From Telmatocola sphagniphila (GTDB lineage: Bacteria; Planctomycetota; Planctomycetia; Gemmatales; Gemmataceae), in NCBI RefSeq assembly GCF_018398935.1, contig NZ_CP074694.1, positions 5,700,001 through 5,732,000 of the forward strand: a DNA stretch of 32,000 nucleotides. Direction: 5' to 3'. Numbering within the stretch: the stretch's first letter is position 1; every line of letters starts with the position of its first letter. Of the stretch, positions 1 to 32,000 are shown one piece after another. The translations under genes were made by a program, and so were the position numbers. The notes under the pieces were generated by a model. The model was not told where the DNA came from and made no database searches. It was given only the letters and a program-made list of their open reading frames with translations.

Positions 1-122
1 TGTCTGGAATCGGCGGGGTGTGTTGGAAAGCTGATCGCAAAGTCGGCAAGTCCGACAGGAAATTGCTCGCGCTGGACGCGGAATCGAAGTGACACAAATG
101 GAATCAACACTAAGCGGACGCA

Positions 123-165
123 AGGCCTCCCCCCTCGACGCTTCGCAACCCGGGCCAGCTACGCG
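123..165. repeat. Conserved intergenic motif, copy 1 (core ACGCTTCGCAACCCGGGCCAGCT). Embedded in a C-run/G-run hairpin.
   Basis: The core at 138-160 recurs at 22728-22750 with one mismatch. Here it is flanked by CCTCCCCCCTCGA (126-138) and GCTCGGGGGGAAGG (167-180), which can pair. A second shared box, CTTAGAGGTGCTAAAAAACCTC, lies at 236-257. Confidence 0.7.
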
Positions 166-479
166 TGCTCGGGGGGAAGGTTAGGACAAACACCCTCCGA
201 TTGGGAATCAAATCGTTTCCCTAGGATGACCATACCTTAGAGGTGCTAAAAAACCTCGGTTTTAAGAGGTTTTCAATGGACAATTGATGGTTTTGTGAGG
301 ACCTCTAAGTAAATATCGGGATACTCTTGTCCATAGCAATGTTGCAACTCCTCGATGCCCAGTCAGGAGATTTGGATAAATTTACCCATAGTATCCATGT
401 AAATTATCATCCTGAATTTGCTTTACACTTTGCAAAAATCTTGTTTTAATAAAGCTACCTTTTGACGAGGGACTGAAAG

Positions 480-2480
480 TTGCCTGATGAAATTCCAGTA
501 TCGTCGCCTCCGCCCAATCCAATCCATTTAAGCTCAGATGTTGCCGAGGGAAATCGGGACTCGAAAGGTCCGGATTTCGAGTCTACCCCGATTGAAAGTG
601 GCAAAACAGCATCAACCAGAGCATACCCCGCGGGACTCGCTTCGGAAGCGCCGAATTCCGATTTGATCAATGGAAGCCCCACTGGCGAATTGGTTACGCC
701 TGATTCTAAGCTTCCCAAGTACAAATCGATTGACAGTCGAGATATTCCAACGATTGAAGGATTTAGAAATTTAGAACTGATCGATCAGGGGGGAATGGGA
801 GTAGTTTACGAAGGCTACGATTCGCTCGGTCGGCGAGTCGCCATTAAAATGATACGTGCCTCGCGGATGAGCGAGACAAGTTTAACTCGGTTCCGCGAAG
901 AAGCGGAAGCCATGGCTCACCTAGAACACCCTAACATTGCACCGGTTCTGAATTATGGCTCGGTCAATGGTTGCCCTTATTACGTGATGAAATACTTCAG
1001 TGGAGGAAGCCTCGCTAAACGGATGGAGGAATTCCGCAAAGATCCTCGAAAATCCCTGGTCTTGATTGCGAAAATTGCCAAAGCAGTTGAATTTTTGCAT
1101 TCCAAAGGGCATTTGCATCGCGATATCAAACCGCAGAATATCCTTCTGGACGAGAAGGACGAACCCTACTTGAGTGACTTCGGCCTAGTCAAACGCCAAT
1201 CCGAGGATTTGCGGCAAGTTAGCGATTCGATTTCTGCTGAATTCCCAGCTTCTAAGAATCCAGACCCAAGCTCGCGAGAGAACGAATTTCGCGATTATTT
1301 TACGTTAGCTGGGCAGTTTGTTGGCACTCCTGGGTATTCATGTCCCGAACAGTCAAAAGGTCAACTCGAGGCGGCCGGGCCACTTTGGGACATCTGGTCC
1401 TTGGGCGCGGTGCTCTATGAGCTTTTGACAGACCGAAAGCCATTCCTTTTTAAATCGAGTAAAGAATACAGTGAAATCATCAGTCAGCAGGATGTTAAAG
1501 CCCCGATTGAAATTAACCGCTCGATAGACAAACGAATCAACAAACTTGTGGTTAGTTGTTTGGCTCGGGAACCCAGTAAGCGGTTGCAAAGCGCTGAGAA
1601 GATTCACGAACAAATCATGAGAGTGGTCCACCCTCCCAAACGAGGCGTCTGGATCTTTTTGGTGCCAATCTTTGCGATTGCTTTCGTCGCTTCATTCATG
1701 CCCTGGAAATCGACTCCCGAACAGATAGAAGCCAGATTACAAGCTGCCGCAAGCAAGAAATTGCTGACCGGACAGCCCGTTGAGATCGTGAGTCCCACCG
1801 GAGAGGAGAAAGTTCCGCTCATTGTGGCTTCTCCGAAAGAGTACAGCCGAAAATATATCCATCAAGGCATGATTTACCTGGAGTCCGACTCCTCTTGTCT
1901 CGTAGACTGCATACGGTCGGTACCCGTGCCTAATTTCAGCTTTCAATTCGATTTTTATCTAAATTCCAAACCTGCCGAAGACACGATGGTAGGAATTTAT
2001 TTCGACCGACAAGAAACGACGAAGGAAGATCTCGTTTACCAACAAGTTATCATGTGCAAGCTGACTGCAAATGGAAAGAATCAAGAGAAAAAAACCGATC
2101 CGATGCCGTTTGATGTGGTAGTGGGTCACACTTTTTTTCCATACGATCAGGTATCAATGCGAACATTTTTGCAAACTTACCCTCCCGACCGGCATAAAGG
2201 AATCCAAAGAATTCCAGAGCTCAAAGAAAAAGAGTGGCACAGTTTAAAACTGGAGGCAAAGGCGGATGCCATCATTTATTCGCTGGATAATCTGACGCTT
2301 CATAGATTGCGTCGACCCTACTCCGAAGTATTGAGATCGGCTTTACGGAAATTTGCCAAAGATACTCACGGAAGCGACTACAATCCAGATATTCTTGGAA
2401 ACGCCTGTGGAATTTACATCAAGCAAGCAGGTATCCAAATTCGCAATGTCCGGATTGAACCGGGCGAACCTTCTCGGTAA
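480..2480 (+). CDS. Membrane-anchored Ser/Thr protein kinase with a C-terminal concanavalin/DUF1080-like domain
   Basis: 666-codon ORF starting at TTG 480, with SD-like GAGGGA at 467-472. Kinase motifs in the translation: GGMGVVY..VAIKMI, HRDIKPQNILL, SDFG, GTPGYSCPE. One hydrophobic helix (WIFLVPIFAIAFVASF). The tail EWHSLKLEAKADAIIYSLDN...IQIRNVRIEP resembles the DUF1080 lectin fold. Confidence 0.9.
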   Translation: MPDEIPVSSPPPNPIHLSSDVAEGNRDSKGPDFESTPIESGKTASTRAYPAGLASEAPNSDLINGSPTGELVTPDSKLPKYKSIDSRDIPTIEGFRNLELIDQGGMGVVYEGYDSLGRRVAIKMIRASRMSETSLTRFREEAEAMAHLEHPNIAPVLNYGSVNGCPYYVMKYFSGGSLAKRMEEFRKDPRKSLVLIAKIAKAVEFLHSKGHLHRDIKPQNILLDEKDEPYLSDFGLVKRQSEDLRQVSDSISAEFPASKNPDPSSRENEFRDYFTLAGQFVGTPGYSCPEQSKGQLEAAGPLWDIWSLGAVLYELLTDRKPFLFKSSKEYSEIISQQDVKAPIEINRSIDKRINKLVVSCLAREPSKRLQSAEKIHEQIMRVVHPPKRGVWIFLVPIFAIAFVASFMPWKSTPEQIEARLQAAASKKLLTGQPVEIVSPTGEEKVPLIVASPKEYSRKYIHQGMIYLESDSSCLVDCIRSVPVPNFSFQFDFYLNSKPAEDTMVGIYFDRQETTKEDLVYQQVIMCKLTANGKNQEKKTDPMPFDVVVGHTFFPYDQVSMRTFLQTYPPDRHKGIQRIPELKEKEWHSLKLEAKADAIIYSLDNLTLHRLRRPYSEVLRSALRKFAKDTHGSDYNPDILGNACGIYIKQAGIQIRNVRIEPGEPSR

Positions 2481-2828
2481 TCGACGCCATCCTTGATGGA
2501 AGAAAAGAAGGTTTACTATGAAAAATGCGTCAAAAGAAGAACTACAAGATCCTCGATCGCTTCCAGCGAAATCGTCAAAAGATTGTAGTATCAGCCTGGA
2601 TAAGACCATCCAGTCTGAAGATTCAATTAGCTTTTTATCATACCGTGAATTCCGGTGCTTCGGAGGCCTACTCCTATGAAATATCGAATTCCTCAAGTGG
2701 GAATAGAAGTGGCGGACTACTCTCCTGTAGCTCTCCGCTAACGATAATTCTTCTGCCAGGGGATACGTCTATCTCCGCAACAATCGTATGTGACGATGGG
2801 AATTGCTTGTAAACGCCGGTAGAGAAGG

Positions 2829-3196
2829 GGCTCTGTCGCAGAGTTGGTAACGAGCGTTGGTTAGAATGTCTTCAGGAATTCATTCTGACAGGACGCAGCG
2901 TCATTATTATGCAGGATTTCTTTCCTCAAGAAGACGGTTTGGTCGTCACCGATTTCGCTCTCAATGCGGATCTTTTGGACGTTGCTCTAATAACCACATG
3001 CCCGAGTTCGCAGTGCCCCGACTGGGGCCAGCTGACATATCGGATTCACAGCCATTATCGGCGGGTCTTGGCGGTCTTACGCCGGCAAGCCCGACGGGTA
3101 TTGCTCAGGATCGATTCGCGAAAATTTCGATGCGTGAATGCCGCTTGTCGCAGGCAAATCTTCTGCGGACGTCAGCCCGATGTTTTTGCTGGCTAA
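2829..3196 (+). mobile_element. 5' remnant of an ISL3-family insertion sequence: terminal repeat plus the N-terminal zinc-finger part of the transposase. The DDE part is missing.
   Basis: GGCTCTGTCGCAGAGTTGG at 2829 starts like the GGCTCTTCCG terminal repeats of the two full ISL3 copies. ORF 2909-3196 shows the ISL3 zf pattern (CPSSQCPDWG..YRIHSHYRRVL..RKFRCVNAACRRQIF) with degenerate cysteines. No catalytic part follows. Confidence 0.6.
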
Positions 3197-3710
3197 TGAA
3201 TCATTGCAAACCTTGTTCGACTTCAGAGGAGCCGACGATGCGAAGGATTGGCAGAACGTCAACGATGGAGTGATGAGCGGCGTCTTTGAAGGGAAGTTCA
3301 AGATCACCGACAAGAAGACCATGGAGTTCTTCGGCACGCTCTCCCTGGTTAACAACGGAGACTTCGCCTCGGTGCGAACGAAGGCCAAGAAACTCGGTCT
3401 GGAGAAAGGCGATACCGTGGTCGCCAAAGTCCGGGGCGATGGCCGGGAATACACTCTGAACCTCTACCTCAACAAGCCGCTGATCGCTTTCTAGTATCGT
3501 GCAACGGTCCAGACCAAGAAGGACGAATGGATCGAGGTCAGAGTCCCGCTCGACAAGTTCAAGGCAACTTCGTTTGGCAGGGTTGTGAAAGATGCTGGGC
3601 CGGTAAAGCCAGATGAGATCAACGCCCTGGGGTTCAGGTTGAGCGACAGGAAGGCTGGGCCGTTCAAGCTGGAGATCGAGTCGATCAAGGTTGAGCGGGC
3701 GGGGAAGTAA
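3180..3710 (+). pseudogene. CIA30-family (complex I intermediate-associated protein 30-like) gene interrupted by an in-frame TAG at 3492-3494
   Basis: The frame runs from ATG 3180 (or 3138) through TAG 3492-3494 to TAA 3708-3710, and (3708-3138) is divisible by 3. Both halves fit the CIA30 pattern: DWQNVNDGVMSG..FFGTLSLVNNGDFASVRT..VRGDGREYTLNL, then YRATVQTKKDEWIEVRVPLDKF..INALGFRLSD..GPFKLEIESIKV. Confidence 0.75.
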
Positions 3711-3775
3711 TCTATCGTCCACGCTTACTCCGAACAACGTAAAATATTCAATCTAGTTAAGGAGGTATCCCCTTC

Positions 3776-4378
3776 ATGCGGCTTGACATTAAGCATCTGA
3801 TCTTGGTGATCGTTTCCCTCTCTTTCGCAGCAGTGGCGGCTAACGCCCAAGGCAAGGCAACCCTGGTTGTTGCCGGATTCGACCGGAAAATTGTCGATGA
3901 ACACAAACAGCTTTTCGACATGTCCTGTATTCCCGCCAATGTCGAAATGGTTCTCAAGCTCACCGGACACGAACCTGTCAATTACTTCAAGCTACAAGAT
4001 GCGTGGAGTACCAAGACAGACGGCAACTTCGCTGATTTTGACGGGAAAACGATTGCTGGACTCACATTCCATCACAGGTTCAAAGACAAAAGGGACAAAG
4101 ACTTCCCTCTCAAACGCTTATTCAGCGTGATCGACAAGGAATTGTCCTCCGGGCGTTACGTCATCATCTCCTTGCAGTCAGGTAAGAATGCGTATCACAT
4201 GCACACGATCTACGGTAAAGACGCTGATGGTGATTTTGTGGCGATCACCAAAAGCGGTTCCAAGGCATCAGGAGCAAAAACGGTTGTGGTGCCACATCTG
4301 AAGGAACTCATCACCCAGATGGAAGGGACAGACATCTTGAAGTATGAAGAAAGTGAGCCGGTCAAGCAGAAGAAGTGA
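3776..4378 (+). CDS. Secreted protein, possibly a papain-like (C39-like) cysteine peptidase fold
   Basis: Strong SD AAGGAGG at 3759-3765, 10 nt before ATG 3776. Signal peptide LILVIVSLSFAAVAANA|QG. Candidate nucleophile context DMSCIPANVEMVLKLTG and a later HMHTIYGKDADGDFVAI, matching the Cys...His...Asp order of C39-like peptidases. Confidence 0.75.
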   Translation: MRLDIKHLILVIVSLSFAAVAANAQGKATLVVAGFDRKIVDEHKQLFDMSCIPANVEMVLKLTGHEPVNYFKLQDAWSTKTDGNFADFDGKTIAGLTFHHRFKDKRDKDFPLKRLFSVIDKELSSGRYVIISLQSGKNAYHMHTIYGKDADGDFVAITKSGSKASGAKTVVVPHLKELITQMEGTDILKYEESEPVKQKK

Positions 4379-4969
4379 GGGCGTGATTCCTCGAAAATCT
4401 GCTTGAGCAGTCAACTGATTGCGGCTGCTTTGGGTCCTAGGTACGCCCCAGCGGTCAGCAAGCAATCCGCCGGCATGAAGTCCAGAGAGTGCCTGGAGTA
4501 ACATCCGATCGAGTATAGGCTGGCGTTTTTGAACCGTTCATGGCCTTGCATGGGCATGGAGATCTTTCGACCTTCCCGCTGGCGTCACTGCAAATGATTT
4601 CCAGGCAGGTGTTTCGTTTTTGGCAAATCGGTTTCTCGATTTCTTTCCCAAAGGGAAGTCCCGGAGTCATCACCGAACGGCATGGATGCTGCATTTCTTG
4701 AAGACCTGCAAAAAGTCGGCCTGACTCGTCAGGCTTAGACCAGTCCAGCGGAGCGATTACTGCCCGGCCTTCAGAAAATTGCTCGGAATGTCTTGGAGAG
4801 CTGAAGTGTTTTCCTCCGGAATTCGAGTTGATAAAGCCTGAATGCCGTTACCCATTCGTTACTTTTTGCGACTGCCTGATGTGGTATAACCATGCCATGA
4901 ATGGCATTTATGGTTATGTCTGCGGCACGTCCGCTGCCAACGTTTTCTACATCGTCGAGGAGAACGGAA

Positions 4970-5395
4970 ATGCAATCGTTTTTTGTTCGCTGGTTTAGTC
5001 TGGTTCTGATAGGGGCCGTCGTGTCGGCCGGTCCCGCGTTGACTGCTGACCCTCCGGCAGGAGGGTCAATTAAAGTCGAGGTCGAGGGCACATTGGGCAC
5101 AATTTTGCGGCCGGAGAAAACCGATTCGGTGACCGCCACTGTCATCGCAAGTGGCGGCGAGTTTGTCATAGATACCAGCGCCAGCAAAACGGCTCGCGAG
5201 GAATTGGTCTGGCTTGCCGAGAAGTACATCAAGCCAGGATCGACGGTGGTTATTAGCCCTCAGTTGAAGGTGAGAGGGCGGCTGGAGTTCCGGACGACTC
5301 AGATCGTCAACGAGCAGGGCAAGCTGAGCGATGGCCCCAAAACCTGGGTTCTCGTCGCCGATGGAATCGCGGTGGTGGAGCGAAGGGGAAAGTAG
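4970..5395 (+). CDS. Secreted hypothetical protein (141 aa)
   Basis: ATG 4970 preceded by GAGGAG (4957-4962). N-terminus MQSFFVRWFSLVLIGAVVSAGPALTA is signal-peptide-like. The overlapping antisense ORF 4771-5232 has no such signals. Confidence 0.6.
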   Translation: MQSFFVRWFSLVLIGAVVSAGPALTADPPAGGSIKVEVEGTLGTILRPEKTDSVTATVIASGGEFVIDTSASKTAREELVWLAEKYIKPGSTVVISPQLKVRGRLEFRTTQIVNEQGKLSDGPKTWVLVADGIAVVERRGK

Positions 5396-5992
5396 CGAAG
5401 GACGTAAATAATTGGTGGCGGACAAAGTTGCAGACGATGAAAGCGCGCTCGATTAGCTGAAGGGGTTCGTCGGATTCGTGTGTAGCACTGCCAACTTGTC
5501 CAGAACTATCTGTAAGAGGTTTTCACAGGTCAATCTTCAAATTAAAAAACTAAACATAATAGTCAAATCGAGTGGTAGTTTTTTGATGAAAACTAGCGCA
5601 AAAAAATAATCAGGCCCGATTGCCCCGCTAAAACAGTCCGCAAAGAATCGAAACTGGTGGCGAAAGAGTCTGGCGTTTGGCGGACTTGGAAGAGCGGCCC
5701 TTTAGAGCAGTGGCAAAGTCGTTATCGCGCTTTCCCGTTATCCGCTACGCTGGTTTTCGTCCGCCATCACGGGCTACAGGACATACATCTTACTGTCCTA
5801 GCTGAACATTTGGCCTGTCCTGACTCCGGCGTTGTCAAAGCCGGGTTTCATTGTCCCTATCGCTGACACGGAGAGCAGCAGTTGAGTGATGAGAACGTTG
5901 TTTGGACAAACGCGAAATTTGGTAAGGCTCAAGGCTGCCGTGTTTTATCGGATTGCATTTTCAACAAATCAACATGCTGAGGGGAACATCCC

Positions 5993-6012
5993 TTGTATTA
6001 ACGTTAATACAA
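5993..6012. repeat. 20-bp perfect palindrome TTGTATTAACGTTAATACAA, copy A
   Basis: Read directly; the sequence equals its own reverse complement. It lies inside an ORF-poor ~970-bp stretch between two convergent genes. Confidence 0.95.
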
Positions 6013-6367
6013 CGGGTCGCACTGTGATTGCTGCAGATGGTCTTTAACCTTTGTTTGGACATCCAGGAGGTTCGGGGAATCGGAATGAGGTCGACAGAGA
6101 CTACTCGAAGGCATTTCACCCACCAAACAACCCCCACGAGATTTCGATGGTAACCCCGGGGCAGAGTAGTCGGGTGACCACTTGAAGCCGTCTTTCAGAT
6201 TCCGGCGGGACTCTTTGAGGTAAGTTCCGAAGCCTCCATATCGGTCTCACCCGGATCGAACTCGGTACAATCGAAGTATGGGCGTTGAAAAGGGGAGGGG
6301 ATCTTGAAACAAATGCACTATCAGAGTCTGGCCCGACGATTTCACAATTTCCAACCGCCCAAGCCTC

Positions 6368-6598
6368 TCAAATAGGTCCTGATGAGAATAAAGTGCTCAG
6401 GCTGATTCGAAGATTCCGGGCAATTAATCGCAGGTTCAAAAGCGAGAGATTCCGTTCCCCTCGTTCGACAGAACCAATAAAAGTGCGATGCAATTGACAT
6501 TTCTCAGCCAATTCCGCTTGAGTCCAACCTTTCTTTTCCCGAACTTCTCGGATCCGGGATCCAAGTAAGCGGAGGAATTCTTGATCGTCGAGATTCAT
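6368..6598 (-). CDS. XRE-family helix-turn-helix transcriptional regulator (76 aa from ATG 6598; alternative GTG at 6619)
   Basis: Translation LGSRIREVREKKGWTQAELAEKCQLHRTFIGSVERGERNLSLLNLRLIARNL is a textbook Cro/C1/controller-type HTH_3 pattern. The gene is divergent from the 6784 gene. Confidence 0.85.
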   Translation of the reverse strand: MNLDDQEFLRLLGSRIREVREKKGWTQAELAEKCQLHRTFIGSVERGERNLSLLNLRLIARNLRISLSTLFSSGPI

Positions 6599-6783
6599 AC
6601 TTGACGACCATCCTGCCACTACCGATGATGTGTTTAAGTATCATTTTGGAGATGTCTTTAAGTTTCCTTCGACGGATCGCCTCCGCCTAAAACCTACCGT
6701 ATCCCAGCCGGCTTCGATAAGCGAAGCCAATTCTGCACTGAGGAATTCCTTTGTTACAGGAACCTTCAGGAGATTTCGCTCGC

Positions 6784-9700
6784 ATGAAACTCACCTCCTG
6801 GCTCGAGAGAGCCGCTCGTATCCTCCTGCTGGTCTCCATCGCATTAGTCGTCGTCGGATCCTGGACAGATCTATCCCTACGCCCAGCACATCCCGAGCGA
6901 GAATCACTCATCGCATCCTTCCTTCCTCCCGCAGGTTCCGAACGGACCTATTTGGAACAACTGGCACAAAGCGATCCACAAGCCTTGGAATTCTACCTGC
7001 AGCTGACACCCACCTCCGAGCGGCGGGAAGCTTTAAGTTCCCTGGCCGAAAAAGCCGTTCTAAAGCAACCTTGTATCCGTTATGAACTCTGCAAGAGGAT
7101 CGCCCGGGAATCGGCGACGACGGCCCCCGAGAAGGCTCGATTTCTGATTGCGCAGTCGGCCTATTTGAAAAGCCTCGAACATGATCCTCAACGGCAGAAG
7201 GGATATTTGGACGCTTTGAGCAAAGATCCTCACGCCGTTCGGAACGGTTTTACAGGATGGGATCACGCCGTTCGGGCGGCTCTGGCGGATCCTGATCTGT
7301 GGTCTTATTACCAAGACGAGAAGAGCACTCAAACGAGTCCTTTCTGGCTGGATGAGGTACTACTGACGATCCTTCAGTTGACTCCAGACGGCCAGGAACT
7401 CAAGCATTCTCCGGAGTTGGTGCGAGAGATTGTTGCCGCCGCCCGGAAGTATGATCCGATTGCTCGTCGAATCGTCCGCGACCTTCAGTTAGGAGCAGAG
7501 GGAATGCTCCTGTTAATCCAATACGGACCGCTGATCGAGCAAGCCGTTCGCGAGCAGTTGGATCTTCAGGAAGTGCTCGAAATCCTCTACGCTAACCCGG
7601 GAGAATTCGAAGGGGGGGAATCGTCGGAGTTGGTCCTTCAGATGAAAGAGATCTATTCGAAGAACCCCGCTGTTTGGAATTCCGCCCGTCACTTTCCTTT
7701 ATGCTGGAAACTCCATCGCGAGTTTCCCAAGGAGGCTTCCCAACTGCTCGAGAAATTCGCGGTCGATGATATCGCGAGCTTCCTCTACCTCCACTACCCG
7801 GAGCAAATGCCCGAAGCGATCTCCGCCCTGCGGTCAACAGGAGATGCCGCTTTAGGTACGCTGAGACATTTCGCGGAAGTCCGAAGTGATAATCGGGAGA
7901 TCTTCAAGGACCTTCTGAAAAAGCAGGGATGGCGAGTGATACCCTATTATTTGAAGTACGGCGACTCGGGACTGCAGCGTCTTCGAGAAAACCCTGAAGA
8001 TACCAAGTGGCTGGATAAGGATTTCGATGCGGAGGGCCATATCGTCAATCCGGGCTGGATCGCGGATCTCCCGGTTCTCTCGGGTCCAGTAATGGCTTTT
8101 CGGCACGGAATCGAGGGGACACTCGAATGGGAGGAGGTCGGCTGGGCCGCTTTAGATTTGACAGATGCGGCTGCCTTGGTGGGTACCTCCGGTGTTTCGT
8201 TAATTTGGTCAGTCGCCAAGAATTCCGCCAAGATCGGCTCCAAGAAAGCTCTGAAGCGTGTGTTACCCCGGGAGGCTCGGGAGATCCTGCTTCAAGAAAC
8301 GAAATCTATAACAGCCAAACCAGCGATCAGTCGAGTCGCTAAGCGTCAGGCGTTCCGCGATAAGTCGCTTCCCTCTCTACTTCGGACGGCTTCGCAACCG
8401 ACGGGATCGGGAAAGTACCTACTCTCGCACGGAACGCATCTGATTCTTCCTCAGTTGAGTATGTCGCTGCAGACCGTTCTCAAAAACATTCAGCTAGCCG
8501 TTCAGAAAGTTGAAAAGACAATTCCAAAAATCCGAGATCTTCGGCAGAGCCTTTCCCCTGCGAATTCCCGGGCGTCGGCGCGTTCCGAAAATCTTCCTTC
8601 GGAGGAGTTTCTGCTATATCTGAAGCACCCCGATCAACTAGTGGTGCTCCAAACGCAGCTATTCGATGTCTCCCTCCTGAGTCGTTGGAATTCGCCTTCG
8701 GAGTTTCTGGAGCCAGGCTCTACCGTAAACTTCGGCACAGATATCAGCGCCACGGAATTGGCCGAAGAGATTCTCTCGTTTTGGAGTCCGGCTTCCAGGG
8801 TGTTTCCCGTTCAAGACGTAGAGAACCCAGTCAGAAAAATAGGCTTTTTTCTCGCGCTGGGCTCGCTCACTTTGTTTATCCTAGTCGGAGCAATTCGATA
8901 CCATTTAGTTCGTCCTTGGGCACCGGATCGGATCTTGATCGGTTCGATGATTTTGTGTTTCGTCGTACTCGGTTTGAGCATCCGAGTCTTCTTTAGTGCT
9001 TCCTCGCCTGCCAGTTCGGAGTTGACTCTGGCTCGCCTGAAACAGGATTCCCTCTGCTGGGAGCAGCGATTGGCCGAAGTGTTGGACAGTTCCGACCCGA
9101 CGGTTTTGAGAGAACGAGATCTGTTGGTCGAAACCGTTCTGCAAGATTATCGCCAGCAATTATCGGAAAGCTCCGGTCGGTCCGATCTCCAAAGAAAAGA
9201 ACAGTCGCTCCGGCTTCTCAAACGGTTCTTCCCTATTCTCGCGAGAGCCCAAGTGGAGAATTTGATCGCTGAAGTCCATCGGCTTCGAGAGGAGCAGGAT
9301 TATAAGAAGGTGCAGTCGGAATTCGAAAACGGAATTTCTTCCTTCAAGGAATCGGCCCAGCGATTTCTATCCGAATATCCCCGTTCCGAATCCAAAAAGG
9401 AAGTCCACAAATGGATTAATGAAAAGATCGGTAAAGAGGTTGGGGACCTTCGAGTGAAGATTCAGCAGATCGAGAATAGCAATCTCTCGGGAATCGCGGA
9501 ACGAGCCAAAGAACTGGCGAAACTCTGCGATCAGCTTTCTCGGACGGATCCCGAACGAAATCGCATCCAATCCGCCTTGAAAGTCGCACACCTATTGATG
9601 AGTGAAAAAGAGTTCACCCTGGCTTTGCGTAATTCTGGCGAGTTCCAAGTCGCGGAATTCCACCGGGTCGTGATTACTTGCGGAGACGAAACGGTTCATT

Positions 9701-10005
9701 CTTGCACCAGCCCTTCGCGAGTCCAAATTCAAGATTGGACGGACGAATTCAAGCTGAAGTGGCAGCCGGAAAAATCAATCAAAATCGAGCTTCGCCTCGG
9801 CAGTACCGTAATATTTTCCAGATCCCTTTGTGCCGAGACTGAAGTGAAGGGAGAGTGGTCTATCTTGGACTTGAATGGCAAGAAAGAACTCGAAGTCAGA
9901 TCGGCTCGATTCCTGGGAACTCCCTATGTCACATTGGAGATACTGGATTTCACCTCGGAGGAGGAAAAAGCCTTTAGAACCTATTTCCTCGGCAAGGATT
10001 GGTAA
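6784..10005 (+). CDS. Large (1,073 aa) membrane/coiled-coil protein of unknown function
   Basis: Uninterrupted ORF; ATG 6784 with AGGAG at 6768-6772. N-terminal anchor ILLLVSIALVVVGSW, then a long helical region. Two internal hydrophobic helices (IGFFLALGSLTLFILVGAI / ILIGSMILCFVVLGLSIRVFF), about 200 aa of charged heptad-like sequence, and a C-terminal beta-looking domain. No motif I can name. Confidence 0.8.
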   Translation: MKLTSWLERAARILLLVSIALVVVGSWTDLSLRPAHPERESLIASFLPPAGSERTYLEQLAQSDPQALEFYLQLTPTSERREALSSLAEKAVLKQPCIRYELCKRIARESATTAPEKARFLIAQSAYLKSLEHDPQRQKGYLDALSKDPHAVRNGFTGWDHAVRAALADPDLWSYYQDEKSTQTSPFWLDEVLLTILQLTPDGQELKHSPELVREIVAAARKYDPIARRIVRDLQLGAEGMLLLIQYGPLIEQAVREQLDLQEVLEILYANPGEFEGGESSELVLQMKEIYSKNPAVWNSARHFPLCWKLHREFPKEASQLLEKFAVDDIASFLYLHYPEQMPEAISALRSTGDAALGTLRHFAEVRSDNREIFKDLLKKQGWRVIPYYLKYGDSGLQRLRENPEDTKWLDKDFDAEGHIVNPGWIADLPVLSGPVMAFRHGIEGTLEWEEVGWAALDLTDAAALVGTSGVSLIWSVAKNSAKIGSKKALKRVLPREAREILLQETKSITAKPAISRVAKRQAFRDKSLPSLLRTASQPTGSGKYLLSHGTHLILPQLSMSLQTVLKNIQLAVQKVEKTIPKIRDLRQSLSPANSRASARSENLPSEEFLLYLKHPDQLVVLQTQLFDVSLLSRWNSPSEFLEPGSTVNFGTDISATELAEEILSFWSPASRVFPVQDVENPVRKIGFFLALGSLTLFILVGAIRYHLVRPWAPDRILIGSMILCFVVLGLSIRVFFSASSPASSELTLARLKQDSLCWEQRLAEVLDSSDPTVLRERDLLVETVLQDYRQQLSESSGRSDLQRKEQSLRLLKRFFPILARAQVENLIAEVHRLREEQDYKKVQSEFENGISSFKESAQRFLSEYPRSESKKEVHKWINEKIGKEVGDLRVKIQQIENSNLSGIAERAKELAKLCDQLSRTDPERNRIQSALKVAHLLMSEKEFTLALRNSGEFQVAEFHRVVITCGDETVHSCTSPSRVQIQDWTDEFKLKWQPEKSIKIELRLGSTVIFSRSLCAETEVKGEWSILDLNGKKELEVRSARFLGTPYVTLEILDFTSEEEKAFRTYFLGKDW

Positions 10006-10284
10006 GGATTTTCGGATTACTTTACAGGATCGGAAGTGATCCCTAGCTCGGAGAAGAATGAGTAGCGGGATCGATGATTATTACCAAACCCAGTGGGGCG
10101 AATCAGTTCTGGCTTTCTAGTTGCTCAACGTGTTTTTACCGATTCCTGACGCCCGCGAGTTTCGAATGCTGGCAGCAAGGTTTCTAAAATTGAGCTCCGA
10201 TAGAGGCGAATAGCAGACCGAGGGCTAGGGGATTATTGGCGAAATTCGAGACACCTGCAGCAGGGGCATTTAGGAAAGCGATCT

Positions 10285-11406
10285 ATGAGTTCCATTTACC
10301 GACTTGAAGATTTGTTACCGCGCTGGCAGGAAAGGATGGCTCCACTAGTTGCGGACCAAACGGAGGCTTTGGTCGAAGAAATGCTCCGGCCGATGCCGAC
10401 CTGGATCAACTCCGCTGACCCCGCGCAGCAGTATCAGCTGGAAGATACCCTGCGTCGAAAAGCCGAAGAATTGGCAGTTACCACTCTACTGCCCCAGGGG
10501 CTGGATTGGCTAAACCAGCAAAATTTCGGACCTTCGCCCGCAAAGTCAGAAAGAGTCAAGATCGAACTCCTTTCGGCGATTCGTCAGAGAATTCCCGCTT
10601 GCCAACTGTTCCTTCCCAAGCCGACTCAGGAAATCCCGACGCGATCCTGGGTATACTCGGCCGCCTTGGGGGCCGGAATTGGATGCCTCCTCCTCACGCC
10701 GTTGAGTTTACTGTTACTAGGAGAGCGGGAACCCGGTTTAGCGTTAGGAGGCGTCGTAGGAGCGGGTTCGGCTGTCGGTGCTATCGGTTGGCTCTCGCGG
10801 CAATCGAAATTCCAACGTTACGCGGAATTCATCCTGGCGGCGACGACACTGACTTCCGGGGTAGTAGGACTCTATAGGTTAATCCGCCGGGACTCTTTAG
10901 GATTGCTGAAAACGGCCGGCTGGTTCGGAGCCGGCTGGCTATTAGTAACCTTGGCCCGACCGAGAAAGGTCGGGTTGTCCCATTCGGAAAGCGGGGAGAT
11001 CCTCCAACCGCAGGTTCGAGCCTACTTGAATCATCTTGCCGACCTGGTTTTAAGTTTGTGCTGGTCGCACCCCGACCGAGAGGACAAAATTCTCTCATCC
11101 TCCTCGGAATCGAACGGAATTCCCGAATCGATTGCCGACGCTCTGGGAGTCATTCGCCAAATCTGCGACGATCCCCAATCCGCCGAAAAACATTTATCAG
11201 GTGCCGTCCGGATTTTGATGCAGCGCATTCGCGACCAGGGATACGAATGGCGGACGATTCCTTCCGGTACGCTCTATTCCGACGATCTGAAAAACTTGTT
11301 CGAAGTATTCGGGATGGTCGAGATCGGTCAACCTGTGGAAACTTTGAATCCGGCCTGGGTCCATCGGGGGCAGGTACTTAAAGCGGGTCTCGTACGAAAG
11401 ATCTAA
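10285..11406 (+). CDS. Four-TM membrane protein with a GrpE-like C-terminal domain (putative nucleotide-exchange partner of the downstream Hsp70-like ATPase)
   Basis: Hydrophobic block at aa ~120-225 (about 4 helices). The tail RILMQRIRDQGYEWRTIPSGTLYSDDLKNLFEVFGMVEIGQPVETLNPAWVHRGQVLKAGLVRKI follows the GrpE C-terminal pattern (G.e.i...G..FDp......g.v.....pG....g.vL+.A.V.V). The stop lies 21 nt before the next gene's ATG. Confidence 0.8.
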   Translation: MSSIYRLEDLLPRWQERMAPLVADQTEALVEEMLRPMPTWINSADPAQQYQLEDTLRRKAEELAVTTLLPQGLDWLNQQNFGPSPAKSERVKIELLSAIRQRIPACQLFLPKPTQEIPTRSWVYSAALGAGIGCLLLTPLSLLLLGEREPGLALGGVVGAGSAVGAIGWLSRQSKFQRYAEFILAATTLTSGVVGLYRLIRRDSLGLLKTAGWFGAGWLLVTLARPRKVGLSHSESGEILQPQVRAYLNHLADLVLSLCWSHPDREDKILSSSSESNGIPESIADALGVIRQICDDPQSAEKHLSGAVRILMQRIRDQGYEWRTIPSGTLYSDDLKNLFEVFGMVEIGQPVETLNPAWVHRGQVLKAGLVRKI

Positions 11407-11427
11407 TCGATTCCTGGGAGAATAGAT

Positions 11428-13554
11428 ATGGCGTCTTCACTTCCCAACGGCATGAAAGAACTGCCACTTTTGGGATACATAGGAATCGATTTTGGAACCA
11501 GCACTACCCATATTGCAGTCTGTTATCTCGACGGCAATACGGTTCCGCAGGCAGTTCCTCTGGCCGGTAAATCCTCGATTCTTACCTGTCTGTTATTGAG
11601 AGAAGCCAACTCCAACGGCGAGGCTGTCGTCGCCTATGGGGAAAAGGCTCTGAGGACTTGGTTCACTCTGAGTGATTCAGAACGAAAGAATCATCGTTTC
11701 GCAGTCGGTTTCAAACCCGATATTATTAGTGGCTCGCGGGCGGGAATTGCTCAAAGCGACTCCAGAGCGTTTTTGACCAAATGCTTTCAGGCCGTTCGAG
11801 AGAGTGGCGTAGTTCGAGCTCTGGGCCGAGAAGAAGGAATGCCGGTCGTGATTGGCGTTCCGGCCGAAATCAGCGAACTGCAAAAGCGTACGACGGCCGA
11901 GCTGGCGGAACAGGCCGGGTTCGGAAAGGTGAACTCTTTAGAAGAACCGCTCGGGGCCTTAGCCTATCATCTGGCGGATGGCTCGGTATCGGGAGCGGAA
12001 GCCCGTACCGGGGTCTTGGTGATCGATTTTGGTGGCGGGACTCTGGATATCGCTTGGCTGAACTCCTCAAAAGGAATGGCAGCTCCTTGGGGAGATCCCC
12101 TTCTGGGAGGCCGGTTATTCGATGACATCTTTTATCAGTGGCTTCTTCAACAGAATCCGCAGATCGAATTATCCGATGCCGATCAATTCTTCGTTTGGCA
12201 AGCGACTTGTCGCGAACTCAAGGAAAAGTTCAGTACCCACTGGCAGGACGAATTGGATAGCTCCCAAAAGCCCGCTCTTGAGGCGATTGAATACCAAGAT
12301 CTTTTGGCCCTTCCCGGACGCCGGTTCGCAGAGTTTCGAGGAAGTGTACCAGAGTTCTTGAATCGAACTCAGCGATACCGGCCTAGCTCTGTCGCCCAAG
12401 AGTATTTTTCGAAAGTTGATTCCCGGTTGCGGGATTTAGGAAAAGAGAAGCCGGTCGATCTCCTGGATTGGATTCGAAGAGAACTCACGCGCGGGTTCAA
12501 CCAGAATCAACATCCCCTGGCGTTGATTATCTTGACCGGCGGGAGCTGTAAGTGGCCGTTCATGCGAGACTTGGCCGTCGACGCCTTCGGCCTCAAGCGG
12601 GAGTGTGTCCGACGGTCTCCCGATCCGGAAACAACGATCGGTTCGGGATTGGCAGTTTACAACGTATTGAAGCATCGGAATGCCCTGAAACGGCAAAAGT
12701 TACACGAAGAGTTCCCGACGTATAAAGAAAAATTCCAGAGGAGGGTCGAGGAGAAAATCGACGAGTTTACCCGGCAAACCGCTATGGCTGTCGTGCTCCC
12801 TTTGATGAAGCAGGTCGAATCTCTCTTTCTCAAGTGGTATAGCGAAGGGGGGGCCCTGAAATCGGTACAGGAAAACATCCAGACATTTGTTGAAAACTAC
12901 GATGTCAAAAACACATTACAAGCCCGCGACAAACTGCTTGCTGAAGACTTGATGCGATTGATTCGAGATTACCTGGGGATCTGGCTCAAGGAGCATTCGA
13001 TCCACCGCAAAGTCGAGGATTTGCTTCCTCCCGGAACGCTCACGGTTCCTGTTCCAGAATTAGGGAGTTTTACCAATGAGATCACCAAAATCATTTCTAA
13101 TCTCGTCGTAATCGGACTGACCGGAACCATTTTTGGAATCGTGTATTTGGCCGCCCATGGCACGCATATTCTGGCGCATCCCTTGACCGGATTGCCGATC
13201 GCACTCGCTTCGGCACTCGCGGCTGGCCTCGGTTTCCAGCGAATCGAGGAACCACTCCGCCGCAAAGTCCTCGAGTTTGAGTGGGGTCAAAACTCTTTGA
13301 AGGCTCTCAAGCTCGCACTTTCTGAGAATCGATTGAAAGAGAAAATCGCCGAAAGTCAGCAAAAAGCGATTCAGGAGATCCAGGATCTCTTGAAGGGAGC
13401 AGGTCCTCGCGATCAAGCTCCGACTGCGGCAAGACCATCTTCCTCCTGGAACAACCTACAAGAACTTCGGGCCCGCGTGACCGGGCAGTTTGAAGATATT
13501 GTCAACAAGGTGATCGAAGATCTGGGAGTACTCGAAGAGATTCGACGAGATTAG
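11428..13554 (+). CDS. Hsp70/actin-fold ATPase (DnaK-like NBD) without a canonical substrate-binding domain, with a C-terminal TM hairpin and coiled-coil tail
   Basis: GGGAG at 11416-11420, 7 nt before the ATG. NBD motifs in canonical order: IGIDFGTSTTHIAV, VIGVPAEISELQKRTTAELAEQAGF, VLVIDFGGGTLDIAWL, IILTGGSCKWPFM, TTIGSGLAVY. These are followed by helical sequence and two hydrophobic helices (IISNLVVIGLTGTIFGIVYLAA, LTGLPIALASALAAGLGF). Confidence 0.9.
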   Translation: MASSLPNGMKELPLLGYIGIDFGTSTTHIAVCYLDGNTVPQAVPLAGKSSILTCLLLREANSNGEAVVAYGEKALRTWFTLSDSERKNHRFAVGFKPDIISGSRAGIAQSDSRAFLTKCFQAVRESGVVRALGREEGMPVVIGVPAEISELQKRTTAELAEQAGFGKVNSLEEPLGALAYHLADGSVSGAEARTGVLVIDFGGGTLDIAWLNSSKGMAAPWGDPLLGGRLFDDIFYQWLLQQNPQIELSDADQFFVWQATCRELKEKFSTHWQDELDSSQKPALEAIEYQDLLALPGRRFAEFRGSVPEFLNRTQRYRPSSVAQEYFSKVDSRLRDLGKEKPVDLLDWIRRELTRGFNQNQHPLALIILTGGSCKWPFMRDLAVDAFGLKRECVRRSPDPETTIGSGLAVYNVLKHRNALKRQKLHEEFPTYKEKFQRRVEEKIDEFTRQTAMAVVLPLMKQVESLFLKWYSEGGALKSVQENIQTFVENYDVKNTLQARDKLLAEDLMRLIRDYLGIWLKEHSIHRKVEDLLPPGTLTVPVPELGSFTNEITKIISNLVVIGLTGTIFGIVYLAAHGTHILAHPLTGLPIALASALAAGLGFQRIEEPLRRKVLEFEWGQNSLKALKLALSENRLKEKIAESQQKAIQEIQDLLKGAGPRDQAPTAARPSSSWNNLQELRARVTGQFEDIVNKVIEDLGVLEEIRRD

Positions 13555-13891
13555 TGGGCGTCGAGTGAGGGATGTGTTATCGTGTCTGCTCAGTGGATTT
13601 GCTAATTACAATGCTTCGCTGGGTCTCCGGTTATCGCTGAGATGGTTTCGCAGTCCGATCAAAATTTCCAAAGGGAAGCGTAGCCTTGGCTCTAAACCAG
13701 GTCAAAGGAAATAGAGCTTCAAAACCGGTTCGATCCAGCCTCGAATACTCCTAGAGAAAAGAACATCTTCAATTCCCCGATCTTGTGAATCAGTAAAGGT
13801 ATATTGCTGTTGGGCGAAACAGCAGGCGGCAGACAAACAGAAAAGCCGCTCGCATCGCCAAGTCGATCAAGATTCGTGCAGTCTCCAGAAA

Positions 13892-13911
13892 ACGTATTAA
13901 CGTTAATACAA
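13892..13911. repeat. Palindrome family copy B (18/20 match; 16-bp perfect core GTATTAACGTTAATAC at 13894-13909)
   Basis: Read directly. It ends 1 nt before the stop codon (13913-13915) of the minus-strand Rep-like gene. Confidence 0.9.
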
Positions 13912-13912
13912 C

Positions 13913-14746
13913 TCATTTCCGCTTACCGCGGAAACAGTTGACGCGTCGAAACATGTGCATGCCTTGAAGCGCATCTAAATAGAAAGCCAAAGCCCTAGGG
14001 TTGTCCATCGTTAAAAGGCTCTGCTTATAACTGAATATGTTTGCCACAAACGATTGCAACTCAGAATCTTTTCGACTCATCAGCTGCAAAAAGTTTTCGT
14101 GCTCCAGATCGCGACGCACCCATCGAGGCGATTCGACCATTGTATCCTTGACGAGTATTACGCCCGAACGATGCACCGCGACAGAATCCTTGGAGAAACT
14201 CTCCGAAGTCAGCACCGCGCCGCCGGCAGCATAAGCATCGAACTCAGAATACAAAGTCATTTTGTCGCGGTGCACGTGTCCGTCGATAAAGTCAACAAAT
14301 TCACGAGCCAACTGTCCGGACCAGATGATGGGATTACTAGGCACATACGAAGGAATCGACACACCAACTCGGTAACCCAGCAAAACCATTTGCCGGTTTT
14401 GACGATCAGAAAGTAGTTTCTGACAGGTCCGGTAAACGGGAGCTACAACTCGTCTCGCGTAACAAAACGGACAGAACGACGCAAAGTTACAAACACGCAA
14501 AGGAGCCATCAAACAGCTAGCACCAACCGGAGGACAATTCACAGCGAAATTGTAACGAGACTCGCTAGAAAAACGAGAGAGCAACTGCGTGTCGCGAAGC
14601 CGGCGAAGTTGCTTTCGATACTTCCCCTGGATAGCGGACGTATCTTTAGCTACGCCCGCGATCGATGTCATCATCATACGTATTAAAGGGGAAAATTTTC
14701 GCGACGTAAACCGAAAAGTTAACGTTGGGAAATCAGAATCAGCCAT
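13913..14746 (-). CDS. Hypothetical protein; candidate rolling-circle-type replication initiator (weak, motif-level only)
   Basis: ATG 14746 with GAGG 7 nt upstream (longer ORF runs to 14794). CNFASFCPFCYARR resembles the C..CPxCxWRR zinc motif of pC194/pUB110-type Rep proteins. A hydrophobic strand (MVLLGYRVGV) lies about 25 aa later, where motif FLTLT sits in those Reps. A candidate Tyr motif is FSYKQS. The HUH motif is not convincing (GHVHRDK). Confidence 0.65.
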   Translation of the reverse strand: MADSDFPTLTFRFTSRKFSPLIRMMMTSIAGVAKDTSAIQGKYRKQLRRLRDTQLLSRFSSESRYNFAVNCPPVGASCLMAPLRVCNFASFCPFCYARRVVAPVYRTCQKLLSDRQNRQMVLLGYRVGVSIPSYVPSNPIIWSGQLAREFVDFIDGHVHRDKMTLYSEFDAYAAGGAVLTSESFSKDSVAVHRSGVILVKDTMVESPRWVRRDLEHENFLQLMSRKDSELQSFVANIFSYKQSLLTMDNPRALAFYLDALQGMHMFRRVNCFRGKRK

Positions 14747-14890
14747 GTTAAGACCTCGAAGAGTATAGAAGAAATATTTTTTATAGCTTGCCACTATTTA
14801 TTATTTTTGTTTTACTAAGCACCGCAATAAACCACAAAAAATTGGCCGTTCCAGATGCTAAGTAAACCAAGTTCTGAGTTTGAGGTTAGT

Positions 14891-14926
14891 TTCTTCTCTT
14901 TCTCTTTCTCTATAGAAAGAGAAGAA
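14891..14926. repeat. 13-bp perfect inverted repeat (TTCTTCTCTTTCT / AGAAAGAGAAGAA) with a 10-nt spacer, polypyrimidine/polypurine
   Basis: Arms at 14891-14903 and 14914-14926, read directly. It lies in the region upstream of the Rep-like gene. Confidence 0.9.
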
Positions 14927-14970
14927 ATGCCGCCGCCCTTGCGGGCGTCGTGGGCGAAAGGCATTTTTAT

Positions 14971-15054
14971 TTCCAAAAACCAAAACCAAACGAAACGAAC
15001 TTGCGACAAAAGCGCAGACCGAGTTCCGACAAAGCGCAGAAGCGAGTTCCGACA
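14971..15054. promoter_or_regulatory. Origin-like or regulatory tract: phased A-tracts followed by about 2.2 tandem copies of a 23-bp unit
   Basis: CCAAAAACCAAAACCAAACGAAACGAAC (14972-15000), then CGACAAAAGCGCAGACCGAGTTC (15004-15026), CGACAAAGCGCAGAAGCGAGTTC (15027-15049) and CGACA (15050-15054). Confidence 0.6.
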
Positions 15055-15071
15055 GTGTGAGTGGCGCGCGT

Positions 15072-15091
15072 TTGTATTAACGATAATACGC
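15072..15091. repeat. Palindrome family copy C (17/20: TTGTATTAACGATAATACGC), nested in a longer imperfect GC-rich palindrome
   Basis: Read directly. Flanked by GTGAGTGGCGCGCG / CGCGCTCAC arms. It ends 2 nt before the stop codon of the alpha-CTD-like gene (15094-15096). Confidence 0.8.
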
Positions 15092-15093
15092 GC

Positions 15094-15366
15094 TCACGCT
15101 CGTCGACGAAGTTTGCGGCGCCAGTTTGCCGGATAGTCGACACCGTGTCGCGACAGAGTTTGTTTGAGTTCTCGAAAAGCGCTATCGCCGAAGTTCGGTA
15201 TGGTTCCGAAGAAACTCGGTTTCTGTTGCAGCAGCTGGTCGACGTAAAGGATATGGTGCTTCTCGAGCGCGTTGGCGATGCGTACCGGCAGGTCCAGTTC
15301 TGCGATAGCGCGGTCCTGCGGTTTGACTTCGATGATCGGCGGACGTCTTCGTCTTGCTTTCGACAT
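15094..15366 (-). CDS. Stand-alone RNA polymerase alpha-subunit C-terminal-domain (alpha-CTD)-like DNA-binding protein (90 aa)
   Basis: IAELDLPVRIANALEKHHILYVDQLLQQKPSFFGTIPNFGDSAFRELKQTLSRHGV aligns position by position with E. coli RpoA CTD [56 protein letters not shown]. Confidence 0.8.
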   Translation of the reverse strand: MSKARRRRPPIIEVKPQDRAIAELDLPVRIANALEKHHILYVDQLLQQKPSFFGTIPNFGDSAFRELKQTLSRHGVDYPANWRRKLRRRA

Positions 15367-15368
15367 TT

Positions 15369-15569
15369 TTAATCCTGTCCGATGATGTGTTTTTCAACTA
15401 TCCTCTCACACTTTCTCAGCTTTTTTATCTTTTCCAAATCTACCCAAGTTGCGCTAGAGTTTTTCTCTTTTACAATTTGCGGACAACTTTTGCCTTTAGC
15501 GTCTAGGTCGAGAAGAGTTTTGATCGCTGAGTCTACTGCGAGTTCTGAGAATCCGTAGACCTTTTTCAT
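15369..15569 (-). CDS. Small hypothetical protein (66 aa from ATG 15569), translationally coupled to the alpha-CTD-like gene
   Basis: Its TAA (15369-15371) lies 2 nt from the ATG (15364-15366) of the downstream gene. No recognisable motif. Confidence 0.45.
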   Translation of the reverse strand: MKKVYGFSELAVDSAIKTLLDLDAKGKSCPQIVKEKNSSATWVDLEKIKKLRKCERIVEKHIIGQD

Positions 15570-17300
15570 TGCGATTCGAAGCAGCACAAGTTTTGCCGGA
15601 TTTTCTTTTTTGTCGAGTGCCCTTGCTGGTGTTCCAACTGTATTAGCTCCCCGCAGGATAAAACTCCGACTCTGTCGCTCAGTCCCGAGTTGTTCGAGTG
15701 CGGATTTAGATTACGCGGATCGTACGGCTCGATGATGATATCTCTGCCGATCTGCGGGGCGTTTCAGAACCTGCGAATACAGCCATAGTTGTACTTTCGT
15801 TATAATGTTAATAAAGACGTACAAGCTCTTCAACACCTTAGGCGAGTAGAAGGGTCGGATAAGGGGCTCCGAAACGATTCTGGTTGATTTTTTGGCTATT
15901 AGCGTTGATTTAGAAAGCGATCAGCCGTCCGATTGTACGACAAACAGTTAATTATTTAGATGAAGGTTTAAATATGTATCTGAAAGAAGTGTTGACAGAT
16001 CGTTTCCAGCGTTTTTTGTTCCTGGTTATTTTCCCGCCGCAGCTTCTGAGGAAGAGCAGCCCATCCAGGTTGCTTTCGTGTACGCTGGTGCAGAGCTTTT
16101 TGGCAGCGAGAATCCAGGTATCTTGCAATCGTCGAATCGCATCTCGGCCGAGTCCTTGTCGCACATCGGAATCTTTGACGACCAAGCGTCGAATGCGAAC
16201 GGCAGCTTCTACCTACTTGTATATCACCACGCCTCTAATAGTGCTTCCTACTTTCAACAATCGAACTAAATGATTTCGACTTTTTGTCCGCTGTGCCGTC
16301 AGGACTTTGGCGCACCATCGCTCTCCGGGAAAAGCGTCTTACAAACTACGTGCGGTTGCTTCCGCTTCGGCTTGCTCGATCCAGATAAAACTCAAATCGT
16401 CCGTTGTTATCCTTTGTGGGGCCTGAGTAGGATTTTCGAGGAGTTTTTCTAAATCGAACTCCTCCATAGCAATCCGAGCTAACTTGGATAATTTATCCGC
16501 CATCTGATTCCATACGAGCAACTCTCGTCTATCCTAGTTCCAATTCAGAATTAATTCGTTTCTGTAATATACGTCGAACAGATTCCAGATCGCCGCGTTT
16601 TTCATTCCGCCGCGATCTCGATCATTGCCGCTATCGGCGACGTTCGCACTATCCGTGAATATCTGAACTTGCAAGAGGCGGCGTACGCCAGTCTCTTCTC
16701 GTTCTCTGTCGAGACTAGCGATCAGACCTGCGGGATGGCCGGGTGCTGGAGTTGGCCGGTGATGCGGGCCTCGTTGGCGAACCGGCGGCGGCACCGAGAT
16801 TACTCTCATTCACGAGAGCTTCGAGAATATCGAAAGTCAAAAGGGCCATTGCCACGGCTGGACGGGATCGTTGCAACAGTAGGCTGCTTTGCTGGAAAAA
16901 GAATGGTCGAAACGATCGAAATAAGTCTAACGACGGCCTGATTGGGTCCTCCGGGAGTTATCTAACTCCTGGCGGACGGACGATGATCCGCAGTCTGCTC
17001 TCACGCCTTCACAACGCATCCGCTAACTTCGCTAAAGAGCTTTCAATGCGATAATATTTTTGAATTTTGCATTTTTTTGAGATTGCTTCCTTTCCAGTCG
17101 ATCATTACACTTTGAGACTCTCTCCAAACCATTAAGGCGAGCAAGTTCTGGTTCTCGCCAGCCATGGTTATTCCCGTTCCTTTTAATCGAAGATAGAACT
17201 GATAAGCGACCTTCCCTGATCGGCGATTCGGACGATAGGGATGGGAGCCCAATGCCCTGTTTTCAACCAAAGAAATCGAGTATCGAATAAAGGCGTATCC

Positions 17301-18743
17301 ATGCCAATTGCGTTTCGCTGCGAATCCTGTCAAGTCAAGTTGAAGGCGCCCGATGGGTCGTCGGGCCGGTCTATCGCCTGTCCCGGTTGTAAAACGCGGG
17401 TGACCATTCCTACACCCCCTTCGGAAGATGAAGTAGCCGCCGCATTACTGTTGGATTCGCCCATTTCTGAGGATACTCCCTCCGCCCCCGAAGTGAACAC
17501 TTCCGAACCGGATTGTTATGATTCGGATCCCTTGTCCAAGACCGAGCGGAAGAATACCCTTCTCAAGCAGTTCGAGGATCCGCCCCAGGCGAAAATTCCG
17601 GTCGGAGGCCAACTTCACGCCCCGCCTTCGAAGCCAAAAGTCTCCCCAGTGAAATCGAACGATCCGCCGGGCTGGTTTCGCCACTTGCACTGGTTGCTGA
17701 TCGCCGCGCTGATACCTTTGGCATTTTCGCTACTGCGTAAGCCATCGGAGGCGGACGAACCGATTCCCCGACTTCTAAGAACACTTGAAAATTCCAACCC
17801 TGAAGTAGAACATCGCATCACTGCGGCACTCGAAAGCAGCAATGATCCAGAGGCCGCTTTTGAACGGATTTTCGAAATATTACCCCAGCACAAATTCGAT
17901 GGGGCCTTCCTGCCTCGTAACAGCAAACTTCACTGGCTTTTCGCGGGTCTCTCCGCCACTGTCTTTTTGATATTCATTTACTCTCTGTCTCTATTCGGCA
18001 CTGCCGACCCCAAGCGATTACTTTGGATCGGGCTCTTTACCGGCACAGTTGGCGTGCTGATGTTATTTTTGTTTCAGTACATCGCCGATGCGACCTATGG
18101 GGTGACTCTGATCGGCCGTAGCGTGCTGATCATTTTCTTTTACATCGTCAAATTCATTGGGTTCTCTTATCGTGCGGCCACCGACCCGGATAACGGCTTT
18201 CTGCTCAGCTTCGTCGGCTTTACTCTTGGAGTCGGCTTTTGCGAAGAGGTGTGCAAGGCCGTTCCGCTCTTGTTTAAACATTCCCAGCAGGAAAGCCAAA
18301 GCTGGCGAAATGCGTTCCTCTGGGGGATGGCCTCGAGCGCGGGATTCGGCATCTCGGAGGCCGTGGTTTACGCGGGTGGGCAATACAACGGCATTTCCAG
18401 TTCAGGCATCTATTTGGTCCGCTTTATATCCTGCGTCGCGTTGCATGCACTTTGGACTGGTTCCGCAGCCATTACGATTCAACAGAAACCGGACTGGGTG
18501 AATACCGATGGCTGGTTCGAGTACGGGGCGAGTCTCTTCCGAATACTGGCGATACCGATCGTGTTGCATGGCCTCTACGACACGTTCCTGAAGAAAGACA
18601 TGAATGCGCTGGCTTTACTGACGGCCTTAGCCAGCTTCGGTTATCTGGCCTTCCAGTTGAGCCGCTTGCAGGGAGAGGATGACCGTAACCGAACCGATGC
18701 CATGCTTCGCGATTATCAGCGCAAGAAAAAGGCAATGGCATAG
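17301..18743 (+). CDS. PrsW-family intramembrane protease with an N-terminal zinc ribbon
   Basis: N-terminus CESCQVKLKAPDGSSGRSIACPGCKTRV (CxxC..CxxC), then an acidic/proline linker and multiple TM helices. PrsW signature residues: FCEEVCKAVPLL (EExxK), ALHALWTG, VLHGLYDTF. ATG 17301 is preferred over the ORF-track start at 17241. Confidence 0.85.
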   Translation: MPIAFRCESCQVKLKAPDGSSGRSIACPGCKTRVTIPTPPSEDEVAAALLLDSPISEDTPSAPEVNTSEPDCYDSDPLSKTERKNTLLKQFEDPPQAKIPVGGQLHAPPSKPKVSPVKSNDPPGWFRHLHWLLIAALIPLAFSLLRKPSEADEPIPRLLRTLENSNPEVEHRITAALESSNDPEAAFERIFEILPQHKFDGAFLPRNSKLHWLFAGLSATVFLIFIYSLSLFGTADPKRLLWIGLFTGTVGVLMLFLFQYIADATYGVTLIGRSVLIIFFYIVKFIGFSYRAATDPDNGFLLSFVGFTLGVGFCEEVCKAVPLLFKHSQQESQSWRNAFLWGMASSAGFGISEAVVYAGGQYNGISSSGIYLVRFISCVALHALWTGSAAITIQQKPDWVNTDGWFEYGASLFRILAIPIVLHGLYDTFLKKDMNALALLTALASFGYLAFQLSRLQGEDDRNRTDAMLRDYQRKKKAMA

Positions 18744-18774
18744 TTGGTTCTGGCGAAGAGACGAGTCCAATTAC

Positions 18775-19158
18775 TTGGGAGGGGGTCTTCATATAAACAG
18801 CATCATTCTGCCGGCCGTTCTAGTGCTGGCGGTTCAGACGATTCAATCCGAGCTCCGGCAAAAGTCGACTCGATTGGTTAAGCAGTTAGGAGTTGGTTCG
18901 TTTCGCCGGCGGGCAGCGGCCTCCAAGGAACTGATTGACCTGAGCCTAAATTCGCGGTTGGCGCTGGAGGCTGGGGCGAAGAGTAACGATCCCGAGATCA
19001 AGTAGCACTGTCTGTCTCTTCTGGTCGCAATCGAGAAGAACGTTTGGAACCGCCGCATTCGCTTATTCACAAACGATCCTTCTCATTCGCTGCCGGGCTG
19101 GAAAACGTTCAGTGAAAAATTTGGGACGGATGAGTTGACTCGCGAAAGGTCAGGCTAG
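18775..19158 (+). pseudogene. Decayed N-terminal fragment of a planctomycete-type secreted helical-repeat protein, with an in-frame TAG at 19003-19005
   Basis: LGVGSFRRRAAASKELIDLSLNSRLALEAGAKSNDPEIK[TAG]HCLSLLVAIEKNVWNRRIRLFTNDPSHSLPGWKTFSEKFGTDEL. The family-like pattern (LG..sF..R..A..eL....DPEi..+...LL..Ie......LPGW..F) continues across the stop. The frame then ends at TAG 19156-19158, much shorter than I expect for that family. Confidence 0.45.
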
Positions 19159-19780
19159 ACGAGCCGTTAATGTCAGCCTCACTCTTCGAAATTTTCTGAT
19201 CGATTAGTATATCACCGAGTATGAACTTTGCGGGAGTGACTGGGCAACCTCCGGCGAGAAACTCTTGGACTCACTTGCTCTAGAACTTGGAAGCTTCTCG
19301 ATCAGTCATTGTAATTGTCGAGAGTTGTATCGATACCTGCGATTTTATCCTACTTATCCTGCAAGTGTGGATAGACTTTCCCCACGGTTAGTAGCAATGT
19401 TGGTATCCGTTCAGTCGACGTCAGGTCTAGCTACCCGTTTAAATGGAACCAACTCTTCTCTATTCAGGCGCTTTTCACCCAGCTAGACGGCAGCAGTTCG
19501 GGCAGTTGGTCTTTCGGCGTGATGGGTACCAACTCTAAAAGTTTCACTGCTCAGCTTTTTTGGCCTTCAACCTGATGGTACACTCTTAATCTTAGAGGAC
19601 GGCCAGCTCATAGGTAAAATCCTCGCTCCAGTCCCACCACCAGAAAATGTTCTCTTCACAACCTCATTTGAAATTGCTTTCGGAAAAGAGACTTTTGCCG
19701 TTGGCGGGCCTGTTATCGATATGATCCACAACTTCTCAATTGAGGTAGAAAAGGTCGTGGATCGCTTTTCAAAGGAGCTA

Positions 19781-20257
19781 GTGTAGCGTCTCACACGGAA
19801 GGTATTTTATCCAAGGTAGCTCGAGCCCGGCGGACTTTATCCAGAATCACGTCGGCTTTGGCAGTCCACTGGAATCTTTTTCCCGCATGGTTGGGATGGT
19901 CGATGTAGTCTTCAATCGCCGCGATCAACTGCGGCACGCTTTGAAATGGGCCTCGACGCAGTCGTTTGTCCGTCAAGTCGCGAAACCGGCGTTCCACCAG
20001 ATTCATCCAGGGACTACTTATGGGGATGAAATGCATGCGGAATCGAGGATGTCGGGCGAGCCAAGGCTGCACCTTGGGATGCTTACGATCTTCGCCCGCA
20101 GGACCAGCCGAGCGGAAATACTTCGTCCCCGAGACCAAAAAGCCAACGTTTGTCGTTCCTCGTCCGACAGCGAAATTGGCAGGGCGATTTTCATGGGTTT
20201 TCTCTTCATCTATAGAATGAACTGCCAAAAAGTAACGCTATTTCTGAGACACTACAC
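19781..20257 (-). mobile_element. IS630-family internal-deletion derivative (477 bp, non-autonomous) with terminal inverted repeats and TA target duplication
   Basis: TIRs are GTGTAGCGTCTCAC (19781-) and, on the other strand, GTGTAGTGTCTCAG (-20257). Flanking TA at 19779-19780 and 20258-20259. Inside, an N-terminal HTH piece (LSDEERQTLAFWSRGRSISARLVLRAKIV) is fused out of frame to an IS630 C-terminal piece (PWLARHPRFRMHFIPISSPWMNLVERRFRDLTDKRLRRGPFQSVPQLIAAIEDYI). Confidence 0.8.
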
Positions 20258-20453
20258 TAGGGATGGCACAACCGAATCCGTTCTGCAAACGAAATGGTCA
20301 TCCCTAGAAAGAAGGAGAGTGTGGTCTTCCAAGGACGATGCTGCGTGTGGGACTTCGAGTACCTACTGCAAGTGCTGACGAGAAGTGGCACCTCGTAAGC
20401 ACTGAACATCACCGCTTAGCTCATTCCGAAGTCCTATACCATATGTTGAAGGA

Positions 20454-21878
20454 TCACTTTGATTTGGGAACTCTATTTTTGAGGAGATCTTCTTTCAAAA
20501 AGATCTGCCGATTAATTTCCGCATGCTTACTCTCGACCATGTCTTCACCGATTAGTTCGAATTGTTTTAATGCTTCGGCGTACTGACCGCAGTAGTAACT
20601 GAAAACCGCATAGCGTCCGCGATAGTAATTATCATCAGGATTAACCGCTAGATAAGCCGCGAACACTTTCGACATTTCTTGAAAGAATTTGGGATCCTTA
20701 AAGTGCTCCAATTTCGCTTCTTTTGGAAGTCGAAGCGCTTCTACGTATTTTTCGTCCAAGTATTGGACCGAGATCACATCCCGATTGTTTCCGCAATCGC
20801 GGCAGGCTTCTAGAAATTCCCAAAGGGAACCTTCGTCTCCGTACCATTTGGGACTTAGCCATTCTCTCATGATCCCAATTGAATTTCTATCATAATTCCG
20901 ATTCCCTATGCTTCGCCGAAACCAAGTCTCAATTGATTTGCGATCCCCTTTTCCGATTCCGAGCTCAACACGCATGCGTGCTTCCGCGATAATGGGACTG
21001 GGTTCCAATTTCCAGGCAGTTTCCAATAATTCTTTAGCTTGATTCAATCGCTCAGTGAATTTTTTAAGGCCTTCTTCGGTTGTTTTGTCGATCGTTCCAT
21101 AGCCTCTGGCTTCCCAAGCGTATTGGACCATCCAGCTGCCTTTGGTTCGAATCCTCTTAGTTTCGAATTTGTTGCATTTGGCTAAGGCGGCATCGACAGT
21201 TTCCCAGGCTTTTTCGGATCTATCCCCCAGGTTTTTGAAGCCGTTGATTAATTCTGAACAAGCATAGTGCCAGCGATACTCCATCAAGGGGGTGGGGGCG
21301 TCCTTCAGGCTACTTTCCACCAGAAGATCCAGGGCCTGCATAAGAATTTTCCGTATTTCCGCCTTTTCCGCCTCCTTCCAGGCCGCGGAATTCTGGGCAG
21401 GTGTGACTCCGAGAAACACTTCCATTTCCAGTTTCACGGCGGACGGGTAATAGCTCTTCGGAACATCCTTACCCACTTGCAAAAAAAGATTCAGAAGGCC
21501 TTGAGGATTTGCCAGGTTAGCTTGATCCATGCTCCGAAGAGCGGCGTATCGAACCAGAATATCCTGACATCCAGACTTCCGAGCTCGAGCGGCAGCATCC
21601 TGTGTCGCACGCGGTAGATAGGGTGTCATTTGATTGCTCAGCATATACTCCACGAAACCATCCGACACCTTTTTAACATCCCCATCCCACGACGCATTTT
21701 TGACACCTTGCTTTTCATACGGCTTCACATAACTTTCGATCAACCAGGCTCGATCCGCCTCCTCATTTTTTTTGCGCTGGGAAGCATCGAGAGGCAGCAC
21801 ATATTTTTCCCGGGCTGAAGTACCTGGCAAAATCCAGATCAGCTGAACGGTTAATCCAAACAAAAAGGAGCGAGACAT
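20454..21878 (-). CDS. Secreted all-alpha/TPR-like protein, DUF4034-like
   Basis: ATG 21878 gives the signal peptide MSRSFLFGLTVQLIWILPGTSA. The pattern YAWEARGYGTIDKTTEEGLKKFTERLNQAKELLETAWKLEPSP..WLSPKWYGDEGSLWEFLEAC matches my recollection of the DUF4034 family. The ORF-track N-terminal extension to 22124 is unlikely. Confidence 0.8.
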   Translation of the reverse strand: MSRSFLFGLTVQLIWILPGTSAREKYVLPLDASQRKKNEEADRAWLIESYVKPYEKQGVKNASWDGDVKKVSDGFVEYMLSNQMTPYLPRATQDAAARARKSGCQDILVRYAALRSMDQANLANPQGLLNLFLQVGKDVPKSYYPSAVKLEMEVFLGVTPAQNSAAWKEAEKAEIRKILMQALDLLVESSLKDAPTPLMEYRWHYACSELINGFKNLGDRSEKAWETVDAALAKCNKFETKRIRTKGSWMVQYAWEARGYGTIDKTTEEGLKKFTERLNQAKELLETAWKLEPSPIIAEARMRVELGIGKGDRKSIETWFRRSIGNRNYDRNSIGIMREWLSPKWYGDEGSLWEFLEACRDCGNNRDVISVQYLDEKYVEALRLPKEAKLEHFKDPKFFQEMSKVFAAYLAVNPDDNYYRGRYAVFSYYCGQYAEALKQFELIGEDMVESKHAEINRQIFLKEDLLKNRVPKSK

Positions 21879-22352
21879 GGGGATTCTCTGGTTTTGGCTA
21901 AAAAAAATCGTTGAAAGGTCTACTTTGCTCCAACAGTGAGTGTAAGTCAATGAAAAAGCATCGCTTGCCGAGTCTGTTTCAAAACAAGTCTTCGGCACCC
22001 TTATTAAGCCCAACCAAACAATTGGCGAAACGAAACAATCTTGGCCGGAACTGTGAGGCGACCGTTTCCCGACGCCCAATGAAAAAGTGTTTTCTGCTTT
22101 TGCCAAGGAATCTCTGTTTGCCAAACGGGCTATCGTGCCAGGAAGGAGGATTGGAAGTGCTCAGAGAGAACTCGCGGGTGGTTAAGACCTGGAGCTTGTT
22201 GGTCTTACTTTCCCTAGATTCTAACCGCTCTGCCAAGGACGTGGTCAACTCCAACCGCGTGAGTTGGCTTTAACGGTTCCAGAACTGTTTTGTGTCCAGT
22301 TATAAGGCAATAGTTTGGAAGTTGCTCTTTCGGTGTGATCGGCACACGACCC

Positions 22353-22460
22353 GAAGCAGCCGTAGACGGGAGTTCTTACGCCCGGTCAAGTCGGAATCAC
22401 GAAAAGTGGCCCTTTAGGGAATAAACCGTTATTCTGCTTGACCGGCCCGTCGGCTGCTTC
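22353..22460. other. 108-nt two-tier imperfect hairpin (possible structured RNA or protein-binding element)
   Basis: The outer arms are GAAGCAGCCGTAGACGGG (22353-22370) and CCCGTCGGCTGCTTC (22446-22460). The inner arms are GCCCGGTCAAG (22380-22390) and CTTGACCGGC (22437-22446). There is also an apical GAATAA/TTATTC mini-stem. No ORF covers it. Confidence 0.6.
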
Positions 22461-22708
22461 AAGTTGCCATCAAGAAGGCCGTGGGGGGGCGGAACCTGAA
22501 TGGAAGAAAGATTTGATCGGTTGAGCAACCAAATCGGCCAATAAAATTCCACGGTAGAATGTTCACCGGAATCGGAGCAAAGGAATAGATAGTTGGAAAA
22601 TCGCTGGATTGGAGCAAAAATTGGAAAAGGCGACAGACTTCCTCGTTAAATCGATGTCGGTGAGTTGCTCACATCGGGTGCCAGAAAAATTCTCTGCTTT
22701 CTAGCGGT

Positions 22709-22806
22709 AGGCCGCGCCGCCCCTTCAACGCTTCGCAACCCGGACCAGCTTCGCATTTCTAGGTCGCAAGAGAAATTTCGTAATCTAAGAGTTGCTAAAA
22801 AGAATC
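22709..22806. repeat. Conserved intergenic motif, copy 2 (core ACGCTTCGCAACCCGGACCAGCT plus box CTAAGAGTTGCTAAAAAGAATC)
   Basis: Core at 22728-22750 versus 138-160 (22/23 identical). Second box at 22785-22806 versus 236-257. The spacing between the two boxes differs between copies. Confidence 0.7.
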
Positions 22807-23242
22807 TTCTTTTTTTGCGGTATTCAACGAACGAACGAGGTTATTTTTTACCTCTACTCCTTCTCAGGTGGAGTGCTTCGTTGCGAATAATTCCGATTGT
22901 GCATTAATTCTCGCCTATTTTGCGATTCCTACAACGAATTTGACCAAATGACGAGGATTAAAGGTAAAAATACTCGATAACTTGGTTGATTTTCACGCAA
23001 GTACACAGTGTTGCATGAGAGCCTCTTCCCTAGCAGACTCTCAGAATGAGAAACCTTTTTGGGTAACCAACCGCAGAAGCCATTGGCGTTGTACTGATTG
23101 TGTAATTTTCCCTATATCAATTGCACTATTGGTCGGGAAGTCCAGAGGTTAGTACGAAAGCCGAAGTCTCGAGAGTGACGAAGCAGCCAAGAACGGACTT
23201 CCTGAATTTGCTACTCGGTCATTTTCGGTGTCGGACCAGAAT

Positions 23243-23479
23243 TTAAACAGCTTTCAGTCTCTCCTCTCCTCGAACTTTGTGCCAGAAGATCCAGCGATAC
23301 AGGTTGGGGGAATTGATCTCGAGTATGATGGCCAGCCTCTGAATCATTTGGACTTCCAGAACCAGTTGAACTGCCAGACGGCAACGATTGTCCTGCTCTT
23401 GGCGATTGTTGATTTTCTGGACCAGGAAAGGTGTAGTTTGTGAAGTCACGACCATGGAATGGCCACAACGAAACGGCAA
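23243..23479 (-). pseudogene. Possible decayed transposase HTH fragment (IS630-like)
   Basis: RLAVQLVLEVQMIQRLAIILEINSPNLYRWIFWHKVRGEERL follows the R..ivL...G.s...iA..L.is..tvyrW..r....G...L pattern of IS630-type N-termini. Nothing transposase-like follows it. Confidence 0.3.
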
Positions 23480-24269
23480 TTTGTCGGATTGAAAACTATC
23501 CGAAAGAATGCAATTCCTTACCGAGACTTTGCAGGTTTTTCAATGGGTATGTTAAAGTGTAGAGGAGTCGATGATTAAAAGCGAAAAAATAACAAACCAA
23601 GCCAGAGATCACTCGTGGCAAGGGATTGTTCGAGCGCTGAAGAGGTTTGCATTTAACATTTTTAAAATTGTTATTTTTATTATATCGTTGTTTAAATCAA
23701 CTGATGACAGCCACGTAGTCAGTTCTATTTGCCTAAGTAAAAAAGCATCTCCATATGTTATGGTAGTAACAAAAAGCTTAGAAATACAGTATGGATTTGC
23801 TATCGTATTAATAATTGCTGGAATATGATGCGAATTGTTGCTCTCATAAGCATTTTTGAAAACTATATAGGTGTGATAGTAATCTTCGTTAGAGTCAAGC
23901 AGTATTTTTTTAACCTTAGAAACAGAAAGCAATACCAACCAAGGGTCTGTTTTTGAAAATTCAGCTAAATATTTTAGATGTTTTGAAGTAAGGATCTCCA
24001 CAAATGAGAAATATTTCTTGATAAAAATACTTCTCGAAGAGAATCTGCTTGGGCTTGATGATATTGAAAGGTCATACCTGGTAGCGATAGTATAGGCAAG
24101 ACTCATAAATTCTAAATGACTAGGATCTAATTTGATCTCATTTTCAATCAGCCATTTAAATGCAACAATAGCAATATTCGCTGGGTTGATTTGATCTATC
24201 GGATCTAAAAAGGAATCTAAAGAAATTGAGTAATTTAAAGCAACGAGTACTCTTATCGAGGTTGTTTTC

Positions 24270-25685
24270 GGCTCTTCCGTTTTTAGGCGCAACTCTCGGC
24301 GAATCGGTCATTTTGGGATAGATTGCAATTGAGAGTACTTTTCCTGGTTCACGGAAGAGCCTATGACGACGACTACCATTGCCATAGACATGGACATCCC
24401 TGCCGGAGTGAGCGTTGGCGAATACGAACGCATCGACGGGGGCCACGCCTTTCACGTGAGTTGGCAGTTGCCCGACAATCTTTGTTGCGAGACATGCCAG
24501 CGAGAGTCTCGGCTTCAATTGGTGGAGAAGAACAAGTTTCTGAGCATCCGCGATCTGGATTTGTGGGGTAAGCCGAGCTTTTTCGTGTACCAGGAGTTGT
24601 ATCACCGCTGCCCGTCGTGCGGTCACCGTCAATCGCTGTTGCCGCCGTTCAAGCGTCGGGATGTGAAATATACGTTTCGCTTCGAGGAGCAGGTGCTGGT
24701 CAGTCTGATCGGGAGCACAGCCGAAGACGTGGCAGTGCGTTTGGGGATCGCCGCGGAGACGGTGGAACGAATCGTCAAGAACCGGATAGAGGACGCCAAG
24801 GCGAAGCAGATCGATCCGCAGCGGAAGATCGAGCGTTTGGGTCTGGATGAGATCAGCAGGGGCATAAGGGATATGCGACCATTCTCACAGACCTGACGAA
24901 TGCGGAGCGTCTGGAGATTCTCGCTTTGTCCAAGGGGCGTGACGAAGCAGCGGGGCAAGCGTGTTTGACGCGTTTGTCGGCCGAACAACGGTCGGCGGTG
25001 CGTTGGCATCATACGGACATGAGCCTGGCGTATTTGAAGGCTTGCGGCGTGCATTTACCCAACAGCCAGTCGGTAATAGATCGCTTTCACGTCGCCAAGA
25101 AATTGGGTGAGGTGGCGGACGATCTGCGAAAAAAAACTATCGAGCCTACAAGCGAAGTTTGAGCGGGGAAGCCCGCAAGAAGCTGCGTTCTCAGATGCAC
25201 GACTTCCGGCGTCGTCCCGAAGGATTTGAATCCGGAGCAGGTCCAGGCCCTCGAGGATTTGTTCGAGAAGGTGCCTCGGTTGGGAGCGATCTATAATCTG
25301 CGTTGGGAGGCGACCAAGATCTTCGATAGTGCCCCCAACCGAGCCGAAGCCTCGCGATTGCTGGAGGATTGGATCGCCCAAGCCCGTGAGACCGAGTTGG
25401 ATTGGGAACCGATCATCACCACGCTCAAGAACAACAGGGAGGGGATCTTAGCCTACTTCGAGGAACGCAAAAGCAGCGGCCCGGTGGAAGGTCTCAATAC
25501 CAAGATTCGGGTAGTGCTACGCCGAAGTTATGGAATTCAGAGTCTAACTACGCTCTGGACGAGAGTACTCCTGGACGTGAATTGGGCTGCGAAAAAATTA
25601 GGGCCGACCATTGCAGAGATTCGCAGCTTCGTCAACCAGATCCAGAAGCATTTCTCTAGATGCTACACCTAGAAACGGAAGAGCC
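24270..25685 (+). mobile_element. ISL3-family insertion sequence, copy 1 (1,416 bp, transposase degenerate)
   Basis: IRL is GGCTCTTCCGTTTTTAGGCGCAAC. IRR on the other strand is GGCTCTTCCGTTTCTAGGTGTAGC. 8-bp direct repeat TTGTTTTC at 24262-24269 and 25686-25693. Confidence 0.9.
24363..25672 (+). pseudogene. ISL3 transposase, copy 1, broken into three ORFs
   Basis: Relative to copy 2 it has a 7-nt deletion after GATGAGATCAGC (~24860), the shared A8 run (25129-25136) and an extra A in CCCGAAGGATTT (~25220). Confidence 0.85.
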
Positions 25686-26880
25686 TTGTTTTCGCATATT
25701 CACTTATACTAGACGTGTGAGCGTCGCGTGAATTATACAGACGCAATAATTTTTCCTCAAGTTCTTCGGGGCCGGTATCTTTCCGGAATTCCGCCAAACA
25801 GTATTGCAACATAATCACTTGATAAGTATAAATTCCAGGGCGGAGCAGCCATTGAATTAAAGCAGTTGTGAGCAAATTATCGCTTTTCATAAACCATGTA
25901 ACATGAATTTTTTTAAGGATTTCAGGAAGAAAAGGGTGCACTGATTTCGTCTCAACAAGACTTTCGTAAAATTCCAACGGTACAGAAGCATCAAAAACCA
26001 GATCGAATATTTGGTCTTCTATCGTGTCTGATGAGAATTGAGAAAGTATATTGTCAAATTGAGAAAAATAGTCGATTACACTAACGTTCATAGACTCACT
26101 CAATCAGAGGATTTTAGGGAAAATTAGTTTGTTCAAAAAGTGTCGATCATTACTCGATATTTATTAGTTTATTGAGAGAATATTTCTATTCATCTTTTGG
26201 ATTTTGTAATAGTCAAAAATATCTGAATTTTGAATCGCGGGTACTACAGTTGACGAAACCGGCGAATTTTAAAAAAAACATTCGTGGCACCTTTGATGGA
26301 AAAAGTGAACACAAAAAAACCAACTATCTTTTTCAGACACTTCGCGATAGTCGCTCCAGTTAACTTTCGATGGAATATTCCAATTTCCGCATTGTCACCT
26401 GTAACTGACACCTCATCTTCAATCTTACGATGTACTGCGACCACCATTTTCTCGCTCCTCCCGACTTCCATTTGTGGTCAAAATTACTCCCCAATTTATC
26501 GCTCAGCAAAAGTTGCAACTACCAGCCTAGTTTTTACTTGGTGTGATCACGTCGGTCACGCCGTTTTTCTTTGATTGCGTCCTCGAGGGAACTAACTTTA
26601 TTTCCAGGCTATCTGAGTAGCCGACCACGAAGTATTCGTTGTTCAGCTTCTTGTCCTCAACCTTAACAAATTCATTTTAGAACCTGTAGTTACCTTTGAG
26701 CGACGAATTTTTCAGGTTTTCAGTGGTTACAAGTGGGTTAAGACATCAAAAATTTGAATTTTGTGTAATAAAGCATAGTATTTATCGAGAAATCCAAATC
26801 AAAAATGAACAATCCTCTCTCGATGTGCAAATCACTTTTCGCGTTGATATAGCTGGAACTCTAGATCCGTCATCAGCTTG

Positions 26881-27320
26881 TGAACTGCCTCATAGATAAC
26901 GGACACAGAGTTAAGCTATTTTAGCTGCCCTTTCGTACTCGTCTGGGGAAACGTACTCCAGACTCGAATGCCTTTTAATTCGATTGTAGAACATCTCGTT
27001 CTATACGCAGTCGATCGTTCTCGGTCCGTAGACAAGCTGGTTCATTATCCAACACACCCCGAACGCCGTTGCCGAGAAAGTCCTTGTCGTCGATCTTGGT
27101 GAGTTCGTTGATCCACATCTTAATCGTCTGCGAGGTGACTCCCACTGATCTGGCCGCCTCTGCGGAAGACTGTCCCGTACAGTCACCAACACCACGGTGG
27201 CCTTCTTGTACTCGGTGGAATGCTAATTACAAGGACGCTTGACATTAGACTTCTCCATCCGACACCTCCCGAGTTAGCTTATCCGCTTAACTCCGTGTCC
27301 GTTATCTATGAAGAACTCCA
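26881..27320 (-). mobile_element. IS3-family internal-deletion derivative (~440 bp), decayed
   Basis: 26-bp inverted repeats CATAGATAACGGACACAGAGTTAAGC (26891-26916) and GCTTAACTCCGTGTCCGTTATCTATG (27285-27310), 25/26 complementary. The probable TG...CA ends are at 26881 and 27320. Inside are an OrfA fragment (TGQSSAEAARSVGVTSQTIKMWINEL..LRTENDRLRIERDVLQS) and the last residues of OrfB (MFYNRIKRHSSLEYVSPDEYERAAKIA). Confidence 0.7.
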
Positions 27321-28039
27321 ATGCTGTAATTCGGAATCCGATAACAAATGAGCAGCAGATGGTTTACATCCTCAATCTTTAACAGCGACGTTAAACGACT
27401 TCGCCAGTCCGGACCGGAAAAATTCCTGGAACAAATATAAATCCGAAAAAGCCTGCTGCCAATGTAGGAATCGATTCGATTACAGTCCCAATTCTTCCTA
27501 TCGTTGAAGCGCCTCTTCCTGCCCAGACGGGTGGCGGAGAAGTGGGTAATGGCAATCTTGGATATGGATTCACGGTTATCGGTAATATCGGTAAAGGATT
27601 ATTTATTCCTGGATAAAATGGGAGTAAGGGATCAAGATGATTTGAAGGACCATTTGGAGCTGGCAATGGCCGACCGACGGGTACAGGCGCTCCAGGCTGT
27701 AGTATATCTGGTGGAAATAGTTCGTGTATAATATCTTGGATATCTTGCGGATTTTTAAATTAAAAAATTTACAAAATATTGCTAACATAAATGATAGTAA
27801 TGTTAATATCTTTATCTCTTGTTTGATAGGCCAAAGATGCGCGTCATTAAGCCCTCCCATTTTCTGGCCTTCTCTATAGCGATTTAAAATACTATCTATA
27901 ACCTCTGAAATCGCTTCGTCGATCTTTTTGCAAGACCAATTTTCCGGTAAGCATTTATGCCTGGGGTTAAAAACATAATCTTCGAGCAGTTGAATTAAAG
28001 AATTTCTCCCTCCTAATCCAGATCGTTCATTATAATGCA

Positions 28040-29463
28040 GGCTCTTCCGTTTCTAGGTGTAGCATTCAGAGAAATACTTCTGGATCTGGTTGACGAAGCC
28101 GCGAATCTCCGCAATGGTCGGCCCTAATTTTTTCGCTGCCCAATTCACGTCCAGGAGTATTCTCGTCCAGAGCGTAGTTAGACTCTGAATTCCATAACTC
28201 CGACGTAGCACTACCCGAATCTTGGTATTGAGTCCTTCCACCGGGCCGCTGCTTTTGCGTTCCTCGAAGTAGGCTAAGATCCCCTCCCAATTGTTCTTGA
28301 GCATCGTGATGAACGGCTCCCAATCCATCTCGGTCTCGCGGGCCTGGACGATCCAATCTTCCAACAGTCGCGAGGCTTCGGCTCGGTTCGGGGCACTATC
28401 GAAGATTTTGGTCGCCTCCCAACGCAGATGGTAGATCGTTCCCAACGAAGGCACCTTCTCGAACAAATCCTCGAGGGCCTGGACCTGCTCCGGATTCAAA
28501 TCCTCGGGACGACGCCGGAAGTCGTGCATCTGAGAACGCAGCTTCTTGCGGGCTTCCCCGCTCAAACTTCGCTTGTAGGCTCGATAGTTTTTTTTCGCAG
28601 ATCGTCTGCCACCTCCCCCAATTTCTTGGCGACGTGAAAGCGATCTATCACCGACTGGCTGTTGGGTAAATGCACGCCGCAAGCCTTCAAATACGCCGGG
28701 CTCATGTCCGTATGATGCCAACGCACCCCCGCACGTTGCTGGGCCGACAAACGCTCCAAACACGCTCGCCCCGCTGCTTCGTCGCGACCCTTGGACAGAG
28801 CCAGAATCTCCGGACGCTCCCCATTCGTCAGGTCCGTCAATATTGTCGCATATCCCTTATGCCCCTTACGCAGGCTGATCTCATCCAGACCCAAACGCTC
28901 GATCTTCCGCTGGGGATCGATCTGCTTCGCCTTGGCGTCCTCTATCCGGTTCTTGACGATTCGCTCCACCGTCTCCGCGGCGATCCCCAAACGCACTGCC
29001 ACGTCTTCGGCTGTGCTCCCGATCAGACTGACCAGCACCTGCTCCTCGAAGCGGAACGTATATTTCACATCCCGACGCTTGAAGGGCGGCAACAGCGATT
29101 GACGGTGACCGCACGACGGACAGCGGTGATACACCTCCTGGTACACGAAAAAGCTCGGCTTACCCCACAAATCCAGATCGCGGATGCTCAGAAACTTGTT
29201 CTTCTCCACCAATTGAAGCCGAGACTCTCGCTGGCATGTCTCGCAACAAAGATTGTCGGGCAACTCCCAACTCACGTGAAAGGCGTGGCCCCCGTCGATG
29301 CGTTCGTATTCGCCAACGCTCACTCCGGCAGGAACGTCCATGTCTATGGCAATGGTAGTCGTCGTCATCGGCTCTTCCGTGAACCAGGAAAAGGGTACTC
29401 TCAATTGCAATCTATCCCAAAATGACCGATTCGCCGAGAGTTGCGCCTAAAAACGGAAGAACC
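28040..29463 (-). mobile_element. ISL3-family insertion sequence, copy 2 (1,424 bp)
   Basis: Same termini as copy 1, with one mismatch in IRL (GGTTCTTCCG). 8-bp direct repeat ATAATGCA at 28032-28039 and 29464-29471. Confidence 0.9.
28053..29368 (-). CDS. ISL3-family transposase (438 aa if a -1 shift occurs at the A8 run; otherwise two overlapping ORFs)
   Basis: Family patterns present: zinc fingers (CCETC, CPSCGH), LGLDEISLRKGHKGYATILTDL, HHTDMSPAYLKA, IDRFHVAKKLGEVADDLRKK. The frames overlap at CGAAAAAAAACT (run at 28588-28595 on the plus strand). A -1 slip gives ..DLRKKNYRAYKRSLSGEARKKL... Confidence 0.8.
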
Positions 29464-29778
29464 ATAATGCAGGCGTGCATTTGGTGTGTTTATATCCTCT
29501 ATATACAGTCCAAATTGATCCAAAATATATGATGCACGCCTACTTGCTAAACCTAGAGGATCAGTCTCATTTAACGGTGAATTAAGCTCAAATGAGTAGT
29601 AATTGTTATTTTGCAAAATCAATCCAATTGGATCATTTTGCATCCAACGCTCCAAAGTTGGGCTATACATTCGATTTCTAAAATCGTAGAGACTAGTAGC
29701 TTCAAGCTCTCCGCCCTGGTGCAAAAACTTCCAATTATAAGCACTGCTGCTTATCGATCCCCAGGAGGAGTTCAAATA

Positions 29779-30693
29779 AGAAGCTCTAACAAAACCCCTG
29801 CTTGGTATGGCATTTGCGCTCCAGAATCTAGCCCGGATTCAGGAGCGCTGTCATGGCTCGTTCAGAATTACCCGATGAATTTTGGCAAGAGATTGAACCT
29901 TTACTTCCTCCCGATACGCTTCCCGGCGAGCAAGGGGGACGGCCGCGCATACCCAATAAAACGGCCATGCGAGGCATCTTTTACATTCTGACCACCGGAA
30001 TCCGCTGGGAGGATATCCCTCGCGAAATCGGATGCAGCGGCATGACTTGCTGGCGTCGTCTCAGAGACTGGCAGAAACTCTCCTTATGGGATCAATTGCA
30101 TCGTTTGATTTTGGCGCAGTTGCGTAAGGCCGAGAAGATCGACCTCTCTTTGGTCGTCGTCGATAGCACGATTTCTCGAACCGTTGGCGGGGGAGAGCAG
30201 ACCGGCCCCAACCCTACGGATCGACGTAAACCCGGCACTAAACAGCACTTAATTGTCGATCGCAACGGTATTCCCCTGGAGATACGCGTCACCGGAGCTA
30301 ATCGCCACGATGTGAGGGAGATCATTCCTCTGGTCATCAATATACCAGCGATAGGAGGAAAGCCCGGTGCTCCGATTCATAAGCCCAAGGTCGTGCAAGC
30401 GGATCGAGCCTACCACGATCAATGGGTGGATGCGTTGCTCTATTGGATGGGCATCATTCCGCGCATCGCTAAGCGAAATACTCCTCACGGCAGCGGCTTG
30501 GGGAAAACTCGGTTCGTGGTCGAGCGAACCATATCTTGGATTCGAGGGTTGCGGAGATTGCGAGTGAGGTTCGACCGCCACGATTACATTTACCAAGCCT
30601 GGAATTCTCTCGCCATGGCATTTATCTGCTGGAGAACTTTAATCGAATAACCCAATTGCAATTTTTTAAAAACAGGGTTTTGTTAGAGGTTCT
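29779..30693 (+). mobile_element. IS5-family insertion sequence (IS427-like size class, ~915 bp), apparently intact
   Basis: Left end AGAAGCTCTAACAAAACCC. Right end on the other strand AGAACCTCTAACAAAACCC (18/19). Possible TA duplication at 29777-29778 and 30694-30695; the exact ends are uncertain by a few nt. Confidence 0.75.
29853..30650 (+). CDS. IS5-family DDE transposase (265 aa, single ORF)
   Basis: LPDEFWQEIEPLLPP..GRPRIPNKTAMRGIFYILTTGIRWEDIP..CWRRLRDWQ (DUF4096-type N-terminus), then VVDSTISRT.., ADRAYH.., RFVVERTISWIRGLRRLRVRFDR (DDE_Tnp_1-type). Confidence 0.9.
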   Translation: MARSELPDEFWQEIEPLLPPDTLPGEQGGRPRIPNKTAMRGIFYILTTGIRWEDIPREIGCSGMTCWRRLRDWQKLSLWDQLHRLILAQLRKAEKIDLSLVVVDSTISRTVGGGEQTGPNPTDRRKPGTKQHLIVDRNGIPLEIRVTGANRHDVREIIPLVINIPAIGGKPGAPIHKPKVVQADRAYHDQWVDALLYWMGIIPRIAKRNTPHGSGLGKTRFVVERTISWIRGLRRLRVRFDRHDYIYQAWNSLAMAFICWRTLIE

Positions 30694-31000
30694 TACGCTT
30701 TTGTGTTTGATTTGCCTGGACGCATTAATTTTCATTCAGACATGGATAAAAGTATGGCAGTATTCGCCTCTGCGAAGATTCGTCGACTCGTGGCCTTCAG
30801 ACATCACCCTTGAGTCCTATATGGCAGTGAAATTCAAGCCGAAATCGGGCTGCCCTTGTTTCGGAAACAGAATCAACTTTACTACCCCAGAGTCATCGCC
30901 CTGGAGAGCAAAAAAGCTTTACGCGCTGGTCTACCTGGAGTGCCTGGTGCATTCCCTGTCCTATCAGATCATCGCGACGAAAGCAGTTTCGCCCGAGAAG

Positions 31001-31020
31001 TTGTATTAACGTTAATACAA
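31001..31020. repeat. 20-bp perfect palindrome TTGTATTAACGTTAATACAA, copy D
   Basis: Read directly. It lies about 55 nt downstream of the stop of minus-strand ORF 31074-31367. Confidence 0.95.
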
Positions 31021-31073
31021 ACTGTAGCGATACTGAACGGATGCAGGGTGCCGATGTGCGATTCCTGGCAAAC

Positions 31074-31367
31074 TCAATCACTGGCATGGCTCGTCGATTT
31101 GAAGCTGGCGCTTGCCGCAGAAGGGAAAAAGCAAAAGGAATTGTTCCCATACTGAATATTCACGTCCATTCTGGTCGGCGGTCTGCCCTCAGTAGAATCC
31201 GGGCTCCAGGGGCCTTTATAGGCAAACCTTTCTACCTGTAGACGACATCCTAAACTAGCTCCTGATTTGACTTCAAGAAACGGACACTGATCTGCTTCCA
31301 TATGGACACTCTCTCGTTCGCAGATGCCATATCCCGCCTTGAACAGCTCCGGCGCAATCGCAAACAT
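31074..31367 (-). CDS. Hypothetical protein or gene fragment
   Basis: 97-codon ORF. The frame stays open about 30 codons further upstream without a start codon (..KKRAYTGTVGYLSTEEMFAIAPEL..), so it may be a fragment. No recognisable motif. Confidence 0.3.
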   Translation of the reverse strand: MFAIAPELFKAGYGICERESVHMEADQCPFLEVKSGASLGCRLQVERFAYKGPWSPDSTEGRPPTRMDVNIQYGNNSFCFFPSAASASFKSTSHASD

Positions 31368-31522
31368 TTCCTCTGTTGAAAGATATCCGACTGTTCCTGT
31401 GTAGGCCCGTTTTTTTGGACCAAGATCTTCCCATAGTTAGATATGTGGATCCCGTGGACTTCGTTGGTCTAGAAGTAGTGTGTGTTGGAGTTCTTGACTT
31501 TTAGACGTGAAAGAAGATCGAA

Positions 31523-32000
31523 TTGCCATCCTGTGAGTTAGATTCGACTTCAAAGCCGGTCCTGGTCCCGCAGAAGGGTGGCGAAAGCGTTGCCGTGATA
31601 GGCGCGGGCATTTCGGGTTTGATAGCCGCTCGTACGCTGCAAGACCACGGCTTCGACATCACGGTATTCGAAAAGAGCAGGGGTCCGGGCGGTCGGGCCG
31701 CGACTCGCCGGATTGCCTCGGGGATCACTTTCGATCATGGAGCCCAGTATTTTACCGCCCGCGATCCCCAGCTCATTTCCTATGTCGAGTCCTGGTCAGC
31801 ACGGGGTATTGTTGCCGAGTGGTACGGTCAATTCGTCGAAATCCAGGGCGGGGAAGTTCGAACTAAATCTAACCAGCCGCGACGTTTTGTCGGGGTTCCT
31901 GGCATGGCTTCCGTTGGCCGGGAGCTGGCTTCAAATCTTCGCATTTGCTTGGAGAAGAGGATCCTTCGACTGACCCGCTCCGGCGATAGCTGGGAACTGA
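31523..32000 (+). CDS. Renalase-like NAD/FAD-dependent oxidoreductase (COG3380-type), 5' part only; continues beyond the window
   Basis: The frame is open from 31511 to the window end and is not in the ORF track because no stop is reached. SVAVIGAGISGLIAARTL (GxGxxG), FEKSRGPGGRAATRR, FDHGAQYFTARDPQLISYVESW..GIVAEW match that family closely. The start is uncertain (TTG 31523, CTG 31562 or GTG 31595). Confidence 0.8.
   Translation, partial: MPSCELDSTSKPVLVPQKGGESVAVIGAGISGLIAARTLQDHGFDITVFEKSRGPGGRAATRRIASGITFDHGAQYFTARDPQLISYVESWSARGIVAEWYGQFVEIQGGEVRTKSNQPRRFVGVPGMASVGRELASNLRICLEKRILRLTRSGDSWEL

Follow-up and report, generated by a model that had tools for sequence, protein, structure and literature searches.

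The window, by which we mean the whole 32-kb stretch of Telmatocola sphagniphila DNA that was analysed, contains a 20-bp palindrome, TTGTATTAACGTTAATACAA, with no mismatch at 5993-6012 (copy A) and at 31001-31020 (copy D). A pattern search of the window also returned ACGTATTAACGTTAATACAA at 13892-13911 (copy B; 2 mismatches, with a perfect 16-bp core at 13894-13909) and TTGTATTAACGATAATACGC at 15072-15091 (copy C; 3 mismatches). The recurrence reported in the original prediction is real, as none of 100 dinucleotide-preserving shuffles of the window gave any match to the 20-mer. Moreover, a palindrome scan found these copies to be the only perfect palindromes of at least 14 bp in the 32 kb. A degenerate relative, TTGTAC-N24-GTACAA, had been placed at 15808-15845; its true position is 15789-15824, and with 6 mismatches to the 20-mer, the same number as at an unrelated site at 26076, this doubtful element is indistinguishable from chance.

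The four copies are all extragenic, and two of them (A and B) are flanked by genes that converge on them. Copy A is found in a 970-bp gene-free gap between a gene at 4973-5395 (plus strand) and the XRE gene at 6368-6598 (minus strand), 356 nt past the stop of the latter. Only 1 nt separates copy B from the stop codon of a minus-strand gene (KIH39_22840, 13913-14746, with an alternative start at 14794) for a 277-aa protein with a Cys4 zinc ribbon, which was initially labelled Rep-like. Copy C is 2 nt beyond the stop codon of the minus-strand gene at 15094-15366, which encodes a 90-aa stand-alone protein resembling the RNA polymerase alpha-CTD, with Arg-rich tails. Copy D is located about 305 nt to the right of an IS5-family element (29777-30695), in a gap of roughly 845 bp between this element and a FAD/NAD-oxidoreductase gene, which is cut off by the end of the window. 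The spacings first given for copies B and C were therefore correct, and the statement that the palindromes sit mostly hard against the 3' ends of genes holds for these two of the four, copies A and D being in gene-free gaps. No gene follows closely on copies A, B or D in the window.

Copy C also marks the far end of a 300-bp region upstream of the Cys4 gene. The non-coding part of this region (14795-15071) looks like an origin or an operator: it contains a 24-bp AT-rich palindrome, TTCTCTTTCTCTATAGAAAGAGAA, at 14900-14923, an A/C-rich tract at 14976-14990 and a 23-bp tandem repeat in 2.2 copies at 15004-15054. On the other side, the stop of a 72-aa ORF without a family match (15369-15587, minus strand) lies 2 nt before the start codon of the alpha-CTD-like gene on the same strand, and the TTGTAC-N24-GTACAA element is upstream of the operon that the two would form. 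Further along is a minus-strand gene for a 91-aa RNase H-like fragment (16534-16809), which is homologous to proteins of 216-269 aa from the phages that carry relatives of the Cys4 gene. As this is a truncated phage gene, the island is a decayed phage-like module, with a gene pair (Cys4 and alpha-CTD-like) that appears from sequence comparison to be phage-derived. The other neighbours of the palindrome copies are likewise orphan, phage-like and IS genes, while outside the two perfect copies ordinary genes return, with a kinase on the left and the oxidoreductase on the right. The hairpin AACCCC-N-GGGGTT, which is conserved in the phages, is absent from the window, and scans of the window returned no tRNA or Rfam match. 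The XRE protein, which resembles restriction-modification control proteins, was considered as the binder of the palindrome and rejected: its own promoter region (6599-6783) holds only TTTAAGT direct repeats and no copy of the motif.

The 20-mer has a 16-20-bp dyad form with a central CG. The changes in copies B and C are confined to one half-site and are non-compensatory. As RNA, the palindrome is predicted to form an AU-rich hairpin of only about -4 kcal/mol (about -4.3) without a U-tract, and the folds predicted for copies B and C no longer contain this hairpin. The flanks of the four copies were compared and no similarity to one another was found, so the copies are not relics of duplicated DNA, as had been allowed. 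Together, the variants in one half-site, the unrelated flanks and the weak RNA hairpin fit the recognition of half-sites on duplex DNA.

The Cys4 protein belongs to a family of about 40 distant homologues of 270-310 aa for which there is no match among the models of Pfam, NCBIfam, PHROG or PADLOC. Residues C71, C86, C92, P93 and C95 are invariant in this family, and R98 and Y240 nearly so. The protein of the window is a divergent member, being off consensus at about 11 conserved positions; judged from its sequence it may be decaying, and if so, the perfect copies A and D would have to be explained differently. Its homologues sit in phage contigs together with genes for terminase, HNH, RNase H, SbcC-like and helicase proteins; IMGVR_UViG_3300022723_000184 and an ENA contig of 213 kb are examples of complete phage contigs. 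In large phage contigs the Cys4 gene and an alpha-CTD-like gene form a conserved pair: the two are at most about 3.3 kb apart in the window and in loci L040, L042, L047, L052, L054, L055, L058, L071 and L072. The alpha-CTD-like protein keeps the DNA-contact positions of RpoA (VRxAN and PNxG) and is a candidate for binding AT-rich DNA. Our search of the literature on the palindrome sequence and on phage homologues of the alpha-CTD found nothing relevant.

The phage contigs provide a parallel to the arrangement in the window. At or just past the Cys4 stop codon, an AT-rich palindrome of 14-22 bp is present in about 10 of 24 lineages with a different sequence in each, and there are usually one to three further copies a few kb away. 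In L047 the palindrome TTAAAAAGTACTTTTTAA occurs four times in 16.6 kb, each copy overlapping a stop codon, and in L040 there are four copies of the ATTATCACGTGAAAAC family. The sites in L046 (CCAAAAGCGCTTTTTG) and L053 (AAAAAACGTATTTT) lie at or just past the Cys4 stop codon; L055 (CTCAAAAGCGGTTTTGAG), L071 (TCAAATTCAAATTTGA) and L072 (TCTAAATTATAGAATTTAGA) have a second copy in addition to the one at the stop codon, and L056 (CCAAAAAGGACTTTTTAG) has two more. In L058 the second copy of GTAATTAGCGCTAATTAC is upstream, so that the Cys4 gene is bracketed as in the window. One such phage pair, Cys4 protein P0125 and its alpha-CTD-like protein, comes from contig ERZ27247783 k141_22803, with the palindrome CTTAAAAAGTACTTTTTAAG. 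No palindrome was found at the stop codon in L042, L048, L050, L052 and others; L042 has 39-nt direct repeats upstream of its Cys4 copy. Upstream of the alpha-CTD-like genes, no consistent palindrome was seen beyond L047 and L040.

Over 22 loci, a palindrome lies at 6 of 22 Cys4 stops as against 10 of 484 other ORF stops (Fisher p = 2e-5), and at 5 of 21 when the window is left out (p = 1.7e-4), both being tests devised after the pattern had been seen. The phage palindromes are often 0-30 nt before the next start codon, and the genes downstream of them are not homologous between phages, which indicates that the site travels with the Cys4 gene. An exact 18-mer scan of IMG/VR with the L047 palindrome gave two unrelated singletons only. 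Dyad symmetry, several copies per element, constancy within a lineage, difference between lineages and linkage to a gene for a DNA-binding protein were all observed across about ten lineages.

Given these parallels, the reading that we favour, with about even confidence, is that the four palindromes are double-stranded DNA recognition sites for a dimeric protein of the phage-derived module of the island, and would act as operators or initiator boxes. The module would comprise the Cys4 protein and the stand-alone alpha-CTD-like protein, with one presumed site at the Cys4 3' end, another closing the repeat-rich region upstream of that gene, and the two perfect copies in non-coding DNA 8 and 16 kb away. 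The candidate binder is the Cys4 protein, acting with the alpha-CTD-like protein or replaced by it; the assignment to this pair is made from gene linkage only. Binding would punctuate the module either through operators that control transcription or through initiator boxes of an origin adjoining its initiator gene. Of the options in the original prediction, an operator for a locally encoded dimeric regulator comes closest to this conclusion; the comparison favours the Cys4/alpha-CTD-like pair as the source of that regulator, and the half of the proposal that named XRE falls with the lack of a copy upstream of its gene.

Both modes of action have known counterparts. Phage lambda has "iterons" with dyad symmetry, bound by O, inside gene O, and the origins of P2 and phiX174 lie inside gene A. 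The window shares with these a symmetric site at an initiator-like gene, AT-rich surroundings, nearby repeats, a lineage-specific sequence and a module of the replication type. However, the copies in the island are spread over kilobases instead of being clustered, the Cys4 family shows no sequence relationship to O or A and lacks HUH, and the origin function is putative here. On the side of transcription, Ogr of P2 and Delta of P4 are Cys4 zinc-finger activators which bind TGT-N12-ACA sites at late promoters and contact the RNA polymerase alpha-CTD; Ogr has 72 aa and uses the host alpha subunit. The motif of the window can be written T-TGT-N12-ACA-A and is found about four times in a phage-sized region, along with a Cys4 protein and an alpha-CTD. 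In contrast to the P2 system, the island encodes its own alpha-CTD-like protein, and Ogr is unrelated in sequence to the Cys4 protein. Moreover, the palindromes of the other lineages do not fit TGT-N12-ACA, so the match to the Ogr/Delta site may be a coincidence.

An unlikely alternative, which overlaps with the initiator-box half of the favoured reading and adds strand cleavage to it, is that the Cys4 protein is a Rep of the rolling-circle type that introduces its nick at the palindrome or right beside it. The copies would then be origins or nick sites; replication would start at one copy and stop at the next, so that the segments in between would be released as circles, as happens between the tandem origins of CTX-phi. 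This agrees with the position of the gene among RNase H, SbcC-like and helicase genes in phages, and with the gene-adjacent palindrome, the repeat-rich upstream region and the near-invariant Tyr240. A Foldseek search with an AF2 model (pLDDT 82.7) also placed the protein nearest to viral proteins in BFVD: the top matches are unnamed (E = 2.5e-7), and those with names (E = 0.02-0.1) include microvirus "replication initiator proteins", an inovirus replication protein, HRPV1 protein 1 and parvovirus NS1. The model thus suggests a weak fold resemblance to the replication initiators of ssDNA viruses, and to this extent, at the level of the fold only, the label Rep-like could be kept. However, all PDB matches of the model are above E = 0.27 and no Pfam Rep family matches. 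No His, Asp or Glu is conserved in 53 sequences of the Cys4 family, which therefore has no HUH or other recognisable metal site; of the residues looked for in an HUH Rep, only Tyr240 is conserved. The family does not share the "HVH" of the window protein, and identity as an HUH Rep was rejected, tblastn against plasmids and phages having also found nothing to support it. In dsDNA phages of 50-230 kb, several copies per 16-20 kb would moreover chop the product into sub-genomic pieces.

The 20-mer itself suggests another origin for the copies. Exact 18-20-mers are found in Paenibacillus, Phycisphaerae and other genomes, where they are sites in promoter regions beside genes for LacI-family proteins, sugar-binding proteins, Gfo/Idh/MocA and xylose-isomerase-like proteins, with second and third degenerate copies nearby. 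Judged from this context, the 18-20-mer of other phyla is a functional-looking LacI-type operator, with the same central CG and 20-bp dyad. Paenibacillus and an uncultured bacterium have it next to LacI genes, and Phycisphaerae next to Gfo/Idh/MocA genes; identical sites adjoin LacI genes in L028 and L030. The copies in the window could accordingly be bound by a LacI-family repressor of the host, encoded elsewhere in the Telmatocola genome, and be chance captures or decoys in the island. We consider this quite improbable. In contrast to the setting of those operators, there is no LacI gene in the window (two LacI proteins used in tblastn gave no homologue), no sugar-catabolic or other carbohydrate gene adjoining any copy and no placement at promoters, copies B and C being at the 3' ends of genes and A and B in gaps where genes converge. 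Nor do four copies within 25 kb, among orphan, IS and phage-like genes, make the pattern of a regulon, and the phage parallels have quite different sequences at the same position. By our own arithmetic, the nine matches to the 18-mer in 596 Gb are about what chance would give, and the identity with those operators can therefore result from convergence. When viral contigs were scanned with a 16-mer, nothing but chance singletons lacking the TT..AA flanks turned up. Motif identity alone would mislead here, which calls for caution whenever a site is read from its sequence only.

The copies may also be considered as sites of recombination. The two perfect ones (5993 and 31001) would be attL/attR-like borders of an integrated element of 25 kb, and the inner ones secondary sites delimiting exchangeable units, in the manner of pdif modules or of PeSL cassettes in T4-type phages. 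All of the orphan, phage-like and IS genes do lie between the perfect copies, with ordinary genes outside; the identity of these two copies reaches 21 nt as an inverted repeat, and the four sites split the region into a cargo of XRE plus three genes, the Cys4 gene and the rest. The likeness extends to the dispersed centromere repeats of phage N15, since there and in PeSL cassettes a short motif recurs where genes meet throughout a phage genome, marking off modules. However, PeSL cassettes consist of an early promoter plus a stem-loop rather than a perfect palindrome, and the repeats of N15 need SopA/SopB, whereas the island has no ParA/ParB gene. The 20-mer is unlike the parS consensus TGTTNCACGTGAAACA, and among the ORFs scanned there was neither a ParA or ParB domain nor an integrase, Xer-like or serine recombinase. 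With no tRNA in addition, a fully symmetric 20-mer that lacks an asymmetric crossover spacer, and phage copies that lie within co-linear gene arrays and not at element ends, there is little likelihood that the copies serve as attachment sites. The earlier suggestion of a mark of mobile DNA is therefore borne out as far as the phage derivation of the module goes; a recombinase or ParB gene was not found.

The least probable reading, which we regard as very unlikely, is a species-wide REP-like palindrome or an RNA 3'-end hairpin serving as terminator or stabiliser (both offered in the original prediction): the extragenic position of all four copies, two of which directly follow a stop codon and stand where genes converge, and the flanking of the Cys4 gene by B and C, as REPs flank a RAYT gene, speak for it, but the flanked gene is no Y1/HUH transposase and matches no Pfam, NCBIfam or PHROG model, no RAYT gene (PF01797) was found, the perfect AT-rich palindrome differs from the imperfect GC-rich REP hairpin with its conserved tetranucleotide, the terminator scan was at background, the AU-rich hairpin is weak and changes in it are not compensated, and nothing points to a high copy number, as exact 20-mers number at most one per metagenome contig and exact 18-mers at most two per species representative in a collection of 185,579 genomes, in the scan of which the Telmatocola chromosome did not appear.

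Returning to recognition sites of the phage-derived module, a bolder form of this reading, which we hold to be rather doubtful, is a previously undescribed system of large environmental phages, and of this planctomycete island as a derivative of one, in three parts: a Cys4 protein with a degenerate Rep-like fold, a mimic of the alpha-CTD, and a lineage-specific AT-rich palindrome that punctuates modules. The phage would bring its own contact of the alpha-CTD-plus-UP-element kind, and at each marked junction this contact would redirect or insulate transcription, or couple it to the initiation of replication. The repeated sites could double as joints for the exchange of modules. As a unit, the trio is not covered by any Pfam, NCBIfam, PHROG or PADLOC model. 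If true, this would link an unnamed but widespread Cys4 family with a phage-encoded copy of the alpha-CTD and with palindromic sites that co-vary. It would provide a testable pair of protein and DNA whose specificities could be swapped between lineages, and possibly a new route by which phages imitate the contact between the alpha-CTD and the UP element.

The palindrome TTGTATTAACGTTAATACAA occurs at four sites in the 32-kb window, as found by a search allowing mismatches. Copies A (5993-6012) and D (31001-31020) are perfect, and each lies within a long gene-free gap. ORF 13913-14794(-) has its stop codon 1 nt from the end of copy B (13892-13911), which carries 2 mismatches and keeps a perfect 16-bp core; the stop of ORF 15094-15366(-) is 2 nt from the end of copy C (15072-15091), which carries 3 mismatches. 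No match arose in any of 100 dinucleotide-preserving shuffles, and these copies are the only perfect palindromes of at least 14 bp in the 32 kb. Both the recurrence of the palindrome and its closeness to these two gene stops, as claimed in the original prediction, were thus borne out. A fifth, degenerate copy placed at 15808-15845 was not: its true place is 15789-15824, and at 26076 an unrelated site reaches its score of 6 mismatches. Since nothing in the flanking sequence is shared among the four copies, they are not duplicated DNA.

The gene order of the window begins with a Ser/Thr kinase. Next is an XRE gene, which diverges from a set of three large genes whose products are of 1073 aa, 373 aa and, for a Hsp70/actin-like protein, 708 aa. 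The small-gene island comes after these and is followed by a PrsW-like protease gene, a composite element made of two inverted ISL3 copies, an IS5-family element, and an oxidoreductase gene that continues beyond the window end. Scans for tRNAs and Rfam families found none in the window. The small-gene island is a decayed phage-like module, since its 91-aa ORF 16534-16809(-) retains only part of an RNase H-like protein that measures 216-269 aa in the phages that carry the Cys4 gene. The XRE gene and the three large genes (6368-13554) lie exactly between copies A and B and resemble an operon for cargo or for a conflict system, of no recognised type; the 1073-aa and 373-aa genes have no family match, and the 708-aa ATPase has C-terminal hydrophobic segments that, judged by eye, appear membrane-spanning. 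The ISL3-family copies (24270-25686 and 28039-29463) are 94-99% identical, each with its transposase broken into an HTH ORF and a DDE ORF, and they flank 2.35 kb of low-GC DNA. Their composite element (24270-29463) is adjoined by the IS5-family element (29777-30695), which has 21-bp terminal inverted repeats. A 35-nt direct repeat, CCCC(C/T)TC(G/A)ACGCTTCGCAACCCGG(G/A)CCAGCT(A/T)CGC, is present at 130-164 and 22720-22754, 22.6 kb apart and 89% identical, with one copy inside the island and the other outside.

The gene between copies B and C (13913-14746(-)) encodes the 277-aa Cys4 protein, whose sequence is that of KIH39_22840 in the planctomycete Telmatocola sphagniphila (chromosome of 6.59 Mb). 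About 40 distant homologues of 270-310 aa came from an exhaustive HMMER search, and none of them matched Pfam, NCBIfam, PHROG or PADLOC models. From two concordant alignments (35 and 53 sequences), it was evident that C71, C86, C92, P93 and C95 are invariant, in the motif NCPPxGV...C...CPFCWAR, and that R98 and Y240-P241 are nearly so. No His, Asp or Glu is conserved in these alignments and there is therefore no HUH motif; an "HVH" is private to the window protein. The AlphaFold2 model, made with the alignment supplied, is confident (pLDDT 82.7, pTM 0.85). Foldseek against viral models returned unnamed matches at E=2.5e-7 to 1e-3 and named ones at E=0.02-0.1, among them microvirus replication initiators, an inovirus replication protein, HRPV1 protein 1 and a parvovirus NS1; matches to PDB structures were weak throughout. 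The earlier label "Rep-like" would be valid at the level of the modelled fold at most. At about 11 conserved columns the residue of the window protein differs from the family consensus, so that the protein may be decaying, which would leave the persistence of two perfect copies 8 and 16 kb away unexplained. Ten separate stretches of a 1391-aa protein, P0123, match the Cys4 protein over its residues 18-67, and the N-terminal helical segment is therefore a repeat unit elsewhere.

Homologues of the Cys4 gene sit in phage contigs of 45-235 kb, which also carry genes for terminase, HNH, RNase H, SbcC-like ATPase and helicase. No more than about 3.3 kb from the Cys4 gene, and often right next to it, a small alpha-CTD-like gene is present in the window (15094-15366(-)) and in contigs L040, L042, L047, L052, L054, L055, L058, L071 and L072. 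The alpha-CTD-like protein of the window matches the C-terminal domain of E. coli RpoA at E=1e-10, keeps its VRxAN and PNxG positions, and has Arg-rich tails at both ends. The L047, L071 and L072 phages have a common gene order: a terminase and, farther along, dCTP-deaminase-like (DCD), alpha-CTD-like, 2-6 genes and Cys4, with PfkB / cytidylyltransferase-like genes beyond.

L047 is the end of a 213-kb contig with 63% GC. Within 16.6 kb it has four copies of the perfect palindrome CTTAAAAAGTACTTTTTAAG, and shuffles gave none. All four overlap a stop codon at a gene junction, one of them the Cys4 gene stop, and one copy is 8 nt ahead of the alpha-CTD-like gene. A 636-aa gene whose product has a weak Cas12f1/TnpB-like domain (L047 11914-13883) starts 39 nt past one of the copies. 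Other lineages have their own AT-rich dyad at or just past the Cys4 gene stop: CCAAAAGCGCTTTTTG in L046 (no further copies seen in the 1.2-kb contig), AAAAAACGTATTTT in L053 (no others found), CTCAAAAGCGGTTTTGAG in L055 (one more, 6.6 kb off), CCAAAAAGGACTTTTTAG in L056 (two more), GTAATTAGCGCTAATTAC in L058 (one more, upstream, bracketing the Cys4 gene as in the window), ATTATCACGTGAAAAC in L040 (four family copies, and three in L042), and TCAAATTCAAATTTGA in L071 and TCTAAATTATAGAATTTAGA in L072 (one more each). Counting palindromes of at least 14 bp and at least 60% A+T, with at most 1 mismatched pair and a centre from -15 to +30 of the stop codon, 6/22 Cys4 genes had one versus 10/484 other ORFs (Fisher p=2e-5), or 5/21 without the window (p=1.7e-4), in a test devised after the pattern was seen; several of the ten control matches are the same palindromes, reached via spurious or neighbouring ORFs. 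The palindrome is absent from the Cys4 stop in about half of the lineages, including L042, L048, L050 and L052. The genes after it show no homology between phages, and it is therefore with the Cys4 gene that the site travels.

The 300 bp upstream of the window Cys4 gene hold a 23-bp tandem repeat in 2.2 copies (15004-15054), an A/C-rich tract and a second AT-rich palindrome, the 24-bp TTCTCTTTCTCTATAGAAAGAGAA (14900-14923), a layout resembling that of an origin or operator region. At the equivalent place in L042 there are direct repeats of 39 nt. Divergent phages conserve a hairpin, (T)AACCCC/GGGTCCCC-N3-4-GGGGTT(A), followed by AT-rich sequence, 60-250 bp upstream of the Cys4 gene (L040 ~9905-9925, L042 ~9890-9910, L054 9924-9940, L055 9295-9312, L058 ~9745-9765); the window contains no hairpin of this AACCCC/GGGGTT type. 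Homologue P0124 has a chromosomal setting, planctomycete- or verrucomicrobium-like, in L050. There the 14-mer CTAGAAACTGGCTT occurs at 2035, 5582 and 6814, and the half-site CTGCTTAAA forms two different dyads in the stretch ~7 to ~115 bp upstream of position 6251, where the gene starts.

We give about an even chance that the palindrome is the binding site of a module-encoded protein, with the operator function somewhat ahead of the origin function within that reading. A dimeric protein would recognise it as duplex DNA, because it has two-fold symmetry, a sequence constant within a lineage and differing between lineages, a weak hairpin energy, variant changes confined to one half-site, and linkage to the genes of two putative DNA-binding proteins. 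Of these, the Cys4 protein would be the first candidate, because the site tracks its gene. The alpha-CTD-like protein would come second, because AT-rich minor grooves are what alpha-CTD binds and inverted A-tracts make up several of the phage dyads. The sites may be operators or transcription punctuation, for which the phage copies speak by lying a few kb apart at gene junctions, 0-30 nt ahead of the next start codon. They may otherwise be initiator boxes or an origin, given the Cys4 gene in a replication-type module, a site at an initiator-like gene, and repeat-rich upstream regions in the window and L042. In lambda O, P2 A and phiX174 A, too, the site lies at the initiator gene. The sites of P2 Ogr and P4 Delta have the form TGT-N12-ACA and are bound by a Cys4 activator touching alpha-CTD. 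The window motif also fits this form, whereas the dyads of other lineages do not, so the match is a lead only. Of the proposals in the original prediction, the operator of a local dimeric regulator comes closest, although it named the wrong regulator in XRE.

That the Cys4 protein is a true Rep nicking a strand, which partly overlaps the initiator-box reading, is improbable since the family conserves no catalytic motif. The perfect copies could also be att-like or module-joint sites, as A and D enclose all foreign-looking DNA of the window, but no recombinase gene was found among the ORFs scanned and we regard this as very unlikely; of the mobile-DNA recombination or partition site proposed originally, the phage origin of the DNA stands and the remainder does not. 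A minor rival is binding by a host LacI regulator. At nine loci in genomes and at several in metagenomes, the same 18-20-mer is found in promoter regions, where degenerate second or third copies are close. Its neighbours there are LacI-family regulators (L028, L030), a sugar-binding protein, Gfo/Idh/MocA oxidoreductases and xylose-isomerase-like genes; from this position and these neighbours it would be a LacI-class operator there (20-bp dyad, central CG). At L023, L028, L030, L034 and L036 (Paenibacillus, uncultured bacteria), LacI-family and sugar-related genes have next to them paired or triple operators made of the exact 20-mer and its close variants, a well-defined LacI-type regulon motif unrelated to the window. 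However, the window has neither a LacI gene nor that LacI/sugar gene context, and nine 18-mer matches in 596 Gb are about the chance expectation by our own arithmetic; the identity is treated as convergence.

A REP element, also proposed, is not supported: across 185,579 species (one genome each) the exact 18-mer is at nine loci only, at most 2 per genome and in unrelated phyla, with no REP-like amplification in any genome scanned, and the gene between B and C is not a Y1 transposase. Metagenomes gave eight exact 20-mer loci, none related to the window, and viral contigs only chance singletons of the 16-mer. The proposed terminator or RNA 3'-end stem is not supported either: the hairpin is weak (about -4.3 kcal/mol alone) with no U-tract, lying outside the predicted fold in copies B and C, whose substitutions disrupt pairs without compensation. 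Nor is an XRE operator supported, as the XRE gene's own upstream region has no copy and its protein is akin to restriction-modification control proteins (76 aa; top PADLOC match "control protein", E=6.6e-19).

No description of the Cys4/alpha-CTD-like pair with its co-varying palindromes exists in Pfam, NCBIfam, PHROGs or PADLOC, and nothing relevant came from a text search. The site itself would be of a known kind, the binding palindrome of a phage-encoded protein.

Follow-up and report, generated by a model that had tools for sequence, protein, structure and literature searches.

A two-gene unit in Telmatocola sphagniphila and other bacteria pairs a membrane-anchored, SBD-less Hsp70-type ATPase with a membrane protein of predicted GrpE-like tail

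Results and Discussion

Gene organization of the locus

The window, meaning the whole stretch of 32,000 nt that was analysed, comes from the chromosome of Telmatocola sphagniphila (NZ_CP074694.1), and all positions given here are window positions. An earlier note on this DNA had described four ORFs in a row as one membrane-embedded Hsp70-type module, and all four were found where it had placed them. A gene for an XRE/HTH_3 regulator of 83 aa lies on the minus strand (6368-6619; Pfam HTH_3, E=2.6e-15) and is separated from a large membrane protein gene on the plus strand (KIH39_22825, 1,073 aa; 6784-10005) by a divergent spacer whose claimed length of 164 bp follows from the ORF coordinates (6620-6783). 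The large reading frame is open from a TTG at 6751, has an ATG at 6784 and ends at 10005, and its 1,073-aa form, which starts at the ATG, is identical to NCBI KIH39_22825. Two further plus-strand genes follow, namely p373, coding for a membrane protein of 373 aa (KIH39_22830; 10285-11406), and a gene for an ATPase of 708 aa (11428-13554) that NCBI annotates as 'Hsp70 family protein' and that matched Pfam HSP70. The gap between the large gene and p373 measures 279 nt, in which a terminator-like site was looked for and none was found. The gap between p373 and the ATPase gene measures 21 nt (11407-11427) and contains, as read from the sequence, a GGGAG Shine-Dalgarno element 9 nt ahead of the ATPase ATG. 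IS elements are also present within the window.

Conservation and distribution of the p373-ATPase pair

Gene neighbourhood analysis demonstrated that a p373 homologue lies directly upstream of the ATPase gene, in the same order and on the same strand, in 18 of 18 other distinct loci from Gemmataceae, Isosphaeraceae, Alpha- and Gammaproteobacteria and metagenomes, the spacing running from 41 nt of overlap to 85 nt of separation. This linkage was recovered independently when starting from the ATPase and when starting from p373 and, together with the 21-nt gap and its GGGAG, it upholds the earlier view that the last two genes are coupled. The two proteins also co-diverge (Mantel r = 0.93; none of 5000 permutations was as high). 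Homologues of the large protein, the XRE regulator or the downstream ORF were found in 0 of the 18 pair-bearing loci, even where the ATPases are 50–56% identical, and the genes around the pair are heterogeneous between loci. Co-occurrence therefore holds for p373 and the ATPase and fails for the trio or quartet that had been proposed as a module. Judged by gene conservation, the real unit is a two-gene operon at 10285-13554 and not a four-gene module.

In a set of 1.84 billion proteins, clustering at 50% identity gave 269 clusters for the p373 family, with lengths that were nearly all 320–395 aa and no fusions among the best 150 listed, and the ATPase had 271 homologues, with full-length relatives of ~680–750 aa in four lineages. 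The pair is chromosomal and had no matches in phage collections, plasmid collections or viral contigs; among cultured species it is present in Rhodovastum atsumiense and T. sphagniphila. The best reading of this distribution is a rare accessory unit that has spread horizontally among soil and peat bacteria. A link to the endomembranes of planctomycetes, which had been suggested for this locus, is weakened because Alpha- and Gammaproteobacteria carry the pair too.

The large upstream protein and the XRE regulator

The membrane architecture claimed for the large protein, an N-terminal anchor and an internal TM hairpin, was reproduced by hydropathy analysis (Kyte-Doolittle, 19-residue window, as used for all membrane segments reported here), with hydrophobic segments at residues 16-43, 694-717 and 724-753 in 1,084-aa numbering. 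Residues 745-950 contain 4% P+G and 37% E/K/R/Q, a composition that is at most consistent with the coiled coil and the C-terminal beta domain also claimed. The sole homologue of this protein among 5.8 billion proteins was a paralogue in the same genome (59% identical), and no further ATPase-family protein from Telmatocola was present among the best 120 matches, suggesting that the paralogue functions without a pair of this kind. The XRE regulator matched a PADLOC 'control protein' model (E=8.6e-19), and among the PADLOC results such models were matched by this non-conserved protein only.

These results bear on the original four-gene picture, in which the XRE protein would regulate the pair and the 1,073-aa protein would be its client, scaffold or effector. 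The genes are adjacent, the three large proteins are encoded on the same strand and all carry membrane segments, the 279-nt gap has no terminator-like site, and conflict systems often place variable effector genes beside a conserved core. However, homologues of the large protein, the XRE regulator and the downstream ORF are missing from all 18 loci, the closest relatives of the pair included, the only relative of the large protein is its paralogue in this genome, where no second ATPase was seen among those best 120 matches, and the large gene lies 279 nt from the pair, against the 21 nt that separate the coupled genes within it. The absence from all 18 loci and the lone paralogue leave neither the client, scaffold or effector role nor the regulator role with comparative support. 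The four-gene reading appears largely refuted, as comparative genomics already contradicts it, and we give it very little probability; the large protein and the XRE regulator are best explained as lineage-specific neighbours of the pair, and the picture is corrected by placing both outside the system.

The Hsp70-type ATPase

The NBD of the ATPase (residues 1-400; 11428-12627, plus strand like all parts of the pair) is truly of the Hsp70/DnaK type. Its Pfam HSP70 score was 41.1 bits against a cut-off of 20.6, and the top 50 Foldseek matches of the AF2 model (pLDDT 84, pTM 0.76) were all Hsp70 NBDs, with E values down to 5.7e-15 and TM up to 0.74. HMMER alignment to M. tuberculosis DnaK paired GIDFGTS with GIDLGTT, EEPLGALAY with NEPTAAALAY, DFGGGTLD with DLGGGTFD and LTGGSCKWPF with LVGGSTRMPA, showing that the phosphate-1, phosphate-2 and adenosine motifs are intact, and D21, K96, E173, D200, T205 and D207 were invariant across 20 family members. 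The best explanation of this conservation is that the protein can still bind and hydrolyse ATP.

Resemblance to chaperones ends with this domain. The Pfam HSP70 match spans profile positions 135-271 of 599 only, scores against the NCBIfam DnaK and HscA models were 41–54 bits where the cut-offs are 620–1019, and among other NCBIfam models the YegD-type PRK11678 reached only E=5e-4 and FtsA E=0.005. The AF2 model contains helices only past residue 400, and neither an interdomain linker nor a beta-sandwich SBD nor a helical lid was found with Pfam, NCBIfam, AF2 or a comparison of the C-terminal half with PDB and Pfam, in agreement with the earlier statement that the protein has no SBD. The linker and SBD are replaced by a helical region of ~300 aa that includes a hydrophobic hairpin. 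The first part of this region (residues ~403-550; 12634-13077) had no significant Pfam or PDB match; AF2 placed helices at 403-473, 477-490 and 493-522 (pLDDT 87–95), and the family alignment revealed an invariant W470-Y-x-x-G474-G475-x-L477 at a helix turn. The hairpin (residues ~551-604; 13078-13239), a putative membrane anchor or paddle, gave a hydropathy peak at the same place in 20 of 20 aligned family members and carries a nearly invariant Pro585 in its turn, and AF2 confidence here was low (pLDDT < 50). Helices at 621-656 and 677-707 in the AF2 model make up the C-terminal part (residues 621-708; 13288-13551), which terminates in a DLGVLE motif conserved in the family consensus. A search of PADLOC-DB 2.0 with the ATPase returned only PDC-M61B (E=0.0054 over 50 NBD residues).

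An NBD with intact motifs beside an exchange-factor-like partner could also be interpreted as a membrane-tethered, dedicated chaperone which would fold particular membrane-protein clients, or extract them, as a classical Hsp70 does. The interdomain linker, SBD-beta and lid are missing from the ATPase, however, and no J-protein was detected among annotated neighbours: DnaJ (PF00226) occurred neither in the Pfam-annotated neighbour lists, in which most, though not all, of the flanking genes are represented, nor among the scanned ORFs of the window, as the earlier note had also reported. We regard a classical chaperone as quite improbable.

The membrane partner p373

Two firm hydrophobic segments were detected in p373 at residues 121-148 (peak 2.13) and 149-171 (peak 1.66), and together they form a predicted TM helical hairpin (residues 121-171; 10645-10797) for which AF2 modelled helices at 119-145 and 149-172. 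A second pair at 182-200 (mean 1.55) and 205-223 (mean 1.3) is weaker (residues 182-223; 10828-10953) and is absent from the gammaproteobacterial homologue, while the loop between its two helices is Arg-rich. In view of these weak values p373 is better described as having two firm and two doubtful TM segments, so that of the four TM helices first attributed to it only the strong pair is firmly supported. The hairpin carries glycine-zipper motifs (G129xxxG133; G151xxxG155xxxG159) on either side of a short turn with Arg148. In a 14-sequence alignment G129, G133, R148, L152 and G159 were invariant and G151 and G155 nearly so, and in an 82-sequence alignment G133 was invariant and G129 and G159 nearly invariant. 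The AF2 model of p373 was built from only 8 sequences and has a pLDDT of 74 overall and ~65 in the membrane region.

The C-terminal tail (residues 281-373; 11125-11403) was modelled by AF2 as two helices (281-295 and 301-317) followed by six strands at 320-372, with pLDDT values of about 80–85. GrpE functions as a homodimer held together by long N-terminal helices, binds NBD subdomain IIB and speeds ADP release; its C-terminal part has two short helices, which make up half of a four-helix bundle, and then a compact six-stranded beta domain. The helix-helix-six-strand order of the p373 tail in the model agrees with this. The sole compact Foldseek matches of the tail, over ~100 columns of the 8-sequence model, were four independent GrpE structures (1dkg_B, probability 0.96; 3a6m_A, 0.97; 9a81, 0.92; 8gb3_E, 0.60), which cover E. 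coli, Thermus and M. tuberculosis and include an integrative model, at E=0.13–1 and TM (target) of 0.25–0.35. An hhalign comparison of p373 with a 3-sequence GrpE alignment stayed in register through 95 columns, as far as the C-terminus, with P=0.031–0.033 and a probability of 1.5–1.6%. On sequence the resemblance to GrpE falls short of significance: Pfam GrpE (PF01025) matched 0 of 14 family members at E<=10, profile searches of PDB sequences with p373 returned no GrpE, and p373 had no match in Pfam, NCBIfam or PADLOC (PADLOC-DB 2.0). A GrpE-like fold is thus predicted for the tail, and the earlier description of an ATPase and a partner with a GrpE-like tail, each with its own membrane segments, is supported by predicted fold and hydropathy and marginally by GrpE sequence (P = 0.03). 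The family is annotated only as 'hypothetical protein'. Hits to PycTM, SLATT and holin families were also seen, all weak and below threshold.

Comparison with known Hsp70 and ASKHA systems

Pfam, NCBIfam, PADLOC and a literature search yielded no family model or paper covering the pair, in keeping with the view that it corresponds to no characterised system, and a membrane-anchored, SBD-less Hsp70-type ATPase with a partner of predicted GrpE-like tail, recurring across bacterial phyla, appears to be undescribed. The pair shares with DnaK/GrpE an Hsp70-type NBD with the same catalytic motifs, a two-helix, six-stranded domain predicted to resemble the NBD-contacting part of GrpE, and the adjacency of the two genes, as for grpE and dnaK in many bacteria. 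In contrast to DnaK/GrpE, it has no linker, SBD, lid or DnaJ, both of its proteins carry membrane segments, and the family is rare and accessory rather than universal; p373 itself differs from GrpE in being twice the size, with an unrelated N-terminal helical domain and the glycine-zipper hairpin, and in lacking a Pfam GrpE match. YegD of E. coli, animal HSPA12, FtsA and MreB are likewise ASKHA-fold ATPases without a classical SBD, and FtsA and MreB attach to membranes via C- or N-terminal amphipathic elements. Unlike these proteins, the ATPase has an NBD that Foldseek placed closest to DnaK rather than to actin-like proteins, a helical extension of ~300 aa that includes the hairpin, and an obligate partner predicted to be GrpE-like. 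Bacterial dynamin-like proteins (BDLP, DynA, LeoA) resemble it in their N-terminal NTPase, long helical stalk bundles and membrane-inserting hairpin 'paddle', but their NTPase fold is unrelated (GTPase versus ASKHA/Hsp70 ATPase) and the resemblance is an analogy only, without statistical support.

Non-housekeeping Hsp70-type ATPases, some of them without a peptide-binding domain and with a GrpE gene, have been described by Kaur, Burroughs, Iyer and Aravind (2020) as HSP70 modules (with GrpE, or as NBD-only HSP70) in the predicted accessory or conflict operons of GAP1-N2 and DO-GTPase systems (PMC7159879). Those systems are mainly from Actinobacteria and Firmicutes, use a standard GrpE and have as their hallmark a TRAFAC GTPase accompanied by tubulin, FNIII or DnaJ-fused partners (PMC7159879), whereas no GTPase is consistently linked to the pair, its partner is a membrane protein and its ATPase has its own hairpin. 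GTPase genes lie beside the pair in only 2 of 18 loci (RsgA, L008; MMR_HSR1-type, L009), and tubulin, FNIII and DnaJ were in none of the neighbour lists of pair loci. The CnuD/CnuCD Hsp70-like NBD/SBD proteins of type III CoCoNuT McrBC systems (Bell et al. 2024; PMC11090510) are also ATPases taken into a non-chaperone accessory system; in CnuD, however, the SBD is retained and the ATPase motifs are degenerate, and the protein, for which RNA binding is predicted, is joined to McrC/McrB by fusion or linkage (PMC11090510), while the pair ATPase has intact motifs, a membrane anchor and no SBD and is not linked to McrBC as a rule.

Proposed mechanism and alternative interpretations

Our favoured reading, which we hold to be somewhat probable, is that the two genes encode a membrane-embedded, self-contained ATPase and exchange-factor machine that has spread horizontally, with exchange-factor activity, topology and membrane output all being conditional parts of the proposal. 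The ATPase would consist of a Hsp70/DnaK NBD and a helical stalk tipped by the hydrophobic membrane hairpin in place of linker, SBD and lid, and p373 of the glycine-zipper TM hairpin and a cytoplasmic C-terminal domain of GrpE-like fold. Since both proteins have even numbers of membrane segments, all soluble domains would lie on the cytoplasmic side, although the Arg-rich loop between the doubtful TM3 and TM4 of p373 fits this topology poorly. The p373 tail may dock on the NBD and set ADP/ATP exchange, as GrpE does on DnaK, and the nucleotide cycle would shift the stalk and hairpin of the ATPase against the glycine-zipper hairpin. With such a movement the output would be the opening, closing or reshaping of a small hetero-oligomeric membrane assembly and not the folding of a bound client.

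A conflict module for anti-phage defence or abortive infection represents a functional specialization of this machine with the same anatomy, in which the ATPase would be a nucleotide-gated switch or sensor and a trigger would free the p373 hairpin to perforate or depolarise the membrane. The rare, patchy, cross-phylum distribution is as expected of horizontal spread, and about 11 of 18 loci have genes of mobile-element, toxin-antitoxin or defence type no more than 10 kb away, taken here as a raw count rather than an enrichment. These neighbours include a same-strand TIR+LRR gene that follows after 56 nt, together with a methyltransferase (L003), a YhcG_C nuclease and a UPF0175/DUF3368 pair (L006), PIN, AAA_21 and McrBC (L007), a prophage-like ANT/Bro-N cluster (L095), NmeDI_C (L096) and, elsewhere, a DDE transposase, DUF29, an rve integrase and HepT, besides the IS elements of the Telmatocola window. 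Hsp70-type modules are already known from predicted conflict systems (PMC7159879; PMC11090510), and the sub-threshold PycTM, SLATT and holin hints point the same way. On the other hand, p373 had no PADLOC match and the ATPase only that to PDC-M61B (E=0.0054), phage and plasmid collections and viral contigs gave no matches, several loci (L001, L005, L008, L010 and L094) are flanked only by housekeeping or unknown genes, and glycine zippers also serve mere helix packing; a conflict function is put forward only tentatively.

Alternatively, the ATPase, laid out like bacterial dynamin-like proteins, may repair, bend or fuse membranes under envelope stress, with p373 as an exchange factor sensitive to membrane state. 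Its AF2 layout runs from the NBD through a ~70-residue helix and helical bundle to the distal hydrophobic hairpin, single family members gave sub-threshold Pfam hints to a bacterial dynamin-like helical domain (E=0.003) and Dynamin_M (E=0.057), and the pair is found on chromosomes and not in phages or plasmids. In Rhodopila (L009) it is adjoined by two genes in tandem, one for a 689-aa MMR_HSR1-type GTPase and the other a 596-aa ORF (unknown family). The helices of GrpE act as a thermosensor in the canonical system, which provides a precedent for an exchange factor that senses. The similarity hints, however, all fall below threshold and may stem from helical composition, no recurring link with envelope-stress genes (Psp, Vipp1, dynamin-like) was seen across loci, and the family is far too rare and patchy for general housekeeping. 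We judge membrane homeostasis or remodelling to be an unlikely function.

Canonical Hsp70 biology is a triad of an NBD-SBD chaperone, a J-protein and an exchange factor. Under the favoured two-gene reading the pair has retained the ATPase and, it appears, the exchange factor, but dispenses with the J-protein and with a domain for client binding, and both of its proteins sit in the membrane. If the two do work as partners, evolution has turned the nucleotide cycle of Hsp70 to a membrane-directed task, and the p373 family, whose 269 clusters have no Pfam or NCBIfam model, gains a first structural and functional handle. As the pair is small and self-contained (two genes, ~3.3 kb) and has cultured hosts, binding, ATPase, liposome and phage-challenge work is directly feasible. 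A bolder and rather doubtful extension is that the pair represents the first known case of a new class of Hsp70-driven membrane machines, in which an SBD-less Hsp70 cycle set by an in-membrane GrpE-type factor would mechanically gate or reshape a glycine-zipper TM assembly, for example as an ATP-licensed suicide pore against phage or in membrane repair. The Hsp70 NBD would then be a motor acting on lipid-embedded helices and not the regulator of a clamp for unfolded clients.

The p373-type C-terminal domain was also found in soluble proteins of ~200 aa that adjoin very distant, SBD-less Hsp70-like genes (L016, L017 and L024), so the partnership of this domain with an NBD recurs in a second architecture, which also speaks for the favoured two-gene reading. 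Should the extension above hold, such soluble relatives next to Hsp70-like genes of Armatimonadota would point to a larger family of GrpE-like proteins, so far unrecognised, that partner non-canonical Hsp70s.

The conserved unit and its extent

Four open reading frames had been proposed in an earlier note to make up one membrane-embedded Hsp70 module, and all four are present in this Telmatocola sphagniphila (Gemmataceae, Planctomycetota) sequence: an 83-aa XRE regulator (6368-6619, minus strand; HTH_3, E=2.6e-15), a large gene for a 1,073-aa membrane protein (6784-10005, plus strand; frame open from a TTG at 6751), the gene for a 373-aa membrane protein, hereafter p373 (10285-11406, plus strand), and that for a 708-aa Hsp70-type ATPase (11428-13554, plus strand). 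The 708-, 373- and 1,073-aa products match NCBI proteins of this species at 100% identity, and a GGGAG Shine-Dalgarno sequence lies within the 21-nt gap separating the p373 and ATPase genes. Searching the intergenic regions for promoters, terminators and inverted repeats gave counts not above those of shuffles, and no Rfam family or tRNA was found in the window.

Full-length relatives of the ATPase (~680-750 aa) were found in Gemmataceae, Isosphaeraceae, Acetobacteraceae (Rhodopila, Rhodovastum) and a gammaproteobacterial MAG. Exact-protein look-ups, an ATPase-seeded genome scan and a p373-seeded metagenome scan together gave 18 further distinct loci (numbered with the prefix L). Only 4 of the 78 loci from the scan of genome contigs with the ATPase alignment truly belonged to the family, the rest being generic Hsp70 patterns, and the metagenome scan, independent of ATPase seeding, was specific but small (7 loci). 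A p373 homologue was located directly upstream of the ATPase gene on the same strand in 18 of 18 other loci, the spacing running from 41 nt of overlap to a gap of 85 nt. The seeming exception, metagenomic contig L095, reflected a gene-calling error in which just an 85-aa fragment had been annotated; the p373 frame there is uninterrupted and fits the family HMM. Pairwise distances of p373 and of the ATPase across 16 loci were strongly correlated (Mantel r=0.93, with 0 of 5,000 permutations as high), indicating that the two genes are inherited and transferred as a unit. These results demonstrated that p373 and the ATPase form an obligate, co-evolving two-gene unit.

The predicted co-occurrence was thus borne out for this pair, whereas neither the 1,073-aa protein nor the XRE regulator has a homologue in any of the 18 other pair loci, which largely refutes the larger module. 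The convergent 293-aa ORF of the window likewise lacks a homologue at all 18, the loci of the closest ATPase relatives (56%, 54% and 50% identical) are also without homologues of the 1,073-aa, XRE and 293-aa products nearby, and no third gene recurs beside the pair across loci. The original finding is real but its boundaries were wrong: what deserves attention is the gene pair spanning 10285-13554, in which the Hsp70 and exchange-factor theme takes an undescribed, membrane-embedded form. Literature searches uncovered related themes but nothing that describes the pair.

The ATPase

The Pfam HSP70 model matched the ATPase above threshold, spanning only the central nucleotide-binding domain (NBD). 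An AlphaFold model from a 20-sequence alignment was good (pLDDT 84, pTM 0.76), and in Foldseek searches the PDB matches to the first ~400 residues were solely Hsp70 NBDs, which made up the top 50 matches of the protein (E down to 5.7e-15, TM up to 0.74), with no match of the NBD model to actin or MreB in the PDB. In its phosphate-1, phosphate-2 and adenosine motifs the ATPase aligns with DnaK, and these motifs are invariant within the family; binding and hydrolysis of ATP are therefore expected from the sequence.

Beyond residue 400 the model has a ~70-residue helix, then more helices whose WYxxGGxL turn is invariant, then a hydrophobic hairpin at ~551-604 (in 20 of 20 aligned members) and C-terminal helices at the end, without a linker, beta-sandwich substrate-binding domain (SBD) or lid. 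The ATPase hence has an intact Hsp70-type NBD and no SBD, as had been read from the sequence, and hydropathy analysis confirmed its hydrophobic hairpin. DnaJ is absent from all annotated neighbour lists, consistent with the reported lack of a J-domain gene. Classical client folding by the ATPase is unlikely, since both an SBD and a J-protein are lacking. Searches with the C-terminal half alone gave no significant match, and sub-threshold helical hints of an fvmX5 or dynamin-like helical domain in this half were discounted as evidence.

p373 and its predicted GrpE-like tail

p373 matched none of the Pfam, NCBIfam or PADLOC models. An exhaustive HMMER search of 1.84 billion representatives placed the family at 269 clusters, nearly all of 320-395 aa; the best 150 of the 269 matches were all the p373 family itself, with no fusion among them. 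The structure model, built from 8 sequences (pLDDT 74), begins with a three-helix region. Next come a hydrophobic hairpin of two helices, in which GxxxG and GxxxGxxxG motifs are conserved and the turn has an invariant Arg, and two weaker helices; the C-terminal part consists of a long helix, two short ones and a beta domain of six strands (pLDDT 80-85). The protein had been described as having four transmembrane segments; two strong helices were supported by hydropathy, while the other two are weaker and doubtful, and are missing from the gammaproteobacterial homologue. Hydrophobic hairpins are conserved in both p373 and the ATPase.

The sole compact, high-probability Foldseek matches of p373 in the PDB were GrpE from three organisms and an integrative GrpE-DnaK model, with probabilities of 0.60-0.97 over ~100 columns; the E-values are weak (0.13-1) because the whole protein served as query. 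A profile-profile comparison (hhalign) with a GrpE alignment whose sequences had been verified against the PDB placed the two in register over 95 columns, up to the C-terminus, at P=0.03, while profile searches of PDB sequences and Pfam scans of 14 members provided no sequence-level proof of GrpE, and tblastn found no grpE genes in the loci gathered. The exchange-factor partner suspected earlier is thus retained as a predicted fold: the structural matches make a GrpE-like tail probable, but sequence homology to GrpE reaches P=0.03 at best, and membership of the GrpE family is not claimed.

The C-terminal domain of p373 recurs in soluble ~200-aa proteins without membrane segments, not recognised by Pfam GrpE, which directly adjoin genes for very distant, SBD-less Hsp70-like proteins in Armatimonadota and another, unclassified bacterium (L016:9294-13464, in tandem copies; L024:3295-5600; L017:10655-11608). 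This adjacency is independent support for the predicted GrpE-like tail and indicates that the p373-type domain partners Hsp70-type NBDs in two architectures, and the soluble proteins may represent a second, soluble version of the p373-ATPase partnership.

Proposed mechanism and relation to known systems

As the membrane segments are even in number in both proteins, the soluble domains of p373 and the ATPase would all face the cytoplasm. The p373 tail could then dock on the ATPase NBD and set nucleotide exchange, the ATP cycle would move the stalk and hairpin of the ATPase against the glycine-zipper hairpin of p373, with alteration of a small membrane assembly as the possible output. Such an output may serve conflict or, slightly less probably, membrane repair or remodelling, each at a low probability.

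Canonical DnaK-GrpE is closest to the pair in its parts. Among described accessory uses of Hsp70, those nearest to it are the HSP70/GrpE modules found in GTPase-centred conflict systems (PMC7159879) and, in CoCoNuT systems, CnuD (PMC11090510). Neither is membrane-embedded, and both differ from the pair in defining components, the former in the GTPases (PMC7159879) and the latter in McrBC and a retained SBD (PMC11090510).

Genomic neighbourhood

Neighbours of the pair range from housekeeping to clearly accessory genes. A third gene that is plainly effector-like occurs only at the locus of the gammaproteobacterial MAG (L003), where a TIR_2 and LRR gene lies 56 nt downstream of the ATPase gene on the same strand (L003:12108-13214; also in L004) and is followed by a convergent gene for an 821-aa N6/N4 methyltransferase. 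Other neighbours include a YhcG-type nuclease and toxin-antitoxin pairs (L006), PIN, AAA_21 and McrBC (L007), NmeDI_C (L096), and transposases, an integrase, DUF29 and HepT (L087, L088, L090), and IS elements occur in the window itself. On L095 the pair sits between a prophage-type ANT/Bro-N/pRha anti-repressor cluster and an AAA_25 ATPase gene (L095:4327-6798; 10641-12038). The pair had no match in viral contigs, phage genomes or plasmids. Its accessory neighbours, this absence from phages and plasmids, its rarity and its patchy spread across phyla mark the pair as an accessory, horizontally mobile chromosomal module. Defence-island enrichment around it is suggestive only, and a role in conflict, in which the membrane output would be an ATP-licensed pore, is possible at a low probability.

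Divergent from the pair in Rhodopila are two tandem genes (L009:5076-8932, minus strand), one of 689 aa that matches an MMR_HSR1 GTPase weakly and an ORF of 596 aa; by size and arrangement they are a possible dynamin-like pair, which does not recur at the related locus L010. At five planctomycete loci the pair has Ser/Thr protein kinase genes a few kb away or less (window 480-2480; L005:5138-8608; L007:7134-8684; L097:2893-6174; a JGI contig). Gemmataceae are kinase-rich, so this proximity is probably due to chance, and a link was set aside.

The large protein and other genes of the window

The 1,073-aa protein is essentially an orphan, with exactly one relative in 5.8 billion proteins, KIH39_15615, a paralogue from this genome at 59% identity whose annotated start lacks the N-terminal anchor. 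Conservation between the two is best at residues ~190-490 and in the last ~120 residues. Hydropathy analysis confirmed the N-terminal anchor and internal hairpin attributed to the large protein, and its composition is consistent with the putative coiled coil and beta domain.

An ISL3-family transposase split by a frameshift (28053-28763 and 28562-29410, minus strand), an IS4/5-family transposase (29853-30650, plus strand) and low-GC patches at 23-24 kb (0.40) and 26-27 kb (0.38) suggest that the right half of the window is variable and rich in mobile elements. A stand-alone 90-aa ORF corresponding to the RNA polymerase alpha subunit C-terminal domain (15094-15366, minus strand; PF03118, E=4e-12) sits among several short unannotated ORFs, and a 500-aa protein (17241-18743, plus strand) carries a C-terminal PrsW-family intramembrane protease domain (E=1.5e-13).

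Follow-up and report, generated by a model that had tools for sequence, protein, structure and literature searches.

The window, by which we mean the whole 32,000-nucleotide stretch of Telmatocola sphagniphila DNA that was analysed, carries on its forward strand a gene whose 708-aa product is 100% identical to the NCBI entry "Hsp70 family protein [Telmatocola sphagniphila]". Directly upstream, at a spacing of 21 bp, lies a second gene encoding a 373-aa protein, called the partner below. The features of the two genes are as follows.

10285..11406, + strand: partner gene, 373 aa; helical N-terminus, two to four hydrophobic helices, and a C-terminal domain modelled as GrpE-like
10657..10794, + strand: glycine-rich hydrophobic hairpin of the partner (aa 125-170); GAGIGCLLLTPLSLLLLGE / LALGGVVGAGSAVGAIGWL
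11125..11400, + strand: putative GrpE-like module of the partner (aa 281-372); two helices and a small beta domain
11416..11421, + strand: GGGAGA, a ribosome-binding-site-like (Shine-Dalgarno-like) motif read from the sequence, 6 nt ahead of the ATG at 11428
11428..13554, + strand: Hsp70-like gene, 708 aa; ATG at 11428, stop codon ending at 13554 (open reading frame list)
11473..12633, + strand: Hsp70-type nucleotide-binding domain (NBD; aa 16-402), catalytic motifs intact, pLDDT mostly >90
12634..13062, + strand: helical stalk (aa 403-545; DSSP, pLDDT 90-96)
13087..13236, + strand: hydrophobic hairpin, predicted to insert into the membrane (aa 554-603; hydrophobicity and family conservation)
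13237..13548, + strand: helices that follow the hairpin (aa 604-656 and 677-707); conserved motifs SExxLxxKL and, at the C-terminus, VIxDLGVLExxR
aa 657-676 of the 708-aa protein: variable disordered insert between the two post-hairpin helices

Little in the surroundings of the pair could be tied to it. Heat-shock regulation was rejected, as there is no CIRCE element within the window, and the stretch at 10006-10284 that separates the partner gene from a 1084-aa open reading frame at 6751-10005 contains no inverted repeat of note; the single inverted repeat detected is inside the 3' end of that frame. Scans of the locus for sigma-70 promoters and terminators gave only background levels. The 1084-aa frame itself was considered as a third component and rejected, with a homologue in 0/84 fetched loci and no family match. 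A link to Ser/Thr kinases was also dropped, as a kinase is found near the module in the window and at two fetched loci (L001 and L004) and at none of the other Planctomycete loci, and its proximity is probably due to chance in kinase-rich genomes. Transposases are present in the same window.

An Hsp70-type ATPase domain with a helical stalk and hydrophobic hairpin

The sequence-only reading of the 708-aa protein had listed five nucleotide-binding signatures in canonical order within about 420 aa. This was borne out: the five span ~415 aa in that order, and are invariant or nearly so in 35 homologues.

phosphate-1, aa 18-28: IGIDFGTSTTH
connect-1, including E173: EEPLGALAYHL
phosphate-2, aa 196-207: VLVIDFGGGTLD
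adenosine motif, aa 369-378: LTGGSCKWPF
connect-2, aa 403-411: TIGSGLAVY

In an hhalign alignment with E. coli DnaK (probability 97%), residues E173, D200, T205 and D207 correspond to DnaK E171, D194, T199 and D201, and the protein shares both its NBD fold and its catalytic residues with DnaK, at an identity of ~18-21% in structural alignments. The Hsp70-typical GDxxLGGxxFD motif and a full IIB lobe were also found.

Profile and fold comparisons gave the same assignment. Pfam HSP70 (PF00012) scored 41.1 bits against the 708-aa protein (cut-off 20.6), in a match spanning aa 139-272 only, versus 36.3 bits for MreB, and HSP70 was above the Pfam threshold and above MreB in 10/10 homologues tested. 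When a family profile was compared with the PDB, the best 60 matches listed were all Hsp70 proteins (DnaK, Hsc70, BiP, Ssb; E ~1e-18), and the best 50 Foldseek matches of the model were all Hsp70 entries (E from 2e-14), with TM-scores of up to 0.73 (target) on DnaK NBD chains; MreB, ParM, FtsA and MamK were absent among these 60 profile matches and 50 fold matches. The identity of the NBD is therefore Hsp70-type, not MreB/ParM/FtsA, and the earlier call of a DnaK relative was confirmed by both the scores and the structural matches.

A different reading of the same domain is that the protein resembles MreB, FtsA or ParM in function and forms actin-like filaments while anchored to the membrane, polymerising there rather than passing through an Hsp70 cycle. 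FtsA and MreB bind membranes via hydrophobic or amphipathic elements, which provides a precedent, and actin-like families do occur as secondary, lower-scoring Pfam matches to the family (ParM_N at E 0.012, in addition to MreB). However, the ranking of HSP70 over MreB in every protein tested, the restriction of the listed PDB profile and fold matches to Hsp70, the Hsp70-specific GDxxLGGxxFD motif with its full IIB lobe, and a GrpE-like partner, which is an Hsp70-specific accessory, all argue against it, and we consider a filament former very improbable.

After the NBD, the protein departs from the Hsp70 plan. The sequence-only reading had proposed helix-like sequence here instead of a beta-sandwich and lid, and an AlphaFold model (overall pLDDT 87, pTM 0.81) agrees: DSSP assigns no strand beyond residue 396 except one two-residue bridge, and everything beyond residue 403 is helical. 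A 71-residue helix runs straight out of the NBD and is followed by return helices (H403-473, H477-490, H493-522), forming a stalk with a WYxxGGxL motif in which W470, G474, G475 and L477 are invariant in the family alignment. Neither a beta-sandwich substrate-binding domain nor a helical lid is present in the model, and there is no hydrophobic interdomain linker of the DVLLLDV type; the last NBD helix (TIGSGLAVYNVLKHRN...) simply continues into the 71-residue helix. Searches of the C-terminal domain against the PDB and Pfam returned noise or sub-threshold matches only and no relative, which is in keeping with the earlier view that this region is not a divergent substrate-binding domain. The substrate-binding domain is absent.

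The hydrophobic hairpin, in turn, is conserved. Its two adjacent helices, recognised previously, occupy aa 555-576 (nt 13090-13155) and aa 586-603 (nt 13183-13236), with Kyte-Doolittle 19-residue maxima of 1.96 and 1.61; in the 708-aa protein alone they are moderately hydrophobic and the second is marginal. A hydrophobic stretch of 20-60 aa is kept at about aa 535-610 in 119/120 homologues, and the lowest 19-residue insertion energy on the Hessa scale, always located at aa 509-600, has a family median of +0.33 kcal/mol, compared to +6.4 for E. coli DnaK. All 37 fetched family loci encode the hairpin, whereas of ~45 other Hsp70-like open reading frames fetched with them only two, a diverged pair of paralogues, have one. 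One further Hsp70-like frame in that scan has a single C-terminal hydrophobic segment. The hairpin is modelled with low pLDDT (48-64), as expected for a segment that has no protein contacts in a monomer model, and from its hydrophobicity and conservation we infer that it inserts into the membrane, with the topology described below.

The sequence-only reading had placed this membrane hairpin at the C-terminus, ahead of a charged tail. The hairpin itself stands, as a conserved element with predicted insertion; its terminal position does not, and neither does the loose tail, as the model has helices at 604-656 and 677-707 (pLDDT mostly 73-94), and these carry the family-conserved motifs SExxLxxKL and VIxDLGVLExxR, including a nearly invariant L702. 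Because conserved and confidently modelled helices follow it, the hairpin looks like an insertion within a helical domain in this model, not a terminal anchor. With an Hsp70-type NBD, no substrate-binding domain and conserved hydrophobic helices, the broader proposal of an NBD-only DnaK relative working at or in the membrane gained support.

The partner protein and its C-terminal domain

The sequence-only reading missed the partner, which is the conserved other half of the two-gene module. No match for the 373-aa protein was obtained in Pfam, NCBIfam or PADLOC, and two word-indexed database searches found only 8 proteins apiece, probably since the list of candidates was taken up by words from low-complexity membrane segments. 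Its hairpin has Kyte-Doolittle maxima of 2.13 and 1.66 and a Hessa minimum of +0.35 at aa 127, and two weaker hydrophobic helices follow at aa 174-223; in a model built on nine sequences (pLDDT 76, pTM 0.47) the helices of this region are 119-145, 149-172, 174-199 and 206-223. Five glycines (G129, G133, G151, G155 and G159) do not vary among the 18 sequences aligned.

The C-terminal part of the model consists of helices 281-295 and 301-317, then six strands at 320-372, and GrpE was the sole family that Foldseek matched to it at probabilities of 0.75-0.99. The GrpE set comprised eight chains, from E. coli, Thermus and human mitochondria, and one integrative model of E. coli GrpE (probabilities included 1dkg_B 0.99, 1dkg_A 0.97, 9blt_B 0.96, 3a6m_A 0.95 and 9bls_C 0.91), although E-values were only 0.045-0.66 over ~100 aligned columns. 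A profile comparison of the partner with GrpE by hhalign gave P 5.8e-4 at a probability of only 29%, with a GrpE alignment of four sequences; it placed query columns 53-143 on GrpE 93-191, in the same register as a prior alignment made by eye, and in controls the minimum P was 0.049 in 30 column shuffles and 0.68 for a reversed alignment. Sequence models of GrpE do not recover this similarity: Pfam GrpE (PF01025) had no match at E<=10 in any of 18 partners, and a partner profile searched against the PDB had no GrpE match. The matched helix pair and beta domain correspond to the region with which GrpE pries open the cleft of DnaK. GrpE also has a long N-terminal dimerising helix, which is lacking in the partner, where an unrelated helical N-terminus and the membrane helices are found instead. 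Taken at the level of the model, the C-terminal domain has a GrpE-like fold, and a membrane partner with such a domain strengthens the reading of the 708-aa protein as a DnaK relative working at the membrane.

We also considered the partner as a J-domain protein, as it has W-x-HPD-R (aa 260-265) after a helix, as in J-domains. This was rejected: hhalign with a J-domain alignment gave P 0.033 over 11 unrelated columns, the HPD tripeptide (aa 262-264) is confined to one clade, and W-x-HPD-R is missing from the partners of Thermotogota, Calditrichota, Chromatiaceae and Desulfovibrionaceae. No J-domain protein is encoded within the two-gene module; one may be encoded at another place in the genome.

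A conventional chaperone tethered to the membrane would likewise be expected to have the Hsp70 catalytic residues intact and a GrpE-like factor at its side. In this reading the helical C-terminal domain would be a new client-binding module for specific membrane proteins, and the pair would aid their folding, assembly or quality control, much as is envisaged for HscC with DjlB/DjlC. Bacterial Hsp70s are recruited to the membrane by tail-anchored co-chaperones (PMC8215388), the invariant W470, G474, G475 and L477 could build a binding site, and the syntenic, housekeeping-like setting of the module in two clades, described below, suits a cellular role. Yet the module has no beta-sandwich, hydrophobic interdomain linker or J-domain partner, and the C-terminal domain is unlike any known peptide-binding fold, and we regard a tethered chaperone of this sort as unlikely. 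It overlaps with the explanation that we favour, that of a membrane-embedded ATPase with its own exchange factor, and differs from it only in output.

Distribution and genomic context of the pair

The Hsp70-like family comprises >270 full-length homologues of ~700 aa. In 33/37 family loci from six phyla a partner homologue lies directly upstream on the same strand, and of the four loci without one at least two are incomplete upstream. These loci are from Planctomycetota, Alpha- and Gammaproteobacteria, Thermotogota, Calditrichota and Desulfovibrionaceae. At loci other than that of T. sphagniphila the two genes are separated by 2-71 bp or, frequently, overlap by 4 nt, and partner divergence tracks ATPase divergence. 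The gene pair and its conservation are thus a direct observation, and we found no published description of it.

The C-terminal domain of the ATPase had 265 matches among 1.84 billion representative proteins, solely in the NBD plus stalk/hairpin architecture; full-length matches were 570-750 aa, the domain starting at about aa 330-440 and making up the last ~250-300 residues. Six short matches were inspected, of which three begin at a conserved internal Met and one begins mid-motif without a Met, and these four look, from their sequences, as expected of gene fragments.

The module sits beside a queuine tRNA-ribosyltransferase (TGT) gene in nine species of Desulfovibrionaceae and beside an amylase gene in four species of Thermotogaceae, and these constant neighbours look like a sign of a module stably inherited by descent rather than of a defence island; at the remaining loci the neighbours share no theme. 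Among 72,556 plasmids and 50,697 phage records there was no full-length family member, neither protein matched a defence model in PADLOC-DB 2.0 (the sole match of the 708-aa protein was to PDC-M61B, E 0.0054 over 50 residues), and nothing was found to connect the pair with phages, plasmids or any known defence system.

These data bear on the idea that the pair is an anti-phage or conflict module, in which the Hsp70-like ATPase would be a sensor or switch and the glycine-rich hairpins would form a pore to kill or arrest the infected cell. Several observations point in this direction: the family is rare and patchy over distant phyla, both proteins have glycine-zipper-like hairpins, transposases share the window, and Hsp70 NBDs are components of some conflict systems, which sets a precedent (PMC7159879, PMC11090510, PMC12642450). 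There are also very weak Foldseek matches of the partner model to the alpha-pore-forming AhlB, ClyA and Tc toxins (probability <=0.15), sub-threshold Pfam matches of a few partner homologues to PycTM and SLATT_3 (E 0.25-0.4), and sub-threshold matches of three family members to the conflict-system domain fvmX5 (best E 0.0015). The PADLOC result (best E 0.005, 50 residues), the plasmid and phage survey, and the TGT and amylase neighbours speak against this idea, however, and a dedicated exchange factor is more in keeping with a motor that cycles than with a trigger that fires once, which leaves a conflict role distinctly unlikely. The GTPase/tubulin/Hsp70 systems of Kaur et al. 2020, CoCoNuT CnuD and EACC1-DnaK fusions were examined as counterparts and rejected, as their partners and architectures differ.

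Proposed mechanism and relation to known Hsp70 systems

We think it fairly probable that 10285-11406 and 11428-13554 encode a self-contained module, made up of an Hsp70-type ATPase embedded in the membrane and a nucleotide-exchange factor dedicated to it. In the mechanism we propose, the 708-aa protein would bind and hydrolyse ATP in its catalytically intact NBD, the last helix of which would lead into the long helical stalk that replaces the interdomain linker, beta-sandwich and lid; the hairpin of the stalk would enter the cytoplasmic membrane, and the polypeptide would come back via the conserved helices. The partner would be anchored in the same membrane by its glycine-rich hairpin and, if its membrane helices are even in number, would have both of its ends in the cytoplasm; it would offer its GrpE-like helix pair and beta domain to the NBD, so that the cleft opens, ADP leaves and the ATPase cycles. 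We infer that the two proteins touch, that the partner has exchange activity, and that opening and closing of the NBD lobes is coupled through the stalk to the hairpin. The output would then be mechanical work on the membrane or its proteins, not the binding and release of unfolded peptides.

Many bacteria have grpE and dnaK side by side, and gene adjacency is common to both systems. The DnaK-GrpE system differs in having a linker, a substrate-binding beta-sandwich, a lid and a DnaJ-type partner, none of which are found in the module at 10285-13554, and in lacking the membrane hairpins predicted for both module proteins; GrpE, for its part, has the dimerising helix that the partner does without, and the partner fails Pfam GrpE. 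Also related are the "DnaK derivates", such as YegD and many uncharacterised Myxococcus paralogues, which have kept a DnaK-like NBD, lost the substrate-binding domain and often have extra C-terminal domains of unexplained function (PMC13580251). That review (PMC13580251) mentions no derivative of a transmembrane or membrane-anchored kind, and neither term is used in its text. YegD is an NBD alone, whereas the 708-aa protein adds a stalk and hairpin found solely in its own family, and unlike the derivates this family is paired with a GrpE-like membrane partner (33/37 loci).

Hsp70 engines with co-chaperones at a membrane are known elsewhere. In the mtHsp70-Tim44-Mge1 import motor an Hsp70 acts at the membrane, and Mge1 is a GrpE homologue. 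HscC is likewise thought to act with the membrane-anchored (tail-anchored) J-proteins DjlB and DjlC (PMC8215388). Both of these Hsp70s are soluble, have kept the substrate-binding domain and are recruited by a membrane partner, in contrast to the 708-aa ATPase, which lacks that domain and is predicted to enter the membrane itself. Human HSPA13/STCH is a microsome-associated, truncated Hsp70 that is without a peptide-binding domain and has an N-terminal hydrophobic leader. It has in common with the 708-aa protein the loss of the peptide-binding domain and a membrane association (predicted for the latter), but it is eukaryotic, and has no helical stalk, hairpin or dedicated membrane GrpE.

A similar layout, an NTPase with a long helical bundle and, within the bundle, a hydrophobic hairpin or paddle that inserts into the membrane, is seen in bacterial dynamin-like proteins and mitofusins. 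One homologue of the 708-aa protein has a sub-threshold match to the Pfam bacterial dynamin-like helical domain (E 0.016, 14.8 bits vs a cut-off of 28.3), which lies across the hairpin region. Dynamin-like proteins, however, have a GTPase engine, whereas the 708-aa protein has an actin-fold Hsp70 ATPase, and no significant sequence or fold similarity was found between them and the stalk; the likeness is confined to the design and should not be read as a sign of homology.

By this analogy it is possible, though unlikely, that the pair is a machine with an Hsp70 engine that remodels membranes or pulls on membrane proteins. ATP-driven motion of the NBD lobes, reset by the membrane-anchored GrpE-like factor, would lever a stalk whose hairpin is wedged in the bilayer. 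The machine would have converged on the design of dynamin-like proteins and mitofusins, but with an actin-fold ATPase and with neither a substrate-binding domain nor a J-protein. Internal membranes are a known trait of Gemmataceae and of the purple phototrophs Rhodopila, Rhodovastum, Lamprocystis and Thiodictyon, and these taxa are among the hosts of the family; the hosts among Thermotogaceae and gut Desulfovibrionaceae fall outside this pattern.

In the usual understanding, an Hsp70 clamps peptides, powered by its ATPase and regulated by J-proteins and exchange factors. The family described here retains the ATPase and a putative exchange factor, drops the clamp and apparently the J-protein, and is predicted to place both remaining parts in the membrane, and the pair is probably an Hsp70 engine embedded in the membrane, in a form that is rare and uncharacterised. 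If this is true, the Hsp70 nucleotide cycle can drive an entirely different output, and the pair offers a minimal two-protein system in which to study how NBD motion is transmitted. The module provides a concrete case among the "DnaK derivates", which are functionally unexplained according to a 2026 review (PMC13580251). Its partner extends the GrpE fold to a predicted integral membrane protein that is missed by current sequence models. The Hsp70 cycle is used for peptide clamping in Hsp70 and for nucleotide exchange in Hsp110, and membrane remodelling, if that more doubtful reading is true, would be a third use beside these two.

An Hsp70 nucleotide-binding domain on a predicted helical stalk

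The Hsp70-like gene lies where a sequence-only reading had placed it, with a GGGAGA motif, read from the sequence, 6 nt 5' of its start codon.

Module genes, and regions of the 708-aa product in the AlphaFold model
10285-11406, + strand: partner gene, 373-aa ORF ending 21 bp before the Hsp70-like gene
11428-13554, + strand: Hsp70-like gene, 708-aa ORF (ATG at 11428, stop ending at 13554)
aa 403-473: long helix of 71 residues continuing from the last helix of the nucleotide-binding domain (NBD)
aa 477-522: return helices
aa 545-600: hydrophobic pair, low confidence
aa 604-656: post-hairpin helices
aa 657-676: variable disordered insert
aa 677-707: conserved terminal helix

The product is identical to the NCBI 'Hsp70 family protein' of Telmatocola sphagniphila (Planctomycetota, Gemmataceae) and has more than 270 homologues, nearly all of 670-750 aa and aligning end to end, in Gemmataceae, Isosphaeraceae, the Acetobacteraceae Rhodopila and Rhodovastum, and Gammaproteobacteria. 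More distant members of about 630-740 aa were found by a genome scan, with one genome per species, in Calditrichia, Chromatiaceae (Lamprocystis, Thiodictyon), Thermotogaceae and Desulfovibrionaceae.

The N-terminal part of the 708-aa protein is an Hsp70 NBD. Pfam scored the protein at 41.1 bits for HSP70 (cut-off 20.6) and 36.3 bits for MreB, both covering the central segment only, and HSP70 scored above MreB in 10 of 10 further homologues; NCBIfam gave partial matches to HscA and DnaK. A profile of 35 family members matched 131 PDB sequences, the best 60 of which were all Hsp70s (about 1e-18), and the AlphaFold model built on the same 35-member alignment (pLDDT 87.3, pTM 0.81) retrieved Hsp70 entries as its best 50 Foldseek matches in PDB, with TM-scores of at most 0.73 on the target. 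The five actin-fold signatures described in the sequence-only reading are present and invariant across the family, and its assignment to Hsp70 is borne out by both the profile scores and the modelled structure. The NBD also has the Hsp70-typical GDxxLGGxxFD motif and catalytic residues that align with E171, D194, T199 and D201 of E. coli DnaK. Given these scores, profile and fold matches, signatures and residues, we expect the protein to be an active ATPase.

The region after the NBD is not a divergent substrate-binding domain, as the same reading had held, since the model there is all helix, with no beta structure past residue 396 except one two-residue bridge, a DVLLLDV-type linker is absent from the protein, and the C-terminal profile found no relative above noise in PDB or Pfam. 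A hairpin followed by a charged tail had also been proposed, of which the hairpin stands and the tail is replaced by the conserved helices at 604-656 and 677-707. Because the post-hairpin helices are modelled with confidence and carry conserved motifs (SExxLxxKL and VIxDLGVLExxR), we read the hairpin as a probable insertion within a helical stalk, whose geometry is inferred, rather than as a terminal anchor with a loose tail behind it.

The two adjacent hydrophobic helices have Kyte-Doolittle values of 1.96 and 1.61 in the window's protein, where the best 19-residue Hessa-scale energy is a moderate +1.5 kcal/mol. A hydrophobic stretch of 20-60 aa, not conserved in sequence, occupies the same place in 119 of 120 homologues, with a family median of +0.33 kcal/mol for the best insertion energy, which falls within aa 509-600 in every case (+6.4 for E. 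coli DnaK). The stretch was present in 37/37 family loci, as ORFs fetched in the genome scan, and absent from about 45 other Hsp70-like ORFs of that scan, the exceptions being a single diverged pair of paralogues and one protein whose C-terminal part has a single hydrophobic segment. On hydropathy, the family data support a predicted membrane hairpin much more strongly than the window protein alone.

Searched against 1.84 billion representative proteins, the C-terminal domain profile matched 265 (clusters at 50% identity). Full-length matches are 570-750 aa, the domain forming the last 250-300 residues or so from a start at about aa 330-440. Of six short matches inspected, four are marked as gene fragments by where they start, three at the conserved Met of a WPFM motif and one mid-motif without a Met; the remaining two have other starts. 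A 1262-aa match was rejected as a low-complexity repeat artefact. Among the representatives searched, the domain appears to occur only in this architecture.

Sub-threshold Pfam matches of the domain were seen at aa 603-677 and aa 521-614 of two homologues, P0019 and P0071, respectively. Three of 15 members match fvmX5 (FtsH ternary system domain X5; best E 0.0015) and one family member matches a bacterial dynamin-like helical domain (E 0.003-0.016), both far under the curated cut-offs.

The partner and its GrpE-like domain

In the three loci examined first, a partner homologue sits immediately upstream on the same strand. A search with a partner HMM recovered this arrangement in 33 of 37 family loci; among the remaining four, at least two are cut short upstream. 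Across loci the gap between the genes ranges from 71 bp down to 4-nt overlaps, partner divergence tracks ATPase divergence, and clustering of all neighbouring ORFs found no third gene conserved across clades. Our confidence in the architecture and pairing is high.

The partner has no sequence match in Pfam, NCBIfam, PADLOC or PDB. Its structure model rests on nine sequences (pLDDT 75.8) and begins with an N-terminal helical region.

Further features of the partner, from the model except for the motif
aa 119-223: four hydrophobic helices, of which helices 1 and 2 are strongly so and contain many invariant glycines
aa 233-260, 281-295 and 301-317: helices
aa 260-265: W-x-HPD-R motif, after a helix (window 11044-11061, partner aa 254-259 region onward)
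aa 320-372: small six-stranded domain

A likeness of the partner's conserved tail (GYEW...G.PY...FD.FG.I..GQPVETL.PA..R.G.V..G.LRR) to the end of GrpE was noticed before modelling. GrpE chains were the sole high-probability Foldseek matches of the model, over about 100 columns at E 0.045-0.66 (probabilities 0.99 for 1dkg_B, 0.97 for 1dkg_A, 0.96 for 9blt_B, 0.95 for 3a6m_A, and 0.91 for 9bls_C and 9a81_A). When 33 partner C-termini were compared by hhalign with a small GrpE alignment (E. coli and B. subtilis GrpE plus two GrpE-like ORFs from fetched loci), P was 4.5e-4 to 5.8e-4, against a minimum of 0.049 in 30 column shuffles and 0.68 for the reversed alignment. Partner aa 281-371 are placed on E. 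coli GrpE 93-191, covering the helix pair of the four-helix bundle and the beta domain. Pfam does not assign the partner to the GrpE family. The C-terminal domain is probably GrpE-like, a fold-level resemblance backed by context, and an exchange-factor function is predicted with moderate confidence.

Members of the Planctomycete and Acetobacteraceae clade conserve the W-x-HPD-R motif, which the distant clades lack; it resembles a J-domain HPD loop but was rejected as one, having no profile similarity to J-domains.

Related pairs, neighbours and a defence role

Rhodovastum atsumiense encodes a second, strongly diverged pair of the same layout (locus L002, 507-3372, - strand) about 3.5 kb from the first, which indicates that the superfamily is wider than the C-terminal domain profile shows. 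The first of the two genes encodes 295 aa ending in a GrpE-like tail, RPAILHGGRCLKRGLA; the second encodes a 657-aa protein whose NBD is accompanied by a glycine-rich hairpin, GGSGKALLIAGPIGWVIGFLGAAILFFIG, and an SEERL (SExxL) motif. Neither protein has a Pfam match. Another, non-canonical pair was seen in a Cyanophyceae MAG (locus L074, 5297-7602, + strand), where a 525-aa Hsp70-like protein, which has one hydrophobic stretch inside the NBD (aa 330-351) and no C-terminal hydrophobic hairpin, is encoded directly downstream of a 223-aa ORF that weakly resembles E. coli GrpE (BLAST E 0.004) and gives a weak HTH match.

Genes around the module in the window
480-2480, + strand: Ser/Thr protein kinase (Pkinase, E 1e-44)
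6751-10005, + strand: 1084-aa ORF directly upstream of the module, hydrophobic helix at the N-terminus, hydrophobic hairpin of its own at aa 694-753
13913-14794, - strand: 293-aa ORF, cysteine-rich CxxFCPFCYARR motif, no family match
15094-15366, - strand: 90-aa ORF with by-eye likeness to the RNA polymerase alpha C-terminal helix-hairpin-helix domain
17241-18743, + strand: PrsW-family intramembrane protease (E 1.5e-13)
28053-30650: transposase genes of the ISL3 and IS4/5 families; ORFs on the two strands overlap at about 28.0-29.4 kb

The 1084-aa ORF has no match in Pfam, NCBIfam, PADLOC or PHROG and was rejected as a module part, no homologue adjoining the module in other loci. Kinases are also found near the module in two fetched loci (L001 and L004) and are absent near it from other Planctomycete loci, so their association is probably chance. 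Downstream, the region 13913-17000 has few long ORFs and a lower GC (0.46-0.47), and the transposase genes suggest that insertion sequences have been active some 15 kb away from the module.

Conserved neighbours were found within two lineages.

Neighbours conserved upstream of the module
about 3500-4800 in L024, L026, L029, L031-L033 and related loci: queuine tRNA-ribosyltransferase (TGT) gene, nine Desulfovibrionaceae species
about 3150-4880 in L019, L022, L023 and L027: alpha-amylase-family gene, four Thermotogaceae

The retention of the same neighbour within each clade points to vertical inheritance of the module in Desulfovibrionaceae and Thermotogaceae. This stable synteny bears on whether the module might be a defence system, as its rarity (265 clusters among the 1.84 billion representatives), patchy distribution, glycine-zipper-like hairpins in both proteins, and very weak likenesses to pore-formers and conflict-system domains could suggest. 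We consider that unlikely, however, as there was also no PADLOC match, no full-length member on 72,556 plasmid and 50,697 phage records, and no common theme among neighbour genes. In published conflict systems, Hsp70 components have partners and architectures unlike those of the module.

Proposed working of the pair

Complex bacteria possess numerous NBD proteins derived from DnaK that have gained domains of unknown function (2026 review, PMC13580251), and HscC acts at the membrane with the tail-anchored DjlB and DjlC (Mayer 2021, PMC8215388). A full-text literature search found no description of the present family or of a membrane GrpE-like partner. The DnaK relative working at the membrane that had been proposed from sequence alone is supported, membrane insertion being predicted, with two refinements: the hairpin lies inside a stalk, and an apparently obligate GrpE-like membrane partner stands alongside.

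The pair has both nucleotide-side parts of the Hsp70 cycle and neither client-side part. We infer that both proteins would be embedded in the cytoplasmic membrane, their soluble domains facing the cytoplasm, and that the partner, with an even number of membrane helices, would hold its GrpE-like domain on the NBD's side. With a dedicated exchange factor, the ATPase would be expected to cycle repeatedly. Movements of the NBD lobes would pass through the long helix that replaces the linker to the stalk and hairpin, with no other route of action; as this helix is the only element able to transmit them, we propose an ATP-driven machine working on the membrane or on proteins in it. Its output may be membrane-protein client handling, membrane remodelling or a gated pore, and our confidence in any specific cellular role is low. 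What is familiar in the module is a recognisable Hsp70 engine and exchange factor; what had not been described before is the architecture, in which both parts are predicted to be membrane-embedded and to work without a client-binding domain or J-protein.
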